From Sphingobacteriales bacterium (GTDB taxonomy: Bacteria; Bacteroidota; Bacteroidia; Chitinophagales; Chitinophagaceae): a stretch of DNA of 64,000 nt. Below, one piece after another: positions 1-64,000 of the stretch. The stretch lies in NCBI GenBank assembly GCA_016192105.1, contig JACPUV010000009.1, positions 3,311 to 67,310 on the forward strand, written 5' to 3'. The position numbers were made by a program, and so were the translations under genes. How positions within the stretch are numbered: position 1 is the stretch's first letter; each line of letters begins with the position of its first letter. The notes beneath the pieces were generated by a model. That model saw only the letters and a list, made by a program, of their open reading frames with translations. It was not told the origin of the DNA and made no database searches.

Positions 1-1
1 T

Positions 2-1513
2 TTATTCAGTCAATTCCAGAAAAAGAAGCAGGCACTGGACAGTATAAAAATGGAACTCACCAGGATTGAGTGGGTACTGGGGCCTGTAAAAAGAAGTGTT
101 GAAGATTCTGTTCGGTTATTAAAACAGCAACTTTCGCAAATTAAAGACCCTGCTGGTTTAAAAGCATTTATTAAGGAGCATAACCTGAGTACCCGGAATC
201 TGCCTAAAGGATGGCAGGCACTTTCGGCAATTCAGTCTATTGGAATAGGCAGAACCTGGGTAGATTACACAGAGTTAACAGTGCAGCATATTTCTCTGAC
301 GGGTGTGAATGCAGAGTTTACACCAGGCAGGTATTATATCGCATTTGCAGCGGGGCGTGTTAATTACCAGTTTCGTGATTTTGTGATTAAGAACAATTCA
401 CATGTCCGTCAAAATCTTTATCTGATCAGGGCGGGATTAGGTGCAAAGGAAGGCAATCACTTGATTGCTTCATGGTATGACGGAAGACGCAGTATGCTGA
501 ACTGGATAGGCAACATGACTTCGGGTACCGGCTTGGAAAGAGTGATCGGGATGTCGTTTGAGGCACGTTTACAGGCAAGTCCTGATCAATATATTGTGTT
601 GGAATCTGCAAAATCATCTTTTCATACAGTAGGGGCGCAAGATCAAACCGGGGAGAAACTGATCAATAGAGTATGGAACTTTAAAGACCGCAGCAATGAG
701 GCCTATAGTATCAGGGTATATAGTAATTGGAGGAGGACAAATACAAAACTCATGGGTTATTACAGGAAGATGGGAGAGCATTTTCAGTCCTTTAATTTAC
801 AACCGGTAAATGTGAATCAGGTTGCCTATCAGTTTAAGTTGCAACAGCAGTTTTGGAAGCGTCGTTTATCCGTGGAGGCCGGTATAAGAAAAAATGATTT
901 CTTCAACCCTTTTGTTAACCCTGGATTGGCCAGTAAGACAGTTTTCAAGTCTGCCCTGCTCACCCTTCGTGTACCCAGGTATCCCATGTTGTCAATTGGT
1001 TATTACCCGTCTTCTCAGCTTACAATGCTGGATAACAGCCGCCTGGTGGAAAACCAGTACAATACGCTGAGTGCTGTGATCAGTCATGCTTACAGTGTAA
1101 AAAAGCTGAGTATGAGTAGCAGTGCGGTGTTGTTGAAATTCTACAATAGCGGAGCGGATACTGGATTTATTTACTTTAATGCTACGAGTGTTTCGGTCAA
1201 TCATTTTATTTTTTTAAAGGGAGTGCAATTGCAAAGCGGACTGACACTGACCCGGCAACGGGATATAAAGGTGACCACCCTTGAGCAGTCTATGAATTAT
1301 CAGGTACGAGAGTGGCTTTCTCTTGTTGGCGGTTTAAAGTATAACAGGTTAAATGCAGCTCAAACCTTATTGGGTGCAACGGGTGGCTTTGGTGTGATGG
1401 TTAAAGGAATCGGGACGCTACAGGCCAGTTATGAAAAGAGTTATTTGCCGGGTACGACCCGGAATTTGCTACCGGTTGATATGGGTAGGTTGACCTTTTA
1501 CAGGGTGTTTTAG
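2..1513 (+). CDS. Putative outer-membrane beta-barrel protein, 5'-truncated by the window edge
   Basis: The frame of ORF 50..1513 is open back to position 2 (LFSQFQKKKQALDSIKM...). The C-terminal ~250 aa are alternating amphipathic strands rich in Y/F/G and end in ...GRLTFYRVF with a terminal Phe, typical of BAM substrates. Confidence 0.6.
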   Translation, partial: LFSQFQKKKQALDSIKMELTRIEWVLGPVKRSVEDSVRLLKQQLSQIKDPAGLKAFIKEHNLSTRNLPKGWQALSAIQSIGIGRTWVDYTELTVQHISLTGVNAEFTPGRYYIAFAAGRVNYQFRDFVIKNNSHVRQNLYLIRAGLGAKEGNHLIASWYDGRRSMLNWIGNMTSGTGLERVIGMSFEARLQASPDQYIVLESAKSSFHTVGAQDQTGEKLINRVWNFKDRSNEAYSIRVYSNWRRTNTKLMGYYRKMGEHFQSFNLQPVNVNQVAYQFKLQQQFWKRRLSVEAGIRKNDFFNPFVNPGLASKTVFKSALLTLRVPRYPMLSIGYYPSSQLTMLDNSRLVENQYNTLSAVISHAYSVKKLSMSSSAVLLKFYNSGADTGFIYFNATSVSVNHFIFLKGVQLQSGLTLTRQRDIKVTTLEQSMNYQVREWLSLVGGLKYNRLNAAQTLLGATGGFGVMVKGIGTLQASYEKSYLPGTTRNLLPVDMGRLTFYRVF

Positions 1514-1586
1514 GCAAAGGCACTGGGGATTTATCAGTTGGGTGTTAGACGTAAAAATCAGAAAACGAAACTTAAAAAATGCGGGT

Positions 1587-2693
1587 ATGCGTAAACTTTT
1601 AATGGCTGTGTTTTTCATTTTTGCTTCACTGGTCGGTGTGGCGCAGGTGTATATTCAGCCCACGGTACCAACGGTGGGGCTGGTGCAGAAAAGCCAGCTT
1701 TGGAATTTGGTATTGGTTAATGGTACAACGGCTTCCATAGAAGGAAGGCTGGAGTTGATTTTATTTGACCGTCAGAGTGGTCTTGAGATGTTTTCAGCTT
1801 CAACGAACCGGTTTACGTTATCCAAGGGTTCAATGACGGTTAATGTTACAAATTTAAATCCGGTACAATATAATTATCAGGCGATGGATGGTAGTGGGTT
1901 GCTTAATAATCTTTTACCAGCTGGTGCATACAGGGCTTGTTATTCATTTTCCATAGCAGATGGTAGTAAGGGAGATCCGCTAGCCCAGGAGTGTGTGATT
2001 TTTGATGTAGAACCGCTCAGTCCACCGATGCTTATTTTCCCAATGGACAGTGCATTACTGGAGACGATGCCTGGCCAATTTAGCTGGACTCCTCCTACCC
2101 CGGTTGGGATGTTCAACCGGCTGAGTTATGAAGTTTTTATAGCAGAGATTCAGCCCGGTCAAAAGGCGGATGAGGCGCTTCAAAATAACTTGCCATTTTA
2201 TAGTTCAGCTGGGGTGAATAGTAATTTTCTTTCTTATTCAGCGGCATTACCGGCGTTTGAGAAGGGGAAATGGTATGGGTGGCAGGTTGTGGCCAGGGAT
2301 GATAAAAACTACGCTTCCAGGAGTGGTACCTGGGTGTTCACGGTAAAGGAACCAGGGAGGGTGGAACAGTTGATCAAGGGCACTCCTTTTATGAAAATGA
2401 AACCTGGGGATGCGGAGTCTGGAATAGCGCCTAATGGTATATTAAAACTTTCCTACTATAACCGCTCGACGGATTCTACGGCGTGGGTTACGATAAGAGA
2501 TTTGTCTGCTGAATATGGGGGACAAAAACTCTCTGGATTTCAGGTAAAATTATTGCCTGGTGAAAACCAGATTGAGTATAAGTTAAAAAAAGTGATGGAG
2601 TTGTCAACTGAGCCAACCTATGAGGCAAGTATAGTAAACTCTCGGGGGGAGAAAAGTGTGGTATTGTTTCGGGTAATATATTTTAAGGACTGA
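1587..2693 (+). CDS. Exported Ig/fibronectin-III-like multidomain protein
   Basis: Likely start ATG 1587 gives the signal peptide MRKLLMAVFFIFASLVGVA|Q. Central segment PPMLIFP...FSWTPP...YEV...WYGWQV is Fn3-like. C-terminal beta-sandwich. Confidence 0.6.
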   Translation: MRKLLMAVFFIFASLVGVAQVYIQPTVPTVGLVQKSQLWNLVLVNGTTASIEGRLELILFDRQSGLEMFSASTNRFTLSKGSMTVNVTNLNPVQYNYQAMDGSGLLNNLLPAGAYRACYSFSIADGSKGDPLAQECVIFDVEPLSPPMLIFPMDSALLETMPGQFSWTPPTPVGMFNRLSYEVFIAEIQPGQKADEALQNNLPFYSSAGVNSNFLSYSAALPAFEKGKWYGWQVVARDDKNYASRSGTWVFTVKEPGRVEQLIKGTPFMKMKPGDAESGIAPNGILKLSYYNRSTDSTAWVTIRDLSAEYGGQKLSGFQVKLLPGENQIEYKLKKVMELSTEPTYEASIVNSRGEKSVVLFRVIYFKD

Positions 2694-2723
2694 TAAAACT
2701 GCAACCGTCAAACTATTTTCTGT

Positions 2724-5700
2724 ATGATTTTAGCGTTAGCCACCCGGCATTGTAAAAAGATTGCTTTTTTGCAGCTGTACCTGTTTTTTCTTTCTGGCCT
2801 TTGCTCATTTGTGTATGGTCAGGGTTCAGGTGTACAAGGAATTCATGTTGATTCAGGTAATCCCGGGTCATTAGCGGAGAGGAGCCGGCGTATGAGAACA
2901 ACACCTGGCGGGTTTGGCGGTGCTGAAGTGGCTACAAGTCCTGGGGAAACGGGGCCGGCGGTCGGGAATAATGAAAGAAAAACAAGCAGCAACCTTTTTT
3001 ACCGTGCTGTTGAGGGGGGTGGGCCATCACAGCCGGAGATGTCGGCTTTTAAGCCTGTGGGAGCTGATAATATGGTTGATCCGTTTACAGGTGATTTTTC
3101 ATACAATATTCCCTTGCTGGATGTGGGAGGTTATCCGGTAAATATATTTTATACCAGTGGGATAACGATGGATCAAGAGGCCAGCTGGTGCGGTCTTGGA
3201 TGGAATATTAATCCGGGAACCATTATGCGTAATATGCGGGGGTTGCCGGACGATTTTGATGGCCAGGATATTATTACGAAGACACAGTATACAAAGCCCG
3301 ATCATACCTGGGGTGTGAATACAGGTGGCAGAACGGAGATTTTTGGCGGTGCGGTCAGTCTTGGTATTGATGGGGGTATTTTTTATAACAATATGCGCGG
3401 CCTTGGGTTGGAAGCTGGAGTTAGTCCTGCGATCAGTATTGGTGGTAAATCGGGGGATGAAAAAACGGCTCCGCTGAGTTTTAGCTGGGGGATAAATGCG
3501 AACTCCCAAACCGGTGGAAGTAGCACGTTTAATATAGAATTGAAAAAAAATAATGAGAAGGCGCTGATTGGGGGGTATTCGGCAGGTATTGGTTTTCATT
3601 CAAGGCAAGGGCTTTCTGATCTGCATCTTAGTGCGCAGACCAACCTGATGAAAATACAGACGCAGAGTCAGTACGTAAATATGGCGGCAAACAACTTACT
3701 AAATCCGCAGTTAAGTACTGGGATTAGTTTTGCCTACCCTTCGTTTACCCCTTCGATGCGGGGACGGGTAAGTAGTATTAATTATGATCTTGATATGGGA
3801 TTTGGTGCGGCAACATGGGGTGCATTTAGCCATTTAAGACTTGGGGGATATTATACCCGGCGATGGATTAAAGCGGAGGATATTAAAACAGAGCAGCCTG
3901 CATATGGTATGTTATATCTAAAGAAGGGTCAGGAGGATAAAAATGCGCTGATGGATTTTAACCGCCTTAATGACGGTGTATATTCACCTGGAACACCGGC
4001 GATCTCTATTCCTGTATATACGTATGACGTGTATAGTATTAGTGGTGAGGGTACGGGGGGTAGTTTCAGGGCCTACCGGGGTGATTTGGGTTATGTACAG
4101 GATGCTCTTTTAGAGAACAGCGGGTCATCAGCACATCTGGGTTTTGAGATTGGGGGTGGAAGTTATGGGCATGGAGCCATTAATGCCAATGTTGTGTTGA
4201 CACCGTCTTCTTCTGGTGGTTGGGACAAGGGAAATCTGGCTAAATCTGTATTGCAATTCCGGCAATCGAATGTGGATACACAGGCGGTTTATTTTAAAAA
4301 TCCAGGTGAAAAAGCCATTCCTGATCTGGCTTATCAAAGTGCTGTAGGGGGTGAGGATCTGGTTCGTTTAAAAATGATTAACACGGGTATCGGCTCGCCA
4401 ACACTTGTTCCATCATTTGTAAGGTATTCGGATATGCTTCAAAAGACCACAGATTTGCCCTTTAGTAATAATTCAACGGTGAAGGTGCGGGATAGCCGTA
4501 CGCAGGTTATATCGTTTTTGACGGCCTGGGAAGCTGACCGTGTCGGATTGAACCGGAAAATAAATTATATCCGGTTGAATCAGGCTGATTCGAATCAGGT
4601 GGTATTTGGATGTGTTACTACATACAGGCAGTTTTTAAACCGGTATGAGGGGGGTAAAAATGCGATACGCCGTGAGCATCATATTTCTGAGATGGATGTG
4701 TTGATGCCCGACGGTAGAAAGTATGTTTATGATATACCGGTATATAATCTGAAGCAGGTGGAGGTGACATTTAATAAGAAAGGAAGTGGTGATGGAACGG
4801 GGACTAATGATCCTATAACTACGTATTCTCCTGGTGAGGATAACGAAGCGGGAATAAATACTCAGGGTAAGGACGGGTATGTAGAAAAACAGGAGATGCC
4901 TCCATATGCCCACTCCTACCTGCTGACGGCACTTCTTTCCCCTAACTATGTGGATGTAAAAGGAGATGGGATCACAGAAGATGATATGGGGGATGCAATA
5001 AAGTTCAACTACTCAAAATCTGATCAGAATCTAAAGTGGCGTACCCCGGCGGGGACGAATACGGCTAATATGAGTGAGGGGTTGAAAACAGACAAGAATG
5101 ATGACAAAGCGCACTATATCTACGGCGAACGGGAGCAGTGGTATTTATATTCCATTGAGTCAAAAAATATGGTTGCCAGGTTTTATGTTCGTAGTGACCG
5201 CAAGGACTCCCGGGCCGTGACGGGTGAAAACGGGACGCTGGATCCTGATTTTGGAGCCTATCGTTTGTCCAGGATTTCGTTGTTCACAAAAGGGGAGCTA
5301 TTAAAGAGACCTACGAATCCGAGGCCTGTAAAAACTGTTCATTTTGAGTATGATTATTCGCTTTGCCAGGGTGCGCCGGGATCAATAAGCGGGTACGGAA
5401 AATTAACCCTTCGTGCGATTTATTTTACCTATAACGGAAGTAACCGGAGTAAAAAGAACTATTATCGGTTTAATTATCCTGGCGATAAAAATCCTTCATA
5501 TAGTTTTAAGGCGAACGATCGGTGGGGGAATTATAAACCTGATATTGATATTGATCCGGCGAATGGTAATCCGGCAGGGCTTAGTAATGCTGATTATCCA
5601 TATACAAGCCGGGATGCCGGGAAAGCTGGTTCATATATTCAGGCCTGGACAATGAATCAGGTGATTCTTCCTTCAGGGGCTGCAATAAATATTGAGTATG

Positions 5701-8700
5701 AATCGGACGATTATGCTTATGTACAGGACAAACGAGCTTCAGCTATGGTTGCAATAAGTGGGTTTGGGAATACGGCTAATCCATCGGCTTACTCTTCCAA
5801 CTTATACGAAGGTGATAATTCAATAAATGATTATATCTATATAACAGTTCCCAGGGCAATTACGGCCACAACCGGGACTGCTATTAAGTCACAGATCAGG
5901 GATTGGTATCTGGGCAATTTTGATAAGAGCAAGCAGGTGTATTTGAAACTTGCCGTACAAATGCCTTCGGATCAAAACGGGAGTGGGTTTGAGATGATTC
6001 CGGTTTATGCAGAGGTGGAGGATTATGGGTTGATTGCTTCGGATGCCACTAAAACGAAGCTGTATATCAAGGTCAGGCGGTTATTATCAGATTATTCGCC
6101 GATGCTGCATTATAGTTTGCAATTTTTGAAATCCAATTTGGCTTCTAAGGCCTATCCGGGGTATGATGTAAGTGAGCAGGGAGGACTGAAGGCCGTGGTC
6201 AAATCACTGGGCGGGTTGTTTCATTCTTTTAAGGAGATCGTGAAGGGGGGAATGAAACTGATGGTTAGTGAAAATAAATGCCGCAGTGTTGATCTTGGTA
6301 AGTCCTTTGTGCGTTTGAGTGATCCGTTTCTGAAAAAGCCTGGAGGGGGAATCCGGGTAAAAAAGGTGACGATTAACGATAATTGGGATAAGCTTACAAA
6401 GAGTAGTCCTTCGGCAAGTGACGGAATGTTGAACGCTACCTATGGGCAGGAGTATTTTTATACAAAGACTGAACTGGTCAACGGAGAATTAATGACGATC
6501 AGTAGTGGTGTAGCCAGTTGGGAACCTGCTCAGGGGGGAGATGAAAATCCACATCGTCTGGCTATTGAGTATTATAACCGTACGCCCAAATCGGACTATG
6601 ATTACCAGGTGATGGAAACACCGCTTGCCGAGATGCTTTATCCTTCTGCGATGGTTGGTTACAGCCGGGTAGAGACAAGAAGTATCCACCGGGACACGGT
6701 AAAGAATGCGGCCGGAATTTCAGTTACAGAGTTTTTTACAACCAGGGAATTTCCGACCGTTTCTTCTTACACGCCATTATCGGAGCATAACGCGACGGAC
6801 AGTTATAAATCCGGTGCGCTTGATAAGCTGTTAAAAATGGATTTAAAGACAGCCGTTGCCCTCAGCCAGGGATTTAAGGTTGATTTAAATGACATGAATG
6901 GGAAGATGAAAAAGCAATCAACGTATTCACCTGAAAATCTACGGGACCCCATAAGTTATACGGAGAATTTTTACAGTATGCAGCCAAGTGGTGCAGGTCA
7001 GTTCAGGCTCAATCATAGTTTTCCGGTTATTGGAGGATCGGATGGTAAGATTGTGCAAAGTGTCATAGGACGGGATATTGAAGTGATGACGGATTTCCGG
7101 GAGCATAAGCAACTGACCATTACCACCAACATCAATTTTAATGTGGATGTTATTAACGGAGCTTTTATTCCGATCCCTGTTCCAACGACCTGGAAGCCGG
7201 TTATGAAGGAGTCAAATACCTACCGGTCTGCTTCTGTGTTAAAGATTGTAAATCATTACAGTATACTGGACAGCGTAGTGGCGGTGGATAAGGGCAGTAT
7301 GATCAGTACAAAGAATATGGTGTATGATGCGCAAAGTGGAGACCCGCTGTTGACAAGAACCAGTAATGAGCATCATCAGCCAGTGTATAGTTTTTCTTAC
7401 CCGGCGCATTGGGCATATAGTGGGATGGGATTTGCCTTTAAAAATATTGATGTGGTTTACAGGGGTTTGACTTTCCGAAATGGAAAACTGGATGCGCATC
7501 CTGATGTTAAGTTAGGGCTTTTTGAAAGTGGGGATGAGTTGATGGTTGAGTCGCAGCAGGCGCTGGGCCCCTTGGGTAAGAATCCCTGTGAGCCTTTGTT
7601 GTTGCCCAAGAGTTCAGCCAGGAAGATCTGGGCTGTTTACACAGGTAGAACCGGAAGTGCAACCCCGCAATGGGTGTTTATGGATGCGGATGGGAATCCC
7701 TATTCTGCGGCAAATGTATCGGTTCGGATTATCCGTTCTGGCAAGCGAAATATGTTCAGTGCCGGATTGGGAGGCGTGGTGAGTTTGAGCAATCCGGTTA
7801 ATCCGGTTTCAGGTCAACTGGAGTTTACCGATGCAACCAGTATAATTCAAACCTCAGCTGCAACGTATAAAGACCATTGGCGGGTTGATAACAGTTTATT
7901 TAAAGTGGATAGTATAGCCGGAACGGTTACCAGGACCCTGGTATATCCACAAGCTGTATATGATAGTAATCCTGAATCCATGACTGTTACTAGTGATGAG
8001 AACGTGTATAGTTTTTCATCCAATCAATATGTTACGGCCAGTGATTTGAAGCGGTCAAATGGCAGTACAAGGATCAGAAAATCATTTGTAAAGTATAGTG
8101 GTCTTGAATCTTTTTTGAATCTGCATCTTGACCCTTCCTGTTTGATTAGCAGTACTAATCCTGTTACTAACGCATATACGGCTTTTATAGGTTCGTATGC
8201 GCATGGATGTTATGTTTCCGGTCAGTTTACCCCGGTCGCGCACGCAGGGGTGCATACAGCACCCGAAGCCTGGATTGGATATTATTCACAGGCTAACCCG
8301 TATGGAAATAAGAGTGTATTAAAACCGCTGCGGAGTAGTTGGAATGATGCTGGGAATACATCTGGCTGGATTTCGGCGTATCAGTCAACCGGTAGCGTTA
8401 ACCAGTATGCCTTTTCAAAGGTTGACTTAAGTTATGCGCCTGTATCGGGTAATTTTTCATGGAATGGCGATTCCTATCATATTGGGCATTTGATCCGGCA
8501 AATGATGGCTGAGCGGAATAGTGGAATTATTAATCCGGCTGCGTTTTCGATAGAAATTTTCCGCCCCCGACCTTCAGTATATAATGGTGGCAGGGAGGAT
8601 ATGAAATGTTCCTACAGAGTTAATCCGGGATGTGTTGCGTCGCAGGGGCTTTGGTTTCAGTATTATCCTTGTACGGGTGGGAAGATAGAGTCATTGGTAA

Positions 8701-10478
8701 ATCCAAATGATCCATCTGCGGGTGCATGGTGTGCCACGGTTACAGGTGGGAGTAATGCACCGGTTTGTATTTCCAAATTTACCCAGCGTAAATCCATTAA
8801 CCCTTATGTAGAAGGTGTTTGGGGTAACTGGCGGGTGGATACCTCATTTGTATATTATGGGGACCGTAAAGAAAGTACGATAGTTGATGCTCAGCCAGTG
8901 GATACCCGTAGGGGGGGTACTATCATTGGATATAAGCCGTTTTGGAATTTTGCAGCCCTTGGTACAGGCCTGATGACCCGTAATTACCAAGCTTCAGATG
9001 TTTGGACCTGGAATAGTGTAATTACTCAATATAACCGTAAGGGGTATGAAGTGGAGAATAAAGATCCCTTGGGTCGTTTTAATGCAGGTTTGTATGGGTA
9101 TAGTGGACAATTACCGGTAGCGGTGGTTAATAATTCCCGGTATATGGAATCTTTTTTCGATGGGTTTGAGGATTATGATTATCAGGTTAACTCCTGCCAA
9201 GAGACCTGTGCACCCCGTCGCCGGGTGGATATGGGTAATATTCAGACTTATCTGAATGGAGAACAGAAGCATAGTGGCAAAACAAGTCTTAAGATAAATG
9301 CTGGCCAGGCCTATTCGTTTTCGGCTCCGGTAGTGAGTACTGCAAACCTGGACAGAGCTTTTTCCATGCGGGTGAGGATAGATTCTACGGCTAAGACAGA
9401 TACTGTTGTTGCACCAAATGGTAATGGATTAAGGGGTCGTTACCTGAAATTTCCCCGGAGAAACCGCAATTCTCAGATGTATGGCGAGGCGAATACGGCA
9501 ATTGGGAATATTGATATTTCGGGAAGTACAGTTACCAGGACTGACGCCAGTATAAACCTGGCATGGTGGGGTGGTTTTAGTCCTCCTTCTTCGATAGGCT
9601 GGGGCAATTTCGTTGCTAAATGGCAGGGGTATATACTGCCACGGAAGAGCGGACTGCATTATTTCCGGATTGGGTACAATGATGGTATGCAGGTCACGAT
9701 AAATGGCCTGACCCTGGATGGTTGGGGGACACAAGGTTCAGGCAGCAGAGAGGGAAGTGTTTATTTAACAGCCGGACAACCATATGCTATCACTGCTAAG
9801 TATTGGGATGGTCATCCCGGAACTGATGATGCGGCATTATTGCTTTGGAAGGACCCTATAATGAGTGGTTTTGACAAAGTACCTCAAACGGTACTCTATA
9901 CGCCGGATAATCTGGCAGGGGCGCAGAGTGCGGTATCCGTTGTAACAACATGGTGTACCAAACTTGATTCAGTAAATGTTCGGGGAGCGGCGTTAACGGA
10001 TACATTTTCACTTATTCAAGGAAGGAAGATGCTGGTTAGTGCCTGGGTGAAAGTTGGGGGGAATGATTGCAAGTGCAGTACGTATTTGAATAACAAGATC
10101 AGGGTCAGTTTTACAGGTGCTTCAACTGTTGTGGACTTTACACCGACGGGCAACATCATTGAGGGTTGGCAGCGTTATGAAGGGATTTTTGATATTCCCG
10201 GGTCAGCTACAGCCATTAAGGTAGAGTTGATGAATACGGGTGGTACAGCGCCATTATGGTTTGATGATTTACGTATTCATCCTTTTAATGCGATTATGAA
10301 AAGCTTTGTGTATAACCCTCAAAGTCTGCGACTGGTAAGTGAGCTGGATGAAAACAATTATGCCAGTTATTATGAGTATGATGATGAGGGTACATTATCC
10401 AGGGTGAAGAAAGAGACGGCAAAGGGGGTTAAAACAATAACTGAAACCAGGAGTCATTTGCAAAAAGCGGTGCAATAG
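2724..10478 (+). CDS. Giant exported TcB/SpvB-like YD-shell protein with PA14 and CBM-like domains
   Basis: 2584-aa ORF. N-terminal hydrophobic leader ending VYG|Q. FTGDFSYNIPL...Y.SG...GLGWNINPG.I.R..RGLPDD resembles the SpvB-like start of TcB. YD-like segments (KDPLGRFNAGLYGY; ELDENNYASYYEYDDEG). Clear PA14 signature at about 9420-9900. Confidence 0.6.
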   Translation: MILALATRHCKKIAFLQLYLFFLSGLCSFVYGQGSGVQGIHVDSGNPGSLAERSRRMRTTPGGFGGAEVATSPGETGPAVGNNERKTSSNLFYRAVEGGGPSQPEMSAFKPVGADNMVDPFTGDFSYNIPLLDVGGYPVNIFYTSGITMDQEASWCGLGWNINPGTIMRNMRGLPDDFDGQDIITKTQYTKPDHTWGVNTGGRTEIFGGAVSLGIDGGIFYNNMRGLGLEAGVSPAISIGGKSGDEKTAPLSFSWGINANSQTGGSSTFNIELKKNNEKALIGGYSAGIGFHSRQGLSDLHLSAQTNLMKIQTQSQYVNMAANNLLNPQLSTGISFAYPSFTPSMRGRVSSINYDLDMGFGAATWGAFSHLRLGGYYTRRWIKAEDIKTEQPAYGMLYLKKGQEDKNALMDFNRLNDGVYSPGTPAISIPVYTYDVYSISGEGTGGSFRAYRGDLGYVQDALLENSGSSAHLGFEIGGGSYGHGAINANVVLTPSSSGGWDKGNLAKSVLQFRQSNVDTQAVYFKNPGEKAIPDLAYQSAVGGEDLVRLKMINTGIGSPTLVPSFVRYSDMLQKTTDLPFSNNSTVKVRDSRTQVISFLTAWEADRVGLNRKINYIRLNQADSNQVVFGCVTTYRQFLNRYEGGKNAIRREHHISEMDVLMPDGRKYVYDIPVYNLKQVEVTFNKKGSGDGTGTNDPITTYSPGEDNEAGINTQGKDGYVEKQEMPPYAHSYLLTALLSPNYVDVKGDGITEDDMGDAIKFNYSKSDQNLKWRTPAGTNTANMSEGLKTDKNDDKAHYIYGEREQWYLYSIESKNMVARFYVRSDRKDSRAVTGENGTLDPDFGAYRLSRISLFTKGELLKRPTNPRPVKTVHFEYDYSLCQGAPGSISGYGKLTLRAIYFTYNGSNRSKKNYYRFNYPGDKNPSYSFKANDRWGNYKPDIDIDPANGNPAGLSNADYPYTSRDAGKAGSYIQAWTMNQVILPSGAAINIEYESDDYAYVQDKRASAMVAISGFGNTANPSAYSSNLYEGDNSINDYIYITVPRAITATTGTAIKSQIRDWYLGNFDKSKQVYLKLAVQMPSDQNGSGFEMIPVYAEVEDYGLIASDATKTKLYIKVRRLLSDYSPMLHYSLQFLKSNLASKAYPGYDVSEQGGLKAVVKSLGGLFHSFKEIVKGGMKLMVSENKCRSVDLGKSFVRLSDPFLKKPGGGIRVKKVTINDNWDKLTKSSPSASDGMLNATYGQEYFYTKTELVNGELMTISSGVASWEPAQGGDENPHRLAIEYYNRTPKSDYDYQVMETPLAEMLYPSAMVGYSRVETRSIHRDTVKNAAGISVTEFFTTREFPTVSSYTPLSEHNATDSYKSGALDKLLKMDLKTAVALSQGFKVDLNDMNGKMKKQSTYSPENLRDPISYTENFYSMQPSGAGQFRLNHSFPVIGGSDGKIVQSVIGRDIEVMTDFREHKQLTITTNINFNVDVINGAFIPIPVPTTWKPVMKESNTYRSASVLKIVNHYSILDSVVAVDKGSMISTKNMVYDAQSGDPLLTRTSNEHHQPVYSFSYPAHWAYSGMGFAFKNIDVVYRGLTFRNGKLDAHPDVKLGLFESGDELMVESQQALGPLGKNPCEPLLLPKSSARKIWAVYTGRTGSATPQWVFMDADGNPYSAANVSVRIIRSGKRNMFSAGLGGVVSLSNPVNPVSGQLEFTDATSIIQTSAATYKDHWRVDNSLFKVDSIAGTVTRTLVYPQAVYDSNPESMTVTSDENVYSFSSNQYVTASDLKRSNGSTRIRKSFVKYSGLESFLNLHLDPSCLISSTNPVTNAYTAFIGSYAHGCYVSGQFTPVAHAGVHTAPEAWIGYYSQANPYGNKSVLKPLRSSWNDAGNTSGWISAYQSTGSVNQYAFSKVDLSYAPVSGNFSWNGDSYHIGHLIRQMMAERNSGIINPAAFSIEIFRPRPSVYNGGREDMKCSYRVNPGCVASQGLWFQYYPCTGGKIESLVNPNDPSAGAWCATVTGGSNAPVCISKFTQRKSINPYVEGVWGNWRVDTSFVYYGDRKESTIVDAQPVDTRRGGTIIGYKPFWNFAALGTGLMTRNYQASDVWTWNSVITQYNRKGYEVENKDPLGRFNAGLYGYSGQLPVAVVNNSRYMESFFDGFEDYDYQVNSCQETCAPRRRVDMGNIQTYLNGEQKHSGKTSLKINAGQAYSFSAPVVSTANLDRAFSMRVRIDSTAKTDTVVAPNGNGLRGRYLKFPRRNRNSQMYGEANTAIGNIDISGSTVTRTDASINLAWWGGFSPPSSIGWGNFVAKWQGYILPRKSGLHYFRIGYNDGMQVTINGLTLDGWGTQGSGSREGSVYLTAGQPYAITAKYWDGHPGTDDAALLLWKDPIMSGFDKVPQTVLYTPDNLAGAQSAVSVVTTWCTKLDSVNVRGAALTDTFSLIQGRKMLVSAWVKVGGNDCKCSTYLNNKIRVSFTGASTVVDFTPTGNIIEGWQRYEGIFDIPGSATAIKVELMNTGGTAPLWFDDLRIHPFNAIMKSFVYNPQSLRLVSELDENNYASYYEYDDEGTLSRVKKETAKGVKTITETRSHLQKAVQ

Positions 10479-10502
10479 AAACTGGTTGATGGGAATGACA
10501 TT

Positions 10503-11339
10503 ATGTATTTAAAGTTAAAAGTACTATACATGAATAGCCAAAAGGTTAATAGCAAGTTGTTTTTACTGGTGCTGGTATTTAGTGTTGTTGGGGTTACTAC
10601 GCTGCAGGGGCAGACGTCTCTTGATTCTGCAAGAAATACAGCACTGAATTTTTTCCGTACCTATGATAGCATACCCTACCTCAGTTTTGATGTTCGGTAT
10701 ACTCTTTTCAGTGATACTGTCTATAGTGATTTTTCATATGAAACAACCCGGGGGAGCTATACTCTGAGTGGTAAGAAAGCCCGGTACACACTGGGCGATG
10801 TGGAGTACTTACAGAATGACTCGATCCTGGTCGCCGTGTATCACAGAGACGAGCAGATCATTGTGAGTGATCCTCCGGTGCAGAACACGGGTTCGTATGT
10901 TCCGCTTCGCCAGACCCTTGATAGTTTATTGACAGCCTATTCATCAAGTTATGATTTATGGGTAAAAACAACAACAGCAGACCCTGATGTGGATAGTATA
11001 GGGTATATCCGGCTGGTAAGAAAATCAGCAGACACATTGGGCATATATAACCGCTACGTCATAGAGTATAATATTGAGCGGAATTTTATTACTAAAGTGG
11101 AGTATGAATTTACCGAACCTGGTCTTGGGCTTAGCTCGGTGGATGAGCCAAGCGAGGGGGCAAGATTACTTAAAAATACCAGCCGGCGAAAAACGCTGCG
11201 TATTGAATTTTTAAATTACCGGTTTGACAATTTTTCAGATGACCGGTATAGTGAAAATAATTTTATCTGGCTGGAGGATGGTGTTTATAAGCCGGTGGAA
11301 AAGTATAAAAACTATCAGGTGTATAGTGCCCGGAATTAG
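10503..11339 (+). CDS. Exported LolA-like fold protein
   Basis: Signal peptide ending TLQG|Q. Pattern SFDVRY...GSYTLSGKKARY.LGDVEYLQND...AVYH.DEQIIV resembles the LolA-like open beta-barrel families, judged by eye. Confidence 0.5.
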   Translation: MYLKLKVLYMNSQKVNSKLFLLVLVFSVVGVTTLQGQTSLDSARNTALNFFRTYDSIPYLSFDVRYTLFSDTVYSDFSYETTRGSYTLSGKKARYTLGDVEYLQNDSILVAVYHRDEQIIVSDPPVQNTGSYVPLRQTLDSLLTAYSSSYDLWVKTTTADPDVDSIGYIRLVRKSADTLGIYNRYVIEYNIERNFITKVEYEFTEPGLGLSSVDEPSEGARLLKNTSRRKTLRIEFLNYRFDNFSDDRYSENNFIWLEDGVYKPVEKYKNYQVYSARN

Positions 11340-11647
11340 TATTTGACAAAGAGGATACTAGAAGATTATGCAGGGTTGAGGGAAGTATAAAAACTATCAG
11401 GAGAGTGTTTTATGACAAGTGGGTGGTTGGTGAAAACTCTCTTAATAATATCAGGGTATTTTTTCAATTTTTCCTGTGGTGATTGTACCCGGGCGAAAAG
11501 TATCCTTTGACTAAGAAGAGTTTATTAAATTCTGTATAGGCATTTTCCGGTTATCAATTGGTAGCTGAAAAATACTTATTCGAAAAAGATGGCATTCTTG
11601 GGGTTTGGGGCAATTATATAATCGTTTTGGAAATTAATTATAGTACT

Positions 11648-14600
11648 ATGTTTTTACAAGCAGGACGCAGGCTGATAATGGCAGCCGTTTTAATGCTGGT
11701 TCATGTAGCCATGTATGCAGGCAATAATCCGGAGTACCGGCAGACTTTGTTTGGAAAAAACGGTCAATTAACGGCGGGGGCGCAGCTTTATACGTTTGAT
11801 ATTAACTATGAAGCCTATAAAAACAGCCCGGGGACTATAGAGAAGACCTGGTATGTAAAAAATGCCGTTCGGTTGATGGTTGACGAGGAAAGCTCCTGGT
11901 TTATAGCGTCAGATTTTATTGCAACGATCAAGCTTAATATTAGTTCAGAAAATGCGGCTGGCGTGGTTACCACTCATCCGCAAAAGACGCTGACTATAAA
12001 TTACAAGACTGGAGAAGGTCAGATTTCGGATGCGATCAGTTCTTATGAATTCCGGGATGCGGTTAAGGTGACTGTTACAATAGCCGAGGCGGTGACAAAA
12101 AATGTTAGTTGGGATGTAACAAAAAATCTGAAGTTGGTAAACGAGATCGTTTCACTTCGGGATTGGGGATTTAATTGCAGTTCAGTGATTAGTGGAATAG
12201 TTACCGATAGTTTGTTTTATGATGAGTGGAAGGTAAAATGGAATGTGCCAGCCAATTTTCAGACAGAGTACGATGTAGAGTGGGCCTGGGTAGATGAGTC
12301 GGCAGTGCCGGAGTATACGTTTAACGGGGTGGTGAATCTGGACAGTGTGTTTGACAATAATGCTACAAGAGTGAGTACTTCGGGTAATTTTTACCGGATT
12401 CCGCTTTTATATGAAGATGAGGGGAGATTGTATATGCGGGTCAGGATGACGCAGGATAAGGTGAACGGACAACGGGTGGAGGGAAACTGGTTTTATCTGA
12501 TGGACGGGGGACAGGCTTATTTGCCAAGAATTGCGGGTCAGGGCCATCAGGATAATCTGAACTGGCAGGCTACAACCTCATATGCGGAGGAAGGCAAGCG
12601 AAAAACGGTTATTCAGTATTTTGACGGCACCCTCCGGGGCAGGCAGACGGTGACAAAGGATAATGTGACCCGCAGTACTGTAGTAGCCGAATCATTTTAT
12701 GATTACCAGGGCAGACCGTTGATCCAGGTGCTACCCTCTCCCACGCTTGGGACGATCTTGCAGTTTACCAAGAACTTCAATCAGTTTGATGATACCCGTA
12801 ATGCAAAAACGGTATATGATAAGCTGGATGTGAATCAAAGTGCCTGTGGTAAGTTAACGGCTGCCATGAAGACCACTGCCACGGGCAGTGCGGCCCAGTA
12901 TTATTCTGGGAGCAATCCATTTGCAAATGACGGATTTAATAAGTTTATTCCGGATGCGGGTGGTTATCCTTATACAGAGACCCGTTACACCCGTGATGGA
13001 ACAGGCCGGATTGATGCACAAGGGGGTGTGGGGCAGGTGTTTCAGGTCAATGGTGGCCGAGATACAAGGTATTTTTATGAGAGTGCAGATCAGGATGATC
13101 TGGATGCCTTATTTGGCACGGATGCCGGGTATGCGTCGCATTATTCAAAGACCTGGGTCAGGGATGCCAATGGACAGTATAGTGTAAGTTATGTTGATAT
13201 GAGGGGCAAAACCGTGGCTACGGCACTTGCAGGGGATAATCCTGGTAATCTTCAGGCCCTGCCATCATATGCCTCAGCTCAAAAGACCATTACCCGCCAA
13301 TTGATTGATGGGGAGACTAATAATGTTCATGGCAATTCAATTGTTTCATCAAAGTCGCTGGTTGTTCCCAAGCAAGGCAGTTATACGTTTAATTATGCAC
13401 TATCTCCTGAGAAGCTAAAACTGCTTCTTTGTAATGGTGTTCAGTTTTGTTTTGATTGTCAGTATGAACTGAATATTAGTATCATACCAGATTGTTCGGA
13501 TAAAGTAATTCCTGGGTTTACAAGTCCTGTGGTAGTTAAGAACTTTACAATAGGAGAATATTTAACCTCCTGTGTGGGAAATAATGCGCCAGGTATAAGT
13601 ACCCAGTTTACGGTAACACTGCCTGAAGGGGGATATACAGTGGTTAAGGAATTAAAAATGAATACGGCTGCCCGGGATTGGTACCGGGAGAATGTGTACC
13701 TGACCAATGACACCTGTAAAACTAAGGCCAGTTTTATACAGCAGCAGTACCAGCTTGCCCTCGGTCAGCAGAACTGTTATACCAGTTGTACGCAGTGTAA
13801 TGCTATCCTGGGTACGGAATCACAGTTTATAGATCGTTTTCGCACGGAGTCCGGGTTTACCCAGGCGCAGATAGATGCGCTGATGCCGCAGTTGCAGGCT
13901 GCGTATGCGGAGGCAAAGGTGGGATGTGATAGAATTTGTGATAATGGAGGTAATGAGACGCTGGATGAATTAAACAGTGTCCGTGAAATCATGCTTCAGG
14001 ATGTTACGCCATTGACGGGACAATATGGACGTTGGGATGAAACTAATCTGACGGTGTCAATGAGGCCATATAATATTTTTAGCTCAGCCCCTCAGGTTAG
14101 TTTTTGCTTGGGAGCTCCGTCAGTGCTCAGGCAGCCTTATCGTTATCCAGTGGATTATTCGGTAGCGACGGGTGCGGTTGTCTGTAATACGGAAGGATAT
14201 AAGAATGGATATGGTCTGGTGACGCTTTCTACGAACAGGGTGCAAAACATAAACTTTACACCCGATAGCCTGGCCGATAATTTTGAGCAGAGCTATGCCT
14301 ATCAACTGTTGCCCTATCATCCAGAGTTTCCAAAGCTGAAATTTGTGGAATCAAATCTGAAGGGAACCTACCGGTTTGGGGGCAGGCTTCTGGGTACAGA
14401 GACCTGGAGCCAGGCGGTTAGCCGTGGTTTTATTCAAAGCAGTACAACGAGTGCCACTGTAGCGGCTGATTTTCTGATGCAAAAAGATTCTTTTTTTATC
14501 AGGACCGGATTTACGCATCCTTTGTATTACCAGATGCGGGATGCCATTACGAGTAATTATATAGCGGCTAATGCGCAGTGTGGTTCACCGGCTCTGGGTA

Positions 14601-17600
14601 TGTGGCAGCTTGCAAAATACAGTGTTTTTTGTAGCAAGGAGATCCGGGAAAACGGAGGCCAGATAGTAAACAATGGCTGTTTTACGGTGAACCCGGTATT
14701 GAGTGCCTGTCTGAATAGTCAGAATAATCTGCCTCCATCCGCGCTGAGTCATTGCGATGCGGATATGGATAGGGTCTGGAAAAATTTTAAAGCGCTTTAC
14801 AACTCTTATCGTAATATCCTGATCAGTAAGTATATAACTGACAATGTCGCTGGAATTGATTACAGCATTTTTGATCCCGCCAGCGGCAATAATTATCAGG
14901 AGCGTTTTGTACGCTATACCAGCACCCCGCCTTACACGCTGATCAATATGAGTGATTTAGGTGGACTTTTTACAAGTAGTGCTGATCCTGGCAGCTATAG
15001 TAATGTATCTTCCCTGGAGGCTGATAGTATATGCCGGTCAAACAGTGGTAACTGGATGATCAGGCTCCGGCGTTGTCCACAGGTACAGACACTGGCACAA
15101 TCACAATCTGCACAATGGATAGCTGACTCAAGTTGGTTAAGCAAATACCTGGTGGACGTGTGTAAACAGGGCGTAGATTATATGGGGCATCCTTTTGGGG
15201 CGGCCAGTGTTCCGGATAGCAAGCCATCTATCCAAATACTTACCAACCCAGATGGTGTATCTGTAAGTGGAGTTTTCGTCCGCAGTTTTCCGGATATAAT
15301 CCGTTATTACCTGATATACCGGTTTGGGAATAATGTAATGAATCAGTTTTGTTACCCGGAGTTGATTGACTATCCCAAGGCGTATAATCAGGCGCCTGCT
15401 ACAGTATCCACACCCATTGTAACAGTTCCGGAGCCATGTGTTTGTGACCGGATAAATTATTATAAAACAAAATGGCAGATGGCCGGCAGTCCCGGAACGT
15501 TTAGTAATTATCTGCTTAACACACAAGGGACCGTGATCAGTGCTGATACGTTGAATATGCTTCTGGGGATGTGTAATACCGGCTATACCACCCAGAGTCC
15601 CAATTGTAATTATTTACCGGCGCCGGTAAAAATCCCGGCAATTTTCCAATGCCGAGGCACAGCCAGCCTTGATTCATCAAAGACCTGTATCTCGTGCGCA
15701 GATTATACAGCGATAAAGCAACAGTTTTTAGCCGAACGGGGGGTAACTGCACCTTACAATACTCCACAAAACGAGACTGAAGTAGCATGGAATCGTTCAT
15801 TTGCAGAATATGCCAACTACCGAACCGGTTTTGGTAAGAACTGGCCGGAGTATGTGCAGTTTGGAATTATATGCGCAAATGACAGTACGTTGAGTTGTAC
15901 TAACCTGACAAGCCTGGTAACGGCTTGGCAGGCAACCAATCCTCCCCAGACTGGCGACAGTTGCCGGAGCAGTTTTACGCAGTATATGAATTATCATACA
16001 GGCCGCAGTTTATCATTTAATCAATGGATGGATGAGTTTGTTAAAGCCTGTGGGGCGAAACCGCCCGTTTGTCAGCCGGTGCTGACTTGCATGAAACTGG
16101 AGTCACTTATTAATTCTTATTATCAGTATTATGGTTATCAGATCTGGCGGAATAGTAATTGTCAGACCCTGTTTACCCAATTTATCAATGATTCCTTGTA
16201 TAGCAATTACACTTACCAGGACATCATAAATAACTACAATTTCCTGTGTGGGGGGGTATGCCCGCTTAATATTTGTAGTTTCCCGAATCCTCATTTGCTG
16301 ACATTGATGTATAATACGTTCCGGACCCAGCAATATCAGGGCGGATGGACACTAACGCAGTGCCAGGATAATTTTACCAGTTGGTTTAATACCCAGTTGG
16401 GCTTTACCTCCAGTCCATATACCTGGACGGGGATTACGGAACTGTATCAATTGTACATGGGTAAGGAGAGTTGTGTGCCGGATATTAATCAGCTTTGTGC
16501 CCCGCCCTATTCGTGCAGTCAGTTGGATTATATCAGACAGCAGTTTTATGCTCAGAATCCGGGAGTAGATAGTTTGAGCAATTGCCAAAGCCTGTTTACA
16601 GCTTATTTTAACCAGCAATTGGGAACAGGGTACAATTTTTCAGAAATCCAGACCCTGTATCAGGCCATTTGTCAGAGTACGCTTTTGGTATGTACAGGAG
16701 CAACGCTGGATTGTAAGGCGATGATTTTGTTTACGCAGACTTATACTCCTTGCGCTTTTGGGGATGAGTGTGTTTGTTTTTTGAATGCCTTTAATACCCA
16801 GTTTGGAACCAGTATTGCAACGTATGCTCTGTTGCAACAGTACTATCTGGATCATTGTGGATTTGTATTGAATATATGTCCGGTGGAATCGCCTGTATTT
16901 ACATGTGAAATGCTTCAGGCGACATTGCAGAAGTTCAATAAACTATATCCCGGTGGTGGCGCTGGCCTGGGGGCAGATTGCCAGCTGTTTTATGCTGCAT
17001 TTTTTAATAATACGTATGCGGTAAAATATTCTTTTTCTGCAATTAATGACCTATACCTCGTGCAATGTGGTCAGGGGTTACAGGTTTGTCAGAGTCAATG
17101 CGGAGAGTATATCAACTTTGTTGATAATTATATGAGCCGCTATGGCGGGTTAAATATTCCTCTGGCAGCCCGCAGACAGCTTTTTGAGAGCCTGTTTAAT
17201 AGTGCTTTTGGTTATACGGGTGGTGCATCTGAGGAAAAAGGAGGTTTTGCCGGAGGAGGAAACAGTCCGCTTGTATATGCACAAATTAAGTCGCTGATGG
17301 CGGGTTGTCTTACTATGCCTTCAAGTCTGGAAGCTGAGAATCTGTATCTCAGTTTAAATGATCCAGCGGTACTTCGGGACTTTAAGACCGCCTATTACCT
17401 GCGTTATCCGGCTGGTGTTCCGCTGGATTGTCAGAACGATTTTGCGGCCTGGGTGAACTGGAGCATGGGGGTAAATATGACGTATTGCCAGTTAATTGAC
17501 TTGTATAACGGCTTGCTGGGAGCGGGTGCTGGTGATATATGCGGGGCCTCACCCATCTGTGCAGGTGCGGGAGCTGTTGATGATGGAAAAGGCATTGTAA

Positions 17601-20600
17601 TCGGTGGTGGAGGCTCTACTGCCGTAAGTTATCCCCCGATGCTTTGCGGGCTGAATGAGGAGATATTTACACCCCCGCCAGTGGACACGAGTACCTGTAA
17701 AGATCCGTTACAGTTTGCCATTCGAGATGCAAATGTGAAGTGGGAACTGTACCTGGATAGTCTGCGGCGCGGTTTTGATACGGCTTATATCAGTAAGTGT
17801 ATGGGAGCCAAGTACCTGGAAAGCTTTACGGTATCGTTTACCCGGTCGGAGCATCATTATACGCTATATTATTATGACCAGGCGGGGCAACTGGTGAGGA
17901 CAGTTCCTCCGGAGGGTGTGGAAGACCGTAGAGCGGATGTGGCGTTTTTAGCTAGTGTAAAATCGGCCAGAAACAGTAATCAGGCAACGCCAGTAAGGCC
18001 GTCTCACAGTCTTGCTACTGATTACCGGTATAATACACTGGGTCAGGTTGTGCAGCAAAAAAGCCCTGATGGCGGGCTCAGTAAGTTCTGGTATGATGCC
18101 CTGGGAAGACTGGTGGTAAGCCAGAACGCTAAACAACTGGCGGAAGGCAAATATAGTTATACACTTTACGACGGCCTTGGCCGTATCAGCGAAGTGGGGC
18201 AAAAGCCGCAGGGAACAGTAATGACGCAGACGATCAGCCGAAACCAGACTTCCCTTGCTGGTTGGATGGCGGCAGGCAGCAGTAAGGAGCAAATAACCAG
18301 AACGGTGTACGACCGGAGCTATTTTGATGGAGATGATCTGCTGAGTCCTGAAAAGCTGTCTCAGCGCAACCTGCGTAACCGGGTAAGTTATACCCAGGTA
18401 TTCGACGTGCAGCCAGCTGCCAATAATTATATTGGTACCCACCGGGCGGCGACCTATTATTCCTATGACATACATGGCAATGTAGATACACTGCTTCAGG
18501 ATTATGGTAGTGCGTCGTACTACCCCAATATCATGAACCAGAATAATAACCGGTATAAAAAAATTGCGTACAACTATGACCTGATCAGTGGGAAGGTAAA
18601 TATGGTGAGTTACCAGCCGGGTTATGTGAATCCGTTAACCGGATTGTGGGTGAATAACGCCGACCGGTTTTATCACCGTTACAGCTATGATGCGGAGAAT
18701 AAGCTTACCGATGTATTTACCAGTCATGATAGTTTGATTTGGGAGCGGGATGCGAGCTACAGTTATTACAAACATGGCCCACTGGCCAGAACGGTACTGG
18801 GTCAGCAGCAGGTACAGGGCATTGACTATGCCTACAACCTGCAAGGATGGCTGAAGGGTGTAAATGCTACGGCGGTTGGTGATGGAACTTATGATATGGG
18901 GCAAGATGGTAAGATTGGAGGTTCTAATGCACTGATAGCCCGTGATGCTTACGGGTTCAGCATGAATTATTTTACAACAACCATTAACAGTGTTGCTGTT
19001 AGCGATTACAAAAGTATAAATACGGGTGTAACGCCTTTTGTAGCAATAAATAATGCTAATGCCAACACAGGGAAGCCCCTTTTTAACGGAAATATCTCGT
19101 CATTTGTCGTAAATATTCCGAAATTAGGTGAAGCAAAAGTCTATCAATACGGGTATGATCAACTGAATCGTTTATTAGCGGTAGATGTATTTGAAGGAAT
19201 AAATATCACCACCAACAACTTTACACCCGTGGCGTTGAATGATTACAAAGAAAGACTGACTTATAGCGCTAACGGCAACATACAATCATATTTACGCAAT
19301 GGCTCAGGTGCAACGGTAAACTTGAACAATTTCAGCTACAGCTATACTAGCGGTACTAACAGGCTTGCCAGTATTAACAATAGTGTCAATACACAAACAA
19401 GAACATACAGCTATGATGCCATTGGCAATACCACTGCCGATGGTATGCAAGGGGCTACCAACATTTTATGGAATGTGTATGGCAAGGTGCAAAGCCTGAC
19501 CAATGGGCAGGGGCAGTCTGTAAGCTACACGTATGATGGAGGTGGAAACCGGATTAGTAAGTCTGTGGCGGGTACAACTGAGTGGTACGTGAGGGATGCC
19601 AGTGGAAATAATATGGCTACTTATACAGAAACCGGGACAATAAACAACGGTAATCTTACTGTGATGGAGTGGTACAAATATGGTAGTGGCCTTCTGAGCA
19701 TCAGTACAATGCGAGTTAATATGGAGCAATCTGCCACTGGAGATATTACTATCATGCAGCGAGGAAATGATGGGTACATCCTGACCGATCACCTTGTGAA
19801 TACTAGGGTTGTGATAACTGACCGGAAGTTGCAACACACAGCTAATGGCACGACGGTGGATTATTATATAACGGATGTGAAAACATCATCTTATTACAGC
19901 AGTTACGGAGCTACTGCAAAGTCATATAATCAACAACCTCTTGTAGCCTTCAACGGTCAGCGAAAGAGCAATGAGATTGGAGCTGATGCGCAAACGGCAT
20001 TGTATTGGGAGTATAATGGGGATGTGGGTAGAAGGTGGAATATTGATCCTATTTATAAGAATAGTCCTTATAGCGTATATGGAGGAAATCCAGTCTGGAA
20101 GATGGATTACAACGGACTTGATACGGTTAGTAATTGGCAGGATGCAAAAAAAGGCGATGTTTGGGGAAATGTACGCGGCAATTCTACTTTTTGGTATGAA
20201 TTTGATGGTGAAAAATGGAACAGCAAAGGGACGACAGAAATAAGCCCACTTCAAGAAATTGTTGTTGTTGCAAAACAAACTGACTCCAAAAAATGGGTTA
20301 ATAGTAATTTTCAATTAGCATTTGTTGGATTAGTTTCAAACAAGACAGCTATTCCAACTATTGAAGCATTGCTTGAAGGAACGGGAGTAAGTTTAGCTGA
20401 AGCCGAATTGTCGTCGTTTAGATTTTTAGGGCCCGCAGCAGCAATTGCCACACTTCCATTTACATTATCGAGCGATAACATATCTCAACCAGATTTAATA
20501 AGGCAGACAGATCAAATTATAAATGAATATTTAAAAAAAGGAGATTTGGCTGGGGCTCAATCTTACATTGAAACTTATAACAGAGATAGAGGAAGGCAAG

Positions 20601-20953
20601 GGTATAGTAAGATAGTATTTAGATATATGTCCCTAGGTGAGTATAATAGTAGGTTAACCCCAGATGGGGATTTGCCACAAGCATTGCCATTTGATGCGTC
20701 TAATGATTTTGTTACAAAGTATATTACGCCAGATATATATTTGACGAGCAAAGGAGCAAAAACATACCTAGCTCTCCCAAGGGCACCAGATATTGCAATT
20801 TGGACATATGAAGTTGAAATAGCAGCTACAAAAATGCCGGCAACAGGTTATCAAATTGTAAAACCAAAACACCGTGAACCTGGTGGTGGCAGGGAAGCAA
20901 CAATCCTACAACCTTTTCCAATCCATGGTTTTTTTCCATTAATACAAGAATAA
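11648..20953 (+). CDS. Giant RHS-repeat polymorphic toxin with Cys-rich insertion and C-terminal toxin tip
   Basis: Likely start ATG 11648 (MFLQAGRRLIMAAVLMLVHVAMYA|G; the track starts at 11558). DUF6443-like QYFDG..R..Q...YDYQGR. YD repeats from about 17850. Core end GRRWNIDP...SPYSVYGGNPVWKMDYNG, followed by a 277-aa variable tip. Confidence 0.85.
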   Translation: MFLQAGRRLIMAAVLMLVHVAMYAGNNPEYRQTLFGKNGQLTAGAQLYTFDINYEAYKNSPGTIEKTWYVKNAVRLMVDEESSWFIASDFIATIKLNISSENAAGVVTTHPQKTLTINYKTGEGQISDAISSYEFRDAVKVTVTIAEAVTKNVSWDVTKNLKLVNEIVSLRDWGFNCSSVISGIVTDSLFYDEWKVKWNVPANFQTEYDVEWAWVDESAVPEYTFNGVVNLDSVFDNNATRVSTSGNFYRIPLLYEDEGRLYMRVRMTQDKVNGQRVEGNWFYLMDGGQAYLPRIAGQGHQDNLNWQATTSYAEEGKRKTVIQYFDGTLRGRQTVTKDNVTRSTVVAESFYDYQGRPLIQVLPSPTLGTILQFTKNFNQFDDTRNAKTVYDKLDVNQSACGKLTAAMKTTATGSAAQYYSGSNPFANDGFNKFIPDAGGYPYTETRYTRDGTGRIDAQGGVGQVFQVNGGRDTRYFYESADQDDLDALFGTDAGYASHYSKTWVRDANGQYSVSYVDMRGKTVATALAGDNPGNLQALPSYASAQKTITRQLIDGETNNVHGNSIVSSKSLVVPKQGSYTFNYALSPEKLKLLLCNGVQFCFDCQYELNISIIPDCSDKVIPGFTSPVVVKNFTIGEYLTSCVGNNAPGISTQFTVTLPEGGYTVVKELKMNTAARDWYRENVYLTNDTCKTKASFIQQQYQLALGQQNCYTSCTQCNAILGTESQFIDRFRTESGFTQAQIDALMPQLQAAYAEAKVGCDRICDNGGNETLDELNSVREIMLQDVTPLTGQYGRWDETNLTVSMRPYNIFSSAPQVSFCLGAPSVLRQPYRYPVDYSVATGAVVCNTEGYKNGYGLVTLSTNRVQNINFTPDSLADNFEQSYAYQLLPYHPEFPKLKFVESNLKGTYRFGGRLLGTETWSQAVSRGFIQSSTTSATVAADFLMQKDSFFIRTGFTHPLYYQMRDAITSNYIAANAQCGSPALGMWQLAKYSVFCSKEIRENGGQIVNNGCFTVNPVLSACLNSQNNLPPSALSHCDADMDRVWKNFKALYNSYRNILISKYITDNVAGIDYSIFDPASGNNYQERFVRYTSTPPYTLINMSDLGGLFTSSADPGSYSNVSSLEADSICRSNSGNWMIRLRRCPQVQTLAQSQSAQWIADSSWLSKYLVDVCKQGVDYMGHPFGAASVPDSKPSIQILTNPDGVSVSGVFVRSFPDIIRYYLIYRFGNNVMNQFCYPELIDYPKAYNQAPATVSTPIVTVPEPCVCDRINYYKTKWQMAGSPGTFSNYLLNTQGTVISADTLNMLLGMCNTGYTTQSPNCNYLPAPVKIPAIFQCRGTASLDSSKTCISCADYTAIKQQFLAERGVTAPYNTPQNETEVAWNRSFAEYANYRTGFGKNWPEYVQFGIICANDSTLSCTNLTSLVTAWQATNPPQTGDSCRSSFTQYMNYHTGRSLSFNQWMDEFVKACGAKPPVCQPVLTCMKLESLINSYYQYYGYQIWRNSNCQTLFTQFINDSLYSNYTYQDIINNYNFLCGGVCPLNICSFPNPHLLTLMYNTFRTQQYQGGWTLTQCQDNFTSWFNTQLGFTSSPYTWTGITELYQLYMGKESCVPDINQLCAPPYSCSQLDYIRQQFYAQNPGVDSLSNCQSLFTAYFNQQLGTGYNFSEIQTLYQAICQSTLLVCTGATLDCKAMILFTQTYTPCAFGDECVCFLNAFNTQFGTSIATYALLQQYYLDHCGFVLNICPVESPVFTCEMLQATLQKFNKLYPGGGAGLGADCQLFYAAFFNNTYAVKYSFSAINDLYLVQCGQGLQVCQSQCGEYINFVDNYMSRYGGLNIPLAARRQLFESLFNSAFGYTGGASEEKGGFAGGGNSPLVYAQIKSLMAGCLTMPSSLEAENLYLSLNDPAVLRDFKTAYYLRYPAGVPLDCQNDFAAWVNWSMGVNMTYCQLIDLYNGLLGAGAGDICGASPICAGAGAVDDGKGIVIGGGGSTAVSYPPMLCGLNEEIFTPPPVDTSTCKDPLQFAIRDANVKWELYLDSLRRGFDTAYISKCMGAKYLESFTVSFTRSEHHYTLYYYDQAGQLVRTVPPEGVEDRRADVAFLASVKSARNSNQATPVRPSHSLATDYRYNTLGQVVQQKSPDGGLSKFWYDALGRLVVSQNAKQLAEGKYSYTLYDGLGRISEVGQKPQGTVMTQTISRNQTSLAGWMAAGSSKEQITRTVYDRSYFDGDDLLSPEKLSQRNLRNRVSYTQVFDVQPAANNYIGTHRAATYYSYDIHGNVDTLLQDYGSASYYPNIMNQNNNRYKKIAYNYDLISGKVNMVSYQPGYVNPLTGLWVNNADRFYHRYSYDAENKLTDVFTSHDSLIWERDASYSYYKHGPLARTVLGQQQVQGIDYAYNLQGWLKGVNATAVGDGTYDMGQDGKIGGSNALIARDAYGFSMNYFTTTINSVAVSDYKSINTGVTPFVAINNANANTGKPLFNGNISSFVVNIPKLGEAKVYQYGYDQLNRLLAVDVFEGINITTNNFTPVALNDYKERLTYSANGNIQSYLRNGSGATVNLNNFSYSYTSGTNRLASINNSVNTQTRTYSYDAIGNTTADGMQGATNILWNVYGKVQSLTNGQGQSVSYTYDGGGNRISKSVAGTTEWYVRDASGNNMATYTETGTINNGNLTVMEWYKYGSGLLSISTMRVNMEQSATGDITIMQRGNDGYILTDHLVNTRVVITDRKLQHTANGTTVDYYITDVKTSSYYSSYGATAKSYNQQPLVAFNGQRKSNEIGADAQTALYWEYNGDVGRRWNIDPIYKNSPYSVYGGNPVWKMDYNGLDTVSNWQDAKKGDVWGNVRGNSTFWYEFDGEKWNSKGTTEISPLQEIVVVAKQTDSKKWVNSNFQLAFVGLVSNKTAIPTIEALLEGTGVSLAEAELSSFRFLGPAAAIATLPFTLSSDNISQPDLIRQTDQIINEYLKKGDLAGAQSYIETYNRDRGRQGYSKIVFRYMSLGEYNSRLTPDGDLPQALPFDASNDFVTKYITPDIYLTSKGAKTYLALPRAPDIAIWTYEVEIAATKMPATGYQIVKPKHREPGGGREATILQPFPIHGFFPLIQE

Positions 20954-20957
20954 TTAT

Positions 20958-21380
20958 ATGAAAAAGTATGTTATTTATACAGAATTAAGCGCTGATGAAT
21001 TTGATGTTATTAAGTCTAGGCTTCGTTTGATAGAGGAAAATAATTTTGTGTTAATGAAAGCAAATGAATTTAGTCAGAATTTAAGAGATTATAACGATGT
21101 TTTGTCCGTAGATTATATACATGAGGACAATGTGTTTTATGGCAATATTGGGTTTTCTTATGTAGAAGAGAAAAGTTCATTTGATCAAAGATTGTTTTGT
21201 GTATATATATTGAAAGCGTTTGATGAAAATGGCTCTAGATATTTTAAAAGGAGAATCTTTGAGAAATTATATAACTTGGAGGATTTAATTTCTCAATCTT
21301 CTCAGATTCTAAGTGATTGCTTGGAATATTATCGTAAATTAGAAAAAAGTGATTTAACAGAGCATATTAATCTCAAATAG
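20958..21380 (+). CDS. Candidate immunity protein for the RHS tip
   Basis: 140 aa, starts 4 nt after the RHS stop, very AT-rich like the tip, no signal peptide. The call rests on position only. Confidence 0.6.
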   Translation: MKKYVIYTELSADEFDVIKSRLRLIEENNFVLMKANEFSQNLRDYNDVLSVDYIHEDNVFYGNIGFSYVEEKSSFDQRLFCVYILKAFDENGSRYFKRRIFEKLYNLEDLISQSSQILSDCLEYYRKLEKSDLTEHINLK

Positions 21381-21448
21381 ATTAATATGCTCTGTTAAAT
21401 GAATGACGGACTGGAGTTTATCTGTGAGACAGCTGAAGCAGTAGAGTT

Positions 21449-21643
21449 ATGGGTTATCGCCGCCTTGATTACAAAAAAATGCAGCATTTACTGGACGAGC
21501 TAGAAGAAAAATACCTGGATGAGTGGGTGGAAGCCAGCGAAGCGAACTGTGTTTTTTATATTAAGGCGCAGCAGCCGGGATTTTTAGAGCAGGTTATTCA
21601 TATACTGAAAAAATACCTAAATAACAAGTATAATCCCAACTGA
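21449..21643 (+). CDS. Small hypothetical protein or gene fragment
   Basis: 64-aa ORF with plausible composition downstream of the immunity candidate; no recognisable motif. Confidence 0.3.
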   Translation: MGYRRLDYKKMQHLLDELEEKYLDEWVEASEANCVFYIKAQQPGFLEQVIHILKKYLNNKYNPN

Positions 21644-21701
21644 CAAAAAAAAGCCGCGCCGGAGCGAGGGGAAGTAAACCACTAATTAACGGCTAATACA
21701 A

Positions 21702-22112
21702 CTATCTTTTTTTCAGCATTTCTTCCAATAGGGCCACTTTTTGCTTTTCGGATTCCAGGAGGCGCTCATACAATTTTTTAATTTCTTCTAATGATTCAAG
21801 CCATTTTTCGATGGGATTAATGGAATAATGATTTATGTAGTTCGCTCCTTGGTTTTGCGATCCCTCATAATTGTTCTGGATATTAAAAACCGCGACTTCC
21901 TCATCAAAATTTATCAGCGCTTCTGCCGGTACTTTTAGTGCTTTTGCAATTTTTTCCAGGAGCTCGGGTTCAATCACTTCTTTTTGTTCCAGCAGGGAGA
22001 TTTTTTTTTGAGTCCAGTCATCGCCCAGTTCAATGGCAAGGCCTTCTTGTTTGAAGCCAAGCATTTCTCTAAACCGTTTGATATTTTTACCCTGGTGAAT
22101 GATTTTTTCCAT
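21702..22112 (-). CDS. XRE-family HTH transcriptional regulator (Bacteroidota type)
   Basis: MEKIIHQGKNIKRFREMLGFKQEGLAIELGDDWTQKKISLLEQKE...IAKAL.VP. Likely start 22112 (track 22166). Confidence 0.9.
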   Translation of the reverse strand: MEKIIHQGKNIKRFREMLGFKQEGLAIELGDDWTQKKISLLEQKEVIEPELLEKIAKALKVPAEALINFDEEVAVFNIQNNYEGSQNQGANYINHYSINPIEKWLESLEEIKKLYERLLESEKQKVALLEEMLKKR

Positions 22113-22270
22113 ATCGACTAATGGTTTTGAATAGTCAAATATACTAAAATCTAAAAGCAGCCGCAAAAGCGGCTAAATTACCGGTTGGAATAACTATGTT
22201 ACCTGCGTTTTGCATGGATTACTGTATTAGTCATCCTGAATTTTAGAAAAAAAAGGTATGGCAACTGATT

Positions 22271-22740
22271 CACTACAAGGATGTAAAACCTTTTATGAAG
22301 GACCTGCAGGGCGTATACCGGGCAACGACCAAGGAACAGGCAGAACGCAGCCTTGATCAGGTAGCTACAAACTGGGGGCAACGTTATCCCAATGTAATTG
22401 AGTCATGGAGAAAGAACTGGCCGAGGCTCAGCAATTACTTCCATTACAACAAAGAGATCCGACGCATCATGTACACTACCAACATCATCGAAGGTTTCCA
22501 TCGTCAGCTCAGGGCTGTAACCAAGACCAAAGTGGCCTTCCAAAGTGAAGATGCATTGATGAAACTGCTGTTCCTGGTACAAGAAAACATAACAGCCAAG
22601 TGGAATAAACCGGTACACAACCTGCCTGACGGCATGCAGGTTGGAACCAGACCATGGCTCAGTTATCGATAATCTTTGGAGAAAGACTTAAATTGAGTAT
22701 CTAAGTAAATGAAAACTGACACAGTTTATGTAATACTACC
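22271..22740 (+). pseudogene. IS256-family transposase 3' remnant with probable right end
   Basis: YKDVKPFMKDLQGVYRA...WGQRYP...YTTNIIEGFHRQLR. The true C-terminus WNQTMAQLSIIFGERLKLSI* is frameshifted by a 20-bp insert. Ends ...TGACACAGTTTATGTAATACTACC, resembling an IS256 terminal repeat. Confidence 0.85.
22621..22640. repeat. 20-bp palindromic element, copy 1 (cctgcctgacggcatgcagg)
   Basis: Removing exactly these 20 nt restores CAC AAT TGG AAC (HNWN) of the IS256 frame. Confidence 0.85.
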
Positions 22741-22742
22741 CC

Positions 22743-23360
22743 AGATCAGCAACCAAGTTGAAGCGATGAAAAAGAAAGGGGCTGCACAGGGTGTACAAAT
22801 AAATACGCATGCCGCTTCTGCGGAAAGTAAAAAAGCGTTTACCAGCAAAATTTAAAGAGCCACTGGCTTTACCCTCCGGGTTTACGCATTCTTGGAGTAC
22901 TGATTCCTGCCAGCCGGAAGGCTGGTTATGAGTGATGCATTGAATAACGGTATAAAGTTCCGTTAGTTTAACTTGATTGACAACTATAACCGGGAAGTAC
23001 TCTATATTGAATCAGATTACTCACTTAAAAGTAGCCTGGTAATCTGTGTGCTAAAACACTTAATTAAACGTTACGGCAAGCCTGAAAGCATAAGGATGAA
23101 CAATGGGCCGGAGTTCGTGGCAAAATTGGCACAGACATGGAGCTTAGCCAAAGAGTTTGAATTTAAGTATATACAACCCGGCAAGCCGATGCAGAAAGCT
23201 TATTTCGAACAGTTCAATTAAACATACCGGGAAGCGTGTTGGATGCTTACCTGTTCGATACCCTGGATATGGCACGAGAGGTAACGGCAAAAGGACTGAG
23301 GATTATAATACTAGCTGGCCTCGGGATGCCTTAGGTGGTATGCCCCTCGAAAGCCTATAG
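22743..23360 (+). pseudogene. IS3-family transposase (integrase core) remnant
   Basis: HRVYK...RKVKKRLPAK.KEPL...WSTDF|MSDALNNG.KFRSFNLIDNYNRE...NGPEF...IQPGKPMQ...DYN, broken by a 20-bp insert, a stop at 23219-23221 and frameshifts. Confidence 0.85.
22906..22925. repeat. 20-bp palindromic element, copy 2 (cctgccagccggaaggctgg)
   Basis: Removing these 20 nt restores TGG AGT ACT GAT TTT ATG AGT GAT (WSTDFMSD), in frame with ORF 22973. Three mismatches to the perfect palindrome. Confidence 0.8.
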
Positions 23361-23488
23361 GGAAAAAATCAGCCGCCTGCTGGGGCTACGCCTTCGCTCC
23401 ATTTCACCCAGCAGTATCAGGGTAGAGGAGAATTTGCACTTTAGGTATTCATTTACTGCTGTTTACAAGAAAACAGCTTGAAAGCTTA

Positions 23489-24550
23489 ATGAGTAAACTT
23501 ACCTGTATCATATTTATGTCTATTCATTTCGACAATATTACTATATTTGTCGAAATGAATAGACATAATATTTTTCAGAGCCATGTCAGCACATTTAATC
23601 TAGAGGCTGTGACAATGCGGCTAAAGGATGACTGGAAAGGTTTTTTCCGGGATTTTGAGGCTTTTTCGAAACGTGAACTAACTTTAACAGAAGCCGAACT
23701 CGGTATTGACAGGAAGCTTCTTTATGTCTGGAAAAAGCAAGGTTTATTACCATATTCCGGAGATTCAAGTGATAAGAGCAATAATAAAATATGGGGGCGT
23801 TTCAGTTTTATTGAACTCTGTTGGCTTAAAATGCTGATTGAGTTTAGAAAAGTGGGGCTTGGTATGGAGAAATTAAAAGAAATTAAGAACTTTTTTTTCA
23901 AAAAAGAATTTCTGAATGATTTTTTTAATGTACCGGTATCAGAATTGGAAAAGCGAGCACCCGAGGTGATGAAGATGAGCGAGGACCTTGGACTATTTCA
24001 TGAAGGTCAATTTGTACTTACGGAAGATATAAGGAGGTTCTTGGAAGAAATTCAGCTCAGCCTTTTTTCTGTTTTTTTGTATGCTACGATGTTGTCCAGA
24101 AATAATTTTTTATTATATATTGACGGGAAAGGGCATTTTGACGTAGTTGACCTCAACAAGGTTTTTTCTGATCCCGTTGCAGGAGTGGCTGAATTTCATC
24201 AATTATTAAATTCCGAATCTGTAGTGTTCATAAATATTAAAAAAATAATAGCGGATTTGTCGGATTCACATGAGTATTTTTCAAAAAAGCCTCATTTTGG
24301 TCACAAGATGGCCGAAACTTCGGTAAATCTACTCCGGCAATTCTTTCTTGACGATCGGGTAAAGGAAGTGTCAATGCGTATAAGTGAGAAAGGTAGACCG
24401 AATGTCTGGATAACAAGAGAAATGCAGTTAAATGATCTAGAGAAGGAGTTTCGTCTCCAATCTAAAAAAGGAAAATTTTGCGACTTGGTGGTAAAGATGC
24501 GTGACGGCAAAGTTCAATATTTTGAGCACACGGAAATTTTGAAACTCTGA
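23489..24550 (+). CDS. MerR-like HTH protein of an integrative element
   Basis: GIDRKLLYVWKKQGLLP...GRFSFIELCWLKMLIEFRKVGLGMEKLKEIK fits a MerR-type winged HTH. The real start is probably later (23554 or 23615). Confidence 0.65.
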   Translation: MSKLTCIIFMSIHFDNITIFVEMNRHNIFQSHVSTFNLEAVTMRLKDDWKGFFRDFEAFSKRELTLTEAELGIDRKLLYVWKKQGLLPYSGDSSDKSNNKIWGRFSFIELCWLKMLIEFRKVGLGMEKLKEIKNFFFKKEFLNDFFNVPVSELEKRAPEVMKMSEDLGLFHEGQFVLTEDIRRFLEEIQLSLFSVFLYATMLSRNNFLLYIDGKGHFDVVDLNKVFSDPVAGVAEFHQLLNSESVVFINIKKIIADLSDSHEYFSKKPHFGHKMAETSVNLLRQFFLDDRVKEVSMRISEKGRPNVWITREMQLNDLEKEFRLQSKKGKFCDLVVKMRDGKVQYFEHTEILKL

Positions 24551-24638
24551 ATTTAATATTGTGCTGAAGATCTCAGCCTGATTATAAACCTGAATGCCCT
24601 GCGGGAGTTCCCCGTTGGCAATCCCAATCATTTTAAAA

Positions 24639-24818
24639 ATGAGCAGGGATAAAAAAGTTCATTCTGAGCGGCCGCTGGTCGACGCGAAGGGTGATATTAT
24701 TTTTGAAAGCAAACATGATTTTGAACAAAATGATGACATCCAACTAGAATTATTTTCTGAAATAATACTCGAAATTTTTATTAAAAATCAAAGTAGCGAT
24801 GAACAGAAACATGAATGA
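24639..24818 (+). CDS. Small acidic protein overlapping the recombinase start
   Basis: 59 aa from ATG 24639 (MSRDKK...QLELFSEIILEIFIK...), overlapping the recombinase ORF by 20 nt. Confidence 0.4.
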   Translation: MSRDKKVHSERPLVDAKGDIIFESKHDFEQNDDIQLELFSEIILEIFIKNQSSDEQKHE

Positions 24819-26472
24819 CTTTGAGTCGGCGTTAGAGAAACTTACCAGTTTACGACACCGGTCAAACCGGAAGGTCAGGGGTGGGGATGCTGTGGTGTAC
24901 ACCCGGGTGAGCAGCCAGGAGCAGGCACAAAACAATGGTAGCCTTGAAGTACAACGTAAATACTGTGATACGTATTCAGTGACCAATAAAATCGCGGTAG
25001 GGGCCTATTTTGGAGGTACATTTGAAAGTGCTAAGACCGATGGACGCAAAGAGTTTAAACGGATGCTGGATTATGTCTGGAAGCATAAAAATATTTCCTA
25101 CATCATCGTCTTTAATTACGACAGGTTTTCCAGGAGCGGTGCGGCTGCCTCGCATATTAGTGAGGAACTAAGCAAGGACGGAGTAACCGTTAAATCCGTG
25201 ACGCAAGACATCGATACATCAACTGCAATTGGCAGGTTGCAGGAGAACTTTTTTCACCTGCTCAATAATTTTGACAACCGACTTAAAAGCGACCGGACAA
25301 CCATCAATACAAGGGAAGTAATGCTGAAAGGATATTGGCCTTATGCCACGCCTTTGGGCTATAGAAATTTGAAACCAAAGCACCGGGCTTGTTTTCATGA
25401 ATATGAGATTACAGATGCAGGCAGGGAGCTTAAAAAGGGTTTTTTGATGATTGCCTGTCAAAAATACCTGTTTAATGAGGTGGTGGAATATCTGCGAAAA
25501 AGGGGGGTGGATATAACGACGAAGAGTTTCAGGCATGTGTTCAGCAATCCTTTTTATGCCGGTTTTGTTACGGGAAAGTTGGTTGGAGGTAAATTAATTA
25601 AGGGAATGCACCCGCCTTTATTGGATATTAAAACATTTATGGCGGTGCAGGCAGTCCTTAACGAAAACCCTATAGCTGGTGTACCCAAACTATCAAGGCA
25701 CGACCAGGTACCGCTAAAATCCTTCGCCAGAGACGCTAATAGCGGATTGCCATTTACTGGCTATAAATCCAAGGGTAACTGGTATTACAAAATAAAAGAA
25801 GGCCCCAAACCCGTTAATATTAACGCAAAACAGCTGAATAGTCTTTTTCTACAGATGTTAGCTAATTATGAGTACAGGCCTGATGTTAGTATAAAACTGA
25901 AGGATTTGCTGACTGATAAACTAAAACAGAGGCTCTCCGCCCAGTCAAATGGGGTAGCTCAAATAAAAAAGAAATTGAGTGAGCAAAAAAAGTTGCTTGA
26001 AAAGGTGGAACATAAGTTTATAACCGACCAGATTAGTGAAGAAATTTACCAAAAACATGCTGGGAAAATAGGCGCGGAAATTGCTGAGTTAAACAACGAG
26101 ATCTGTGCTCAGAGTTTTAGCAGTTCGAACCTTGAAAAAGCGGTCAATAAATGTTTGTTGATTGCACAGAATCTAAGCCAGTCGTGGGTTTCAGCGGAAT
26201 ATGAGAATAAGCAACGGCTGCAAAAACTGGTATTTCCGGACGGAATCCTGTATAACAAGGAAAAAGGGGTGGTGCGAACTCCAAGAGTCAACAGTCTTTT
26301 CGCTGTAATCCCGCTACTGTCGGGGATTACAGCCGAAATGAAAGAAGGCGATCCTGAACGGAATCGCCTGTTTTCTGGTAAAGTGCCCAAGACTGGATTC
26401 GAACCAGCACAACCTTTCGGTCACTACCACCTCAAAGTAGCGTGTCTACCAATTTCACCACCTGGGCATTAA
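24799..26472 (+). CDS. Large serine recombinase (resolvase + recombinase + coiled coil)
   Basis: AVVYTRVSSQEQ catalytic motif, DRFSR, GYWPYATPLGY, NPFYAG, H.PL, coiled coil. The last ~30 codons lie antisense over tRNA-Leu. Confidence 0.92.
   Translation: MNRNMNDFESALEKLTSLRHRSNRKVRGGDAVVYTRVSSQEQAQNNGSLEVQRKYCDTYSVTNKIAVGAYFGGTFESAKTDGRKEFKRMLDYVWKHKNISYIIVFNYDRFSRSGAAASHISEELSKDGVTVKSVTQDIDTSTAIGRLQENFFHLLNNFDNRLKSDRTTINTREVMLKGYWPYATPLGYRNLKPKHRACFHEYEITDAGRELKKGFLMIACQKYLFNEVVEYLRKRGVDITTKSFRHVFSNPFYAGFVTGKLVGGKLIKGMHPPLLDIKTFMAVQAVLNENPIAGVPKLSRHDQVPLKSFARDANSGLPFTGYKSKGNWYYKIKEGPKPVNINAKQLNSLFLQMLANYEYRPDVSIKLKDLLTDKLKQRLSAQSNGVAQIKKKLSEQKKLLEKVEHKFITDQISEEIYQKHAGKIGAEIAELNNEICAQSFSSSNLEKAVNKCLLIAQNLSQSWVSAEYENKQRLQKLVFPDGILYNKEKGVVRTPRVNSLFAVIPLLSGITAEMKEGDPERNRLFSGKVPKTGFEPAQPFGHYHLKVACLPISPPGH
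26384..26467 (-). tRNA. tRNA-Leu(GAG)
   Basis: Minus strand GCCCAGGTGGTGAAATTGGTAGACACGCTACTTTGAGGTGGTAG...GGTTCGAATCC...CTTGGGCA. Anticodon GAG, long variable arm. Confidence 0.95.
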
Positions 26473-26710
26473 AATAAGAACTAAAGCATTTTTCGTCATA
26501 ACGTATTCTGACCAGCCACTCGTCGCGGCGGTCACTACCACCTCAAAGTAGCGTGTCAACCAACCTGCCTGCCGGCAGGCAGGTTTCACCACCTGGGCAT
26601 TAAAATAAGAACTAAAACATATTTCATCATTGCGAATTCGGACCAGCCATCCTCCGCCTTGGTCACTACCGCCCCAACGGGTTTGCCGGCCGGATTCATC
26701 ACCCGGGTGA
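26418..26710 (-). repeat. Tandem 111-bp repeats containing degenerate tRNA-Leu copies
   Basis: ggtcactacc recurs at 26419, 26530 and 26661 (spacing 111 and 111+20). Copy 2 keeps the 5' ~50 nt of the tRNA with one mismatch plus a 20-bp insert. Confidence 0.85.
26564..26583. repeat. 20-bp palindromic element, copy 3 (perfect: cctgcctgccggcaggcagg)
   Basis: Inserted at ccaa|tttcacc relative to the intact tRNA copy 111 bp away; no target duplication. Confidence 0.9.
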
Positions 26711-26720
26711 CTTTTAGGAC

Positions 26721-26728
26721 TGCAAATG
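26721..26728 (-). promoter_or_regulatory. Bacteroidota -7 promoter element (TACATTTG) upstream of the tRNA-Leu array
   Basis: Minus strand TACATTTGCA (26730-26721) matches TAnnTTTG just upstream of repeat copy 3. Confidence 0.55.
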
Positions 26729-26736
26729 TAAGGTGT

Positions 26737-27888
26737 TTATTTTTTCAGAACAATTCTGAATGTGGTTCCTTTTCCGGTTTCGGAGTGCTTTACGAAAATT
26801 TCGCCTTTGTGGTAGTGTTTGATGATCCGCCGGGATAGGCTTAGCCCCAGTCCCCAGCCCCTTTTCTTGGTGGTAAACCCGGGCTTGAACACATTCTCAA
26901 TGTGCTGTTTGCTGATGCCTTTCCCGGTGTCGGTAATATCAATATATACATGCCGGTTATCGGTATCAATTTCCGCTGTGATACTACCCCTTCCTTCCAT
27001 GGAATCCAGGGCGTTTTTCAGCAGATTTTCGATTACCCAGTCAAACAAGGGGGGGGACACAAGACAGATGACCTGGTCATGTCCATGCGTATGAACGGAA
27101 AAATGGATCCTGCCGGCCGCCCGTTTCCGCATATAATCCACCATATTCCTCACCTGGCTTACCAGTTCCGTGGCCTCCAGTTGGGGGGTGCTGCCGATTT
27201 TCCCAAAACGGTCGGATACCAGCCGTAACCGGTCCACATCCTTTTCGAGTTCATGCGCAATTTTTTCGCTGGCAGGGTTTTCCTTCAACATTTCCATCCA
27301 ACCTTCGAGCGAGGACACCGGGGTCCCCAACTGGTGCGCTGTTTCTTTGGCCATACCGGCCCAGACCTGGTTCTGTACCGAGCGGTAACTGCTCCTGAGG
27401 GAGAGCAGGGTGATAAGGATAAACAGGGCTACAATACACAACTGGACGATCGGGTAATACCGGATCTCATTCAGCAGGCTGGATTCGCCATAATAATACC
27501 GGTTGCGGATTGCCGGGTTCTTGGGATCGGTCCATTCAATGACATGGTTCTGCGAACGAAAAGCCCTCATTTTTCTTTCTACATAAGTGATGTCCCGGGA
27601 GGCGCTGGCCGTATCGAGATTGATATATTGAAGAATACTGTCTTTTTCGTTGGTTTCAATGATAGGAATCACTTTGTTCCCGGTAGTCAGGGTGGTGGCA
27701 AACGTGATATCGGCATCGATCGGGGCGTTGATCAGGAATTTGCCGGCATCGATCCATTGCAAAACTTTCTGTCTTTCTTCCCGGGCAATTTTACGGGCCA
27801 GGTACTGTGAATAAAAGATCGTTCCGCTTACAATCAAAATGGCCAGCAGGGCCAGCAGGGTTCTCCAGTTTAGAATTTGCCTGAACAT
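26737..27888 (-). CDS. Sensor histidine kinase (HisKA/HATPase_c)
   Basis: Two TM segments, ETAHQLGTP H-box, ENLLKNALD N-box, DTGKGI, FTTK..GWGLGL. Confidence 0.93.
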   Translation of the reverse strand: MFRQILNWRTLLALLAILIVSGTIFYSQYLARKIAREERQKVLQWIDAGKFLINAPIDADITFATTLTTGNKVIPIIETNEKDSILQYINLDTASASRDITYVERKMRAFRSQNHVIEWTDPKNPAIRNRYYYGESSLLNEIRYYPIVQLCIVALFILITLLSLRSSYRSVQNQVWAGMAKETAHQLGTPVSSLEGWMEMLKENPASEKIAHELEKDVDRLRLVSDRFGKIGSTPQLEATELVSQVRNMVDYMRKRAAGRIHFSVHTHGHDQVICLVSPPLFDWVIENLLKNALDSMEGRGSITAEIDTDNRHVYIDITDTGKGISKQHIENVFKPGFTTKKRGWGLGLSLSRRIIKHYHKGEIFVKHSETGKGTTFRIVLKK

Positions 27889-27948
27889 GTTTCGAATTTA
27901 GCGAGGATAAACCGGCTTCCCGTATTTTTGAATAAATTTTTTCATCCC

Positions 27949-28980
27949 TTGCCGCAAACACCCAAAATTGCTGTTGTAATACTGAACTGGAACGGGCTTC
28001 GTTACCTTGAAAAATTTCTGCCCTTTGTACTGGCTGCGCGGTACGGGAATACAGAAGTAATCGTCGCGGATAACGGATCTACGGACCCGTCTGTTTCTTT
28101 TTTGCGGGAAAAATACCCGCAGATACGATTGATCTGCTTTGAACAGAATTATGGATTTGCCCGGGGTTACAATGAGGCCCTGAAACGGGTGGAGGCTGAT
28201 TACTATGTATTGCTGAATTCCGATGTGGAAGTGGAACCCGGCTGGCTGGAGCCGATGCTGGCACTCCTGGAAAGCAACCCGGCCATTGCCGCCTGCCAAC
28301 CCAAGATCCGCTCTTATAATAACCGTACTGTTTTTGAATATGCCGGTGCAGCCGGGGGCTGGCTGGATAAATACGGCTATCCCTTTGCCAAAGGAAGGAT
28401 CTTTGATTATACGGAAGTTGACCGGGGGCAGTATGATCAGTGTGAACCTGTTTTCTGGGCCAGCGGGGCCGCTTTATTTATCCGGTCTTCCGTTTTTCAC
28501 GCGGTAAAAGGATTTGACGAATATTTTTTCGCTCACCAGGAAGAAATCGATTTATGCTGGAGGATCCAGCTGGCGGGATACCTGGTCTATTCCTGCCCGG
28601 CATCTGTTGTCTATCATGTGGGCGGGGGAACCCTTCCCAAGGGTAATTCCCTGAAGACCTACCTGAATTTCCGCAACAACCGCATCATGCTCTCCAAGAA
28701 CCTGCCGTTGCGGAAAAAATTATGGATCCTCCCGGCAAGGGATTTCCTGGATGCTTTATCGGCCTGGAAAGGGTTGTTGTCCGGCGATGCCGGCTATTTT
28801 ATCGCGATCATTCGTTCTCACCTGGCCTATTTCAAATGGCTGCTGTTTTACCGCCATAAAAGCGTTTTCCCGGTCACCCGGGAGGGGCAGTTGCATGGGT
28901 ATTCAAAAAAGAACATGATCTGGCAGCATTTTGTCCGGAAGCGGAAGCATTTTGATGAAATTATCGGCAGGCCCGACTGA
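27949..28980 (+). CDS. Glycosyltransferase family 2
   Basis: IAVVILNWNG...ADNGSTD...NYGFARGYN...LLNSD...EEIDLCWR. Likely start TTG 27949 (track 27877). Confidence 0.9.
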   Translation: MPQTPKIAVVILNWNGLRYLEKFLPFVLAARYGNTEVIVADNGSTDPSVSFLREKYPQIRLICFEQNYGFARGYNEALKRVEADYYVLLNSDVEVEPGWLEPMLALLESNPAIAACQPKIRSYNNRTVFEYAGAAGGWLDKYGYPFAKGRIFDYTEVDRGQYDQCEPVFWASGAALFIRSSVFHAVKGFDEYFFAHQEEIDLCWRIQLAGYLVYSCPASVVYHVGGGTLPKGNSLKTYLNFRNNRIMLSKNLPLRKKLWILPARDFLDALSAWKGLLSGDAGYFIAIIRSHLAYFKWLLFYRHKSVFPVTREGQLHGYSKKNMIWQHFVRKRKHFDEIIGRPD

Positions 28981-29023
28981 TTTTTTGGATTGAACCCTTA
29001 TTTTTGCAGCACAAAATTTCAGT

Positions 29024-29242
29024 ATGACCCATCACCCGGAATACCACGAAGAACTTCAGAAAGTACAGGGCCAGGATTTTACCCACAACTGGGTATCTTC
29101 TTCCGGCTTTCTTTTTTACCTGCAGATAGCCTGTATTGTAGCTTTTGTATTCGGCGCCTGTACCATGCTGTATAATAAGCGGTACAGTAAACTGGATGTG
29201 CCCGTACAGGAGAGTACCCAGTACACTCCCAAATACAAATAA
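29024..29242 (+). CDS. Small single-pass membrane protein
   Basis: 72 aa with one TM helix; a TATTTTTG promoter-like motif lies just upstream. Confidence 0.6.
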   Translation: MTHHPEYHEELQKVQGQDFTHNWVSSSGFLFYLQIACIVAFVFGACTMLYNKRYSKLDVPVQESTQYTPKYK

Positions 29243-29278
29243 TCAGGACAAAAATTTTTTTAAAAAGGGCACATGCCC

Positions 29279-29286
29279 TATTTTTG
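29279..29286 (+). promoter_or_regulatory. Bacteroidota -7 element for the tRNA-Gly/tRNA-Leu pair
   Basis: TATTTTTG(CA) matches TAnnTTTG about 50 nt before tRNA-Gly. Confidence 0.5.
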
Positions 29287-29338
29287 CATCCCGCTTTCAG
29301 AAAGGGGGCACTACAATCAGTTCTTTTGATATAATCTT

Positions 29339-29411
<73 letters not shown>

Positions 29412-29452
29412 CACGAAGTCCTCTCTTGATCAAGAGGGGATTTTTTTTGGTT

Positions 29453-29538
29453 GCCCTGGTGGTGGAATTGGTAGACACGCAGGACTTAAAATCCTGTGGC
29501 CAGCAATGGCCGTATCGGTTCAACTCCGATCCGGGGCA
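29453..29538 (+). tRNA. tRNA-Leu(TAA)
   Basis: GCCCTGGTGGTGGAATTGGTAGACAC...CAGGA CTTAAAA TCCTG, long variable arm, ...CCGGGGCA. Confidence 0.95.
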
Positions 29539-29544
29539 CTTGTT

Positions 29545-29576
29545 AGCCAGCTTTTTTAGAAAGGCTGGCTATTTTT
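29545..29576 (+). terminator. Hairpin/terminator after the tRNA pair
   Basis: agccagcttt...aaggctggct stem followed by attttt. Confidence 0.55.
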
Positions 29577-29714
29577 GTATATATACTTTACTCACAAAAG
29601 CTGAAGAAATTCTATACTGGAACAACAACTGAAGTTGAAAGACGTCTTGCCGGGCACAACTCAGGGGTTTATGAAGACCCATTTACTTTCAGGCAACGAT
29701 TAATTAGCCGGTAA
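29565..29714 (+). pseudogene. Truncated GIY-YIG nuclease (not in the ORF track)
   Basis: Hand translation LAIFVYILYSQKLKKFYTGTTTEVERRLAGHNSGVYEDPFTFRQRLISR* carries the VYIL...YTG...RL..HN.G motif but has no ATG and is only about half length. Confidence 0.7.
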
Positions 29715-29878
29715 GACGGGAACTGCGGCAAGGGAAGTGACTACAAGCTATCTCAAAGCTGCTACAAAGTAATAGCCCGTAAGACGGGTAGTATTGGCCC
29801 CAGCCACTATTTACATACCGTCTTATCGCCTTCCCGGCAAAAAAATACTTTTGAGATGACTTCTAAATAAATCAGCCA

Positions 29879-30730
29879 TTAAAAGGTATAGGAAAACTCA
29901 ATCTTCCCCGTGATCTGCTTGTCGCTGTTGAACAACACTTCCTTTGTCTTAAGGCCTTTGTCATTGTAAATATACCGCCAGATCAGGTAACCCAGGTGCA
30001 GGCTGGAGGTAGTGGTGGTTTTCTGGGCGACCCGGCCATTTTCATCGTATTCAAACATAATATCGGGCAACAGTTTCTTCAGGCGGGTATTAAAGCGCAC
30101 AATATCCAGCAGGCGGCCCTGGTCATCATAATAATAATACAGGTAACCCGTTTCCACCCCCCTGCGGAATGTCCTTTCTTCCGCTATAAGACCTTTTTCA
30201 TCCGGTACAAAACGTATTTCCAGGCTGTCGGGACTGTTATCCCCGCCGGTATTGCCGATCACCCGCCACATTTTTTCGGGTTTGCCGGAGTCATTATAAT
30301 ACCACCAATGGGTTTCAGTATGATTGAAGGAATTGGCGGAGTCCAGTACTTTGTTCTCGACCCGGCTGATCCGCCCTGCCGCATCATAGGTATAGGTGGT
30401 TATCCCCTGGATTTCGGCTGCCGAATCCGTAATGCTGATGACCCGCCCTTCGTTATCAAAACGGGTGAGGGTTACAGTTTTCTTTAATCCGGAAATGGAG
30501 GATTGTCTCAGCAACTGCCCGTTTTCCCGGATCTCGCTTACTTCAGCAAAATCAGTGGCTTTTACACCCTTACCGTCGTAACCGGTGGCGGTTACCATTT
30601 TCACCTTATTCGCCAGGAAATTTTGCATCAGCTGGCGGGTTTCCGCGCTGCCGAGAATATCATCATAATAATACTGGGAAGACATGGCCAGCGAAACAAG
30701 GAGGAGAAACAAAAGGAAAGAGAATCTCAT
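29879..30730 (-). CDS. Exported hypothetical protein with YD-like beta-hairpin repeats
   Basis: Signal peptide; repeated Y.YD..GR units. Confidence 0.7.
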   Translation of the reverse strand: MRFSFLLFLLLVSLAMSSQYYYDDILGSAETRQLMQNFLANKVKMVTATGYDGKGVKATDFAEVSEIRENGQLLRQSSISGLKKTVTLTRFDNEGRVISITDSAAEIQGITTYTYDAAGRISRVENKVLDSANSFNHTETHWWYYNDSGKPEKMWRVIGNTGGDNSPDSLEIRFVPDEKGLIAEERTFRRGVETGYLYYYYDDQGRLLDIVRFNTRLKKLLPDIMFEYDENGRVAQKTTTTSSLHLGYLIWRYIYNDKGLKTKEVLFNSDKQITGKIEFSYTF

Positions 30731-30794
30731 GGGCTGATACTGTTTAATCGGGTAAAGTTACCAGAATTGTCCAGTAACGAAAAAGAAAGCCGGC

Positions 30795-31910
30795 TTGTAT
30801 TTTTTGTACTTATTTTTAAGAAAAATTTATTCTGTGTCACACAAGACCCGGCGAAAGGAAAAAAACTGTCTGAATTGCGGCACCCTTGTGGAAGAGCGGT
30901 ATTGCCCCCATTGCGGCCAGGAAAACGTGGAACCACATGAGTCGTTCTGGCACATGGTTAAACATTTTTTGTACGATATCACCCATTTCGACAGCAAGTT
31001 TTTTGATTCGATGAAATTCCTCCTGCTGAAACCGGGTTTCCTGCCGCTGGAATATACCCGGGGACGAAGGGCCCGTTACCTGAACCCGGTAAAAAAATAT
31101 GTGTTCACTTCTGCCTTGTTCTTTATCGCTTTTTTCGGGCTGTTCAAAACCGGGGATACGATTAAGTTCAATATGAACAAACCTATTGACAAGGCGGAAC
31201 GGACCCGGTTAATAAACAAAGGAAAGGAAAGCCTGCAAAAAGATCCGGCCGAAAAATCATGGACTGCGGCCCTTCAATTGCTCGAGGATTCAACCCGGCC
31301 GCTTACCATGAACGACCTGGCTCCCCTCCTGGGAGATTTTAATTATATTAATATCAGCGGGCGGTCTTACCGGGACAGGGAGGAGTATGATTCTGTTCAA
31401 AAGAGCCTGCCATACGGGCAACGGGACAACCGGTTGCTGCGGCTGATCCAGTACAAGAATCTTGAGCTGAAAGAAAAATATAAAACGGATCCCCGCAGCG
31501 GTATGAATAAAATGGCGGAAACCTTTCTTCACAAACTGCCGTACCTTTTATTTATGTCCCTTCCCTTATTCGCCCTGGCGCTGAAACTGCTTTACCTCCG
31601 GAGGAAGCAGTTCTATTATGCCGATCATGCCATTTTCACCGTGTATCACTACATTTTTTCATTCTTTCTGCTCCTGTTTGTGTTTGGATTCGACAAACTG
31701 GGGAAACTGACCCATGCCGGTTTTTTTGACTGGCTGACTGTCCTGGCATTTCTTTCCGGGGGGCCGTATCTTTATTTTTCCATGAAAAGGTTTTACGGGC
31801 AGGGCCATTTTAAGACCTTCCTTAAATTTTTATTACTCAATATAACCGCGCTGATCATCATGATGGTATTGTTCTTTGCCTTTTTGATCTTCTCCGTATT
31901 TGAAATCTGA
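30795..31910 (+). CDS. DUF3667-type membrane protein
   Basis: CLNCG...YCPHCGQEN zinc ribbon, KPGFL..EY..GRRARY..P, multiple TM helices. Start probably GTG near 30834. Confidence 0.8.
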   Translation: MYFLYLFLRKIYSVSHKTRRKEKNCLNCGTLVEERYCPHCGQENVEPHESFWHMVKHFLYDITHFDSKFFDSMKFLLLKPGFLPLEYTRGRRARYLNPVKKYVFTSALFFIAFFGLFKTGDTIKFNMNKPIDKAERTRLINKGKESLQKDPAEKSWTAALQLLEDSTRPLTMNDLAPLLGDFNYINISGRSYRDREEYDSVQKSLPYGQRDNRLLRLIQYKNLELKEKYKTDPRSGMNKMAETFLHKLPYLLFMSLPLFALALKLLYLRRKQFYYADHAIFTVYHYIFSFFLLLFVFGFDKLGKLTHAGFFDWLTVLAFLSGGPYLYFSMKRFYGQGHFKTFLKFLLLNITALIIMMVLFFAFLIFSVFEI

Positions 31911-31915
31911 TTACC

Positions 31916-32692
31916 ATGCCGACAACCAATGAAGCCGCTTTTTCCCGCCTGGTCGGGATTATGAATGATCTCCGGGAAAAATGTCCCTGGGACCGCAAAC
32001 AGACTGTTCAGTCGTTGCGGCAGATGACCATTGAAGAAACCTATGAACTGGCCGATGCGATTACGGAAAATAACTGGTCGGCTATCCGGGAAGAATTGGG
32101 AGACCTGCTGCTGCATATTGTATTTTATGCCAAAATCGGGAGCGAGCAAAAGCAGTTTGAACTAACCGATGTGATCAACGGGATCTGTGATAAACTGGTG
32201 GCCCGGCATCCGCATGTTTACGGGAACCTGGAAGTGAAGGACGATGAGGAAGTAAAAAGAAACTGGGAAAAACTGAAATTAAAAGAAGGCAAAAAATCCG
32301 TCCTGAGCGGAGTGCCGCTTTCGCTGCCGGCTGTGGTGAAAGCCATGCGCCTGCAGGAAAAAGCCAAACAGGTGGGCTTTGAATGGGATACCAGGGAGCA
32401 GGTCTGGGAAAAAGTGGAAGAAGAAATACAGGAACTGAAAGCAGCCCTGGAAAGCGGGAGCCCGGATAAAACGGAGGAGGAATTCGGGGATGTGATGTTC
32501 TCCCTGGTTAATTACGCACGGTTTTTGCAGGTGGATGCCGAAAATGCCCTGGAACGAACCAATAAAAAGTTTATCCACCGGTTTACCAGCATGGAACAAC
32601 TGGCCCTTCAAAATGGCCGGCGGCTGGATGAAATGACCCTGCAGGAAATGGACGCCATCTGGAATACCATCAAACAACAGCGAACCGAATAA
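31916..32692 (+). CDS. mazG: Nucleoside triphosphate pyrophosphohydrolase MazG
   Basis: LREKCPWDRKQT...EETYEL...EELGDLLL...RHPHV; second domain EEFGD. Confidence 0.95.
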   Translation: MPTTNEAAFSRLVGIMNDLREKCPWDRKQTVQSLRQMTIEETYELADAITENNWSAIREELGDLLLHIVFYAKIGSEQKQFELTDVINGICDKLVARHPHVYGNLEVKDDEEVKRNWEKLKLKEGKKSVLSGVPLSLPAVVKAMRLQEKAKQVGFEWDTREQVWEKVEEEIQELKAALESGSPDKTEEEFGDVMFSLVNYARFLQVDAENALERTNKKFIHRFTSMEQLALQNGRRLDEMTLQEMDAIWNTIKQQRTE

Positions 32693-35600
32693 GTGAAGCC
32701 CGCATCTGTAAATACCTTTTGGGGTAAATATATCTTCCTGGCCCTGGCTGTACTGCTCATGGCCCTGTCATTTTTCTTTAATACACTGTATTCCAACCGT
32801 ACTTCTGTTGTCCGCGAAGCGGGGTTGGCGGAGGATTACATCCGGGAACAGCAAAATGATTTTACTTCCTTTTTAAAGGATACAGCCCTGGTGAGAAGAC
32901 TGTCTGCCCGGACAGAATCCTATGGGGAACTGGACAGGATGACTGCAAAAAAATATGGCATTTTCCTGTACCAGATCGGTGATTTCGGGGAAGTGAAAAT
33001 GCTGAACTGGGGCGACCAGCTGATCGTCCCGCCTCCGGAAATGTTTACGGCGGCAGACGGTGAATATTTTATCAAATTATCAAACGGGTGGTATTATATC
33101 ATTAAGCAGACCCTCTACGGCAGCGGGGCCGACCTCGCTTTTGCCATGGTGCCGGTATGGTCCGAATTCTTTATTGAAACAGACTACCTGCCCCAGCGGT
33201 TTATGTTCAGCGAGGAAGCCGGGAAACGGGTACGATTAAGCGAAATGGCGACGGAGTTCCCCGTACGGACACTGAGCGGGAAAGCGCTGTTTTACCTGGA
33301 GAAAAAGACCGCCCTGGCGGTTCCGTTTAACGACCGGCTCACGATCTGGCTCCGGTTTGGCGGGCTCTTTTTTTTATTACTTTTTGTCCACCTGGTGGCG
33401 GAAACAGTGGCCCGGAGATACGGTCCCTGGAAAGCAACAGGCTTATTGCTGACCGGGCTGGTACTGCTCCGGGGGCTTACCTACCTGTTCCCGCTGTTAC
33501 TGAATCTCCGGCAGTTTGAAATATTTAACCCGGTCATTTATGGTTCCGATCCCATCCAGCGTTCACTGGGCGATTTGCTGATCAATGCGGGCCTGTTGTG
33601 CTGGCTGGTATTATTTGCCTGGTATAAAATCAAGGATATCGAAAATCCGTTTGACGGCATTCCGGCGAAGGGACGCTGGCTGCCGGGTATATTCTCACTT
33701 GCATTGCTGATCCTGTCCAGTTTTTTACTGGCCAATGTGGTCCGCAGCATGGTGGCGGACTCAAAGATCTCATTCGATGTAACGAACTTTTTCAGCATGG
33801 ACCGTTACACGGTGGCGGGTTTTGCGGTGCTGGCCTGTTTGTCCTTGTCCTATTATTACCTGTCACAGTTATTGTACCGTTTTATATTCCCGCTTTTTGC
33901 CGGCCACAATTACCTTATTTATTTTTCGATCGGTTTCGCGGGACTTCTGTACCTGACCACCCGCTCCGGTAACCCGCAGGTCCTGTTTTACCTGCCGGTC
34001 CTGTGCTGGTTGCTGGCCTATACCTGGCTGATCCAGCGGCAGGGTACTATCTTTTCCCGGCTGCGGGTGAATATGGGTGGGATACTGGCCTGGCTGTTCA
34101 TTTTCTCAGTATCCATTGCCGCGATCATGCTGTCGGAGAATAAAAAAGTAGAGTGGGAGAAAAGAAAAAGAATGGCGGATAAGATGGCGGTACAAACTGA
34201 TAAATCCAGCGAGATGCTGATGAGTATCGCCATCCAGTACCTGGATAATGATTTCCTGCGGGAGAATTTCAGCCGTTTTGGGAATCCGGAAAACGGGAAG
34301 CAGATCCGGGACAGCATCATCAACGATAATTACCGCGGTTACCTGAACCGCTACGATACCCGCCTGTATGTATATGATGCATTCAACCGCCCATTATACA
34401 ATGATGACCCGACCACCTATGAATCACTTAATACGATCCTGACGGTACAGTCCAAGCGCACACAGGTGGAAGGATTGTATTACTATGAAACCTCTTTTGA
34501 TAAATTCAATTATATTACCCGCCGGGAGATCCGGGATACCAGCGATAATCGCCTTGGTACTTTTTTTATTGTCTCCAATCCCAAAAGCTTCAGCAATGAA
34601 GCCCTGTTTCCCGAATTGTTCCGGCAGTTCAAAAAAGTGGACCCGGAGAATTCACCCACCTATTCCATTGCCGTATATGCGGGAGGCCGCCTGATCTCCC
34701 AGCCCGGTAATTATCCCTTCCCGATCTGGCTGAAACCGGAAGAACTGCCAAAAACTGAATTCCAGCCGAGGACAAACGGGGAGTATGATGAGCTTTGGTA
34801 CCGTGCGGGATCGGAGAAAGTGGTGGTCATTGCAAGGAAAAAGGAAACCTTTATACAGGCGATCACTCTTTTCTCCTATATATTCTGTTCTTTCCTTTTT
34901 GTCGTAACACTGGTGCAATTGCTCAGTTTTGTATTCCGTACCGGGCTCAGCCGTGCCGGCATCAAACAGATGCTGCAGCTGACCATCCGCCGGCAGATCC
35001 ACAGTACATTTATCTTTATCAGTGTATTTTCTTTCCTGGTAATCTTTGCCGCAACCGTATCTTCCTTTATCAACCGGTATGAACAAAACAACAGTGATAA
35101 GCTGAGCCGTACCATGAAGATCATGGTAAACGAGATGCAGAAAAAGATGGCGGATCACACGACGTTTGATGATGTGATCAAGATCTATGATTCGGTTTCC
35201 AATACCGGGCTGCAGGGACTGGTGGATGAAGTATCGGATATACACGGGGTGGATGTGAATGTGTATGACCTGTCCGGTAACCTGCAGGTTTCTTCCGAAG
35301 CCAATGTGTACAATAAGGGGGTATTGAGTAAAAAAATGGACCCGGTGGCCTATTACAACCTGGAGAAACTCCGGAAAGTGCAGTTCCTGCAAAAAGAGAA
35401 GGTGGGCAATTTCTCCTATTATAGTATGTACAGCCCGGTCCGGGATGCCGATGGCCAGGCCTATGCGTATATCAATATACCTTATTTCACTTCGCAGCCG
35501 GAATTGGAGAAAGAAATTTCGAATTTCCTGGTTACCATCATCAACCTGAATGCGTTTATTTTCCTGATCGCCGGCCTGATCGCCCTCTTTATCACCAACC

Positions 35601-36439
35601 GGATCACGGATTCTTTTTCCCTGATCAGTGATAAGATGAAAGAAGTAAACCTGGGCAAGATGAACGAAGCCATTCTCTGGAGCCGGAACGACGAGATCGG
35701 GGAACTGGTGCAGGAGTACAATAAAATGGTGGCCAAGCTGGGAGAAAGCGCCGCTGCCCTGGCCAAGAGCGAAAGGGAAGGAGCCTGGCGGGAAATGGCG
35801 CGGCAGGTGGCGCACGAGATCAAGAACCCGCTCACCCCGATGAAACTGAGCATCCAGTACCTGCAAAAGGCCATCCACAATAACCAGGAGAATGTAAAAG
35901 AATTATCGGCCAATGTGGCCAATACCCTGGTGGAGCAAATTGATCACCTGTCCAAGATCGCGGCCGACTTTTCACAATTTGCCAATATCGGCAATACCAA
36001 TATCGCGGTCTTTGACCTCCATGAAGTGATCGCTTCGCTCCGGGAATTGTATGCAGCCAATGAAAAAGTGAGCTTTGGCTGGAATCCCGAACCCGGCCAG
36101 CTGATGATGCAGGCCGATAAAACACAGATGAACCGGTTGTTCACCAACCTGTTTGCCAATGCCACAGAAGCCTGCGCTGAAAAAGAGCATTGCCGGATCC
36201 TGGTAAACGAAAAAAGGGAAGGCCAGGCCATACATATCACGGTCCGTGATAACGGGGAAGGCATTCCTCCCGGTATGCAGGAACGGATCTTTGTTCCCAA
36301 TTTCACCACTAAATCATCAGGAACCGGGCTGGGGCTTGCCATGTGCAAAGGAATCGTAGAGCAGGCAAAAGGCAGGATCTGGTTTGAAACAGAACAGGGT
36401 GCCGGTACAGTTTTCCATGTGGAATTACCCATCCTGTAA
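32693..36439 (+). CDS. Large multi-TM sensor histidine kinase with HAMP domain
   Basis: 1248 aa, many TM helices, DEIGELVQEYN HAMP, MARQVAHEIKNPLTP, DNGEGI, FTTKSSGTGLGL. Confidence 0.92.
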   Translation: MKPASVNTFWGKYIFLALAVLLMALSFFFNTLYSNRTSVVREAGLAEDYIREQQNDFTSFLKDTALVRRLSARTESYGELDRMTAKKYGIFLYQIGDFGEVKMLNWGDQLIVPPPEMFTAADGEYFIKLSNGWYYIIKQTLYGSGADLAFAMVPVWSEFFIETDYLPQRFMFSEEAGKRVRLSEMATEFPVRTLSGKALFYLEKKTALAVPFNDRLTIWLRFGGLFFLLLFVHLVAETVARRYGPWKATGLLLTGLVLLRGLTYLFPLLLNLRQFEIFNPVIYGSDPIQRSLGDLLINAGLLCWLVLFAWYKIKDIENPFDGIPAKGRWLPGIFSLALLILSSFLLANVVRSMVADSKISFDVTNFFSMDRYTVAGFAVLACLSLSYYYLSQLLYRFIFPLFAGHNYLIYFSIGFAGLLYLTTRSGNPQVLFYLPVLCWLLAYTWLIQRQGTIFSRLRVNMGGILAWLFIFSVSIAAIMLSENKKVEWEKRKRMADKMAVQTDKSSEMLMSIAIQYLDNDFLRENFSRFGNPENGKQIRDSIINDNYRGYLNRYDTRLYVYDAFNRPLYNDDPTTYESLNTILTVQSKRTQVEGLYYYETSFDKFNYITRREIRDTSDNRLGTFFIVSNPKSFSNEALFPELFRQFKKVDPENSPTYSIAVYAGGRLISQPGNYPFPIWLKPEELPKTEFQPRTNGEYDELWYRAGSEKVVVIARKKETFIQAITLFSYIFCSFLFVVTLVQLLSFVFRTGLSRAGIKQMLQLTIRRQIHSTFIFISVFSFLVIFAATVSSFINRYEQNNSDKLSRTMKIMVNEMQKKMADHTTFDDVIKIYDSVSNTGLQGLVDEVSDIHGVDVNVYDLSGNLQVSSEANVYNKGVLSKKMDPVAYYNLEKLRKVQFLQKEKVGNFSYYSMYSPVRDADGQAYAYINIPYFTSQPELEKEISNFLVTIINLNAFIFLIAGLIALFITNRITDSFSLISDKMKEVNLGKMNEAILWSRNDEIGELVQEYNKMVAKLGESAAALAKSEREGAWREMARQVAHEIKNPLTPMKLSIQYLQKAIHNNQENVKELSANVANTLVEQIDHLSKIAADFSQFANIGNTNIAVFDLHEVIASLRELYAANEKVSFGWNPEPGQLMMQADKTQMNRLFTNLFANATEACAEKEHCRILVNEKREGQAIHITVRDNGEGIPPGMQERIFVPNFTTKSSGTGLGLAMCKGIVEQAKGRIWFETEQGAGTVFHVELPIL

Positions 36440-36606
36440 TAGTAGTTCTGCTGAAGCGCTGCCGGAAGCACTTTGAATCTTTACTGAAGATATTCACATT
36501 TGGCGCTTTGTTATCCTCCTCCGCGTGCATGGCATTTTTTTTGCACATTTTGTGAGGCACCATATATCCTGTCGGGTTTCACCAGCCCGGTTAAGACACT
36601 GATTAC

Positions 36607-36855
36607 ATGAAAGACTTTTCCCGTTTTATGGTTACCCCTAACCCGGTACCCCTCAATGCCAGTATTACGGTTCAGTTTCCTCTTGTTGCCTCACCCGCCG
36701 AATCGTATCACATAACTGATGATAACGGCCAGCTGATCCGGAGAGGTAAGATCCAGGACAGGGACCGGGAATTATCCCTGAGTACCGGTGGTATGCAGGA
36801 TGGTGTGTACTGGCTGGTCGTGGGGGATTGCCGGGAGCGCTTTACCATTGTCTGA
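36607..36855 (+). CDS. Stand-alone T9SS type-A sorting-domain-like protein
   Basis: 82 aa: V.PNP...ITVQF...Y.I.D.NGQLI..G...LS.GGM.DGVYWLVV. No signal peptide or cargo domain. Confidence 0.55.
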   Translation: MKDFSRFMVTPNPVPLNASITVQFPLVASPAESYHITDDNGQLIRRGKIQDRDRELSLSTGGMQDGVYWLVVGDCRERFTIV

Positions 36856-36861
36856 TCCGGA

Positions 36862-37314
36862 TCAATCCCATACATATTTCCAGCTGCCGTCGGATTGTTT
36901 CTTCCAAACCGTATGAAAAATCCCGCGGCTGCTCGTTTGTTTTCCGCTGCTGTCTGTCGAAATCCATTCATACTTTCCATAGGTATAACCCAGGTCACCG
37001 TTTATGCTGACCTCAATAAAATCGGGTGACCAGGTAACCCGGGCCGTTTTATAAACCGGGGCGCTGTAGAAATTACGGATGCCTTCCCTGCCCCTGATGA
37101 GACTGTCATTACCTCTTTTGATCACCGCCATTGAATCGGCAAAGAAATAAAAGGCGGCTTCGATTCCTTTACCGGCGGCCATACCGGCAAACGCTTTTTC
37201 CGTTCCGGCAATTTCCGCAATGGCTCTTTCTTTAGCCGGAGAAGTAACTGGATTGCAGCCCCAAAAAAATAAACTGAAAAGCAGGATAATCAGGGTTGAA
37301 CGAGTGCTGAACAT
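36862..37314 (-). CDS. NTF2-like (DUF4440/SnoaL-like) lipoprotein
   Basis: Lipobox FFWG|C; GDLGYTYGKY...G.FHTVWKKQ.DGSWK.VWD. Confidence 0.85.
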   Translation of the reverse strand: MFSTRSTLIILLFSLFFWGCNPVTSPAKERAIAEIAGTEKAFAGMAAGKGIEAAFYFFADSMAVIKRGNDSLIRGREGIRNFYSAPVYKTARVTWSPDFIEVSINGDLGYTYGKYEWISTDSSGKQTSSRGIFHTVWKKQSDGSWKYVWD

Positions 37315-37528
37315 CTAAGACTGTTTTTGAATTGTATTATGAATTTAACCCTTTTTTTAACCAGGTATTTCCGGGTATTACCAACACCTGAACCGGGTCG
37401 CCTATCAAAAAATCAGTGGATACACTCATTTGGGGAAGAGAGAGGAGAAAAAAAACTGACTTTATCTTCTCCATGCTATCTTTAGGTCTCTTTTTTAACG
37501 ATGCAGCAGCCACGCAGGATAAACGGGT

Positions 37529-40150
37529 TTGATTAGTATGTCTGATTTCAGGGAAAAATATGAAAGCCTGATCAGGCTGGCCTCGGATGGCTGTATTATC
37601 TATGAGCCCGGGGGGAAAATCCTTGAATTCAATGAAGGCGCCTGTTTCCATCTTGGGTACACACCCGAAGAATTCAGTCAGCTTAGTTTATTGGACCTGT
37701 TTCCGGAAGAAGACCTTAAGAAAAGACCCCTGCGTTTTGACCTCCTGCAAAACGGGCAGCCGGAGATCGATTACCGGCGGATCCGGCGAAAAGACGGGGG
37801 GGCCTACCTGATCGAACTGAATTCAATGAAGCTCGCGGATGGGAATATCATGGCACTGGCCACCGATATCACGGAGAAATCGAAGATCCGGAAAGAGCTC
37901 AGCATGAAGGAACATGCTATTGAAAGTTCCATCAGCGGGATGGGCATTACTGACCTGGACGGGACGATTATTTATGCCAACCGGGCCCTTTGCGGCATGT
38001 GGGGCTGCAGCGGTGGAAACCAGCTCCTGGGCCGCAATGTCCGGGACCTGTTTGAGGGAGAACAGGTCTTTGAGAGCCTGGCGGCTATTCGTGACCGTGG
38101 TATCGAATATGGTGAGTGCACGGCCCGGCGGTTGAACGGCAGCCTTTTCCCGGTAGCTTTTTCCGCCAATATTGTTCCGGATGGGAAAAACAGGCCCGCT
38201 TACCTGTTCGGATCATTCATTGATATCACTGAACAAAAGAAGACGCTTTATTTATCGGAGCAGATCATCGACAGCCTGCCCGTTATTTTCTTTATGTATG
38301 ACCTGGAGCAGGGCCGGATATCCCGGTGGAATACCCGGGTAGGAGAGATCACCGGTTACTCGCAACAGGAGATCCGGGAAATGAAATACAGTGAACTGAT
38401 CTGTGAGAAGGACCGGACCCTGGCATTACAGGAACTCCGCAAAGCCGTGAGAGAAGGAAAAGGGGAAGCGGAGGTGTCCCTGGTGGGAAAAGACGGAACA
38501 CTGCACCCGTTTTATTTCACGGCCTACCTGATCCGGCTGGGTGATAAAGAAGTGGTCATTGCCAACGGGATGGATATTTCGGAACGAAAAGCGGCGGAAG
38601 AAAAACTGCGGACCCGTTACCAGCAACTGCAATTACTGGTCAGCCTGACCGATGCCGTCAGCAAGGCCAACCGGCTGGAAGATATTTACAACCTCGCCTT
38701 AAACGGGTTGTTAAGTACAATCCGGGCAGACCGTGTTTCTGTATTGCTGTTCGATGAGTCGGGAATCATGCAGTTTAAAGCCTCGCACGGACTCTCGGAT
38801 GCCTATAAGATAGCAGCTGCGGGACACTCGCCCTGGAAACCGGAAGCCATTCATCCATCACCCATTTTTGTCCCGGATGCGCAGCAGGATGAATCACTGA
38901 AAGAATTGCTCCCGGTCATCCAAAAAGAAGGGATCCGGGCGCTTGGGTTTATTCCCCTTGTTTATATGAACCGGTTGCTGGGTAAATTCATGGTGTACTT
39001 TAACGGGGTGCATCATTTTACCGGCGAAGAGTCCCAGTTGCTGCAAACCATCGCTACGGAAGTCGCATTTGCCATTGGTGAAAAAGAAAATGAGATTGCC
39101 CTGCGGAAGAGTGAACAGCAATACCGGGATGTGGTTGACAATACCCGTGAAATTATTTTCCAGACGGATGCGCAGGGGCACTGGACTTTTCTGAACCCGG
39201 CCTGGACCGAGATACTCGGGTACACGGTTAAGGAAAGTATCGGCCGGCATTTTTCGGATTTTGTAATACCCGGCGACAGGCCAGGAAGTGAAGAAAAGTT
39301 CAGGGCATTGCTGTCACAGGAAACTCCTTATATCCGGTATGAATTGCGTTTTACCAGTAAGGAGGAAAGGATATGCTGGATTGAAGTGAATGCCCGGCTG
39401 CTGTCGGGACCGGAGGACCAGGTGATGGGAGCCACCGGGATATTAACGGATATCACGGAACGGAAAAAGAATGAACAGGCCATCGGGGAAACCGCCCGCC
39501 AGTTACGGGAACTGTCGGCACATTTACAGGATATCCGGGAAGAAGAAAGAACCGCCATTGCCCGGGAAATTCATGATGAGCTGGGGCAGCAACTGACGGT
39601 GCTGAAGATCGACTTTTCCTGGCTGGAATCCCGGCTCAGCCTGGGTGATAATAATAAATTGCTCGCGGATAAATTTTCTGATATTTCCGACCTGCTTGAC
39701 CGGGCTGTGAAAACCGTACGCCGTATGTCCACCAGCCTCAGGCCCAGTATGCTGGATGACCTGGGACTGGTAGCAACGATTGACTGGTACTTAGCCGACT
39801 TCGGACGGCGGGCGAACCTGAAAACGGAATTTATCCATTCTTCCGAAGAATTTGAAATGCCCGATAAAATGCGCACGGCCCTCTTCCGGATATTCCAGGA
39901 ATCGGTTACCAATGTGATCCGGCATGCGGAAGCCACTACGGTTGTGGTGGAACTGAAAAGGGAGGGAGCGTACATACGCCTCAGTATAAAGGATAACGGG
40001 AAAGGGTTTGATACCCGCAGCGTTTCCGGGAAACGGACCCTCGGTTTACTGGGAATGAAAGAACGATCTCTGTTAATGGGGGGTGAATGCAGTATTGAAA
40101 GTATTCCCGGTATGGGAACAACCGTGTCCGTACAGATGAAACCCCAATAG
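37529..40150 (+). CDS. PAS/GAF sensor histidine kinase (HisKA_3)
   Basis: Four PAS-like repeats (TDITE, DISERK), a GAF domain, IAREIHDELGQQL, ESVTNVIRHA, DNGKGF. Confidence 0.92.
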   Translation: MISMSDFREKYESLIRLASDGCIIYEPGGKILEFNEGACFHLGYTPEEFSQLSLLDLFPEEDLKKRPLRFDLLQNGQPEIDYRRIRRKDGGAYLIELNSMKLADGNIMALATDITEKSKIRKELSMKEHAIESSISGMGITDLDGTIIYANRALCGMWGCSGGNQLLGRNVRDLFEGEQVFESLAAIRDRGIEYGECTARRLNGSLFPVAFSANIVPDGKNRPAYLFGSFIDITEQKKTLYLSEQIIDSLPVIFFMYDLEQGRISRWNTRVGEITGYSQQEIREMKYSELICEKDRTLALQELRKAVREGKGEAEVSLVGKDGTLHPFYFTAYLIRLGDKEVVIANGMDISERKAAEEKLRTRYQQLQLLVSLTDAVSKANRLEDIYNLALNGLLSTIRADRVSVLLFDESGIMQFKASHGLSDAYKIAAAGHSPWKPEAIHPSPIFVPDAQQDESLKELLPVIQKEGIRALGFIPLVYMNRLLGKFMVYFNGVHHFTGEESQLLQTIATEVAFAIGEKENEIALRKSEQQYRDVVDNTREIIFQTDAQGHWTFLNPAWTEILGYTVKESIGRHFSDFVIPGDRPGSEEKFRALLSQETPYIRYELRFTSKEERICWIEVNARLLSGPEDQVMGATGILTDITERKKNEQAIGETARQLRELSAHLQDIREEERTAIAREIHDELGQQLTVLKIDFSWLESRLSLGDNNKLLADKFSDISDLLDRAVKTVRRMSTSLRPSMLDDLGLVATIDWYLADFGRRANLKTEFIHSSEEFEMPDKMRTALFRIFQESVTNVIRHAEATTVVVELKREGAYIRLSIKDNGKGFDTRSVSGKRTLGLLGMKERSLLMGGECSIESIPGMGTTVSVQMKPQ

Positions 40151-40166
40151 CCATTGAACCGCCGGT

Positions 40167-40222
40167 CTCGTAGCTCACAGCTCGAAACTCGTAACTCGAA
40201 ACTCATAACTCACATCTCGTAA
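40167..40222. repeat. Degenerate 7-bp tandem repeat x8
   Basis: ctcgtag ctcacag ctcgaaa ctcgtaa ctcgaaa ctcataa ctcacat ctcgtaa, between convergent genes. Confidence 0.9.
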
Positions 40223-40250
40223 CTAATAGCAAAGAGCCCGCTAACCTGGA

Positions 40251-41297
40251 TTAATTGCAGGAAATAACAGCAACCTTCTCATATAGGGCATAGCGTTCGA
40301 TACTATGCTGGTAACCGGCTTCATTGAGCCAGTTCAGGACTTCCCGTCCCGGATACTTCCCGGAAAGCGGGACTTTAATTTGTGTACCGTTCCCATTGGT
40401 TTGTTCATAGGGTGAAAGCCCGCTGGTAAATTCCAGGACGGTCAGGCCCGTATTCAGTAAGGTGAATAGTTTTGGCAGCGGAATGCGGAGATTTTTATAG
40501 CCCACTTCAATGTCCCCGGCGGGTAATGAATCATTGTATAATTCTCCCAGGGAACGGATCCCGGATGCAGTGGGAAACTTCGGCACGATATCATATTGGT
40601 TCTCCACCCGGACAGATCCGGGGAATTTTTTATTGAAATCCGCAGCAAATGCGGCATTCCCCGCGGCTGGTGCGGCAAAGCTGATCACGTTTAAATGGAA
40701 GTTTTTTCTTCCCTTTTCCTGCAGGGCCTGCCAGAGATACGATCCATAAACCGCGGCCAGGTTCCCTCCCAGGCTGTGACCGGTTATCAGCAGGGGGGCG
40801 CCTGCTGTTACCAGGGAATCCAGGAAGGGCAAGAGCAATTGCCCGGTTCGCCTGTCCTGCATTTTACAAAGATTTTCCCAGCCGGTATAGGCGCCTTCGG
40901 AAACCCGGGCGGTAGTGGAATCAGCCGAGAAGGGCCATTTTTCCTGGACCGACACATGCAGGTCCTGGTAAATCCAGTTCTGGAATGCGGCCCAGCTAAA
41001 ATTGATCAGGGAACCGCGAATGGCCAGTGCATACTCCCTTCCGTTACCTGCGACAAATGCGTGGTTGCCGTTAAGTTCGGCAGCTTCCCATACAAGGCTC
41101 CAGCCGGGCATATACTGATCCAGGGCGGCCGGTATATCTGTGCAGTAAGCGACCTGCGATAACAGGCAGGCAGTATCTTCCGTTAACCCGGATTGAAGCC
41201 GGGGTACCGGGTTGTCTAACACTTTTTTTGAATCTTTTTGCACACAGGAATAAAGCAAAAGGGGAAGGATAATGAAAGACAGGCAGGTAGTTTTCAT
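40251..41297 (-). CDS. Lipase class 3 family lipoprotein
   Basis: Lipobox LLYS|C; GHSLGG nucleophile elbow; AIRGS; DIVP. Confidence 0.88.
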   Translation of the reverse strand: MKTTCLSFIILPLLLYSCVQKDSKKVLDNPVPRLQSGLTEDTACLLSQVAYCTDIPAALDQYMPGWSLVWEAAELNGNHAFVAGNGREYALAIRGSLINFSWAAFQNWIYQDLHVSVQEKWPFSADSTTARVSEGAYTGWENLCKMQDRRTGQLLLPFLDSLVTAGAPLLITGHSLGGNLAAVYGSYLWQALQEKGRKNFHLNVISFAAPAAGNAAFAADFNKKFPGSVRVENQYDIVPKFPTASGIRSLGELYNDSLPAGDIEVGYKNLRIPLPKLFTLLNTGLTVLEFTSGLSPYEQTNGNGTQIKVPLSGKYPGREVLNWLNEAGYQHSIERYALYEKVAVISCN

Positions 41298-41537
41298 CTG
41301 TGTCAGTTTTCAATAAATATAAGCGACCCGGAGTTCAGCAAGGGGTTTTTACCTATTTTATTCTTCCCTGCTTCCACTAAAACATACCTAACTAAGCTAA
41401 GTACTTTCCCATATTCTGGATTTTTTTTCCATTTTATGGAAGGAAAAATAAATTGGCATGAAATAAGTCGTTGAAAATCATATACGTATTTTTTGGCACT
41501 GGAATGGTAAATTAACGGTATCCTAAAATCGTACTTT

Positions 41538-42674
41538 ATGAAAAATTTTTACGCAATCCTTTCCTTCCTTTTCATTTTTGTAACATCAACTGTTACCGCG
41601 CAGAATTTTAAATGGAATAATTACCCGGCCGGCAGCACTTCCAGTTCCCAAAATAATAATGGGATAAATATGAATGTGAATGTGAGCGGCAACGGTTTAA
41701 GTTCCGGGTTCCCGAAATATAATTCAAACGGCGGGGGTAACCTGGCCACTACGGTGAACTGGAACAATAGGACCAGCACGGTTACCTATACCTTTAATTT
41801 TTCCAAACCCCTGATCGGGATGACCTTTTTACTTTTCGATGTGGACCAGACTTCAAGCTGGGATGATAAGCTGACCATCACCGGTTACCGGGCGAACAAT
41901 ACAGCCATATACCCGATGATCTCCGGCACTTCCTATGCCATAGTTTACGGAACCAATCATAATATCGTGGAAGGGAAAAAAAATAACGAGGAGTACGATG
42001 AAGACCCCGTGGTGGTTAGTTTCGATGCCACCCCGTTAAAATCACTGACCATCGTTTACAGTGCCGGCTCTTCCAGTCCCAGTAACCCGGCCTCCCAGGT
42101 AGTGGGTTTTGGCGCCCTTGTTTATGAAAATGTGTTGCCGCTGAAACTGATGTCCTTCCGCGCGGATAAAAAGAACAATGCTGCTGAACTGAAATGGGAA
42201 ACCGAAAACCAGGAAAATTTCAGTCATTTTGAAATAGAGCGGGCTGCTTCTGCGGATGCTTCATTTGAAAAAATTGCCACCCTGAACGCCACTTCCACCA
42301 GCGAAGGCAGCTATTCATATACTGATGGAAACGCATTTCGCCTGATGCAAAAAGCATTTTATCGCCTGAAAATGGTGGACGAGGACGGCGGATTCACCTA
42401 CAGCGCAGTGATGACGATGGCATTTGATAATGCTCCTTCCGTTATCGTCAGCCCTACATTATTGAATGCAGGAGAAATGATCAGTGTGAATATTACCGGT
42501 GATGCGAGGGAAAAATTTGAAGTGAAATTATTTGATATGAGCGGCAGGATGCTCAGCCAGCAAACCGCCAGCAACCGGATCCAGTTATCCACTGCCCGCC
42601 TGCTCAAAGGAATGTATATTGTCAGTGTAGCTGGCGCGACTGAAACCAGGTCATTCCGGGTAATGGTACAATAA
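41538..42674 (+). CDS. T9SS type-A sorting domain-containing secreted protein
   Basis: Signal peptide VTA|Q; LPLKLMSF..., ELKWET, FEIERA, YRLKMVD.DG.F.YS; C-terminal FDMSGR...GMYIV. Confidence 0.9.
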   Translation: MKNFYAILSFLFIFVTSTVTAQNFKWNNYPAGSTSSSQNNNGINMNVNVSGNGLSSGFPKYNSNGGGNLATTVNWNNRTSTVTYTFNFSKPLIGMTFLLFDVDQTSSWDDKLTITGYRANNTAIYPMISGTSYAIVYGTNHNIVEGKKNNEEYDEDPVVVSFDATPLKSLTIVYSAGSSSPSNPASQVVGFGALVYENVLPLKLMSFRADKKNNAAELKWETENQENFSHFEIERAASADASFEKIATLNATSTSEGSYSYTDGNAFRLMQKAFYRLKMVDEDGGFTYSAVMTMAFDNAPSVIVSPTLLNAGEMISVNITGDAREKFEVKLFDMSGRMLSQQTASNRIQLSTARLLKGMYIVSVAGATETRSFRVMVQ

Positions 42675-42705
42675 CAAAACCGCACAAAGTACTACTTAGG
42701 ATATA

Positions 42706-42740
42706 AAGGAGGGCTGCTCAACGGGCAGCCCTCCTTCTTT
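42706..42740. terminator. Intrinsic terminator between convergent genes
   Basis: aaggagggctgc / gcagccctcctt 12-bp stem followed by cttt. Confidence 0.75.
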
Positions 42741-42758
42741 GTAATACTGACCCGGTAC

Positions 42759-43175
42759 TTAGAACCGGTTCACAAAATCATCTCTGTCGCCGTATTCGTG
42801 ATCATGTCTTTCGTGCCGTTTATGCCTGTTCTTTTGAGAATGTCCGTAATTCCGGTAATCTTCCCGGACCAGGATATTGCCCGTATAGTCAATACGGATC
42901 ACGATATCATCCCGGTCCATGGTGAACGAAACGGCGTCCAGCAGCCGTTCCGTCCGGCCAAAGAACCCTCTTCTCATTTCGTACACCCGTACCGTATGGT
43001 GCCCATTGTAGAAGTAATCGGGCCGGATCGTTATGTGATCGCCGAAATAGTTTTTCCCGTCAATAACCACTTTAAAATTCTTTGTATTGTTTAACAGGAT
43101 TACCGGCCGGCGGTCAGCGGCAAGCAGGGAAGCGGTCAGTAGTAAAGCTGCTGTAAGTGTAAAAATCTTTTTCAT
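42759..43175 (-). CDS. Exported hypothetical protein
   Basis: Likely start MKKIFTLTAALLLTASLLA at 43175; charged His/Arg/Asp-rich tail. Confidence 0.7.
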   Translation of the reverse strand: MKKIFTLTAALLLTASLLAADRRPVILLNNTKNFKVVIDGKNYFGDHITIRPDYFYNGHHTVRVYEMRRGFFGRTERLLDAVSFTMDRDDIVIRIDYTGNILVREDYRNYGHSQKNRHKRHERHDHEYGDRDDFVNRF

Positions 43176-43460
43176 ACGTATATATTTTAGAATCCGGTAC
43201 TGCGGCGGCCGGGGACACTGCAGCACATTTTGTTTCACAACCCGGCTGATACCTGTAATTCAAAGCAGGTGCCAGTGTGTACAAAACAGGGAAAAGAAAT
43301 GTTAAGGCTCGGAGCAGCGGCGGGGGCGGTAGTTATGTAATTATTGGGTCATTGTGGATAAAACAGGGCTGCTGACCCCTTCTGTTAACCAGGCTGGCAT
43401 AATTTTCGTTCATTCTTACCGTGTACAACTGTACTATTTTTTACTCCAAATACTTGTAGC

Positions 43461-44333
43461 ATGAAAAACTTACCAGGCCGTTTTGCGCCATTACTTACCG
43501 TATTTGCCGGAGCCCTGCTTTTTTTATATTCCTGCCAGAAAGAAGCGAACCTGGATGCCATCCCCGAAGGCAAGGCCAGGCTTTCCGTTTACCTGACTGA
43601 CGGGCCGCTTGATTTTCAGCATGTCTGGATCGATATACAAAGCATTGCCGTGAAAGTGGATACCTGCCGTCGTAACCACGATGCTGACGTGGATGGTCCC
43701 GGTTGCGATGACGACCATGATTCCCTTAGCAGCCATTGTGAATACTGGGATACCCTGTCGATCAACCCCGGTGTGTACGACCTGCTGGCGCTCCGAAACG
43801 GGGTTGACACCCTGCTGGCCAGTGGTTTTATCATCAACGGGAAGATCGAACGGATCAAATTCACACTGGGTACCAATAACAGTATTATGGTGGACAGTGT
43901 AACACAGCCGCTGCACCTGGTCAATAACCAGGATTTTGTTTTTGTCAATGTGGGGCATGAACACCTGGATTCCCTTTCTGCAGGTAATTTCCAGTTGTAC
44001 CTTGATTTTGACCTGGCCCGTTCTATCCGTTATACCGGCGGTCAATACTGGCTGAAACCCTATTTAAAACCCTTTGGCCGGCATAGTACCGGTGAGATTG
44101 AAGGGAAGGTACGCCCTGTTCATTTCCATGGTCTGATCAAAGCGTATAACGACACCGATACCGCCTTTGCCAGCCCCTGGAGCGAGGGCGAATTCAAGAT
44201 CCGGGGTTTAAGGCCCGGTACCTACAATGTATTTATTGATGGAATCAACGGGTACCAGGATACCCTCATTACTAATATTGATGTTCAGCGGGGCCGGGAC
44301 ACGCAATTAGGCCTGATCCAGTTGCACCAGTAA
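43461..44333 (+). CDS. DUF4382-type lipoprotein
   Basis: Lipobox FLYS|C; VYLTDGP; LDFDLARSI; C-terminal carboxypeptidase-regulatory-like domain. Confidence 0.8.
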   Translation: MKNLPGRFAPLLTVFAGALLFLYSCQKEANLDAIPEGKARLSVYLTDGPLDFQHVWIDIQSIAVKVDTCRRNHDADVDGPGCDDDHDSLSSHCEYWDTLSINPGVYDLLALRNGVDTLLASGFIINGKIERIKFTLGTNNSIMVDSVTQPLHLVNNQDFVFVNVGHEHLDSLSAGNFQLYLDFDLARSIRYTGGQYWLKPYLKPFGRHSTGEIEGKVRPVHFHGLIKAYNDTDTAFASPWSEGEFKIRGLRPGTYNVFIDGINGYQDTLITNIDVQRGRDTQLGLIQLHQ

Positions 44334-44606
44334 TAAATGAAAAGCCATGAACGGGACCGGGTATCGTTTATCGCTGCCCGGTTTTTTTTCAGCTTGCCGG
44401 GTAGGGGTTGCTGCTGTACTGGAAAACAGGGTTTAAATAAAGTTCGGTTCCTCTGTGGAAATAAACGGAAGCCCTGATATAGTTGTCTTCTTCTTTCAGG
44501 ATATAACTGGCCTGGCTGGTACGAAAGGCAATTCCTGTTTTTCTGCCTTGCTGGCCGGAAAAAACAATACTGCCTGCCTGCTTCAGTACTGGTGATTTTG
44601 GGTGGT

Positions 44607-45179
44607 TCAGGAAACGGTAATCGCATATTTATCCAGTAAGCGAAGTACTGCGGGATAGGAAAACGCGGCCTTATGGATTTTATTTATTTCCGGGTCAATG
44701 CTGTAATGGATAGCCGTTCGCAGGTCGGCTTTTTCCAGCACGGTCTGTTCAAAACGGGCATCCCGGAGATTACAGCCGCTGAATACGGCTTCTGTCAGTA
44801 TTGTTTCGGTAAAATCGGTTTCCTGCAAACTGCAGTTATTGAATACCGTTTTTTTCATCCTGCACTGGTAAAAGGAGCTGAGGTCAAGGGTGCAGCCATC
44901 GAACCGGACCGTGAACAGGAAGGCATTGGCGGTTTCAAAATGCAGGCCCAGCATTTTGCTGCTGATGAATTTCACATCATTAAACGTGGTCTGGATGATT
45001 TTCGCGCTGCTGAGATTGCAGTGGTCAAATTCGCATTCAGTGAAATTGATCCCGGATAGATCCGTGCCGGCGAAATTACAATGCAGGAAGCGGCAGGCTT
45101 CATAGTCGGCATCGGGAAGGCGGGTGATGGTATAATCCTGGTGTTCGAAGCTTGCATCCGTATGCAGGTCTTTGGGCAT
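44607..45179 (-). CDS. Pentapeptide repeat protein
   Basis: A(D/N)LXX-type repeats throughout. Likely start MPKD at 45179 (track 45287). Confidence 0.88.
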   Translation of the reverse strand: MPKDLHTDASFEHQDYTITRLPDADYEACRFLHCNFAGTDLSGINFTECEFDHCNLSSAKIIQTTFNDVKFISSKMLGLHFETANAFLFTVRFDGCTLDLSSFYQCRMKKTVFNNCSLQETDFTETILTEAVFSGCNLRDARFEQTVLEKADLRTAIHYSIDPEINKIHKAAFSYPAVLRLLDKYAITVS

Positions 45180-45382
45180 GTTAATTTTTTTACAGGGTGA
45201 AATTTTTGATAGAGAGGCTATTCGTTGTTGGCAGAACGGTTTTTTTGTTCCTGTTTGTATTTCTTTAGGCACTGCCGGATGCAGCATGTTCCGCTGTTAA
45301 ATCCAGGTTGTTCATCCGGTAGTTTTATTAAAAGCTTGAAAAACGGGGAAAGGAAATAGTTGCGATACATTCGCCCGGTTTT

Positions 45383-46138
45383 TTATGAAAAAGTAATGGG
45401 CTGTATCCGGTACGCTTTAACTTTTCTTCCGTTTTGGAAAGCCGGGTTCCATTTTGGGGACTCCTTAATTAACCGCAATGCCTCTTTATCCAGTGAATAT
45501 TCCACTGATTTCAGGACCCGCAGCTGGATGGTTTTTCCTTCCGTATCCACTACAAAGATGATTTTGACTGTTCCGCTTTTCCCCAGTTGCTGGGCTCTGT
45601 CGGGATAGTTCGAATTGTTTTGCAGGTATTTGATCCAGGCTGAGATACCCCCTTTAAAGTCTGCTTCGGTCTCTACCGACTCCAGGGTTGCTGCTGTTTT
45701 CCCCTCCAGGGTTTCCTTTTTTCTTTTTTCGTTGAGATCTGTACTGTTAACCAGTATGCCGTTTTTGTACTCTTTCTCCATCCGGACCGAAAGCGTATCA
45801 TCATAAAAATACCAGGTGCTGTCCCGTAAGCCGTTCTTTGTATAGCCTACGGAATCGATCTGGCCATCCATCCCGAAATAAGAAATATATCCATTTAGGA
45901 CGGTGGCCTTTTCGTCCCGGTATGTTTCTATGCTGATCAGCGGGCCGGAAAAATGATACGTCATCCATTGGTAGCTGCTGTCATTTGTCTTTTGCATAAT
46001 ACACAGGTAACGGGCTGATTCTATTTCGCAGGGCTTCCACTCACTGTCATAAACATAGAATGATTCTTTGGACTTGTTTTTCTGTGCGTATAGCGCCATA
46101 CTGATCAGGCAGCAGAAGAGGACGGAAAGTATTTTCAT
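45383..46138 (-). CDS. TonB C-terminal domain protein
   Basis: Signal peptide; NYPDRA...GTVKIIFVVD.EG...LDKEALRLI...W.PA.QNG.KV. Confidence 0.85.
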   Translation of the reverse strand: MKILSVLFCCLISMALYAQKNKSKESFYVYDSEWKPCEIESARYLCIMQKTNDSSYQWMTYHFSGPLISIETYRDEKATVLNGYISYFGMDGQIDSVGYTKNGLRDSTWYFYDDTLSVRMEKEYKNGILVNSTDLNEKRKKETLEGKTAATLESVETEADFKGGISAWIKYLQNNSNYPDRAQQLGKSGTVKIIFVVDTEGKTIQLRVLKSVEYSLDKEALRLIKESPKWNPAFQNGRKVKAYRIQPITFS

Positions 46139-46326
46139 AAATCAGGTCTGAATGAACAGGGTTTCTGCAAATATATTCCCTGCGGCGATTGGATTATCCC
46201 CCGGGGATAATTTTTGGCATAAACAGGATTCCCGGACCGCTGTATATACAAGGGACAGTTCATCCGGCCCTGTAGTCACAGGAACCGGATGAATTCTTCC
46301 TGGTACGCATCTGCTGTATCACTGTC

Positions 46327-47172
46327 TCATTTCTGTGCACAGACCACCAGGGCGCTGGCATCAATATGCACTTCCTTACCCGGAAATTTCCGGTTGAGTT
46401 CCGCAAATACCTCCTCCTTGATCTTTTGCCGCATGGCGTCATCTGCTTTACTCAATGCAGCTACAATCGGGGCGCCAATATCATTCATCATTTCCCAGTA
46501 GCGCTCCGTAGTGCCGCTTTTCATTACGGAAGTAGTTTCCGTTTCGCTGATCCCTGATAAACCTGCTTTCTCAAATAGTTCTCTCAACAGGCCGGGCCGG
46601 CTGCAGCGGAACATACCCGGGGCGCCGGGAGGAGGAGGGGGCAGTTCGAGGTTCTTTTGTATAACGCCCATGATGGCGGTTATCCAAAAGTTTTTATCGG
46701 GTACATTCCAGACGGAAGTGGCAATCCGTCCCCCCGGTTTTAATACCCTTGTCATTTCATCCGCGGCCATTTGCATATCCGGAAAAAACATGAATCCGAA
46801 GCGGCAGCTGATCGCATCAAAACTGTTGTCCGCGAAGGGGAGCTGGCATACATCGCAGGCTTTTATTTCAACATTGTGCACACTCCGTTCCGCCGCATTC
46901 CCGGCAGCAATCTCCAGCATGTGTTCCGAAAGGTCCGTGATGGTTACCCGGCCATCCGGGATCATGGCAGCGATCGTTAAACCAGGTTCACCGGTTCCGG
47001 CGGCAATATCAAGTACGTGATGGTTTCCGGAAGGGCTGATGTGCCGGATAATCGAATCGCCCATTGGGCGCAGGAATTCCATGGTCAGCTCATCCCATTT
47101 CTTCCAGCCTGAAGAAAATTTATTCCAGGATTGTTTTTGCTGATCCCTGATTGCTTCTAATTGAGGATTCAT
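46327..47172 (-). CDS. Class I SAM-dependent methyltransferase
   Basis: VLDIAAGTGEPG; LPFADNSFDAI; RVLKPGG. Confidence 0.92.
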   Translation of the reverse strand: MNPQLEAIRDQQKQSWNKFSSGWKKWDELTMEFLRPMGDSIIRHISPSGNHHVLDIAAGTGEPGLTIAAMIPDGRVTITDLSEHMLEIAAGNAAERSVHNVEIKACDVCQLPFADNSFDAISCRFGFMFFPDMQMAADEMTRVLKPGGRIATSVWNVPDKNFWITAIMGVIQKNLELPPPPPGAPGMFRCSRPGLLRELFEKAGLSGISETETTSVMKSGTTERYWEMMNDIGAPIVAALSKADDAMRQKIKEEVFAELNRKFPGKEVHIDASALVVCAQK

Positions 47173-47361
47173 GTTTCAATGTTTTAATGTGATAAAGAGG
47201 GGTGAAAAAAATTCAGCGGGTCAGGAAGGAACAATTAAGTTACGAAATAATAGTACCCAACTTGCATAAGGGAGAACCGGGCAGCGGGCCCCTGTTCTTG
47301 CCTGCCCTGTGTGCCAGGGAACGGCAGCAAACTCCTGCCCGCCAGGATAGGGATAAATGGA

Positions 47362-47805
47362 TCAGGCAATCAGCTCATTATCCAAGCCGTGCATCCGCAG
47401 GAAATGATTGAATTCTTCCCGGTAGGTTTTTTTCAGGTGATGTATCTTCTGTTCCTGGATATAATGCTGAATCCATTCCATGGCGGAGGCCCCGACTGAA
47501 TAAACGGCATAGCCTTTCTGCCAGGCAAATTTTTCCGGCAGCATCCCCTGTGTATTGATCCATTGCGAGCTGCTTCCCTTAACCTGTTTGATGACATCGG
47601 AAATTGACTTCAGCGGATTCTGCCGGAACAGGCAATGCACATGATCGGGCATTCCATTGATGATCCGTACCGGGCAGCCGGTTTCTTCAAATTTACAGGC
47701 CAGGAACTGATGAACCGCTTTTTCAATGGGAGGGAGGATGAACGGGTTTCGGTCCCGGGTGGACCAGATGGCATGGATCCAGATACTGGGTAATGAATGA
47801 AACAT
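47362..47805 (-). mobile_element. tnpA: IS200/IS605-family Y1 transposase (solo tnpA)
   Basis: H..WST..R, HUH motif DHVH, KG.SS, FAWQ.GY...SV, helix Tyr in HYIQEQ. No tnpB nearby. Confidence 0.88.
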
Positions 47806-48058
47806 ACGACAGGTTTTGCCGGCTAAACTAACCCATCTGCCAGGTCTCCTGTCTGTGCTTCCACCCTGTAAATCCTGCTTTTTTTCGCCCGGATCCCCGG
47901 TTCAGACCCTGATAATCGATGCCTTTTCCTCGTCCAAAAGGCGTAGCTTTGCCCACTCTAAAATCCCTGCCTTCCCGGCTGCTGCCGCGCCCGCTTTACA
48001 ATGGGCGATTGAGCGGGCGGGATGGGTAAGGCGGACAGACAAGGAGACAAAAACGTAC

Positions 48059-49852
48059 ATGAAAAACATCCGGAATTTTTGCATTATCGCCCATATTGAC
48101 CACGGCAAATCCACCCTGGCTGACCGCCTGTTGCAAAGCACCAATACCATCAGTGACCGTGATATGATGGACCAGGTGCTGGACGATATGGACCTGGAAA
48201 GGGAAAAGGGCATTACCATTAAAAGTCATGCCATCCAGATCAACTATAAGCACAGCGACGGGCAGGAGTATATCCTGAACCTGATCGATACGCCCGGACA
48301 CGTGGACTTCAGCTACGAAGTGAGCCGGGCCCTGGCCGCCTGCGAGGGATGCCTCTTGCTGGTTGATGCGACACAGGGTATCCAGGCGCAGACGATCAGT
48401 AATTTATATCTGGCCATTGACAATAACCTTGAGATCATCCCGGTGATCAACAAGATTGATATGGCCGGTGCCATGATCGAGGAAGTAGAAGACCAGATCG
48501 TGGACCTGATCGGTTGTAAAAGGGAAGAGATCCTGCATGCCAGCGGACGGACCGGACTGGGGGTTGATAAAATTCTGGACGCTATCGTAAGCCGGATCCC
48601 GGCCCCGAAGGGTGATCCTGCGGCCCCCCTGCAGGCGCTGATCTTTGATTCTGTCTTCAATTCCTTTCGCGGTATTATCGTGTATTACCGGATCATGAAT
48701 GGTTCGATCCGGAAAGGGGATAAGGTAAAATTTGTAAGTACCGGACAGGAATACGGAGCCGATGAAGTGGGGATCCTGAAACTGAAAATGACGGAGAAAC
48801 CCGAAGTGAAGACCGGCGATGTGGGTTATATCATCACCGGGATCAAGAATGCCAAAGAAGTGAAAGTAGGGGATACCATTACCCTGGCGACCAATGAGCA
48901 CCCCGAACAGATAAAAGGATTTGAAGAAGTGAAACCGATGGTGTTTGCGGGAATTTTCCCGGTCAATACCGATGAGTTTGAGGAGTTGCGGGACTGTATG
49001 GATAAACTCCAGTTGAACGACGCCTCCCTGACCTTTGAACTGGAAACCTCCCAGGCCCTTGGCTTTGGCTTCCGTTGCGGCTTTCTCGGGATGCTGCACA
49101 TGGAGATCATCCAGGAACGGCTGGAACGGGAATTCAACCAGATGGTGATCACCACCGTGCCCAACGTAAGTTTTATTGCGTACACCACTAAGGGGGACAA
49201 AGTGATCGTGAACAACCCGACTGAATTTCCCGACCCGGTAAAAACAGACCATATTGATGAACCCTTTATCAAAGCGCAGATCATCAGTAAACCGGAATAT
49301 ATCGGTAATATCATGACCCTTTGCCTCGGCAAGCGGGGGATCCTGATGAACCAGAGTTACCTGACACCCACCCGGGTGGAACTGCTTTTTGAAATGCCGC
49401 TGACGGAGATTGTATTTGATTTTTATGATAAACTGAAATCACAGACCCGGGGCTATGCTTCCTTTGACTATCACCCCATCGGGTACCGGGAGAGCGATAT
49501 TGTAAAAATGGACATCCTCCTGAATGGGGATAAAGTTGACGCCTTGTCCGCTTTGATCCACCGCAGCCGGGCCCAGGATTTCGGAAGAAAGCTTTGTGAG
49601 AAACTGAAAGAATTATTGCCCCGCCAGCAGTTCCAGATCGCCATCCAGGCGGCTATCGGCGCCAAAGTAGTGGCGAGGGAAAATATTTCGGCGATGCGGA
49701 AAGACGTAACGGCCAAATGTTATGGTGGGGATATCAGCCGTAAACGTAAACTCCTCGAGAAACAAAAAGAAGGTAAGAAGCGGATGCGGCAGATCGGCAA
49801 TGTGGAAGTGCCGCAGGAAGCTTTTTTGGCGGTGCTGAAGCTGGATGAGTAG
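48059..49852 (+). CDS. lepA: Translation elongation factor 4
   Basis: [22 protein letters not shown]...DTPGHVDF...NKID...[24 protein letters not shown]. True start ATG 48059. Confidence 0.98.
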
Positions 49853-49853
49853 G

Positions 49854-50156
49854 GGGGAGTGGGGAGTAGGAAGTCGGGAGTCGGGAGTCGGGAGTCGGTA
49901 GTCGGAAAAGCCAGAAGGGCTGAAATTATTATAGAAAGGTTTGGGAGAAAGAAATAAACCCTGAAAGGGTGACATTATTGGTTAATCATAAATGGGGCCT
50001 TCTAAGGGGTAGTTGGGGAATGGGGAGTGGGGAGTAGGAAGTCGGGAGTCGGGAGTCGGTAGTCGGTAGTCGGCAAAGCCAGAAGGGCTGAAATTATTAT
50101 AGAAAGGTTTGGGAGAAAGAAATAAACCCTGAAAGGGTGACATTATTGATTAATCA
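49854..50156. repeat. 135-bp direct repeat (period 168) containing 7-bp GGGAGTC arrays and a CCCTGAAAGGG hairpin
   Basis: 49854-49988 and 50022-50156 are near identical. Confidence 0.9.
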
Positions 50157-50244
50157 GGAGGAGGTTACCGGCCTGTAATCTACACTGTGCCAGCGCACCT
50201 GATTTTACCCGCTAATAATTGTATTTTGGATTTTTAACAAGGAT

Positions 50245-50973
50245 ATGAGCTCAGCCGCTTTCTACGATAATTTTATTAAAGAACAGGCGGTATCCGGTAT
50301 CAATGACAGGATCTATGGTCTGTACCGGCGTCTGCTGAATGAGGGCCTCCACAACCGTTCATCGGTCCTGGAAATCGGCTGTGGTATTGGTGCCCTGACG
50401 TACCTGCTGGCCGGAAAAATCAAAAAAGGAAATATAGAAGCTACTGACCTGAGTCCCGCCTCTGTCGCCTTTGCCCAAAAATACCTGGATCAGTCCAACC
50501 TGGTCTTTTATGCCGGTGATATCCTTGCGTTGAATCCCCGGGCTGCCTCCTTTGATTATATTCTCCTGTTTGATGTGCTGGAACATATTCCCCTGGAAAA
50601 ACACCCGGTATTGTTTCAGCGGATCAGTCAGTGGATGAATGAGGACAGCCAATTGCTGATCAATCTTCCCAATCCCGGTTATATTCTCTACGATCAGCAG
50701 CACAACCCGGCTGCCTTGCAGGAACTCGATCAGCCTGTTTTTACAGAGATCCTCCTGCCGCGGCTGGCGGCTGCCGGACTGGAACTCCGTTGTTTTGAAA
50801 CATGGAGTGTATGGGCGGAGAATGATTACCAGTTTCTGTTGCTGCGAAAGAAAACAGCATTTACCGAACAGCTTTTAGCAGAAAAGAGAAACCTGCTGCA
50901 AAAAATAAAACTGCGGTTGTTCCGGGAATGGAGGAAGATCCGGTATCCCTATCCGCCGAAGGGTTCTTACTGA
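50245..50973 (+). CDS. Class I SAM-dependent methyltransferase
   Basis: VLEIGCGIG; FDYILLFDVLEHI. Confidence 0.9.
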   Translation: MSSAAFYDNFIKEQAVSGINDRIYGLYRRLLNEGLHNRSSVLEIGCGIGALTYLLAGKIKKGNIEATDLSPASVAFAQKYLDQSNLVFYAGDILALNPRAASFDYILLFDVLEHIPLEKHPVLFQRISQWMNEDSQLLINLPNPGYILYDQQHNPAALQELDQPVFTEILLPRLAAAGLELRCFETWSVWAENDYQFLLLRKKTAFTEQLLAEKRNLLQKIKLRLFREWRKIRYPYPPKGSY

Positions 50974-52082
50974 AAACGGTGAAACAATTCTTCCCAGCGA
51001 AGATAAACCCTGTCCGGGGCAAAGGCGGCCGACGAAATGAATGCATGCGCGGCCATCTCACTTCTTTTTTCGGGGTTATCCTGCAGACTCAGGATTGCGG
51101 CTGCCAGCAGGCGGGGGTTTTCTTTTTCCGTCAGCAGCCCGTTATAATCCTGTTGTATAATATGCCGGGGGCCCGTATCACAGTCAAAAGATATACAGGG
51201 GAGGCCGTTACTCAATGCCTCCAGCAATACCAGCGGGAAACATTCGTTCCGGGAAGTCATAACAAACAAACCCGCTTCCCGGTACACTTCCGTCAGATCG
51301 GTTTTATCAGCCGGCTGGAAAATCAGTTGTTCCCCGAGCCCTTCGTTGCGGATAAAAGCCAGGAAATCCGCTTCCTGTTCCCCATAGCCGATTACTTTCC
51401 ATTTTGTGCCGGGCCGTTGTTTCAATACGATCTTTGCCGTTTCCATCAGCAGATCGGCTCCTTTTATCCGGTTAAAACGGGTGACTGACAGAATGGTTGT
51501 ACTGACCGGGCTGCTCTTTACGATCCTCCCGGCCGGCGAAGGTTCCACAAAATTCGGGATCAGCACAGCCTGTTTATTCAGTGAAAGATAATAATGCTGT
51601 TCATCGGGGTTCAGGCAAATGACGGCATCCAGTTTTTTGTACGCATAGCGGAACAGGTAGTTCCAGAAAGTATTTCGGTGCTGCGTTTTAAAATGATGAT
51701 GCTCCCAGGAGAAGATACGGGTAAACTTCCCGGCTCCGCAGAGTACGGCTGAAACGGCAAAATGGTATTCCGAGCAGACCAGGTAATCCGGCCGGAGTGA
51801 GGTAAGGATTTTCCGGAACGAACGGAGATCCTGCAGGAACCTGATCTTCCGGCTGAGGGGATTGCCGGCAGAACTGATACCAAAGTTTAGCGGCAGCTGC
51901 ACCTTTTTTACTTCCGGATCAACGGGATACCAGGTAGCCGGGTTTTGATCCAGGATCAGCAAACTGACGGACCAGCCTTTTCGTGACAGCAAATTGGCCG
52001 TACTGATCATCGCTTTTTCATACCCGCCCGGAACGGACAGGTAGGAAGTGACGAGGACGATATTTTTTTTATCGCTGTGCAA
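50967..52082 (-). CDS. Glycosyltransferase family 4
   Basis: GGYEK; KGAD; TSRNECFPLVLLEA...G.P. Confidence 0.92.
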   Translation of the reverse strand: MHSDKKNIVLVTSYLSVPGGYEKAMISTANLLSRKGWSVSLLILDQNPATWYPVDPEVKKVQLPLNFGISSAGNPLSRKIRFLQDLRSFRKILTSLRPDYLVCSEYHFAVSAVLCGAGKFTRIFSWEHHHFKTQHRNTFWNYLFRYAYKKLDAVICLNPDEQHYYLSLNKQAVLIPNFVEPSPAGRIVKSSPVSTTILSVTRFNRIKGADLLMETAKIVLKQRPGTKWKVIGYGEQEADFLAFIRNEGLGEQLIFQPADKTDLTEVYREAGLFVMTSRNECFPLVLLEALSNGLPCISFDCDTGPRHIIQQDYNGLLTEKENPRLLAAAILSLQDNPEKRSEMAAHAFISSAAFAPDRVYLRWEELFHRFQ

Positions 52083-52085
52083 GTT

Positions 52086-52703
52086 TTATAGTTTCCAGAG
52101 ACATAATTTTTTATCAGGATACCCGTCTGTAAAATCTTCTTCAATGGTAAATAAGGGATCCGGTAACGAAAACGGAGGCAACTGCAGGTTCAGCATCCGG
52201 AACTGTCCCGGTTCAATATCCTTGTTTTCGGAAATAAACCGGTAGGTATTGGTGAGCATATAGCGGATGCCGGCAGTTCTGAAATTGGCAATGGCCGACA
52301 GGATCAGTTCATTGGGCAGGTGTATGAAGCAATCCCTGCATAATACAAGGTCCGCGGGAGGTAAAATATCCGAAGTAATGTCGGCTACAATAAATTTTTT
52401 CGAGGGATATTTTTTCCTGTTTTCTTCGATTAACCGGGGAATGATATCGGCCCCTGTATAATCAATGCCGGCCAGGTCCGTATGATTAATCCAGTTCAGA
52501 TCACCACAGGGAGCATCCAGGATGGATTTTAGGTCCAGCGAACGGATTAGTTCAGGGATGGCCTGGCGGATGTGTTGGGTGTGGGCTAAGATTGAACCCG
52601 GACCGGAACCGGTTTCAGCCTGTTTCCATAAATCCGATTTGTAATAAACCCGGTGAAATATTTCGGCTAAGCTCTTTTTTCTTTTTTGCCTGAAGAAACC
52701 CAT
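52086..52703 (-). CDS. Class I SAM-dependent methyltransferase
   Basis: SGPGS...ILDAPCGD...YTGADI...ADLVLCRDC. Confidence 0.88.
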   Translation of the reverse strand: MGFFRQKRKKSLAEIFHRVYYKSDLWKQAETGSGPGSILAHTQHIRQAIPELIRSLDLKSILDAPCGDLNWINHTDLAGIDYTGADIIPRLIEENRKKYPSKKFIVADITSDILPPADLVLCRDCFIHLPNELILSAIANFRTAGIRYMLTNTYRFISENKDIEPGQFRMLNLQLPPFSLPDPLFTIEEDFTDGYPDKKLCLWKL

Positions 52704-52709
52704 AACCTG

Positions 52710-54014
52710 TTACCCTTTTATTTTTTTTAAGAAGCGGCGGAGGCAATAATAATACTTTCTGGCTGCTGTGCGGTACTGGTTGAGAAAATCCAGTTCGTTG
52801 CCGGCACCCTGCGTCTTGCGGACCCTGTTGACAATAACATCGGAATACACAGCCAGTCGCTCACTTACCATACGATCTTCGCTTAGTTTTTCCCTGATCG
52901 TTGAACCGGCATTGGCTCCCAGTTTGCCGCAAAGTTCCGGATTGGCGGAAAGATACAGAATGGCATCCGCCAGGGCGGCCGGGTTGTTTGCCGGCACAAT
53001 CCAGGCATCCTTTCCATGCGTGAAAAGTTCGGCTGCCCCGGTGTGATCTGTTATCAGTATTGCTTTTCCGAGGCTGGCCGCTTCCAGGGCCACATAATTG
53101 AATGTGTCAAAGGTTCCGGGTATAATAACCAGTGAAGCCGCCGCAATCTCCCGGCCTGTTTTTTCAGGGTCCAGTTCTCCCGCCCATATTAATCGGTGTT
53201 GCCAGGTGTCCGGGTATTTTTTCTGCAGGTAAACAGACATTTGCTGATAAGCGGGGGCCAGCCAGGTATCGCCTCCGATCCAGGTAACCCGGATATGCGG
53301 TGCTTTTTCCCGGAGCAGGGTCATGGCATCCAGCAGGTCGTAGATGCCTTTTACCGGTTGCAGTCCGCCAATGCAGATCAACTTACCCGGTTCCCTGCTG
53401 CAAACCCGGTTTTGCATGTTCTGCCAGGGGATGCTGGTTACCCTTACCGTCTTTTTCAGCCATTTTTCCAGGCTGTTTTTATTGAATTGGCTATGGGTAA
53501 TGATGGCGTCAGCTGATTTAAAGGAAAGCTCTTCCAGCCGGGTAATAAGCTCCAGGCTGTCATTTTTCCCGGAATAATTGAGACCGGCAAATTGGGAAAG
53601 ACTGCCATGGCCTGTTATAATTACCGGGGGCAATGAGTTGTCACAAAGAAAAATACCCAGGCCTCCGTAATCAGCGACTTCGACGATGTCGATCTGATAC
53701 GCTTTATGATTGGATAATAGCCACTCCCTGGTAGCCATTCCTTTTGCAATCCAGTTTGGGGCATCAAACCCGCCGGGACGGAAATAAGGACTCCATTTTC
53801 TTTTCTCCGCACTGTAATTTTTTTTTAAAAAAACGGTGGTCAAAAGCCCGCTTTCCAGCCATTGGTCTTCGTCATCTTCACCGGCCAGTTGATTTGGAGT
53901 GAGTAAAAATATGCGGTGACCTGCTTGGGTAAGTAACCGAGTCAACTGGGTATAATAGGTAGATATCCCGCCGGGCTGATTCAGGCTGTTCAATGTAACC
54001 AGGCAGATATTCAT
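52710..54014 (-). CDS. Glycosyltransferase family 4
   Basis: GGISTY; KGI.DLL.A; DTFNYVALEA.SLGK. Confidence 0.88.
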   Translation of the reverse strand: MNICLVTLNSLNQPGGISTYYTQLTRLLTQAGHRIFLLTPNQLAGEDDEDQWLESGLLTTVFLKKNYSAEKRKWSPYFRPGGFDAPNWIAKGMATREWLLSNHKAYQIDIVEVADYGGLGIFLCDNSLPPVIITGHGSLSQFAGLNYSGKNDSLELITRLEELSFKSADAIITHSQFNKNSLEKWLKKTVRVTSIPWQNMQNRVCSREPGKLICIGGLQPVKGIYDLLDAMTLLREKAPHIRVTWIGGDTWLAPAYQQMSVYLQKKYPDTWQHRLIWAGELDPEKTGREIAAASLVIIPGTFDTFNYVALEAASLGKAILITDHTGAAELFTHGKDAWIVPANNPAALADAILYLSANPELCGKLGANAGSTIREKLSEDRMVSERLAVYSDVIVNRVRKTQGAGNELDFLNQYRTAARKYYYCLRRFLKKIKG

Positions 54015-54045
54015 TTTTCAAAAATAACCATTCGGGCTGACACCC

Positions 54046-55062
54046 TTAAAGGGATTTGCTCAGCCGGAATAACCAGTTTTTAATTCGGGTGCGGATCCTT
54101 AGCCGGTATTTAATCCGAGCCAGTTTGCTTGGGGCGGAATAAGCAGGAAGTCCGGCAATGAACTGACCCAGAGTATAGCCCGTTTTTTCAAATGTTTTTC
54201 TGAACTGATTAAAATAAGGAAACAATTCCCGGTCATGTCCCTCAAGCAATTCCGGTATATAGTTGCGGTTAAAATGAATAAACACCACGGGGTATATGCC
54301 ATTTATTTTCACTTCCCCGTTAACCAGTACCCGCCGACAAACATGCTGGTTCCAAAAGGAAATATTACATCCCTTATGCCTCAGGATTTTGACATCTTCA
54401 AAAAAAACGGGAAGGGCATCCAGATATTTCTGATCTACGTGCAGCCCCTTGGCATGGTTCACCTCTATGCCGTATCTGCAGGCAGCTGCCCACCATTCTA
54501 AAGCCGGTATCCCCCTGCGGGTAGCACCGATAAAACCGGCATTAAAGGCGCCGTAATTGAAAAATGCCAAGAAGTCGGATTCCCGCTCCTGCGGATCCGG
54601 GGTCGTCCAGTGCGGTGTCAGAAGCACAGATGTTTGATCAAGTTCGTCAAACAGGAATTTGCAATCGTTTACAAAAAAGATATCACAATCCAGGAAAATC
54701 ACTTTTTCATATCCTTGATCCAGCAGATAGTGGATCAGTACCGGTTTCATAGACCAACGAAGTGCATCAGGCCTGGTATGATAAGTGTTTAATAAAAAAT
54801 CAGTATAGCCGAAATGGTACAGCTGACTGATTTGTAGTATATGTAGTTTCTCAGCGGGTACCAAAGATTTTTCATATTCGCTTTCGTCACATATTAGCAC
54901 ATACAGAGAATCTGCTGCAGAGTGCTCCTGCAATGAACGGAAAAGCGTTACCGCATATGGTAGATAATTACTGGTTATGATGGTACAAAAGGTTCTCATT
55001 CTTTTCACTTTTCTGGCTTTTGCAGAAAGGGTTTGATGGATTGATACAGGCTGTTTATTCAA
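54046..55062 (-). CDS. Glycosyltransferase (GT-A/GT8-like)
   Basis: FCTIITSNYL...L..S; IFLDCD; FNAGF; DQKYLD. Start may be MRTF near 55000. Confidence 0.75.
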   Translation of the reverse strand: MNKQPVSIHQTLSAKARKVKRMRTFCTIITSNYLPYAVTLFRSLQEHSAADSLYVLICDESEYEKSLVPAEKLHILQISQLYHFGYTDFLLNTYHTRPDALRWSMKPVLIHYLLDQGYEKVIFLDCDIFFVNDCKFLFDELDQTSVLLTPHWTTPDPQERESDFLAFFNYGAFNAGFIGATRRGIPALEWWAAACRYGIEVNHAKGLHVDQKYLDALPVFFEDVKILRHKGCNISFWNQHVCRRVLVNGEVKINGIYPVVFIHFNRNYIPELLEGHDRELFPYFNQFRKTFEKTGYTLGQFIAGLPAYSAPSKLARIKYRLRIRTRIKNWLFRLSKSL

Positions 55063-55074
55063 ATATACATTGGA

Positions 55075-56136
55075 TTATTTTACGATTAAGTTTCTGAAAC
55101 AGTCTGCAATGCGGGGAGCATATTTATTGACTGAATAATGGGATTCAACGAATCCGGGGCCATTTCCGGACGTTTGTGTGTAAAAGTCGTGGTCTTCTTT
55201 AAAAGTGCGTAACCCGGTTAGCCAACTGTTTGTATCTGTTGCAGACAGCCCGGCCTGGCTCTCCCGGAGGATCAGTTCATTGCTTCCCACTGGACTTACA
55301 AGTACGGGTACGCCACATGCCATGTATTGCAGCATCTTAAAACTACATTTGCCACGAGTAAATGAGGTGTCCTGTAAAGGCATCAGCCCTACAGAAAAGG
55401 AGTTAATCAATTCGTTTTCTTTTTCAGTCGACCAGGGTATGAATCGGATCCGCCTGTTGTCATAATTAAAAATATTACCCGGTGAAGAAGAGACAATGGT
55501 AAAACACGTATCCGGATTCTGTTGCAGAAATTGATCTATAGCTGGTTTGACCAGTTCCAGATACGGAAGGTTAGGAGCGCTGCCGATCCAACCAATTGTA
55601 AAGGGACCGTCTTTTCCCTTTATGGGATAGAGAGCGGAGGTGTCAATTACCGATGGAATGATGCAGACATTGCTGGAGTATTGTGAGGCATAATCAGCAA
55701 GATATTCATTGCCCGCAAAAACCTGAACTGCGGAACTGATGGCTTTTTGAACTTCTTTTTCTCCGTCCTGTAGCCAGATGGCATCATCAAAATCAAATAT
55801 GCGCGGAATCTGTATTTTTTTTTCACACCAGGATTGCCTTTTAAGAATGAGACGGTTTTGCCAGATCAGATCATATTTAAATTGCTCGTAAAGGAGAGGT
55901 AGTCTGGTGATATTCTTGGCAAGCCATAAAAGCCGCCAGGGATTTATGCTTGTAATCTTTCCCACTTTAAACATCCAGGCGGCCGGATCTGAGTTTTCGT
56001 TAAAGTGGAATACACGCGGCTTGACAAAAATTTGTTCCCTTTCCAGCGACGGGATATACTGGAGAATTCGGGCCCGGGATGCAGGGTCGTTCTTTTCATT
56101 AATAAGTCCCAGTATTTTAACTGAATTGTTCATCAA
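55075..56136 (-). CDS. Glycosyltransferase family 4
   Basis: FDFDDAIW; IGWIGS; GKCSFKMLQYMACG.P. Confidence 0.9.
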   Translation of the reverse strand: MMNNSVKILGLINEKNDPASRARILQYIPSLEREQIFVKPRVFHFNENSDPAAWMFKVGKITSINPWRLLWLAKNITRLPLLYEQFKYDLIWQNRLILKRQSWCEKKIQIPRIFDFDDAIWLQDGEKEVQKAISSAVQVFAGNEYLADYASQYSSNVCIIPSVIDTSALYPIKGKDGPFTIGWIGSAPNLPYLELVKPAIDQFLQQNPDTCFTIVSSSPGNIFNYDNRRIRFIPWSTEKENELINSFSVGLMPLQDTSFTRGKCSFKMLQYMACGVPVLVSPVGSNELILRESQAGLSATDTNSWLTGLRTFKEDHDFYTQTSGNGPGFVESHYSVNKYAPRIADCFRNLIVK

Positions 56137-56160
56137 TTTTGTGGACGTTATCCTGAATAG

Positions 56161-56976
56161 TTAAAACAGTTTTTTTAACCATTTGGCTGGTTTGAGCAAG
56201 GCGTGTCCGAACCTGTATGCGAAAGCCTTGGTAAAACGGCTTTCCTGTTCATCCAGTGCGGCTTGAAAAATGGATTGCCCGTCAAAAATACTATTATTTG
56301 TTCCTGGCAATTCAAGGTCAGATGCGATGGCTATCATATAAACCCCCGCGACTATGCTGTTTTTTTTTACCTGCAGATGATCACCTGAATAGATGTCATA
56401 TCTATATTGCTCCTGATTTCTGATCAGCGAGGCTTGAAAGGATTTTTGATAAAATAAGTGGTAGTGTCTGAAATGCTTTTGAAGAAGTGATTCAAACTGC
56501 TCCTTGCTGAGTTCTTTTTTGTGAAAAGGATTGCGATGGCCGGTTTTTTCTGAATATTCTGTTTTGTCGGGGGTTGAAATAATCAACAGGCCCCCTGGCT
56601 TCAAAACTCTTTTGAATTCTTTCATTAACAGCTCATGTTCATCCAGGTGTTCAAGTGTCTCAAAAGAGACAACGAGATCGAATGACTGGCGTGGTAGTTG
56701 AGTGTCTTTTGCATCCGCAGTAAGGAAACAGATTTTGTTGTCGCCATATTTTTCTTTTGCAATTTCTATCGTTGCTGGATCAATGTCCACCCCAGTAACT
56801 GAAGCGGCATTGTGCGAAAGCAGCCTGCTGCCATATCCTTCACCGCAGGCAATATCCAGGACTGATTTGCCATTGGAGAACTCGCAGGCAAGCGCATACC
56901 GATGAAGGTGCTCTATAGCCGTTTCATTATGCGCTAAGGGTTCCCACCTTTCTCCGGTCCGTTCTCTTTTTTTCAT
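56161..56976 (-). CDS. Glycan-associated class I SAM methyltransferase
   Basis: EHLHRY; VLDIACGEGYG; FETLEH; LKPGGLLIISTP. Confidence 0.9.
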   Translation of the reverse strand: MKKRERTGERWEPLAHNETAIEHLHRYALACEFSNGKSVLDIACGEGYGSRLLSHNAASVTGVDIDPATIEIAKEKYGDNKICFLTADAKDTQLPRQSFDLVVSFETLEHLDEHELLMKEFKRVLKPGGLLIISTPDKTEYSEKTGHRNPFHKKELSKEQFESLLQKHFRHYHLFYQKSFQASLIRNQEQYRYDIYSGDHLQVKKNSIVAGVYMIAIASDLELPGTNNSIFDGQSIFQAALDEQESRFTKAFAYRFGHALLKPAKWLKKLF

Positions 56977-58223
56977 GCTTTGGATTTTTCAATATGCCAT
57001 TTCAACAAGGGGCGTAATATTCCAGGAAATTCTCCTGGACTCATGCCCCTGGCAGTTTGCCGGTCAAATACATCATATACATGAAATGCCAATACATCTT
57101 TTTCATGCAAATAAATCACCTGACTGGTATGATTGAATACGGCACAGCTAATGAAATACAGTCCCGTATTCAGCATATGCCCGGGTATCCAAGCCACGGC
57201 TTTGAATTTACCAGTGGCATGTGGTTCACTGTATTCAGCCGTATTCACACTGTGTGTGTCAAATACATTGATCCCCTCCTCATTGTGCAGATTGTAGCCT
57301 AACCACAAAACATGTCCGGGGCTCAATACTTCATATTCCATTTCAATGCCAATTGTTTCATCCGCTGCAAAACTGTCCGATTGTTGAAAACTGGTGGTTA
57401 TACTATTTACAGATAGCAGCTGTACAACAGGGGGAGTGGTTGCTTTGGATCCTGTGTCAGGTGTATTTGTACGCACTGAAGAGATATACTGACTAATAAT
57501 TTCTTCTGAATTCCCACCCGCAATCAGTCTGCCATTGTCCAGCAAAAGCGCTTTATTACACAGGCTCCTTATATAGCTCATATTGTGGCTTACAAAAAGG
57601 ATTGTCCGTCCGTCTTTGTGGCTCACTTCTTCCATCTTACCCAGGCATTTTTTCTGGAATTCCATATCTCCCACAGCGAGAACTTCGTCAATCAGTAATA
57701 TTTCCGGTTCAAGGTGAGCAGCAACGGCGAAAGCCAGCCGTAACTGCATACCGCTGCTGTAATGTTTCAGCGGGCTGTCAATAAATTTTTCCACGCCGCT
57801 GAAATCAATAATCGCATCCAGTTGCCGCCGGATTTCCGTTTTTTTCAGGCCGAGGATAGAACCGTTCAGAAATATGTTTTCCCGGCCGCTCAGTTCCGGA
57901 TGAAATCCAGTGCCGACTTCCAGTAGACTCCCCACACGCCCGTGAATAAAGGCTTCTCCGCAGGTGGGGGGAGTGATCCGGCTGATGATTTTCAGCAGGG
58001 TGCTTTTGCCCGCGCCGTTCCTTCCTATGATGCCCACTCGTTCTCCAGGTTCGATACAAAGATTGATATTCTGCAAGGCCCAGAAATAAGGATCTGCTTT
58101 TTTCCCTTTCCCGGTCCATTCCCAGGGAGCCTTGCTGAGCACATCCCGCAATGACAGGTAAGGAGGTGCTTCATGCAGGCGGTATTGTTTACCCAGTTTC
58201 CGTATGTCAATAGCGGGTTTCAT
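56973..58223 (-). CDS. wzt: Polysaccharide ABC exporter ATPase with C-terminal Wzt-C domain
   Basis: GRNGAGKST; YSSGMQLRLAF; DEVLAVGD; VSH; ~150-aa C-terminal Ig-like extension. Confidence 0.93.
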   Translation of the reverse strand: MKPAIDIRKLGKQYRLHEAPPYLSLRDVLSKAPWEWTGKGKKADPYFWALQNINLCIEPGERVGIIGRNGAGKSTLLKIISRITPPTCGEAFIHGRVGSLLEVGTGFHPELSGRENIFLNGSILGLKKTEIRRQLDAIIDFSGVEKFIDSPLKHYSSGMQLRLAFAVAAHLEPEILLIDEVLAVGDMEFQKKCLGKMEEVSHKDGRTILFVSHNMSYIRSLCNKALLLDNGRLIAGGNSEEIISQYISSVRTNTPDTGSKATTPPVVQLLSVNSITTSFQQSDSFAADETIGIEMEYEVLSPGHVLWLGYNLHNEEGINVFDTHSVNTAEYSEPHATGKFKAVAWIPGHMLNTGLYFISCAVFNHTSQVIYLHEKDVLAFHVYDVFDRQTARGMSPGEFPGILRPLLKWHIEKSKA

Positions 58224-59089
58224 CAGACGATATCGGCAAAATAGGCTTCGGTCTTGCGAAAAAAATACAGACCCGCAATAAGCAAAATAAGTGTAAAGGA
58301 TAACCCGGCCATTGTTTCTTCCATCTCCGGAGGTGGCGCCCCAAGTGCTGCCCGGAAATAAGCAATGGACGTATTAACCGGGTTAAAGGAAAGTAAGTTT
58401 CTGAGCCATTCCTGGGAGATACTGCGCAGCGGGTAAATAATCTGCGAGCTGAAAAAAAGCAATTGTAATAAGAAAGGGATCATATACCGGAAATCCCGGT
58501 ATTTTACATTCAAAGCGGCAAGAAATGTCCCGGTACCGAAACCTGCCAGGGTGACGATTATGATACCCGCCGCAAAATAAAAAACCGAATACCAATGCAG
58601 GGATTGTCTGTATAGGACGCAGAAAACAAGAAAGATCAGCAGCCCGATCAGGAAATCAAACAAGGCCAGCAATACCGCGGACCCCGGGATGATCAGCCGG
58701 GGAAAATAGATTTTTTTAATGATATGGGCATTCTGAATCATACTGTCCCCGGCATGGGAGATGGAAGCGCTGAACAGGTTCCACAAAATCAGGCCGGAAA
58801 GCACAAAAATGGGATAAACTACAGGGGCGGTATCGATCTTAAGCGTCCTGGAAAACAGCAGGGTGAAAAGAAGCATCATCCCAAGTGGCTGGATAAGCGC
58901 CCATAGTATTCCGAGATAGGTCTGTTTATACTTCACCTTTATATCCCGCCAGGTGAAGAAATAAAAAAGCTCCCGGTACTGCCATAATTCCTTTAAGCCA
59001 AGGGAAAAACGGCCGGGGGGCTGTATATGGGTGATGAATTTCTCCATGAGTTGTAAAGATACCCAATGGAGGGGAAAACAAAAGCGCAA
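58223..59089 (-). CDS. wzm: Polysaccharide ABC exporter permease
   Basis: RDIKVKYKQT.LG.LW...P; KKIYFPR; NP; six TM helices. Confidence 0.93.
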   Translation of the reverse strand: MRFCFPLHWVSLQLMEKFITHIQPPGRFSLGLKELWQYRELFYFFTWRDIKVKYKQTYLGILWALIQPLGMMLLFTLLFSRTLKIDTAPVVYPIFVLSGLILWNLFSASISHAGDSMIQNAHIIKKIYFPRLIIPGSAVLLALFDFLIGLLIFLVFCVLYRQSLHWYSVFYFAAGIIIVTLAGFGTGTFLAALNVKYRDFRYMIPFLLQLLFFSSQIIYPLRSISQEWLRNLLSFNPVNTSIAYFRAALGAPPPEMEETMAGLSFTLILLIAGLYFFRKTEAYFADIV

Positions 59090-59119
59090 ACAGGGATTCG
59101 CCGTTGTCAGCGGGACGGC

Positions 59120-60079
59120 TTAGTTATTCTCTCGGGTCTTGTTTTTATCCGTTTTTTCCTGGAGTTTTTGTTCATTCCGGTTCCCTTTCGGATCCAGCAG
59201 GGGGTCACCCACAGGCGCCTGGCCGTCTTCCAGTTTAAAGGTGAAGACCTTGTCGATATGCATCCATTTCCCGTTTTCCCATTTGAATCCTTCCTGGTCG
59301 CCGTCCGGGATAAAGGTCCAGGGCAGGTCGGGCTCATCGGATTCAGAGACCAGGTGATCCACCAGGATCATCCCCAGGTCTTCGATATAATTCACCAGCA
59401 CCCGGGTATCTTTTTTAAATTCAAGGTTAAAACGATACCGGGGCGCTTTGGGCACCGAATCTTTTTCATAGGAGAAGAACGGTCCCCCAAAAACCGGTTC
59501 ATTCTTATCAGTAAAACTGAGGACTTCGATCCATTTCATACTGCTCTGGGCGCTGTTCTGATCAAAGCCGAAAAGCGTATAATAGTTCTTCCCCTTGTAC
59601 TGCGTTTTTACCATATTGTAATACATGGCCCCGATCCAGTTGCCCCGGCTCCTGACCGAATCCCCGGGCTTGTTCGTAAACTCGGAAGCATCCCGCAGGG
59701 GAACCAGTTTGAGCGAACCATCCGCTGTCCGGAACTGGATAGCACCCCGCTGGCGGGAATAATAATCGGTATAAGAAATATTCCAGCTGAAAATACGGAA
59801 ACTGGTATCCGGCGCAAGGAGTGTGGATACCCCCCGCACTGAATCAAAGGGATAGTAAAATGAATGTTTAACCTGCAGGGCCCTGACAAGCACTTTGGTA
59901 AAAGCGCTGTCGGCCAGCATCCGTTGCTGGGGCAGGCTGTCTGTATTAAGGTGAAAGGAATAATTCTTCAGGCTATCTTCTTTTGCCCGGAGCCCTTTCA
60001 GGTCGGCCGGGCTGATTTTCTGACTGAAGCTGCCTGTAGCCAGGAAGACAGAGAGGGTAAATGACAGGATTCTTTTCAC
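59120..60079 (-). CDS. Exported hypothetical protein
   Basis: Likely start GTG 60079 (VKRILSFTLSVFLATGSFS|Q); no recognised family. Confidence 0.7.
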   Translation of the reverse strand: MKRILSFTLSVFLATGSFSQKISPADLKGLRAKEDSLKNYSFHLNTDSLPQQRMLADSAFTKVLVRALQVKHSFYYPFDSVRGVSTLLAPDTSFRIFSWNISYTDYYSRQRGAIQFRTADGSLKLVPLRDASEFTNKPGDSVRSRGNWIGAMYYNMVKTQYKGKNYYTLFGFDQNSAQSSMKWIEVLSFTDKNEPVFGGPFFSYEKDSVPKAPRYRFNLEFKKDTRVLVNYIEDLGMILVDHLVSESDEPDLPWTFIPDGDQEGFKWENGKWMHIDKVFTFKLEDGQAPVGDPLLDPKGNRNEQKLQEKTDKNKTRENN

Positions 60080-60164
60080 CAGGTTGTTTTTTATTAGACA
60101 AGTAAAGTTAAGCCTATCCGAAGATGGGCATAACGTGAAATAGGTTGTAAAATTATTGCCGGGA

Positions 60165-61409
60165 TCACAAAGCTTTGGCAAAATCCTCCAGGTTGTCAAA
60201 AGCCAGGTCAATTTCAGGGTGGGGCAATTCCTGGTAGGGGCGGGTGGTTTTTACAAATACCGTGTACATCCCTGCATTCCGGCCAAAGTGCATATCGCTC
60301 AGGTTATTGCCCACCATAATGGACCGGGAAAAGTCGATCTCGGGAAAATTCATCTTTGCCCTTAAGGCCATACCGGGATTGGGCTTGCGTTCGGGGTGGT
60401 CATTGTGCAGGGAGGAGCAGTAAAAAATGGCATCAATCCGCCCGCCCGCCTTTTCCACTTCGCGTTGCATGTACTGGTGAATTTCAAGCAGGGCATCTTC
60501 CGTCATCAGCCCTCTTTCCACCCCCCGCTGGTTGGTGATGATGATGATCCGTGGAAATTTCTGCGCCAGTTTTTTAAACAGGGCAGGGCCGCCAGGGGTG
60601 AATACGAATTCATCCGGGGTGAAAATATAACTGCCATCCTTGTCCACATTGATCACCCCGTCGCGGTCCAGGAACAGGGTCCAGTTATCATCCATCGCAG
60701 AAAGATCAAGCGGGGGATGACTCAGTTCGGTTTGCGCCCGGTTTAAATCCTCCGGGATCCCGATATCAATAAAGTATTCGTCCTGGATTATTCCATAGAT
60801 CCGCCGCCTGGTAAAAAATGACTCCAGGTAATTCTTTTCAAAGGAAAATTTAGCCGGAAACTCTTCATCCATAAATTTATCCTTATTCAGGAGATAGACC
60901 CCGCCATTGATATTTCCCTGCTCATAAAACTGCTTTTCCCTGAAACTCTTTACCAGCTGCGATTCATCCAGTTCCACCACGCCATAGCGGTCAAAATTTT
61001 TCATGGGCTTCAGCAGCAGGGTACATTCCGCCAGGTTATGATTATGGAAGAGAGCCGCCTCGTGCAGGTCCGCTTTGAAAAGGGTGTCCCCGTTTACGAC
61101 CAGCACATTTTTCTGGTTGGCCCTGGTACAGGCCAGTAAAATGGCGCCACCGGTACCCAGGGGTTCTTCCTCGATCACGGTCTCATACCGCAGGGTGGGA
61201 AAATGGTTGCACAGGTAATCTTCAATAACCTCGTGCTTATAACCCAGCGAAAAGATAAAACGGTCGATACCCTGCATCCGCAGCTGATTGATCACATAAA
61301 AAAGAAAGGGCTTATCGGCTACCGGGGCCATGCATTTGGGCAGGTCGGGGACTGCTTCCCTCAGGCGGGTTCCCAACCCCCCGGCTAATATGATGGCTTC
61401 TTTGATCAT
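60165..61409 (-). CDS. Fused heptose-1-phosphate nucleotidyltransferase (HddC-like) and heptose-1,7-bisphosphate phosphatase (GmhB-like)
   Basis: N-half LAGGLGTRL..PK.MA, EPLGTGGA, NGD, FIDIG. C-half LFLDRDGVIN, ITNQRGV, RKPNPGM, MVGN. Confidence 0.9.
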   Translation of the reverse strand: MIKEAIILAGGLGTRLREAVPDLPKCMAPVADKPFLFYVINQLRMQGIDRFIFSLGYKHEVIEDYLCNHFPTLRYETVIEEEPLGTGGAILLACTRANQKNVLVVNGDTLFKADLHEAALFHNHNLAECTLLLKPMKNFDRYGVVELDESQLVKSFREKQFYEQGNINGGVYLLNKDKFMDEEFPAKFSFEKNYLESFFTRRRIYGIIQDEYFIDIGIPEDLNRAQTELSHPPLDLSAMDDNWTLFLDRDGVINVDKDGSYIFTPDEFVFTPGGPALFKKLAQKFPRIIIITNQRGVERGLMTEDALLEIHQYMQREVEKAGGRIDAIFYCSSLHNDHPERKPNPGMALRAKMNFPEIDFSRSIMVGNNLSDMHFGRNAGMYTVFVKTTRPYQELPHPEIDLAFDNLEDFAKAL

Positions 61410-61428
61410 GCGACCAGGAATATTTTCC

Positions 61429-62013
61429 TTATTGATTTGAACCGCTGAAATATTTTTCCTCTACCAGCTGGCAGATAATATGACCGATGGTGATATGACT
61501 TTCCTGGATCCGGGGTGTATCATTGGAAGGTACATTAACCAGGTAATCACTGAGGGCTTTCATCTGCCCGCCGCTGCTGCCGGTAAAGCCCACGGTGATC
61601 AGCCCTTTTTCCCGGGCTGTTTCAAAGGCTTTAATAATATTCTTTGAATTGCCGGAAGTGGAAAGCCCGATCAGGATATCGCCGGCATGACCGATCCCTT
61701 CGATCAGCCTGGAATAGATCACTTCATAGCTGTAGTCATTCGCCACCGCGGTCAGGTAGGAAGTATTGCAATGCAGGGCTTCCGCCGGCAGGGCCTTGCG
61801 ATCCGTATAAAAACGGCCGGAGAATTCCGCTGCGAGGTGCTGTGCATCCGCCGCGCTGCCGCCATTGCCGCAGAAATAGACGCGCTTGCCTTTTTGAAAG
61901 GCTTCCGTAACGGCATCCACTACCTGCCGGATCGTGGAAAGCAATTCCGGTTGCTGCAGGATCTGCTGCTTGGTATCAATGGATGCCCGGATGATATTTT
62001 TGATTTTTTCCAT
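61429..62013 (-). CDS. gmhA: Sedoheptulose-7-phosphate isomerase
   Basis: CGNGGSAADAQHLAAE; STSGNS; RIQESH. Confidence 0.95.
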   Translation of the reverse strand: MEKIKNIIRASIDTKQQILQQPELLSTIRQVVDAVTEAFQKGKRVYFCGNGGSAADAQHLAAEFSGRFYTDRKALPAEALHCNTSYLTAVANDYSYEVIYSRLIEGIGHAGDILIGLSTSGNSKNIIKAFETAREKGLITVGFTGSSGGQMKALSDYLVNVPSNDTPRIQESHITIGHIICQLVEEKYFSGSNQ

Positions 62014-62031
62014 CGTATTGTTTTGTTCCTG

Positions 62032-63054
62032 TTAAATAGTCCAGGTCTTGAGCCCGTGTTCTGTGAACTGGTAATTCCGGTGCCGCCCCCCAAAGTTCTT
62101 CAAACTTTCGATCACTTTGTATTTTGTGTTAACGGGGCAATAAAAAATCATAAAGCCCCCGCCGCCGGCGCCGGAAATTTTGCCCCCGGTGGCCCCAGCC
62201 TTCCGGGCCGTCTCGTAAATTTCTTCCATCAGCGGGTTGCTGATCCCTTCGGCCATCTGCCTTTTTTGCTGAAACCCGTAATCGAGAATTTCCCCGATCT
62301 CGTGCAGGCGTCCTTTGAGCAGGGCTTCTTTCATCATCCGGGCCTGGTCTTTCAGGTGGTGCATGGCTTCAATGGACTTTTCCTTATTTTCCGTCACATT
62401 CCGGCTCTGTTTTTTGATGATCTCCGCGGATTCCCGGCTGGTGGAAGTATAATAAAGCAGGAGATTATTTTCCAGTTCGAAGAGGTATTGCTGTTTGACC
62501 CGGAGCGGGTTTACAATTACTTTATCCTCCCCGTAAAATTCCATAAAATTCACCCCGCCGAAAGTAGCTGCATACTGGTCCTGCCGGCCCCCGGCCAGGT
62601 TCAGGTCCTTCCGCTCAATTTCAAATGCATAATGTGCCATATCGTATTCTCCCATCGGGAGCTTCCCCATCTCGGCAAAAGCGCCAAGGATGGCCACCAC
62701 CAGGGTGGAAGAAGTACCAAGCCCTGAGCCGGCGGGTGCATCCACATAGGTGGACAATCTGAACCCCTGTTCTTTGAAACCATAGTCCTGCAGGATGCGG
62801 TTATAAACGCCTTTCAGCAGGTCCAGCTTTCCATCAATGGGTAAATGGTCCGACCAGTCAAACTCCTGTACTTCATTGCGGTCAATGGCTTCCAGTACAA
62901 TCTTTTTCTCATCGAGGGGTTCGATCGTGGCATTGGCGTAGAGGGACAATGTGGCATTGAGAATAGCGCCTCCATAGATGTCGCAGTAGGGACTTACATC
63001 GGTGCCACCGCCTGCCAGTCCGATCCGTAAGGGTGCTTTACTTCTGAATATCAT
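62032..63054 (-). CDS. hddA: D-glycero-alpha-D-manno-heptose-7-phosphate kinase (GHMP)
   Basis: APLRIGLAGGGTD; PAGSGLGTSS; GRQDQYAA.FGG; KISGAGGGGF. Confidence 0.9.
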   Translation of the reverse strand: MIFRSKAPLRIGLAGGGTDVSPYCDIYGGAILNATLSLYANATIEPLDEKKIVLEAIDRNEVQEFDWSDHLPIDGKLDLLKGVYNRILQDYGFKEQGFRLSTYVDAPAGSGLGTSSTLVVAILGAFAEMGKLPMGEYDMAHYAFEIERKDLNLAGGRQDQYAATFGGVNFMEFYGEDKVIVNPLRVKQQYLFELENNLLLYYTSTSRESAEIIKKQSRNVTENKEKSIEAMHHLKDQARMMKEALLKGRLHEIGEILDYGFQQKRQMAEGISNPLMEEIYETARKAGATGGKISGAGGGGFMIFYCPVNTKYKVIESLKNFGGRHRNYQFTEHGLKTWTI

Positions 63055-64000
63055 GGGCTAACTGAGAAAGGCTGCTGACCATACGGGCCCAGCTGTACTT
63101 TTTTTTCTCTTCGCGAAGATGCGGAATAAAATAATCTTCACCTAATTGGTAGAAGCGGAGTATCCCGTCTGCGATTAACGCCGGTTCAGGTTCGGTGACG
63201 AGTCCCACTTTATGATCCGGTACGAGGGAGGGCAGTCCTCCCACATTGGTGACTACCATCGGTTTTTCAAAATGATAGGCGAGAGGGGTTACCCCGCTCT
63301 GCGTGGCATTCCGGTACGGTTGTATCACGGCATCAGCCGCGCAGAGATAGTATTTCACTTCACTGTCGGGGATAAAGTCAGTACGCAAATAAAGCTGGCC
63401 GGATATGCCGAGTTTTTCGATCAGTTCCCGGTAGGGTTTTTCGTCTTCATAAAATTCGCCGGCTACCAGCAATTTGATTCCGGATGCTTTAATCCGCGGG
63501 TCTGCCATCGCTTCCAGCAGCAGGTCGAGTCCCTTGTACTTCCGGATAAAACCAAAAAACAAAATGATCTTTTCGTTTTCGGGGAGCCCCAGCTGTTTGC
63601 GGGCTTCCTGCTTCGGAAGGATGGCTCCGAAATTATCATAAAGCGGGTGTGAAACCAGTTGAGCCGGTTTATTCTTTTCAAAAAGCCGCAGGTCACTCAT
63701 CACTTTTTCACTCATGGTGATAAAAGCATCACAGCTTTTCAGAAAATATTTCGTGAATGGTTTATCCCCCGGCCTTTTTTCATGCGGGATCACGTTGTCC
63801 GCGATGCAGATGATCTTCGTGTGTTTATTTTTTCTTACCCGGCGCAGGATCGTACCCAGGGCAGGGCCCATCAGGGGTAACCAGAAGCGGACAATGACCA
63901 GGTCCGGATGCTGCTTCCTCAACCAGTTGCCGGTCCTGATCCAGTTAAACGGGTTTATGGAATTGATCCGGGTATGGATCAGCAGGTTTTCCGGTGCGGG
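63038..64000 (-). CDS. Glycosyltransferase family 4, 5'-truncated by the window edge
   Basis: The frame is open to the window end (PAPENLLIHTRINSINPFNW...). FFGFIRKYKGLD; QSGV..LA. Confidence 0.9.
   Translation of the reverse strand, partial: PAPENLLIHTRINSINPFNWIRTGNWLRKQHPDLVIVRFWLPLMGPALGTILRRVRKNKHTKIICIADNVIPHEKRPGDKPFTKYFLKSCDAFITMSEKVMSDLRLFEKNKPAQLVSHPLYDNFGAILPKQEARKQLGLPENEKIILFFGFIRKYKGLDLLLEAMADPRIKASGIKLLVAGEFYEDEKPYRELIEKLGISGQLYLRTDFIPDSEVKYYLCAADAVIQPYRNATQSGVTPLAYHFEKPMVVTNVGGLPSLVPDHKVGLVTEPEPALIADGILRFYQLGEDYFIPHLREEKKKYSWARMVSSLSQLAHDIQK

Follow-up and report, generated by a model that had tools for sequence, protein, structure and literature searches.

Bacteria that compete with one another rely heavily on RHS toxins as weapons, and we know of no described route by which diderms lacking a type VI secretion system (T6SS) deliver them. 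The locus described here, from a Sphingobacteriales bacterium, raises this question directly: how does a giant RHS toxin that is encoded among its own envelope proteins leave the cell? Feature coordinates are positions within the window, the whole 64-kb stretch of DNA that was analysed, and all six genes lie on the + strand (Table 1). The first-pass annotation had described six co-oriented genes, and all six open reading frames were found in the order barrel, Ig-like protein, giant A, LolA3-family protein, giant B and immunity gene. The intergenic gaps are, in order, 28, 30, 24, ~300 (up to the likely giant B ATG at 11648) and 4 nt, and the hairpin at the end of the cassette is likely the operon-end terminator. 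The complete gene 1 encodes a 798-aa protein (contig positions 2427-4823), its start lying 884 nt before the window. Only small unrelated ORFs are found upstream.

Table 1. Features of the cassette, given as positions within the window
Feature	Position	Strand	Remark
Gene 1, outer-membrane beta-barrel, 3' 503 codons	2..1513	+	ORF cut by window edge
Gene 2, Ig/Fn3-like protein, three domains	1542..2693	+	likely start ATG 1587
Gene 3, giant A, 2584 aa, signal peptide	2724..10478	+	conserved RHS-toxin partner
Giant A residues ~179-394, predicted small membrane-type beta-barrel	3258..3905	+	AlphaFold2, Foldseek
Giant A PA14 domain, residues 2266-2369	9519..9830	+	Pfam PA14, E 1.9e-12
Giant A C-terminal tail, ~65 residues	10281..10475	+	nearly invariant family-wide
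Gene 4, LolA3-family periplasmic protein, signal peptide	10503..11339	+	likely start M10
Gene 5, giant B, RHS polymorphic toxin, signal peptide	11558..20953	+	3131-aa ORF from TTG
Giant B DUF6443, residues 338-506	12569..13075	+	Pfam E 3e-5
Giant B Cys-rich insertion, residues ~600-2100	13355..17857	+	~60 of 67 Cys
Giant B RHS/YD shell and Rhs-associated core	17855..20119	+	YD motifs residues 2104-2659
Giant B variable toxin tip, 277 aa	20120..20950	+	C-terminal
Gene 6, immunity candidate, 140 aa, cytoplasmic	20958..21380	+	no signal peptide
Perfect 20-bp-stem hairpin	21353..21399	.	overlaps gene 6 stop codon; only one in window

Sec type-I signal peptides are present on each of the five exported proteins, and so also on the barrel; the first-pass annotation had claimed them for the four that are complete in the window. 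They were assigned by eye from the translations. Gln is found at +1 in four of the five, as is typical of Bacteroidota, and inspection of the translations revealed no lipobox in any of them. The reported absence of PAAR, VgrG and TcA was borne out next to the cassette, neither giant contains a PAAR domain (Pfam), and the T6SS sheath (VipB) is missing genome-wide.

The cassette is a real, widespread six-gene unit of Bacteroidota, apparently unpublished so far. Related loci number at least 560 in genomes, with more than 5000 protein clusters, and this recurrence is far beyond chance. The idea of one conserved unit was upheld by the 80 closest loci, in which gene order is almost invariant: the Ig gene is present in 69 of 71, the barrel in 51 of 61, a LolA3-like gene in 62 of 68 and giant B in 64 of 65, each denominator counting only loci whose contig has room for the gene. 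Carriers make up 27 of the 301 Bacteroidota genomes sampled (~9%), and the present genome, which is 100% complete, contains two copies of the cassette.

Judged from its sequence profiles, giant B is an RHS polymorphic toxin complete in itself, consisting of a DUF6443 head, a Cys-rich insert, a YD shell, a core and a tip. Its likely start, ATG 11648, gives a protein of 3101 aa, the same length as the database copy. The original RHS assignment is confirmed by RHS and YD repeats (Pfam RHS_repeat and TIGR01643), an Rhs core and, in profile comparison, a match (E 2e-14) to Rhs proteins of solved structure, namely 8h8a, Tse5, 7q97, a teneurin-like protein and the core of YenC2. DUF6443 is also detected in homologues (E 5e-11 and 1.8e-10). 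Counts of Cys per 200 aa define the insertion, which is missing from compact versions of 1400-1490 aa in distant lineages, and homologues of ~1400 aa already possess the full head-shell-core-tip layout. The core ends in a conserved cleavage-type motif, D-x-N/D-G-L/A, within a block that aligns across 27 homologues; TIGR03696 matches giant B of the window weakly (17.7 bits).

The tip in the window has no match in Pfam or the PDB. Those of homologues contain Tlde1, lysozyme, TreTu, NucA/NucB DNase, YkuD or lipase domains and are mutually unrelated (mean column identity 11%), so that the expected tip variability takes the form of exchangeable antibacterial-type tips. In another genome, behind a tip 53% identical to that of the window, a 144-aa protein is encoded that has 33% identity to the gene 6 product (E 7e-17). 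This comparison supports the initial immunity assignment, with gene 6 co-varying with the tip as its candidate cognate immunity gene.

Several of these features are familiar. YD repeats and an Rhs core with a cleavage-type motif are shared with the T6SS-linked RhsA, Tse5 and Tre23; an exchangeable antibacterial tip with an immunity gene directly downstream is found in Rhs toxins; and a Sec signal peptide is found in WapA of Bacillus subtilis. However, the T6SS Rhs effectors are associated with PAAR, VgrG and a T6SS, whereas the cassette genome has no T6SS and its giants carry signal peptides, and since the host is diderm, unlike that of WapA, there is an outer membrane to cross. Further differences of giant B from the usual Rhs toxins are its DUF6443 head, its 1500-aa Cys-rich insert and the company of a non-RHS partner of 2584 aa and of private envelope proteins.

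That partner, giant A, is the neighbour of giant B in all 14 diverse loci and has no RHS, YD or SpvB HMM match (Pfam, including PF03534); it is an obligatory non-RHS partner of the toxin. It has more than 5000 relatives, none of which bears a name beyond 'hypothetical' or 'PA14 domain'. An invariant motif of ~80 residues precedes a region of Gly-rich amphipathic strands, for which a barrel of 10-12 strands is predicted (AlphaFold2 model of residues 95-1290, mean pLDDT 70). Foldseek with this model gives a probability of ~1 only for small transmembrane barrels (the designed TMB10, KdgM, OmpW and the NalP translocator), the matches being local, to membrane barrels of 8-14 strands, with TM 0.4-0.5. 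The PA14 domain matches that of RsgI3 in the PDB (E 4.6e-20; 1.5e-32 by profile) and is a probable glycan-binding module. A predicted N-terminal barrel followed by a long lectin-bearing arm is reminiscent of the inverse autotransporters (type Ve: intimin, invasin), although there is no sequence homology to these and giant A has its invariant motif before the barrel.

The assignment of gene 4 as LolA-like was correct, since its product scores 103.5 bits against the NCBIfam model NF053579 (LolA3_fam; cut-off 83) over model positions 3-232 of 232. Wherever the contig is long enough, LolA3 proteins above the cut-off always lie between giant A and giant B. The top-scoring members of the family are from Flavobacterium, where giant A pieces and giant B flank them, and the numbering of the Flavobacterium locus examined presumably corresponds to Fjoh_0601-0606 around LolA3. 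The closest described counterpart of the gene 4 product is LolA3 of Flavobacterium johnsoniae (Fjoh_0605; PMC11885536). [quoted passage not shown] PMC11885536 and PMC13103446, the latter on the 'LolA3' of P. gingivalis, describe a more polar cavity and no pairing with LolB. The published work regards LolA3 as an orphan paralogue to which no function is assigned, and in the searchable text neither paper mentions a toxin-cassette context.

The first two genes of the cassette form a pair. The AlphaFold2 model of the gene 1 protein (mean pLDDT 79.7) contains 26 predicted barrel strands (4 + 22), with a helical hairpin of ~200 aa between strands 4 and 5 that would face the periplasm. There is no sequence match to this barrel in Pfam or the PDB, and Foldseek returns only generic large barrels (the FimD usher, LptD, TonB-dependent receptors and MtrB; TM <= 0.37). 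The hairpin is cassette-specific, being absent from barrel relatives outside toxin loci. Domains 1-2 of the gene 2 protein constitute a DUF928-like module that is paired with the barrel; among 47 gene 2 homologues, Pfam detects DUF928 in 17, Ig_Rha78A_N in 12 and, weakly, Por_Secre_tail in 2. The barrel-Ig pair also occurs away from the giants, and in one genome it is fused into a single 954-aa protein. The barrel and Ig domains 1-2 are thus an independent, physically coupled pair. The predicted strand number equals that of the 26-strand LptD-LptE and MtrB-MtrA, which likewise have a cognate small partner, much as the Ig gene always accompanies the barrel; the likeness is nevertheless one of generic fold, and an Ig protein seated within the barrel would be conjecture. 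SprB with its PorP/SprF-type barrel provides a further parallel, in that an outer-membrane barrel gene adjoins very large surface proteins, but neither PorP/SprF nor PorV shows detectable likeness to the gene 1 barrel with its 26 strands and coiled coil.

The remaining domain of the gene 2 protein bears on the route of export. A T9SS tail had been thought absent, and this is true of both giants, neither of which carries a C-terminal domain (CTD) of type A or type B; the tail of giant A reaches at most 4% with either CTD profile (hhalign), giant B ends in its toxin tip, and no cassette protein matches PF18962 or TIGR04131. The last ~95 residues of the Ig-like protein, in contrast, look remotely related at the family-profile level to the type-A CTD of T9SS cargo. 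Aligned by hhalign with the genome's own 45 CTDs, the C-terminal domain of the Ig family gives a probability of 96.2% (E 2e-9), whereas the other two domains of the Ig protein, as internal controls, give 0.1% and 14.5% with the same CTDs. The window's single gene 2 sequence scores only 2.8% against the CTD profile, the single-sequence median being 8%. As the likeness exists at the family-profile level only, this domain may be a plain Ig fold with another use.

The first-pass annotation had proposed a dedicated export route. In its full form this holds that the barrel, Ig protein, LolA3 and giant A constitute a self-sufficient, undescribed pathway of secretion or display by which the toxin crosses the outer membrane without the T9SS, and the strict synteny of the five genes in Chitinophagaceae-type loci agrees with it, as do the large barrel lumen that matches no known family, the cassette-specific hairpin, the lack of a CTD on the giants and the lack of a T6SS and a type II secretion system (T2SS) in the genome. 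The synteny of close loci stands, but the proposal is weakened by more distant ones, where co-occurrence is not strict: among 14 diverse giant-pair loci the barrel is missing from 9 and a recognisable LolA3 from 6, and T9SS-tagged partners are found instead. In three distant variants the barrel and LolA3 are replaced by an FG-GAP protein that ends in a T9SS-type sorting domain, and in barrel-less variants FG-GAP proteins with a Por_Secre_tail or CTD are encoded directly upstream of giant A, the position in which a T9SS adaptor would tell against a dedicated route. Barrel-Ig pairs free of any toxin also argue against self-sufficiency, and a barrel of 26 strands leaves much too little room for a folded, disulfide-bonded RHS shell to pass; SprA, a 36-strand pore, exports very large folded proteins. 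SprA is found in 27 of 27 carriers and giant A in none of 64 SprA-less genomes among the 301 sampled, a co-occurrence of little weight as evidence, since a single family contributes 63 of these 64. The F. johnsoniae homologues are reportedly found in the T9SS-dependent secretome. The autonomous pathway is on this evidence unlikely, and we doubt still more that the barrel, the Ig/DUF928-like partner, LolA3 and giant A amount to an unrecognised outer-membrane machine exporting a folded toxin of ~3100 residues without T9SS, T6SS or T2SS.

The genome encodes a full T9SS, with GldK, SprA, and 45 type-A and 19 type-B CTD cargoes, and contains neither a secretin nor a T2SS ATPase (T2SSE family). Together with the variant loci, the Ig tail and the missing T6SS, this favours dependence on the T9SS over an autonomous route, and export probably relies on that system. 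The cassette resembles T9SS cargo in the putative, remotely CTD-like domain of its Ig partner and in the genuine CTDs on the FG-GAP partners of variants. We know of no established mechanism for piggy-back export through the T9SS.

We therefore favour, with moderate confidence, a Sec-dependent cell-envelope RHS toxin system directed against other bacteria, in which giant B is exported with the help of the T9SS. All five exported proteins would reach the periplasm by Sec, where LolA3 may serve as a private chaperone. The small N-terminal barrel of giant A would hold the protein in the outer membrane, leaving its long arm exposed with the PA14 lectin available to bind the target. The 26-strand barrel, plugged or capped by the Ig protein and with its helical hairpin in the periplasm, could form an outer-membrane platform. 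The folded, disulfide-rich giant B would then be brought to the surface with T9SS help, recruited here by way of the Ig partner's CTD-like tail and in other variants through genuine CTD-bearing FG-GAP partners, with no self-sufficient new pathway involved. On contact with the target the tip would be released by the Rhs core.

It is improbable, in our judgement, that the giants are not actively delivered at all and are envelope or vesicle proteins freed by lysis or in outer-membrane vesicles, the helpers merely assembling giant A. The cassette encodes no translocon of proven capacity, a chaperone with a barrel resembles an outer-membrane-protein assembly set, and tips acting on peptidoglycan or lipid could work from outside without injection. 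However, the DNase and EF-Tu-modifying TreTu tips of homologues and the cytoplasmic immunity protein of this cassette both argue for entry into the target cell, and the constant adjacency of giants A and B together with the PA14 lectin favours directed, contact-type delivery.

The two giants had also been interpreted as a two-piece YD shell; in a Tc-like BC cocoon split over two genes, giants A and B would take the places of TcB and TcC. As in the BC pairs TcB-TcC and YenB-YenC2, the second of two adjacent giant genes ends in an Rhs core and a hypervariable toxin; the YenC2 core matches the core region of giant B, and by eye the N-terminal motif of giant A is SpvB-like and its last hairpin YD-like. 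Yet giant A fails the SpvB, RHS and TcB tests by HMM, profile and fold. The YD-like hairpin of the tail is below threshold for the YD HMM and RHS profile, SpvB (PF03534) has no match genome-wide at E <= 1, profile-profile comparison of giant A with the RHS region of giant B gives a best probability of 4.5% (hhalign), and Foldseek finds no Tc or Rhs chain in the PDB for the model of residues 95-1290. The ~1400-aa homologues of giant B hold the complete layout alone, no TcA gene occurs among the cassette genes or their neighbours, and the signal peptides on both giants and the antibacterial tips further separate the cassette from Tc toxins. At the level of homology the split cocoon is refuted, and it is very improbable as an explanation. 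Both giants had moreover been called very Cys-rich, which applies to giant B (67 Cys) but not to giant A (19 Cys in 2584 residues). Transport of the cassette proteins by the 'T2SS-like' type IV filament machine of Bacteroidota is barely credible, as this complete genome with two cassettes has no T2SSE-family ATPase and no secretin, so such a machine is not required here.

The cassette, whose proteins number in the thousands in metagenomes, provides a defined and genetically tractable gene set with which to approach the delivery of RHS toxins without a T6SS. It gives LolA3, an orphan in two recent papers, its first functional context, and introduces two large uncharacterised families, one formed by giant A and the other by the 26-strand barrel together with the Ig protein. 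If a T9SS-independent machine did prove true, the toxin-free barrel-Ig pair would represent a general new surface-display module. The evidence assembled here suggests that the T9SS may move untagged giants through tagged partner proteins.

Encoded in the cassette are an RHS polymorphic toxin together with its immunity protein, a second, non-RHS giant as the obligatory partner, and a barrel coupled with an Ig protein. As described in the first-pass annotation, six co-oriented ORFs lie on the plus strand between positions 2 and 21380: the barrel (gene 1), the Ig protein (gene 2), giant A (gene 3, 2584 aa), LolA3 (gene 4), giant B, the RHS toxin (gene 5, 3131 aa), and the immunity candidate P0006 (gene 6). 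Inspection of the contig start places the start of gene 1, an ORF of 798 aa, 884 nt 5′ of the window edge. Only small unrelated ORFs and no adaptor gene are found 5′ of it, and the cassette therefore begins at the barrel gene. The intergenic gaps are, in order, 28, 30, 24, approximately 300 (to the likely giant B ATG at 11648) and 4 nt. The Sec signal peptides noted earlier are, read by eye, of type I and present in all five exported products, barrel included, none of which has a lipobox; the final 140-aa product is without a signal peptide. The hairpin at the end of gene 6 (see table) is probably a terminator, and is distinct from the mobile 20-bp palindrome of 22621-26583 since it is unique in the window. 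A sigma-70 promoter scan gave fewer sites than shuffled sequence; Bacteroidota use a different consensus.

Coordinates of features in the window and at other loci (L, locus; G, genome, G000 being that of the window, which is G000:C2:3311-67310; C2 and C20, contigs of G000)
Feature	Location	Details
Hairpin	window 21353-21399	20-bp perfect stem, 7-nt loop; overlaps immunity gene stop codon
Cys-rich insert of giant B	window 13355-17857	~60 Cys
Low-GC stretch (0.35-0.42)	window 21702-26472	HTH regulator (minus strand), Mutator-family transposase C-terminal remnant, unknown 353-aa ORF, 557-aa large serine recombinase
Second full cassette copy, same genome	G000:C20:41597-61596 (L116)	barrel 777 aa, Ig 362, giant A 2299, LolA3 278, giant B
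FG-GAP + type-A CTD gene directly upstream of giant A	L110:4800-6932; L111:14283-16535; L115:13146-15461	replaces barrel/Ig
Barrel + Ig/DUF928-like pair without RHS toxin	L123:6924-9788 (G215); L124, L125 (G247, G196)	

The assignment of giant B as an RHS protein holds, with RHS/YD repeats and an Rhs core found by Pfam and NCBIfam and a weak match to DUF6443. As a profile, its last ~870 residues before the tip match solved Rhs proteins (8h8a, E 1.9e-14; Tse5; 7q97), and also the YenC2 core and a teneurin-like protein. In 27 complete homologues a conserved motif closes the core, and beyond this motif the tips (230-310 aa) are mutually unrelated. Domains recognized in homologue tips include Tlde1, phage lysozyme, TreTu, NucA/NucB DNase, YkuD and lipase, which is, as judged from sequence, an antibacterial repertoire. 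The tip encoded in the window, earlier suggested to be an ADP-ribosyltransferase, has no Pfam or PDB match and no informative homologue. The one related giant found, in another genome, has a tip 53% identical to it, and the protein encoded next shares 33% identity with P0006 (E 7e-17), which supports a putative toxin–immunity pairing of the tip with P0006. Downstream of that related cassette, at L126:14752-19350, lie genes for a sigma-70 factor and for a coupling protein of the TraG/TrwB type, which hint at a conjugative-element context. Both giants had been described as very Cys-rich; this is true of giant B, with 67 Cys almost all within residues 600-2100, and not of giant A, with 19. The insert had been read as a ~60-aa four-Cys helical repeat. 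Residues 600-2100 are absent from compact versions of giant B (1400-1490 aa) in distant lineages, which already contain head, shell, core and tip; the giant B shell therefore requires no second half. Elsewhere in the window a lone 283-aa ORF (29879-30730, minus strand) contains a single RHS repeat (Pfam E 2.7e-8) and a DUF2283-like segment, and is unlinked to the cassette.

A scan of species-representative genomes found relatives of giant A encoded at at least 560 loci. Among the best 80 of these, mostly from Chitinophagaceae and counted only where the contig has room, the Ig gene lies upstream in 69 of 71, the barrel gene in 51 of 61, and LolA3-like and giant B genes accompany giant A in 62/68 and 64/65, in constant gene order. 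In a sample spread evenly over the phylum, giant A relatives occur in 27 of 301 genomes and 20 of 143 genera. Across 14 diverse giant-pair loci taken from this sample giant A always adjoins giant B (14/14), a barrel homologue (hhalign > 90%) being present at just five and a LolA3-like gene at eight. Clusters of giant A relatives in the protein database number more than 5000 and are labelled just 'hypothetical protein' or 'PA14 domain-containing protein'. Among the papers searched, none describes the cassette or an RHS cassette with LolA3, and none mentions DUF6443. Downstream of the window's cassette, the HTH regulator, transposase remnant and recombinase in low-GC DNA may form the edge of a mobile island that includes the cassette; this DNA, the patchy occurrence of the cassette and its presence in two copies suggest horizontal mobility. 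Further downstream of the second copy is an extra RHS-core fragment (C20:36226-36594), possibly an orphan tip module.

The window's barrel and Ig protein match no curated family in Pfam or NCBIfam; 17 of 47 Ig homologues weakly match DUF928. The barrel model (mean pLDDT 79.7) contains 4 + 22 = 26 strands, with a helical hairpin of ~200 aa inserted between strands 4 and 5, and Foldseek gives a generic likeness (TM ≤ 0.37) to the FimD usher, LptD, TonB-dependent receptors and MtrB. Relatives of the barrel in other families are found away from any giant A gene, where they adjoin larger proteins whose N-termini consist of Ig-family domains 1 and 2; one genome encodes Ig module and barrel as a single fused protein of 954 aa. 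These toxin-free barrels have partners with C-terminal domains of other kinds, an RCC1 propeller among them. Away from giant A the barrels are without the helical hairpin and the matching Ig proteins without the third domain; it follows that the two-part barrel–Ig module is older and independent, the hairpin and third Ig domain being additions specific to the cassette.

The LolA-like assignment of gene 4 was borne out by a score above the NCBI LolA3_fam cut-off (103.5 versus 83 bits). This cut-off is exceeded in 6 of 41 related genomes, all six with the arrangement giant A–LolA3–giant B. Six aligned LolA3 proteins diverged too much to serve as the seed of a locus scan. In the phylum sample the cut-off is exceeded in 5 of 301 genomes, all carriers of giant A; LolA3 is inside the cassette in four, and in the fifth, a fragmented assembly, it lies on a different contig. 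The top two scorers are Flavobacterium. In a complete Flavobacterium genome four large genes are followed by LolA3 and then by a 3954-aa DUF6443 protein, an order that fits the numbering Fjoh_0601-0606 and places LolA3, as published, within the cassette. In F. johnsoniae LolA3 is the product of Fjoh_0605, described as an orphan periplasmic LolA paralogue, deletion of which left gliding and amylase secretion unaffected (PMC11885536). Among the papers searched, the tags Fjoh_0601-0604 and 0606 do not occur, and Fjoh_0605 occurs only in the LolA paper and its preprint; the tags are also absent from the supplements of two T9SS papers, and those of the LolA paper (PMC11885536) list Fjoh_0605 alone.

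[quoted passage not shown] A profile was built from the genome's own 45 type-A C-terminal sorting domains (CTDs) and compared with each Ig family domain. The last ~95 residues of the Ig family match it with 96.2% probability (E 2e-9, 71 columns), against 0.1% and 14.5% for the other two domains and ≤ 4% for the tails of giant A, barrel and LolA3. This signal of a putative CTD exists at family level only, as the window's own sequence gives 2.8% and the median member 8%; Pfam finds Por_Secre_tail in 2 of 47 members. In three barrel-less variants (see table) the FG-GAP propeller protein ends in a type-A sorting domain (hhalign 89-97%; one with a near-cut-off Pfam Por_Secre_tail, 25.8 bits versus 27), and at a fourth the upstream CotH-kinase protein has a clear Por_Secre_tail (51 bits). 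Kharade and McBride (2015) reportedly listed several of Fjoh_0601-0606 among the proteins whose secretion by F. johnsoniae depends on the T9SS. The genome contains GldK, SprA and 45 type-A and 19 type-B CTD cargoes, and no T6SS sheath, secretin or T2SS-family ATPase. A T2SS-like pilus machine is excluded as a partner for this two-copy genome by the lack of the last two. In the phylum sample SprA is present in all 27 giant A carriers and giant A in none of 64 SprA-less genomes; this is consistency and no proof, because 63 of the 64 belong to one family.

These results count in part against the dedicated export route, independent of T9SS, proposed for the barrel, Ig and LolA-like proteins. The barrel gene is missing from nine of the 14 diverse loci and a LolA3-like gene from six, and at four barrel-less loci CTD-tagged partners stand upstream of giant A; these are, in part, outcomes that the first-pass annotation had named as refuting the route. 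The lumen of a barrel of 26 strands is too small to pass an RHS shell that has already folded, and SprA is the only large translocon in this genome. An autonomous route appears unlikely.

PA14 is the sole recognizable domain of giant A by Pfam and by sequence or profile searches of the PDB, in which the barrel, Ig protein and LolA3 have no match. No RHS, YD or SpvB match was found in giant A with Pfam or NCBIfam; the SpvB model has no match at E ≤ 1 in the whole genome, and the YD model matches giant B and its paralogue and not giant A. Profile–profile comparison of the giant A family with the giant B RHS region gives ≤ 4.5% probability (hhalign). Residues 95-1290, modelled with AlphaFold2 from a 35-sequence alignment (mean pLDDT 70, 80-90 over ~650-1250), retrieved no Tc or Rhs chain from the PDB with Foldseek. 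A Tc/SpvB identity of giant A is thus rejected at the level of homology, every one of these searches having come back empty, and the two-piece Tc-like YD shell first proposed, built from both giants, is now highly improbable. Confident Foldseek matches are confined to residues ~179-394 and are local; they are to small transmembrane barrels (KdgM, OmpW, the NalP translocator and a designed barrel of 10 strands), because of which the modelled giant A probably has its own N-terminal membrane barrel.

The preferred mechanism is T9SS-assisted surface transfer of giant B through CTD-tagged partners, which as a whole has about an even chance of being correct. All exported parts would cross the inner membrane by Sec. 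Giant A would be anchored by its own barrel with the PA14-bearing arm exposed, LolA3 may act as a private chaperone, and the 26-strand barrel and Ig protein would form an outer-membrane platform. Folded, disulfide-rich giant B would then reach the surface with T9SS assistance by way of the CTD-tagged partners.

The analysis contributes the negative Tc tests of giant A, the exclusion of a T2SS-like machine for this two-copy genome, the placing of LolA3 in the cassette, the CTD-like Ig tail with the CTD-tagged FG-GAP partners, and the barrel–Ig module found outside toxin loci and as a fusion. The barrel–Ig pair seems to be a general surface module of barrel and partner, so far undescribed.

Follow-up and report, generated by a model that had tools for sequence, protein, structure and literature searches.

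The locus raises the question of whether a 20-bp palindrome, which occurs three times in a 64,000-nucleotide stretch of contig JACPUV010000009.1 of a Sphingobacteriales bacterium (GCA_016192105.1; the whole stretch analysed is hereafter the window), is a mobile unit in its own right, and which enzyme could move it.

Three exact insertions in relic genes

The perfect 20-bp palindrome, named PAL20, reads CCTGCCTGCCGGCAGGCAGG. A perfect copy lies at 26564–26583 in the D-loop of a dead tRNA-Leu copy, a copy with two mismatches at 22621–22640 within the C-terminal relic of an IS256/Mutator-family transposase (22253–22701, plus strand; PF00872 positions 275–378), and a copy with three mismatches at 22906–22925 within an IS3-family integrase core relic (22839–23218, plus strand; PF00665, with internal stops), no strand being assigned to the palindromes. 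These positions and mismatch counts agree with a preliminary description of the window, and window shuffles gave 0.01 expected matches at ≤3 mismatches versus the 3 found.

As that description had also claimed, deleting exactly 20 nt restores the interrupted sequence at each site: at 22621 it yields a single continuous IS256/Mutator-type C-terminus (...AKWNKPVHN|WNQTMAQLSIIFGERLKLSI, then stop), at 22906 it rejoins the IS3-type rve domain (...FTHSWSTDF|MSDALNNGIKFR), and at 26564 it repairs the D-loop of a degenerate tRNA-Leu(GAG) copy, where PAL20 splits GGTGAAA|TTGGTTGACACGC and the intact gene (26383–26467, minus strand) reads GGTGAAATTGGTAGACACGC. The junctions are caa|tt, caa|tt and att|tt, likewise as described, with no target duplication at any of the three window sites.

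The degenerate tRNA-Leu(GAG) copy hosting the perfect PAL20 (unit B; 26492–26598, minus strand) retains the acceptor, D-arm and anticodon arm, and its variable and T arms are decayed. Its PAL20 position, GGTGAAA|TTGG, is the one found in the tRNA-Leu-linked GIY-YIG cassettes L301, L304 and L310, and unit B looks like the left end of such a tRNA-lodged cassette. Next to it lies an older and more decayed tRNA-Leu-like copy (unit A; 26625–26711, minus strand), possibly with a decayed palindrome, TCCGGCCGGCAAACCCG, inside. In most congeners, tRNA-Leu(GAG) directly adjoins a kinase gene, without units A and B.

Empty sites and lineage-specific gains

Sequences without exactly these 20 nt were found in congeners for all three window sites: a homologous IS copy in G018 (contig C116) for the IS256 relic, homologues in G060 (C21) and G004 (C4) for the IS3 relic, and an orthologous dead tRNA-Leu unit in the congener G018 for unit B. 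At the IS256 site, an insertion register moved by one base matches the G018 empty site better still. No paralogues of the two window IS relics were found elsewhere in the genome. Several further sites behave in the same way, and the proposal of an ultra-short inserted unit is thereby upheld: the C26a site is filled in this genome (G000), G018 and G075 and empty in G017, G011 and G043, and the C19, C26b, C6c and C8 sites are filled in G000 only. Site comparison among congeners thus places gains on different branches, with both gain and loss being lineage-specific.

This history bears on the reading in which PAL20 serves the host as a terminator, protein-binding site or RNA hairpin, is maintained by selection and is not mobile. 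The C26a copy, which stands in a promoter region and is retained in three species, fits such a function, as do PAL20 variants, in which the stem is preserved and the centre varies; on the other side, copies sit in dead IS genes, coding frames and junk repeats, gain and loss follow lineages, and an Rfam search returned no family match, making a selected host motif scarcely credible.

A perfect palindrome in many metagenome assemblies also raises the suspicion that an adapter, a linker or some other artefact of sequencing or assembly is behind it. Judged from the sequences, the chance of this would be negligible: there are decayed copies with 2–3 mismatches, in three species with independent assemblies the orthologous copies show substitutions of their own and a nested insert, a 21-nt PAL20 derivative stands in frame in a Y1-like gene, and the exact 20-mer is present in isolate genomes and in one MAG assembled to a complete chromosome. 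PAL20 is almost certainly a real, repeatedly inserted element.

Copy number and distribution

Further copies exist beyond the window, as a genome-wide count proposed in the preliminary description revealed: the genome holds ~13–16 PAL20 copies (5 perfect, 16 at ≤3 mismatches), and PAL20 is its only recurring perfect palindrome. Among the congeners, 19 of 24 carry 1–59 copies and the rest 0, with 0 for the reversed control. The exact 20-mer was found in >120 stretches versus ~0.5 expected, from >10 phyla including Patescibacteria, Omnitrophota, Planctomycetota, Bacteroidota, Proteobacteria and Nitrospirota-type genomes, and 35 stretches of viral contigs carry it as well. Five cross-phylum genomes hold 8–37 copies each, the highest number, with 16 perfect copies, being that of G081. 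Neither the 20-mer nor its 14-mer core occurred in the literature searched.

Target sites

The flanks are nearly free of sequence preference. In a logo of 248 half-flanks from many phyla, information is confined to position −1 (A 41%, T 9%; 0.16 bit), the preference for A at this position, like that for T at +1, is weak, and no conserved flank was found outside the 20 bp; the earlier notion of an AT-rich target with TT always on the 3′ side does not survive this wider sample. A fixed target duplication is ruled out, because the empty/filled pairs show none and a 7-bp flanking repeat occurs at only 5 of 163 sites, at least two of them (L113 and L094) in arrays of several heptamer units; the flanking repeat is 0–1 bp at 88% of the 163 sites. 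At C6c, which is filled in G000, a short-repeat array like these heptamer arrays is already present at the empty site of G018. A search for a longer parent element bounded by two half-sites gave only chance or unrelated pairs in this genome.

PAL20 sites are enriched 10-fold beside tRNA genes, 7-fold at short tandem repeats and 3–5-fold at small stem-loop junctions. A minimum-free-energy test gave no effect (22.8% of sites in a loop versus 21.0%), and a more specific test, which looked for stems adjoining the junction, yielded the 3–5-fold enrichment, yet for just 8–16% of sites; there is no obvious hairpin at ~80–90% of insertion sites. Hairpin-loop targeting is hence a minority preference and not a general rule. 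One clear case is G081, in which PAL20 stands at the same 5′-arm|loop junction in at least three sub-variants of an NTS/SRM-like hairpin, at least 45 copies of this hairpin being empty.

When the palindrome was deleted in silico from the sites of this genome, ARAGORN restored no full tRNA, and the tRNA hosts are therefore truncated or degenerate copies; an intact copy adjoins each tRNA-embedded PAL20 examined here. Across phyla, 1 of 125 sites (L042) lies in a gene that ARAGORN still calls as a tRNA once PAL20 is removed, with an intact tRNA-Val directly following. A tRNA intron, whether of the archaeal BHB type or group I, is improbable, since the hosts are not otherwise intact, needed tRNA genes. 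The preliminary view that PAL20 is kept only where frameshifts are tolerated holds insofar as most copies occupy dispensable DNA, but is too strict in the light of the in-frame derivative and of a viral tRNA-Met that carries PAL20 as an extra variable arm and is still called a tRNA.

The Y1 transposase as a candidate partner

Two candidate enzymes had been named, a Y1 transposase and a GIY-YIG relic. The former would make PAL20 a REP-type element moved by a Y1 (RAYT or IS200-like) transposase, in keeping with its REP-like size and hairpin shape, with the Y1_Tnp genes of this genome, and with a PAL20 that precedes an IS200-like gene by 45 bp in one congener. One such gene (47449–47787, minus strand, corresponding to G000:C2:50759-51097) lies in the window, and no link between it and PAL20 was found. 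Furthermore, no Y1_Tnp match was detected in the PAL20-carrying genomes G079, G081, G011 and G005, with 3–37 copies each (counted at ≤1 mismatch in G011 and G005 and at ≤2 in G079 and G081), and a Y1 gene lies within 8 kb at just 3 of ~120 cross-phylum loci, one of the three being an insertion into the Y1 gene. On contig C8, the PAL20 associated with a Y1-like gene has inserted into the gene itself. PAL20 lacks a conserved flanking tetranucleotide, and it is invariant across phyla, whereas REP sequences are lineage-specific. With no Y1_Tnp match in these PAL20-carrying genomes and few Y1 neighbours, a Y1/RAYT partner is rejected, and the REP-type reading is very improbable.

A small GIY-YIG nuclease as a candidate partner

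The GIY-YIG suggestion fared better, this being the only gene family that recurs beside PAL20 (median distance 13 bp). The protein encoded on contig C38 has 84 aa with a PF01541 match over positions 1–70; UPF0213 proteins and Slx1 are its nearest solved relatives, and no NCBIfam model matched above cut-off. Among homologues from relatives that are ≥52% identical to it, PAL20 stands 22–45 nt upstream, on one side only, in 7 of 7, and always between D-loop and D-stem at tRNA positions 21|22 of a dead 5′ fragment, which is followed by the ORF and then by an intact tRNA. This position is fixed in three different tRNAs (Arg-TCT, Arg-ACG and Leu-CAA); because four of the seven represent the same tRNA-Arg(TCT) locus, the association partly reflects shared descent. 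The same geometry recurs in other phyla and on one viral contig, and in a 400-genome phylum sample PAL20 lies beside 14 of the 41 top GIY-YIG copies. Among 40 relatives, PAL20 and the gene co-occur (17/5 versus 5/13; odds ratio 8.8, with phylogeny and genome size ignored), and four of five distant PAL20-rich genomes contain a small GIY-YIG gene.

More distant small GIY-YIG genes had PAL20 upstream in 0 of 23 cases. Against the nuclease as partner, many genes of the same broad type are without PAL20. In the window, a truncated small GIY-YIG gene (29574–29669, plus strand) directly follows tRNA-Leu(TAA) at 29453–29539; it is of a type other than the PAL20-linked clade and has no PAL20 alongside. 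Also against the nuclease, no small GIY-YIG gene was found in G081 with its 37 copies, nor in five PAL20-positive congeners, four of which are <90% complete genomes, and GIY-YIG enzymes act by hydrolysis of DNA and are not known to transfer strands. On this evidence, the small nuclease has slightly less than an even chance of being the enzyme that mobilises or recognises PAL20.

Two other readings compete for the same observations. PAL20 may have been spread by another enzyme or by general host replication or repair, for example by capture of hairpin oligonucleotides at single-stranded DNA nicks, with the GIY-YIG link incidental; tRNA-lodged cassettes would then make dead tRNA 5′ fragments, the D-loops of which happen to be favoured landing sites. 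Consistent with this, G081 is rich in perfect copies and contains neither a small GIY-YIG gene, its only match being UvrC-sized, nor a Y1 gene; >90% of PAL20 copies are solo, ~4–6% being near a GIY-YIG gene; landings also occur within T, anticodon and variable loops and non-tRNA hairpins; and PAL20 is missing from cassettes in which the gene follows an intact tRNA. Against it stand the single fixed tRNA position in all seven close homologues across three tRNA species and the lack of any second recurring gene family, and one invariant 20-mer in >10 phyla is not easily explained by host processes. We regard an incidental link as possible but unlikely.

Alternatively, PAL20 could be a repair scar or immunity patch at GIY-YIG cut sites, templated by copies already present as breaks are repaired and not transposed freely, the on-target site being the tRNA D-loop at 21|22 and sites elsewhere being off-target. 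The fixed position, in cassettes ~10 nt upstream of the end of tRNA homology, would suit this, as would a fresh perfect PAL20 beside a decayed one in the same target (G081 L184) and arrays of dead tRNA fragments with one hairpin in each. However, insertion flanks share no homology with any templating donor, boundaries are exact without exception, and copies abound in the nuclease-free G081, so that a repair scar is improbable.

Proposed mode of insertion and implications

In the account that we propose, PAL20 is a non-autonomous mini insertion element. The 20-bp unit forms a perfect hairpin when DNA is single-stranded, and it enters tolerant DNA as a precise insertion that leaves no target duplication. 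A clade of ~80-residue single-domain GIY-YIG nucleases is the most likely partner, with Ssn nucleases as the working analogy: the enzyme may recognise the hairpin formed by single-stranded DNA and cleave where stem meets loop, and host polymerase and ligase would complete the insertion. Of the window copies, two are in decay within dead IS genes, and the third marks the dead tRNA-Leu 5′ copy. Taken as a whole, including the nuclease partner, this account is evenly poised between right and wrong. That single-stranded hairpin DNA is the substrate is somewhat doubtful, and it is more doubtful still that PAL20 and the ~80-residue nuclease form a previously undescribed transposable system, in which the hairpin is pasted at stem-loop junctions, tRNA loops foremost.

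If such a hairpin and nuclease system were true, PAL20 would be the smallest known mobile DNA element, spread across >10 phyla and into phages. A gene-less, exactly inserting 20-bp unit, identical to the letter across phyla, would mark a lower bound on the size of mobile DNA and reveal a horizontally shared recognition system. With the small GIY-YIG protein as partner, Ssn-type nucleases specific for single-stranded DNA would be extended to a tRNA-gene-invading lifestyle, and a compact hairpin-specific enzyme for work on single-stranded DNA would be at hand. PAL20 disrupts reading frames and gives proteins seven additional codons and tRNA-like genes extra arms; it misleads tRNA finders and gene callers and should therefore be known to annotators.

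Comparison with known systems

MITEs, with their terminal inverted repeats, fixed duplication and length above ~50 bp, share none of these features with PAL20. Fungal mitochondrial palindromic GC clusters are, like PAL20, short, non-coding and inserted into AT-richer DNA and genes; they are organellar and lineage-specific, usually with short target duplications, whereas PAL20 is identical across phyla. Phage T4 Seg proteins are free-standing GIY-YIG homing endonucleases that carry additional DNA-binding domains and are not known to have a companion palindrome. PAL20 resembles homing cassettes in the small GIY-YIG gene wedged at a tRNA gene, the presence or absence among congeners and the arrays of dead target fragments; the homing layout, in which the nuclease gene interrupts or adjoins its target, is that of the tRNA-linked copies only, and homing cannot account for the 20-bp copies that stand alone in unrelated places. 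SDR1–8 of heterocystous cyanobacteria, reportedly described by Elhai et al. in 2008, are said to be 21–27 nt long, exactly inserted and often nested in repeats, and we know of no enzyme, nuclease-gene link or tRNA link for them. PAL20 is similar as a short exact insertion, but the sequences differ, and SDRs are by description confined to one cyanobacterial group.

The nearest known systems are REP/RAYT and the Ssn nucleases with their NTS/SRM hairpins. Like REP/REPIN sequences (PMC3116915), which are short, GC-rich extragenic palindromes in many copies, PAL20 is non-autonomous and hairpin-forming; unlike them, it shows no RAYT association and no conserved tetranucleotide at the hairpin foot, occurs as single 20-bp units and not as doublets, is identical across phyla where REPs are species-specific, and inserts inside genes. 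Ssn nucleases are GIY-YIG enzymes specific for single-stranded DNA and tied to hairpin repeats across phyla, and their authors remark on a likeness to insertion sequences (Chenal et al., Nat Commun 2025, PMC11893778). The text of that paper contains no 'tRNA', 'CCTGCC' or 'GGCAGG' and no exact filled-versus-empty insertions into genes. In both cases a single-domain GIY-YIG protein of ~80–95 residues is associated with a GC-rich hairpin repeat, which has many scattered copies across phyla and adjoins the nuclease gene, for PAL20 on one side only. Ssn proteins are of CDD family cd10448, to which the C38 clade may or may not belong. NTS/SRM is an oriented ~30-nt motif whose non-palindromic flanks are required for cutting (PMC11893778), whereas PAL20 is a perfect 20-bp palindrome without orientation or conserved flank. 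Because PAL20 lies inside such NTS/SRM-like hairpins in G081, the two are distinct elements.

Insertion of a 20-bp palindrome into relic genes

A pattern search of the window at up to three mismatches returned three copies of the 20-bp perfect palindrome CCTGCCTGCCGGCAGGCAGG (hereafter PAL20), at 26564, 22621 and 22906 with 0, 2 and 3 mismatches, respectively, exactly as located in the preliminary description; shuffled sequence gives a chance expectation of 0.01. When 20 nt are taken out at 22621, ...AKWNKPVHN runs into WNQTMAQLSIIFGERLKLSI and the stop, and the rejoined frame ends as an IS256/Mutator-type transposase naturally does (PF00872 positions 275-378). At 22906, the same operation lets ...FTHSWSTDF run into MSDALNNGIKFR... 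of an IS3-type integrase core (PF00665), so the earlier claim that a 20-nt deletion restores both frames is borne out. The perfect copy lies between GGTGAAA and TTGGTTGACACGC in unit B, a degenerate tRNA-Leu(GAG) copy (26492-26598, minus strand) just upstream of the intact gene (26383-26467, minus strand), with unit A, an even older copy, farther upstream.

The surroundings hold several other features. The variable arm of unit B (26515-26535) contains a decayed 12-14-bp palindrome, (T)CCGCCGCGGCGG(A), which is intact in the relatives G018 and G075; it stands in place of the variable loop in tRNA-Leu-like copies and of the D-loop in two dead tRNA-Cys copies of G000, the genome under study (C15:3910-3925 and 4055-4070), and appears to be a further family of hairpins found in dead tRNA loops. 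A large serine recombinase of 557 residues (Resolvase and Recombinase domains; open frame 24799-26472, plus strand) overlaps the intact tRNA-Leu(GAG) gene, and 21700-26470, with this recombinase, an upstream HTH gene and two IS relics, may be an integrated element with tRNA-Leu(GAG) as its site. One open frame of 3131 residues (11558-20953, plus strand) stops just upstream of the studied region.

Empty sites are present in relatives for all three window copies. Alignments spanning the PAL20 sites show that exactly the 20 nt are missing from the IS256 homologue of the congener G018 and from the IS3 homologues of G060 and G004. PAL20 is likewise absent from the G018 orthologue of unit B; in most congeners tRNA-Leu directly adjoins a histidine-kinase gene and extra units are absent altogether. 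Elsewhere in G000, site C26:122209 is filled in G000, G018 and G075 and empty in G017, G011 and G043, site C38:89052 is filled in G000, G018 and G075, and the sites on C19 and C8, at C26:155935 and at C6:240762 (a 16-nt derivative) are filled in G000 only. No target duplication was seen at any filled/empty pair compared, at the window sites or at the other G000 sites. As read from sequence, comparison with empty sites establishes PAL20 as an insertion. Because the filled/empty pattern differs among G000, G018, G075 and other congeners, the insertions occurred on different branches. There is next to no chance that PAL20 is an artefact, since decayed copies and an in-frame derivative exist, orthologous copies occur in three assemblies, each with its own substitutions, and the 20-mer is present in isolate genomes and in one MAG assembled to a complete chromosome.

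Copy number, distribution and variants

Further copies exist genome-wide: G000 (3.85 Mb) contains 5 perfect copies, 8 at up to one mismatch and 16 at up to three, about 13-16 of which we judge to be real, and PAL20 is the sole recurring perfect palindrome in this genome. The half-site CCTGCCTGCC occurs 80 times in G000 against about 7 expected, which exposes related elements that share the stem but vary in the centre. Among 24 congeners, 19 carry PAL20 (1-59 copies each), and a reversed-sequence control gave 0. A scan of one genome per species (596 Gb) found the exact 20-mer in more than 120 stretches among the matches listed, a lower bound, against about 0.5 expected. These matches include Patescibacteria, Omnitrophota, Planctomycetota, Bacteroidota (including isolates), Gamma- and 'Delta'-proteobacteria, Bdellovibrionales, Thermodesulfovibrio and Chloroflexi, with 8, 14, 14, 26 and 37 copies in five such distant genomes; the 20-mer also occurs in 35 viral-contig stretches. 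No conservation outside the 20 bp was found in a flank comparison. That PAL20 is a selected host motif is highly improbable.

Among the variants, the one-mismatch form CCTGCCTGCCGGTAGGCAGG predominates by a wide margin, making up 11 of 15 one-mismatch copies in G021 and 6 of the 8 listed in G024, with further copies in G080 and the Thermodesulfovibrio genome G081; because it keeps a G-T wobble in just one of the two strands, it could mark orientation. A viral tRNA-Met (viral contigs L286:2239-2330 and L263:8616) has PAL20 in its variable loop and is nonetheless recognised by ARAGORN as a 92-nt tRNA; the hairpin may be an additional arm that this tRNA tolerates.

PAL20 is itself a target. A 21-nt mini-element, GCCCGCTTCGCNGCGAGGCGA, is nested at palindrome position 11/9 at no fewer than four loci in G018 and G075, namely L134/L135 (tRNA-Leu-like copies), L191 (G018:C139) and L243 (G075:C31), and sister genomes carry the plain 20-mer at loci where it is nested. 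In other phyla, second PAL20 copies lie at the same position 11/9. Related GCCTCGCGGCGAAGCGA motifs are crowded on G000 contig C5 near 67700.

Target preference

The sequence preference of the target is minimal. The suggestion that TT always lies 3' of the insertion fails, as the flank logo shows just A favoured (41%) and T avoided (9%) at position -1, worth 0.16 bit. Compared with random sites within the same loci, PAL20 sites are more often within 150 bp of an intact tRNA gene (11% versus 1.2%, odds ratio 10.7, p = 3e-8), in short tandem-repeat DNA (14% versus 1.9%, odds ratio 8.3, p = 2e-9) and at junctions abutted by a perfect 6-bp stem (8.1% versus 1.8%, p = 1e-4). Since the stem enrichment covers few sites and a first, cruder fold test found no loop preference, hairpins account for only a minority of insertions. 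A 7-bp direct repeat flanks 5 of 163 sites, at least two of which (L113 and L094) lie within arrays of several heptamer units, and, when G018 is compared with G000 at C6:240762, the empty site already holds a similar short-repeat array.

The clearest case of a structured target comes from G081, where all 16 perfect copies lie within two host repeat families. In one of these, PAL20 always follows the 5' arm of a hairpin (GTCATTCCACGA/CTTGA TCGGGGAATCCAGG, with the slash at the junction), a rule that holds in at least three hairpin sub-variants, and at least 45 empty copies of this hairpin, which matches the published NTS/SRM motif (PMC11893778), were found in the same genome. At L184 (G081:C9, about 6044), one junction of an NTS/SRM-like hairpin holds a perfect PAL20 and, immediately adjacent, a decayed one (CCTGCTTACCGATAGGTAGG), as if the target had been hit twice. 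The comparisons show that a single 20-bp unit has been inserted exactly and repeatedly, with no duplication of the target and with a bias towards structured or dispensable DNA. PAL20 is unlikely to be a repair scar left at nuclease cut sites.

Association with tRNA genes and small GIY-YIG nucleases

At least nine more hairpin copies in G000 lie within degenerate tRNA copies adjoining intact tRNA genes, including an Asn D-loop (C12), an Arg-TCT D-loop (C38), two Cys T-loops (C15) and, as the loop variant CCTGCCTGCCGAAGAGGCAGG, the D-loops of three tandem 82-bp dead tRNA-Arg(CCT) 5' copies beside the intact gene (C36:1396-1560). On C38, a dead 5' fragment with PAL20 is followed after 22 nt by an 84-residue GIY-YIG ORF (C38:89094-89345) and then by the intact tRNA. 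When all ORFs at about 120 cross-phylum loci among the matches listed were clustered, GIY-YIG was the sole family recurring close to PAL20. All seven homologues of this ORF in relatives (at least 52% identity) have PAL20, or PAL20 with the nested insert, 22-45 nt upstream, and in each case it separates tRNA positions 21 and 22 in the dead fragment. The host tRNAs are Arg-TCT, Arg-ACG and Leu-CAA. The geometry between PAL20 and this one nuclease clade, the C38 clade of single-domain proteins of about 80 residues, is fixed. In the tRNA-Leu cassettes, PAL20 lies between GGCGGAA and TTGGTAGAC, and because this position equals that in unit B, unit B appears to be what remains of the left end of one of these cassettes. 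Another small GIY-YIG gene in G000, of a different type (C20:59700-60130), follows an intact tRNA-Ala(GGC) and precedes a dead tRNA-Ala 3' copy with the hairpin TCCCGATGTATATCGGGA in place of the anticodon loop.

Viewed from the gene, the link is close: besides the seven homologues, 14 of the 41 top GIY-YIG copies in a 400-genome sample of the phylum have PAL20, and 23 small GIY-YIG genes of more distant kinship all lack it. A count over 40 relatives gave 17/5 against 5/13 for the co-occurrence of PAL20 and the nuclease (odds ratio 8.8, p = 0.0035, a value that ignores phylogeny and genome size). These results favour GIY-YIG among the candidate families named in the preliminary description. 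On the other side, G081, with 37 PAL20 copies, has a UvrC-type protein as its sole GIY-YIG match, many GIY-YIG genes of the same broad type lack PAL20, and a GIY-YIG gene is found at only about 4-6% of PAL20 sites. There is some chance, though a minor one, that the mover is another enzyme or a host process and that the link with the nuclease is incidental.

The other candidate, a Y1 transposase, is not upheld, as no link between Y1 genes and PAL20 was found, which also makes a REP/RAYT element a very unlikely identity for PAL20. A Y1-like gene does carry a 21-nt derivative in frame (C8:27315-27335), adding LPCRQAG between W-A-D and V-F-T; in a Chitinophagales MAG, the homologous gene is interrupted between the same two codons by a perfect 20-mer (L082:3490), and four other homologues lack any insert.

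The best account is that PAL20 is a non-autonomous hairpin element recognised by a small GIY-YIG nuclease. Among solved structures, this nuclease is nearest to UPF0213 proteins and to Slx1, a structure-specific nuclease; it would recognise the PAL20 hairpin in single-stranded DNA, and host enzymes would complete the insertion.

Comparison with known systems

A literature search found no paper containing the PAL20 sequence. Among published systems, the Ssn family comes nearest: these ssDNA-specific GIY-YIG nucleases are tied to NTS/SRM hairpin repeats across phyla, and the authors remarked on the likeness to insertion sequences (PMC11893778); that paper mentions neither PAL20 nor tRNA genes. 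The general kind, hairpin repeats with small GIY-YIG nucleases, is therefore already in print. PAL20 differs from it in being a perfect palindrome without conserved flanks, in its exact insertion into genes, in marking cassettes lodged in tRNA genes and in its invariance across phyla.
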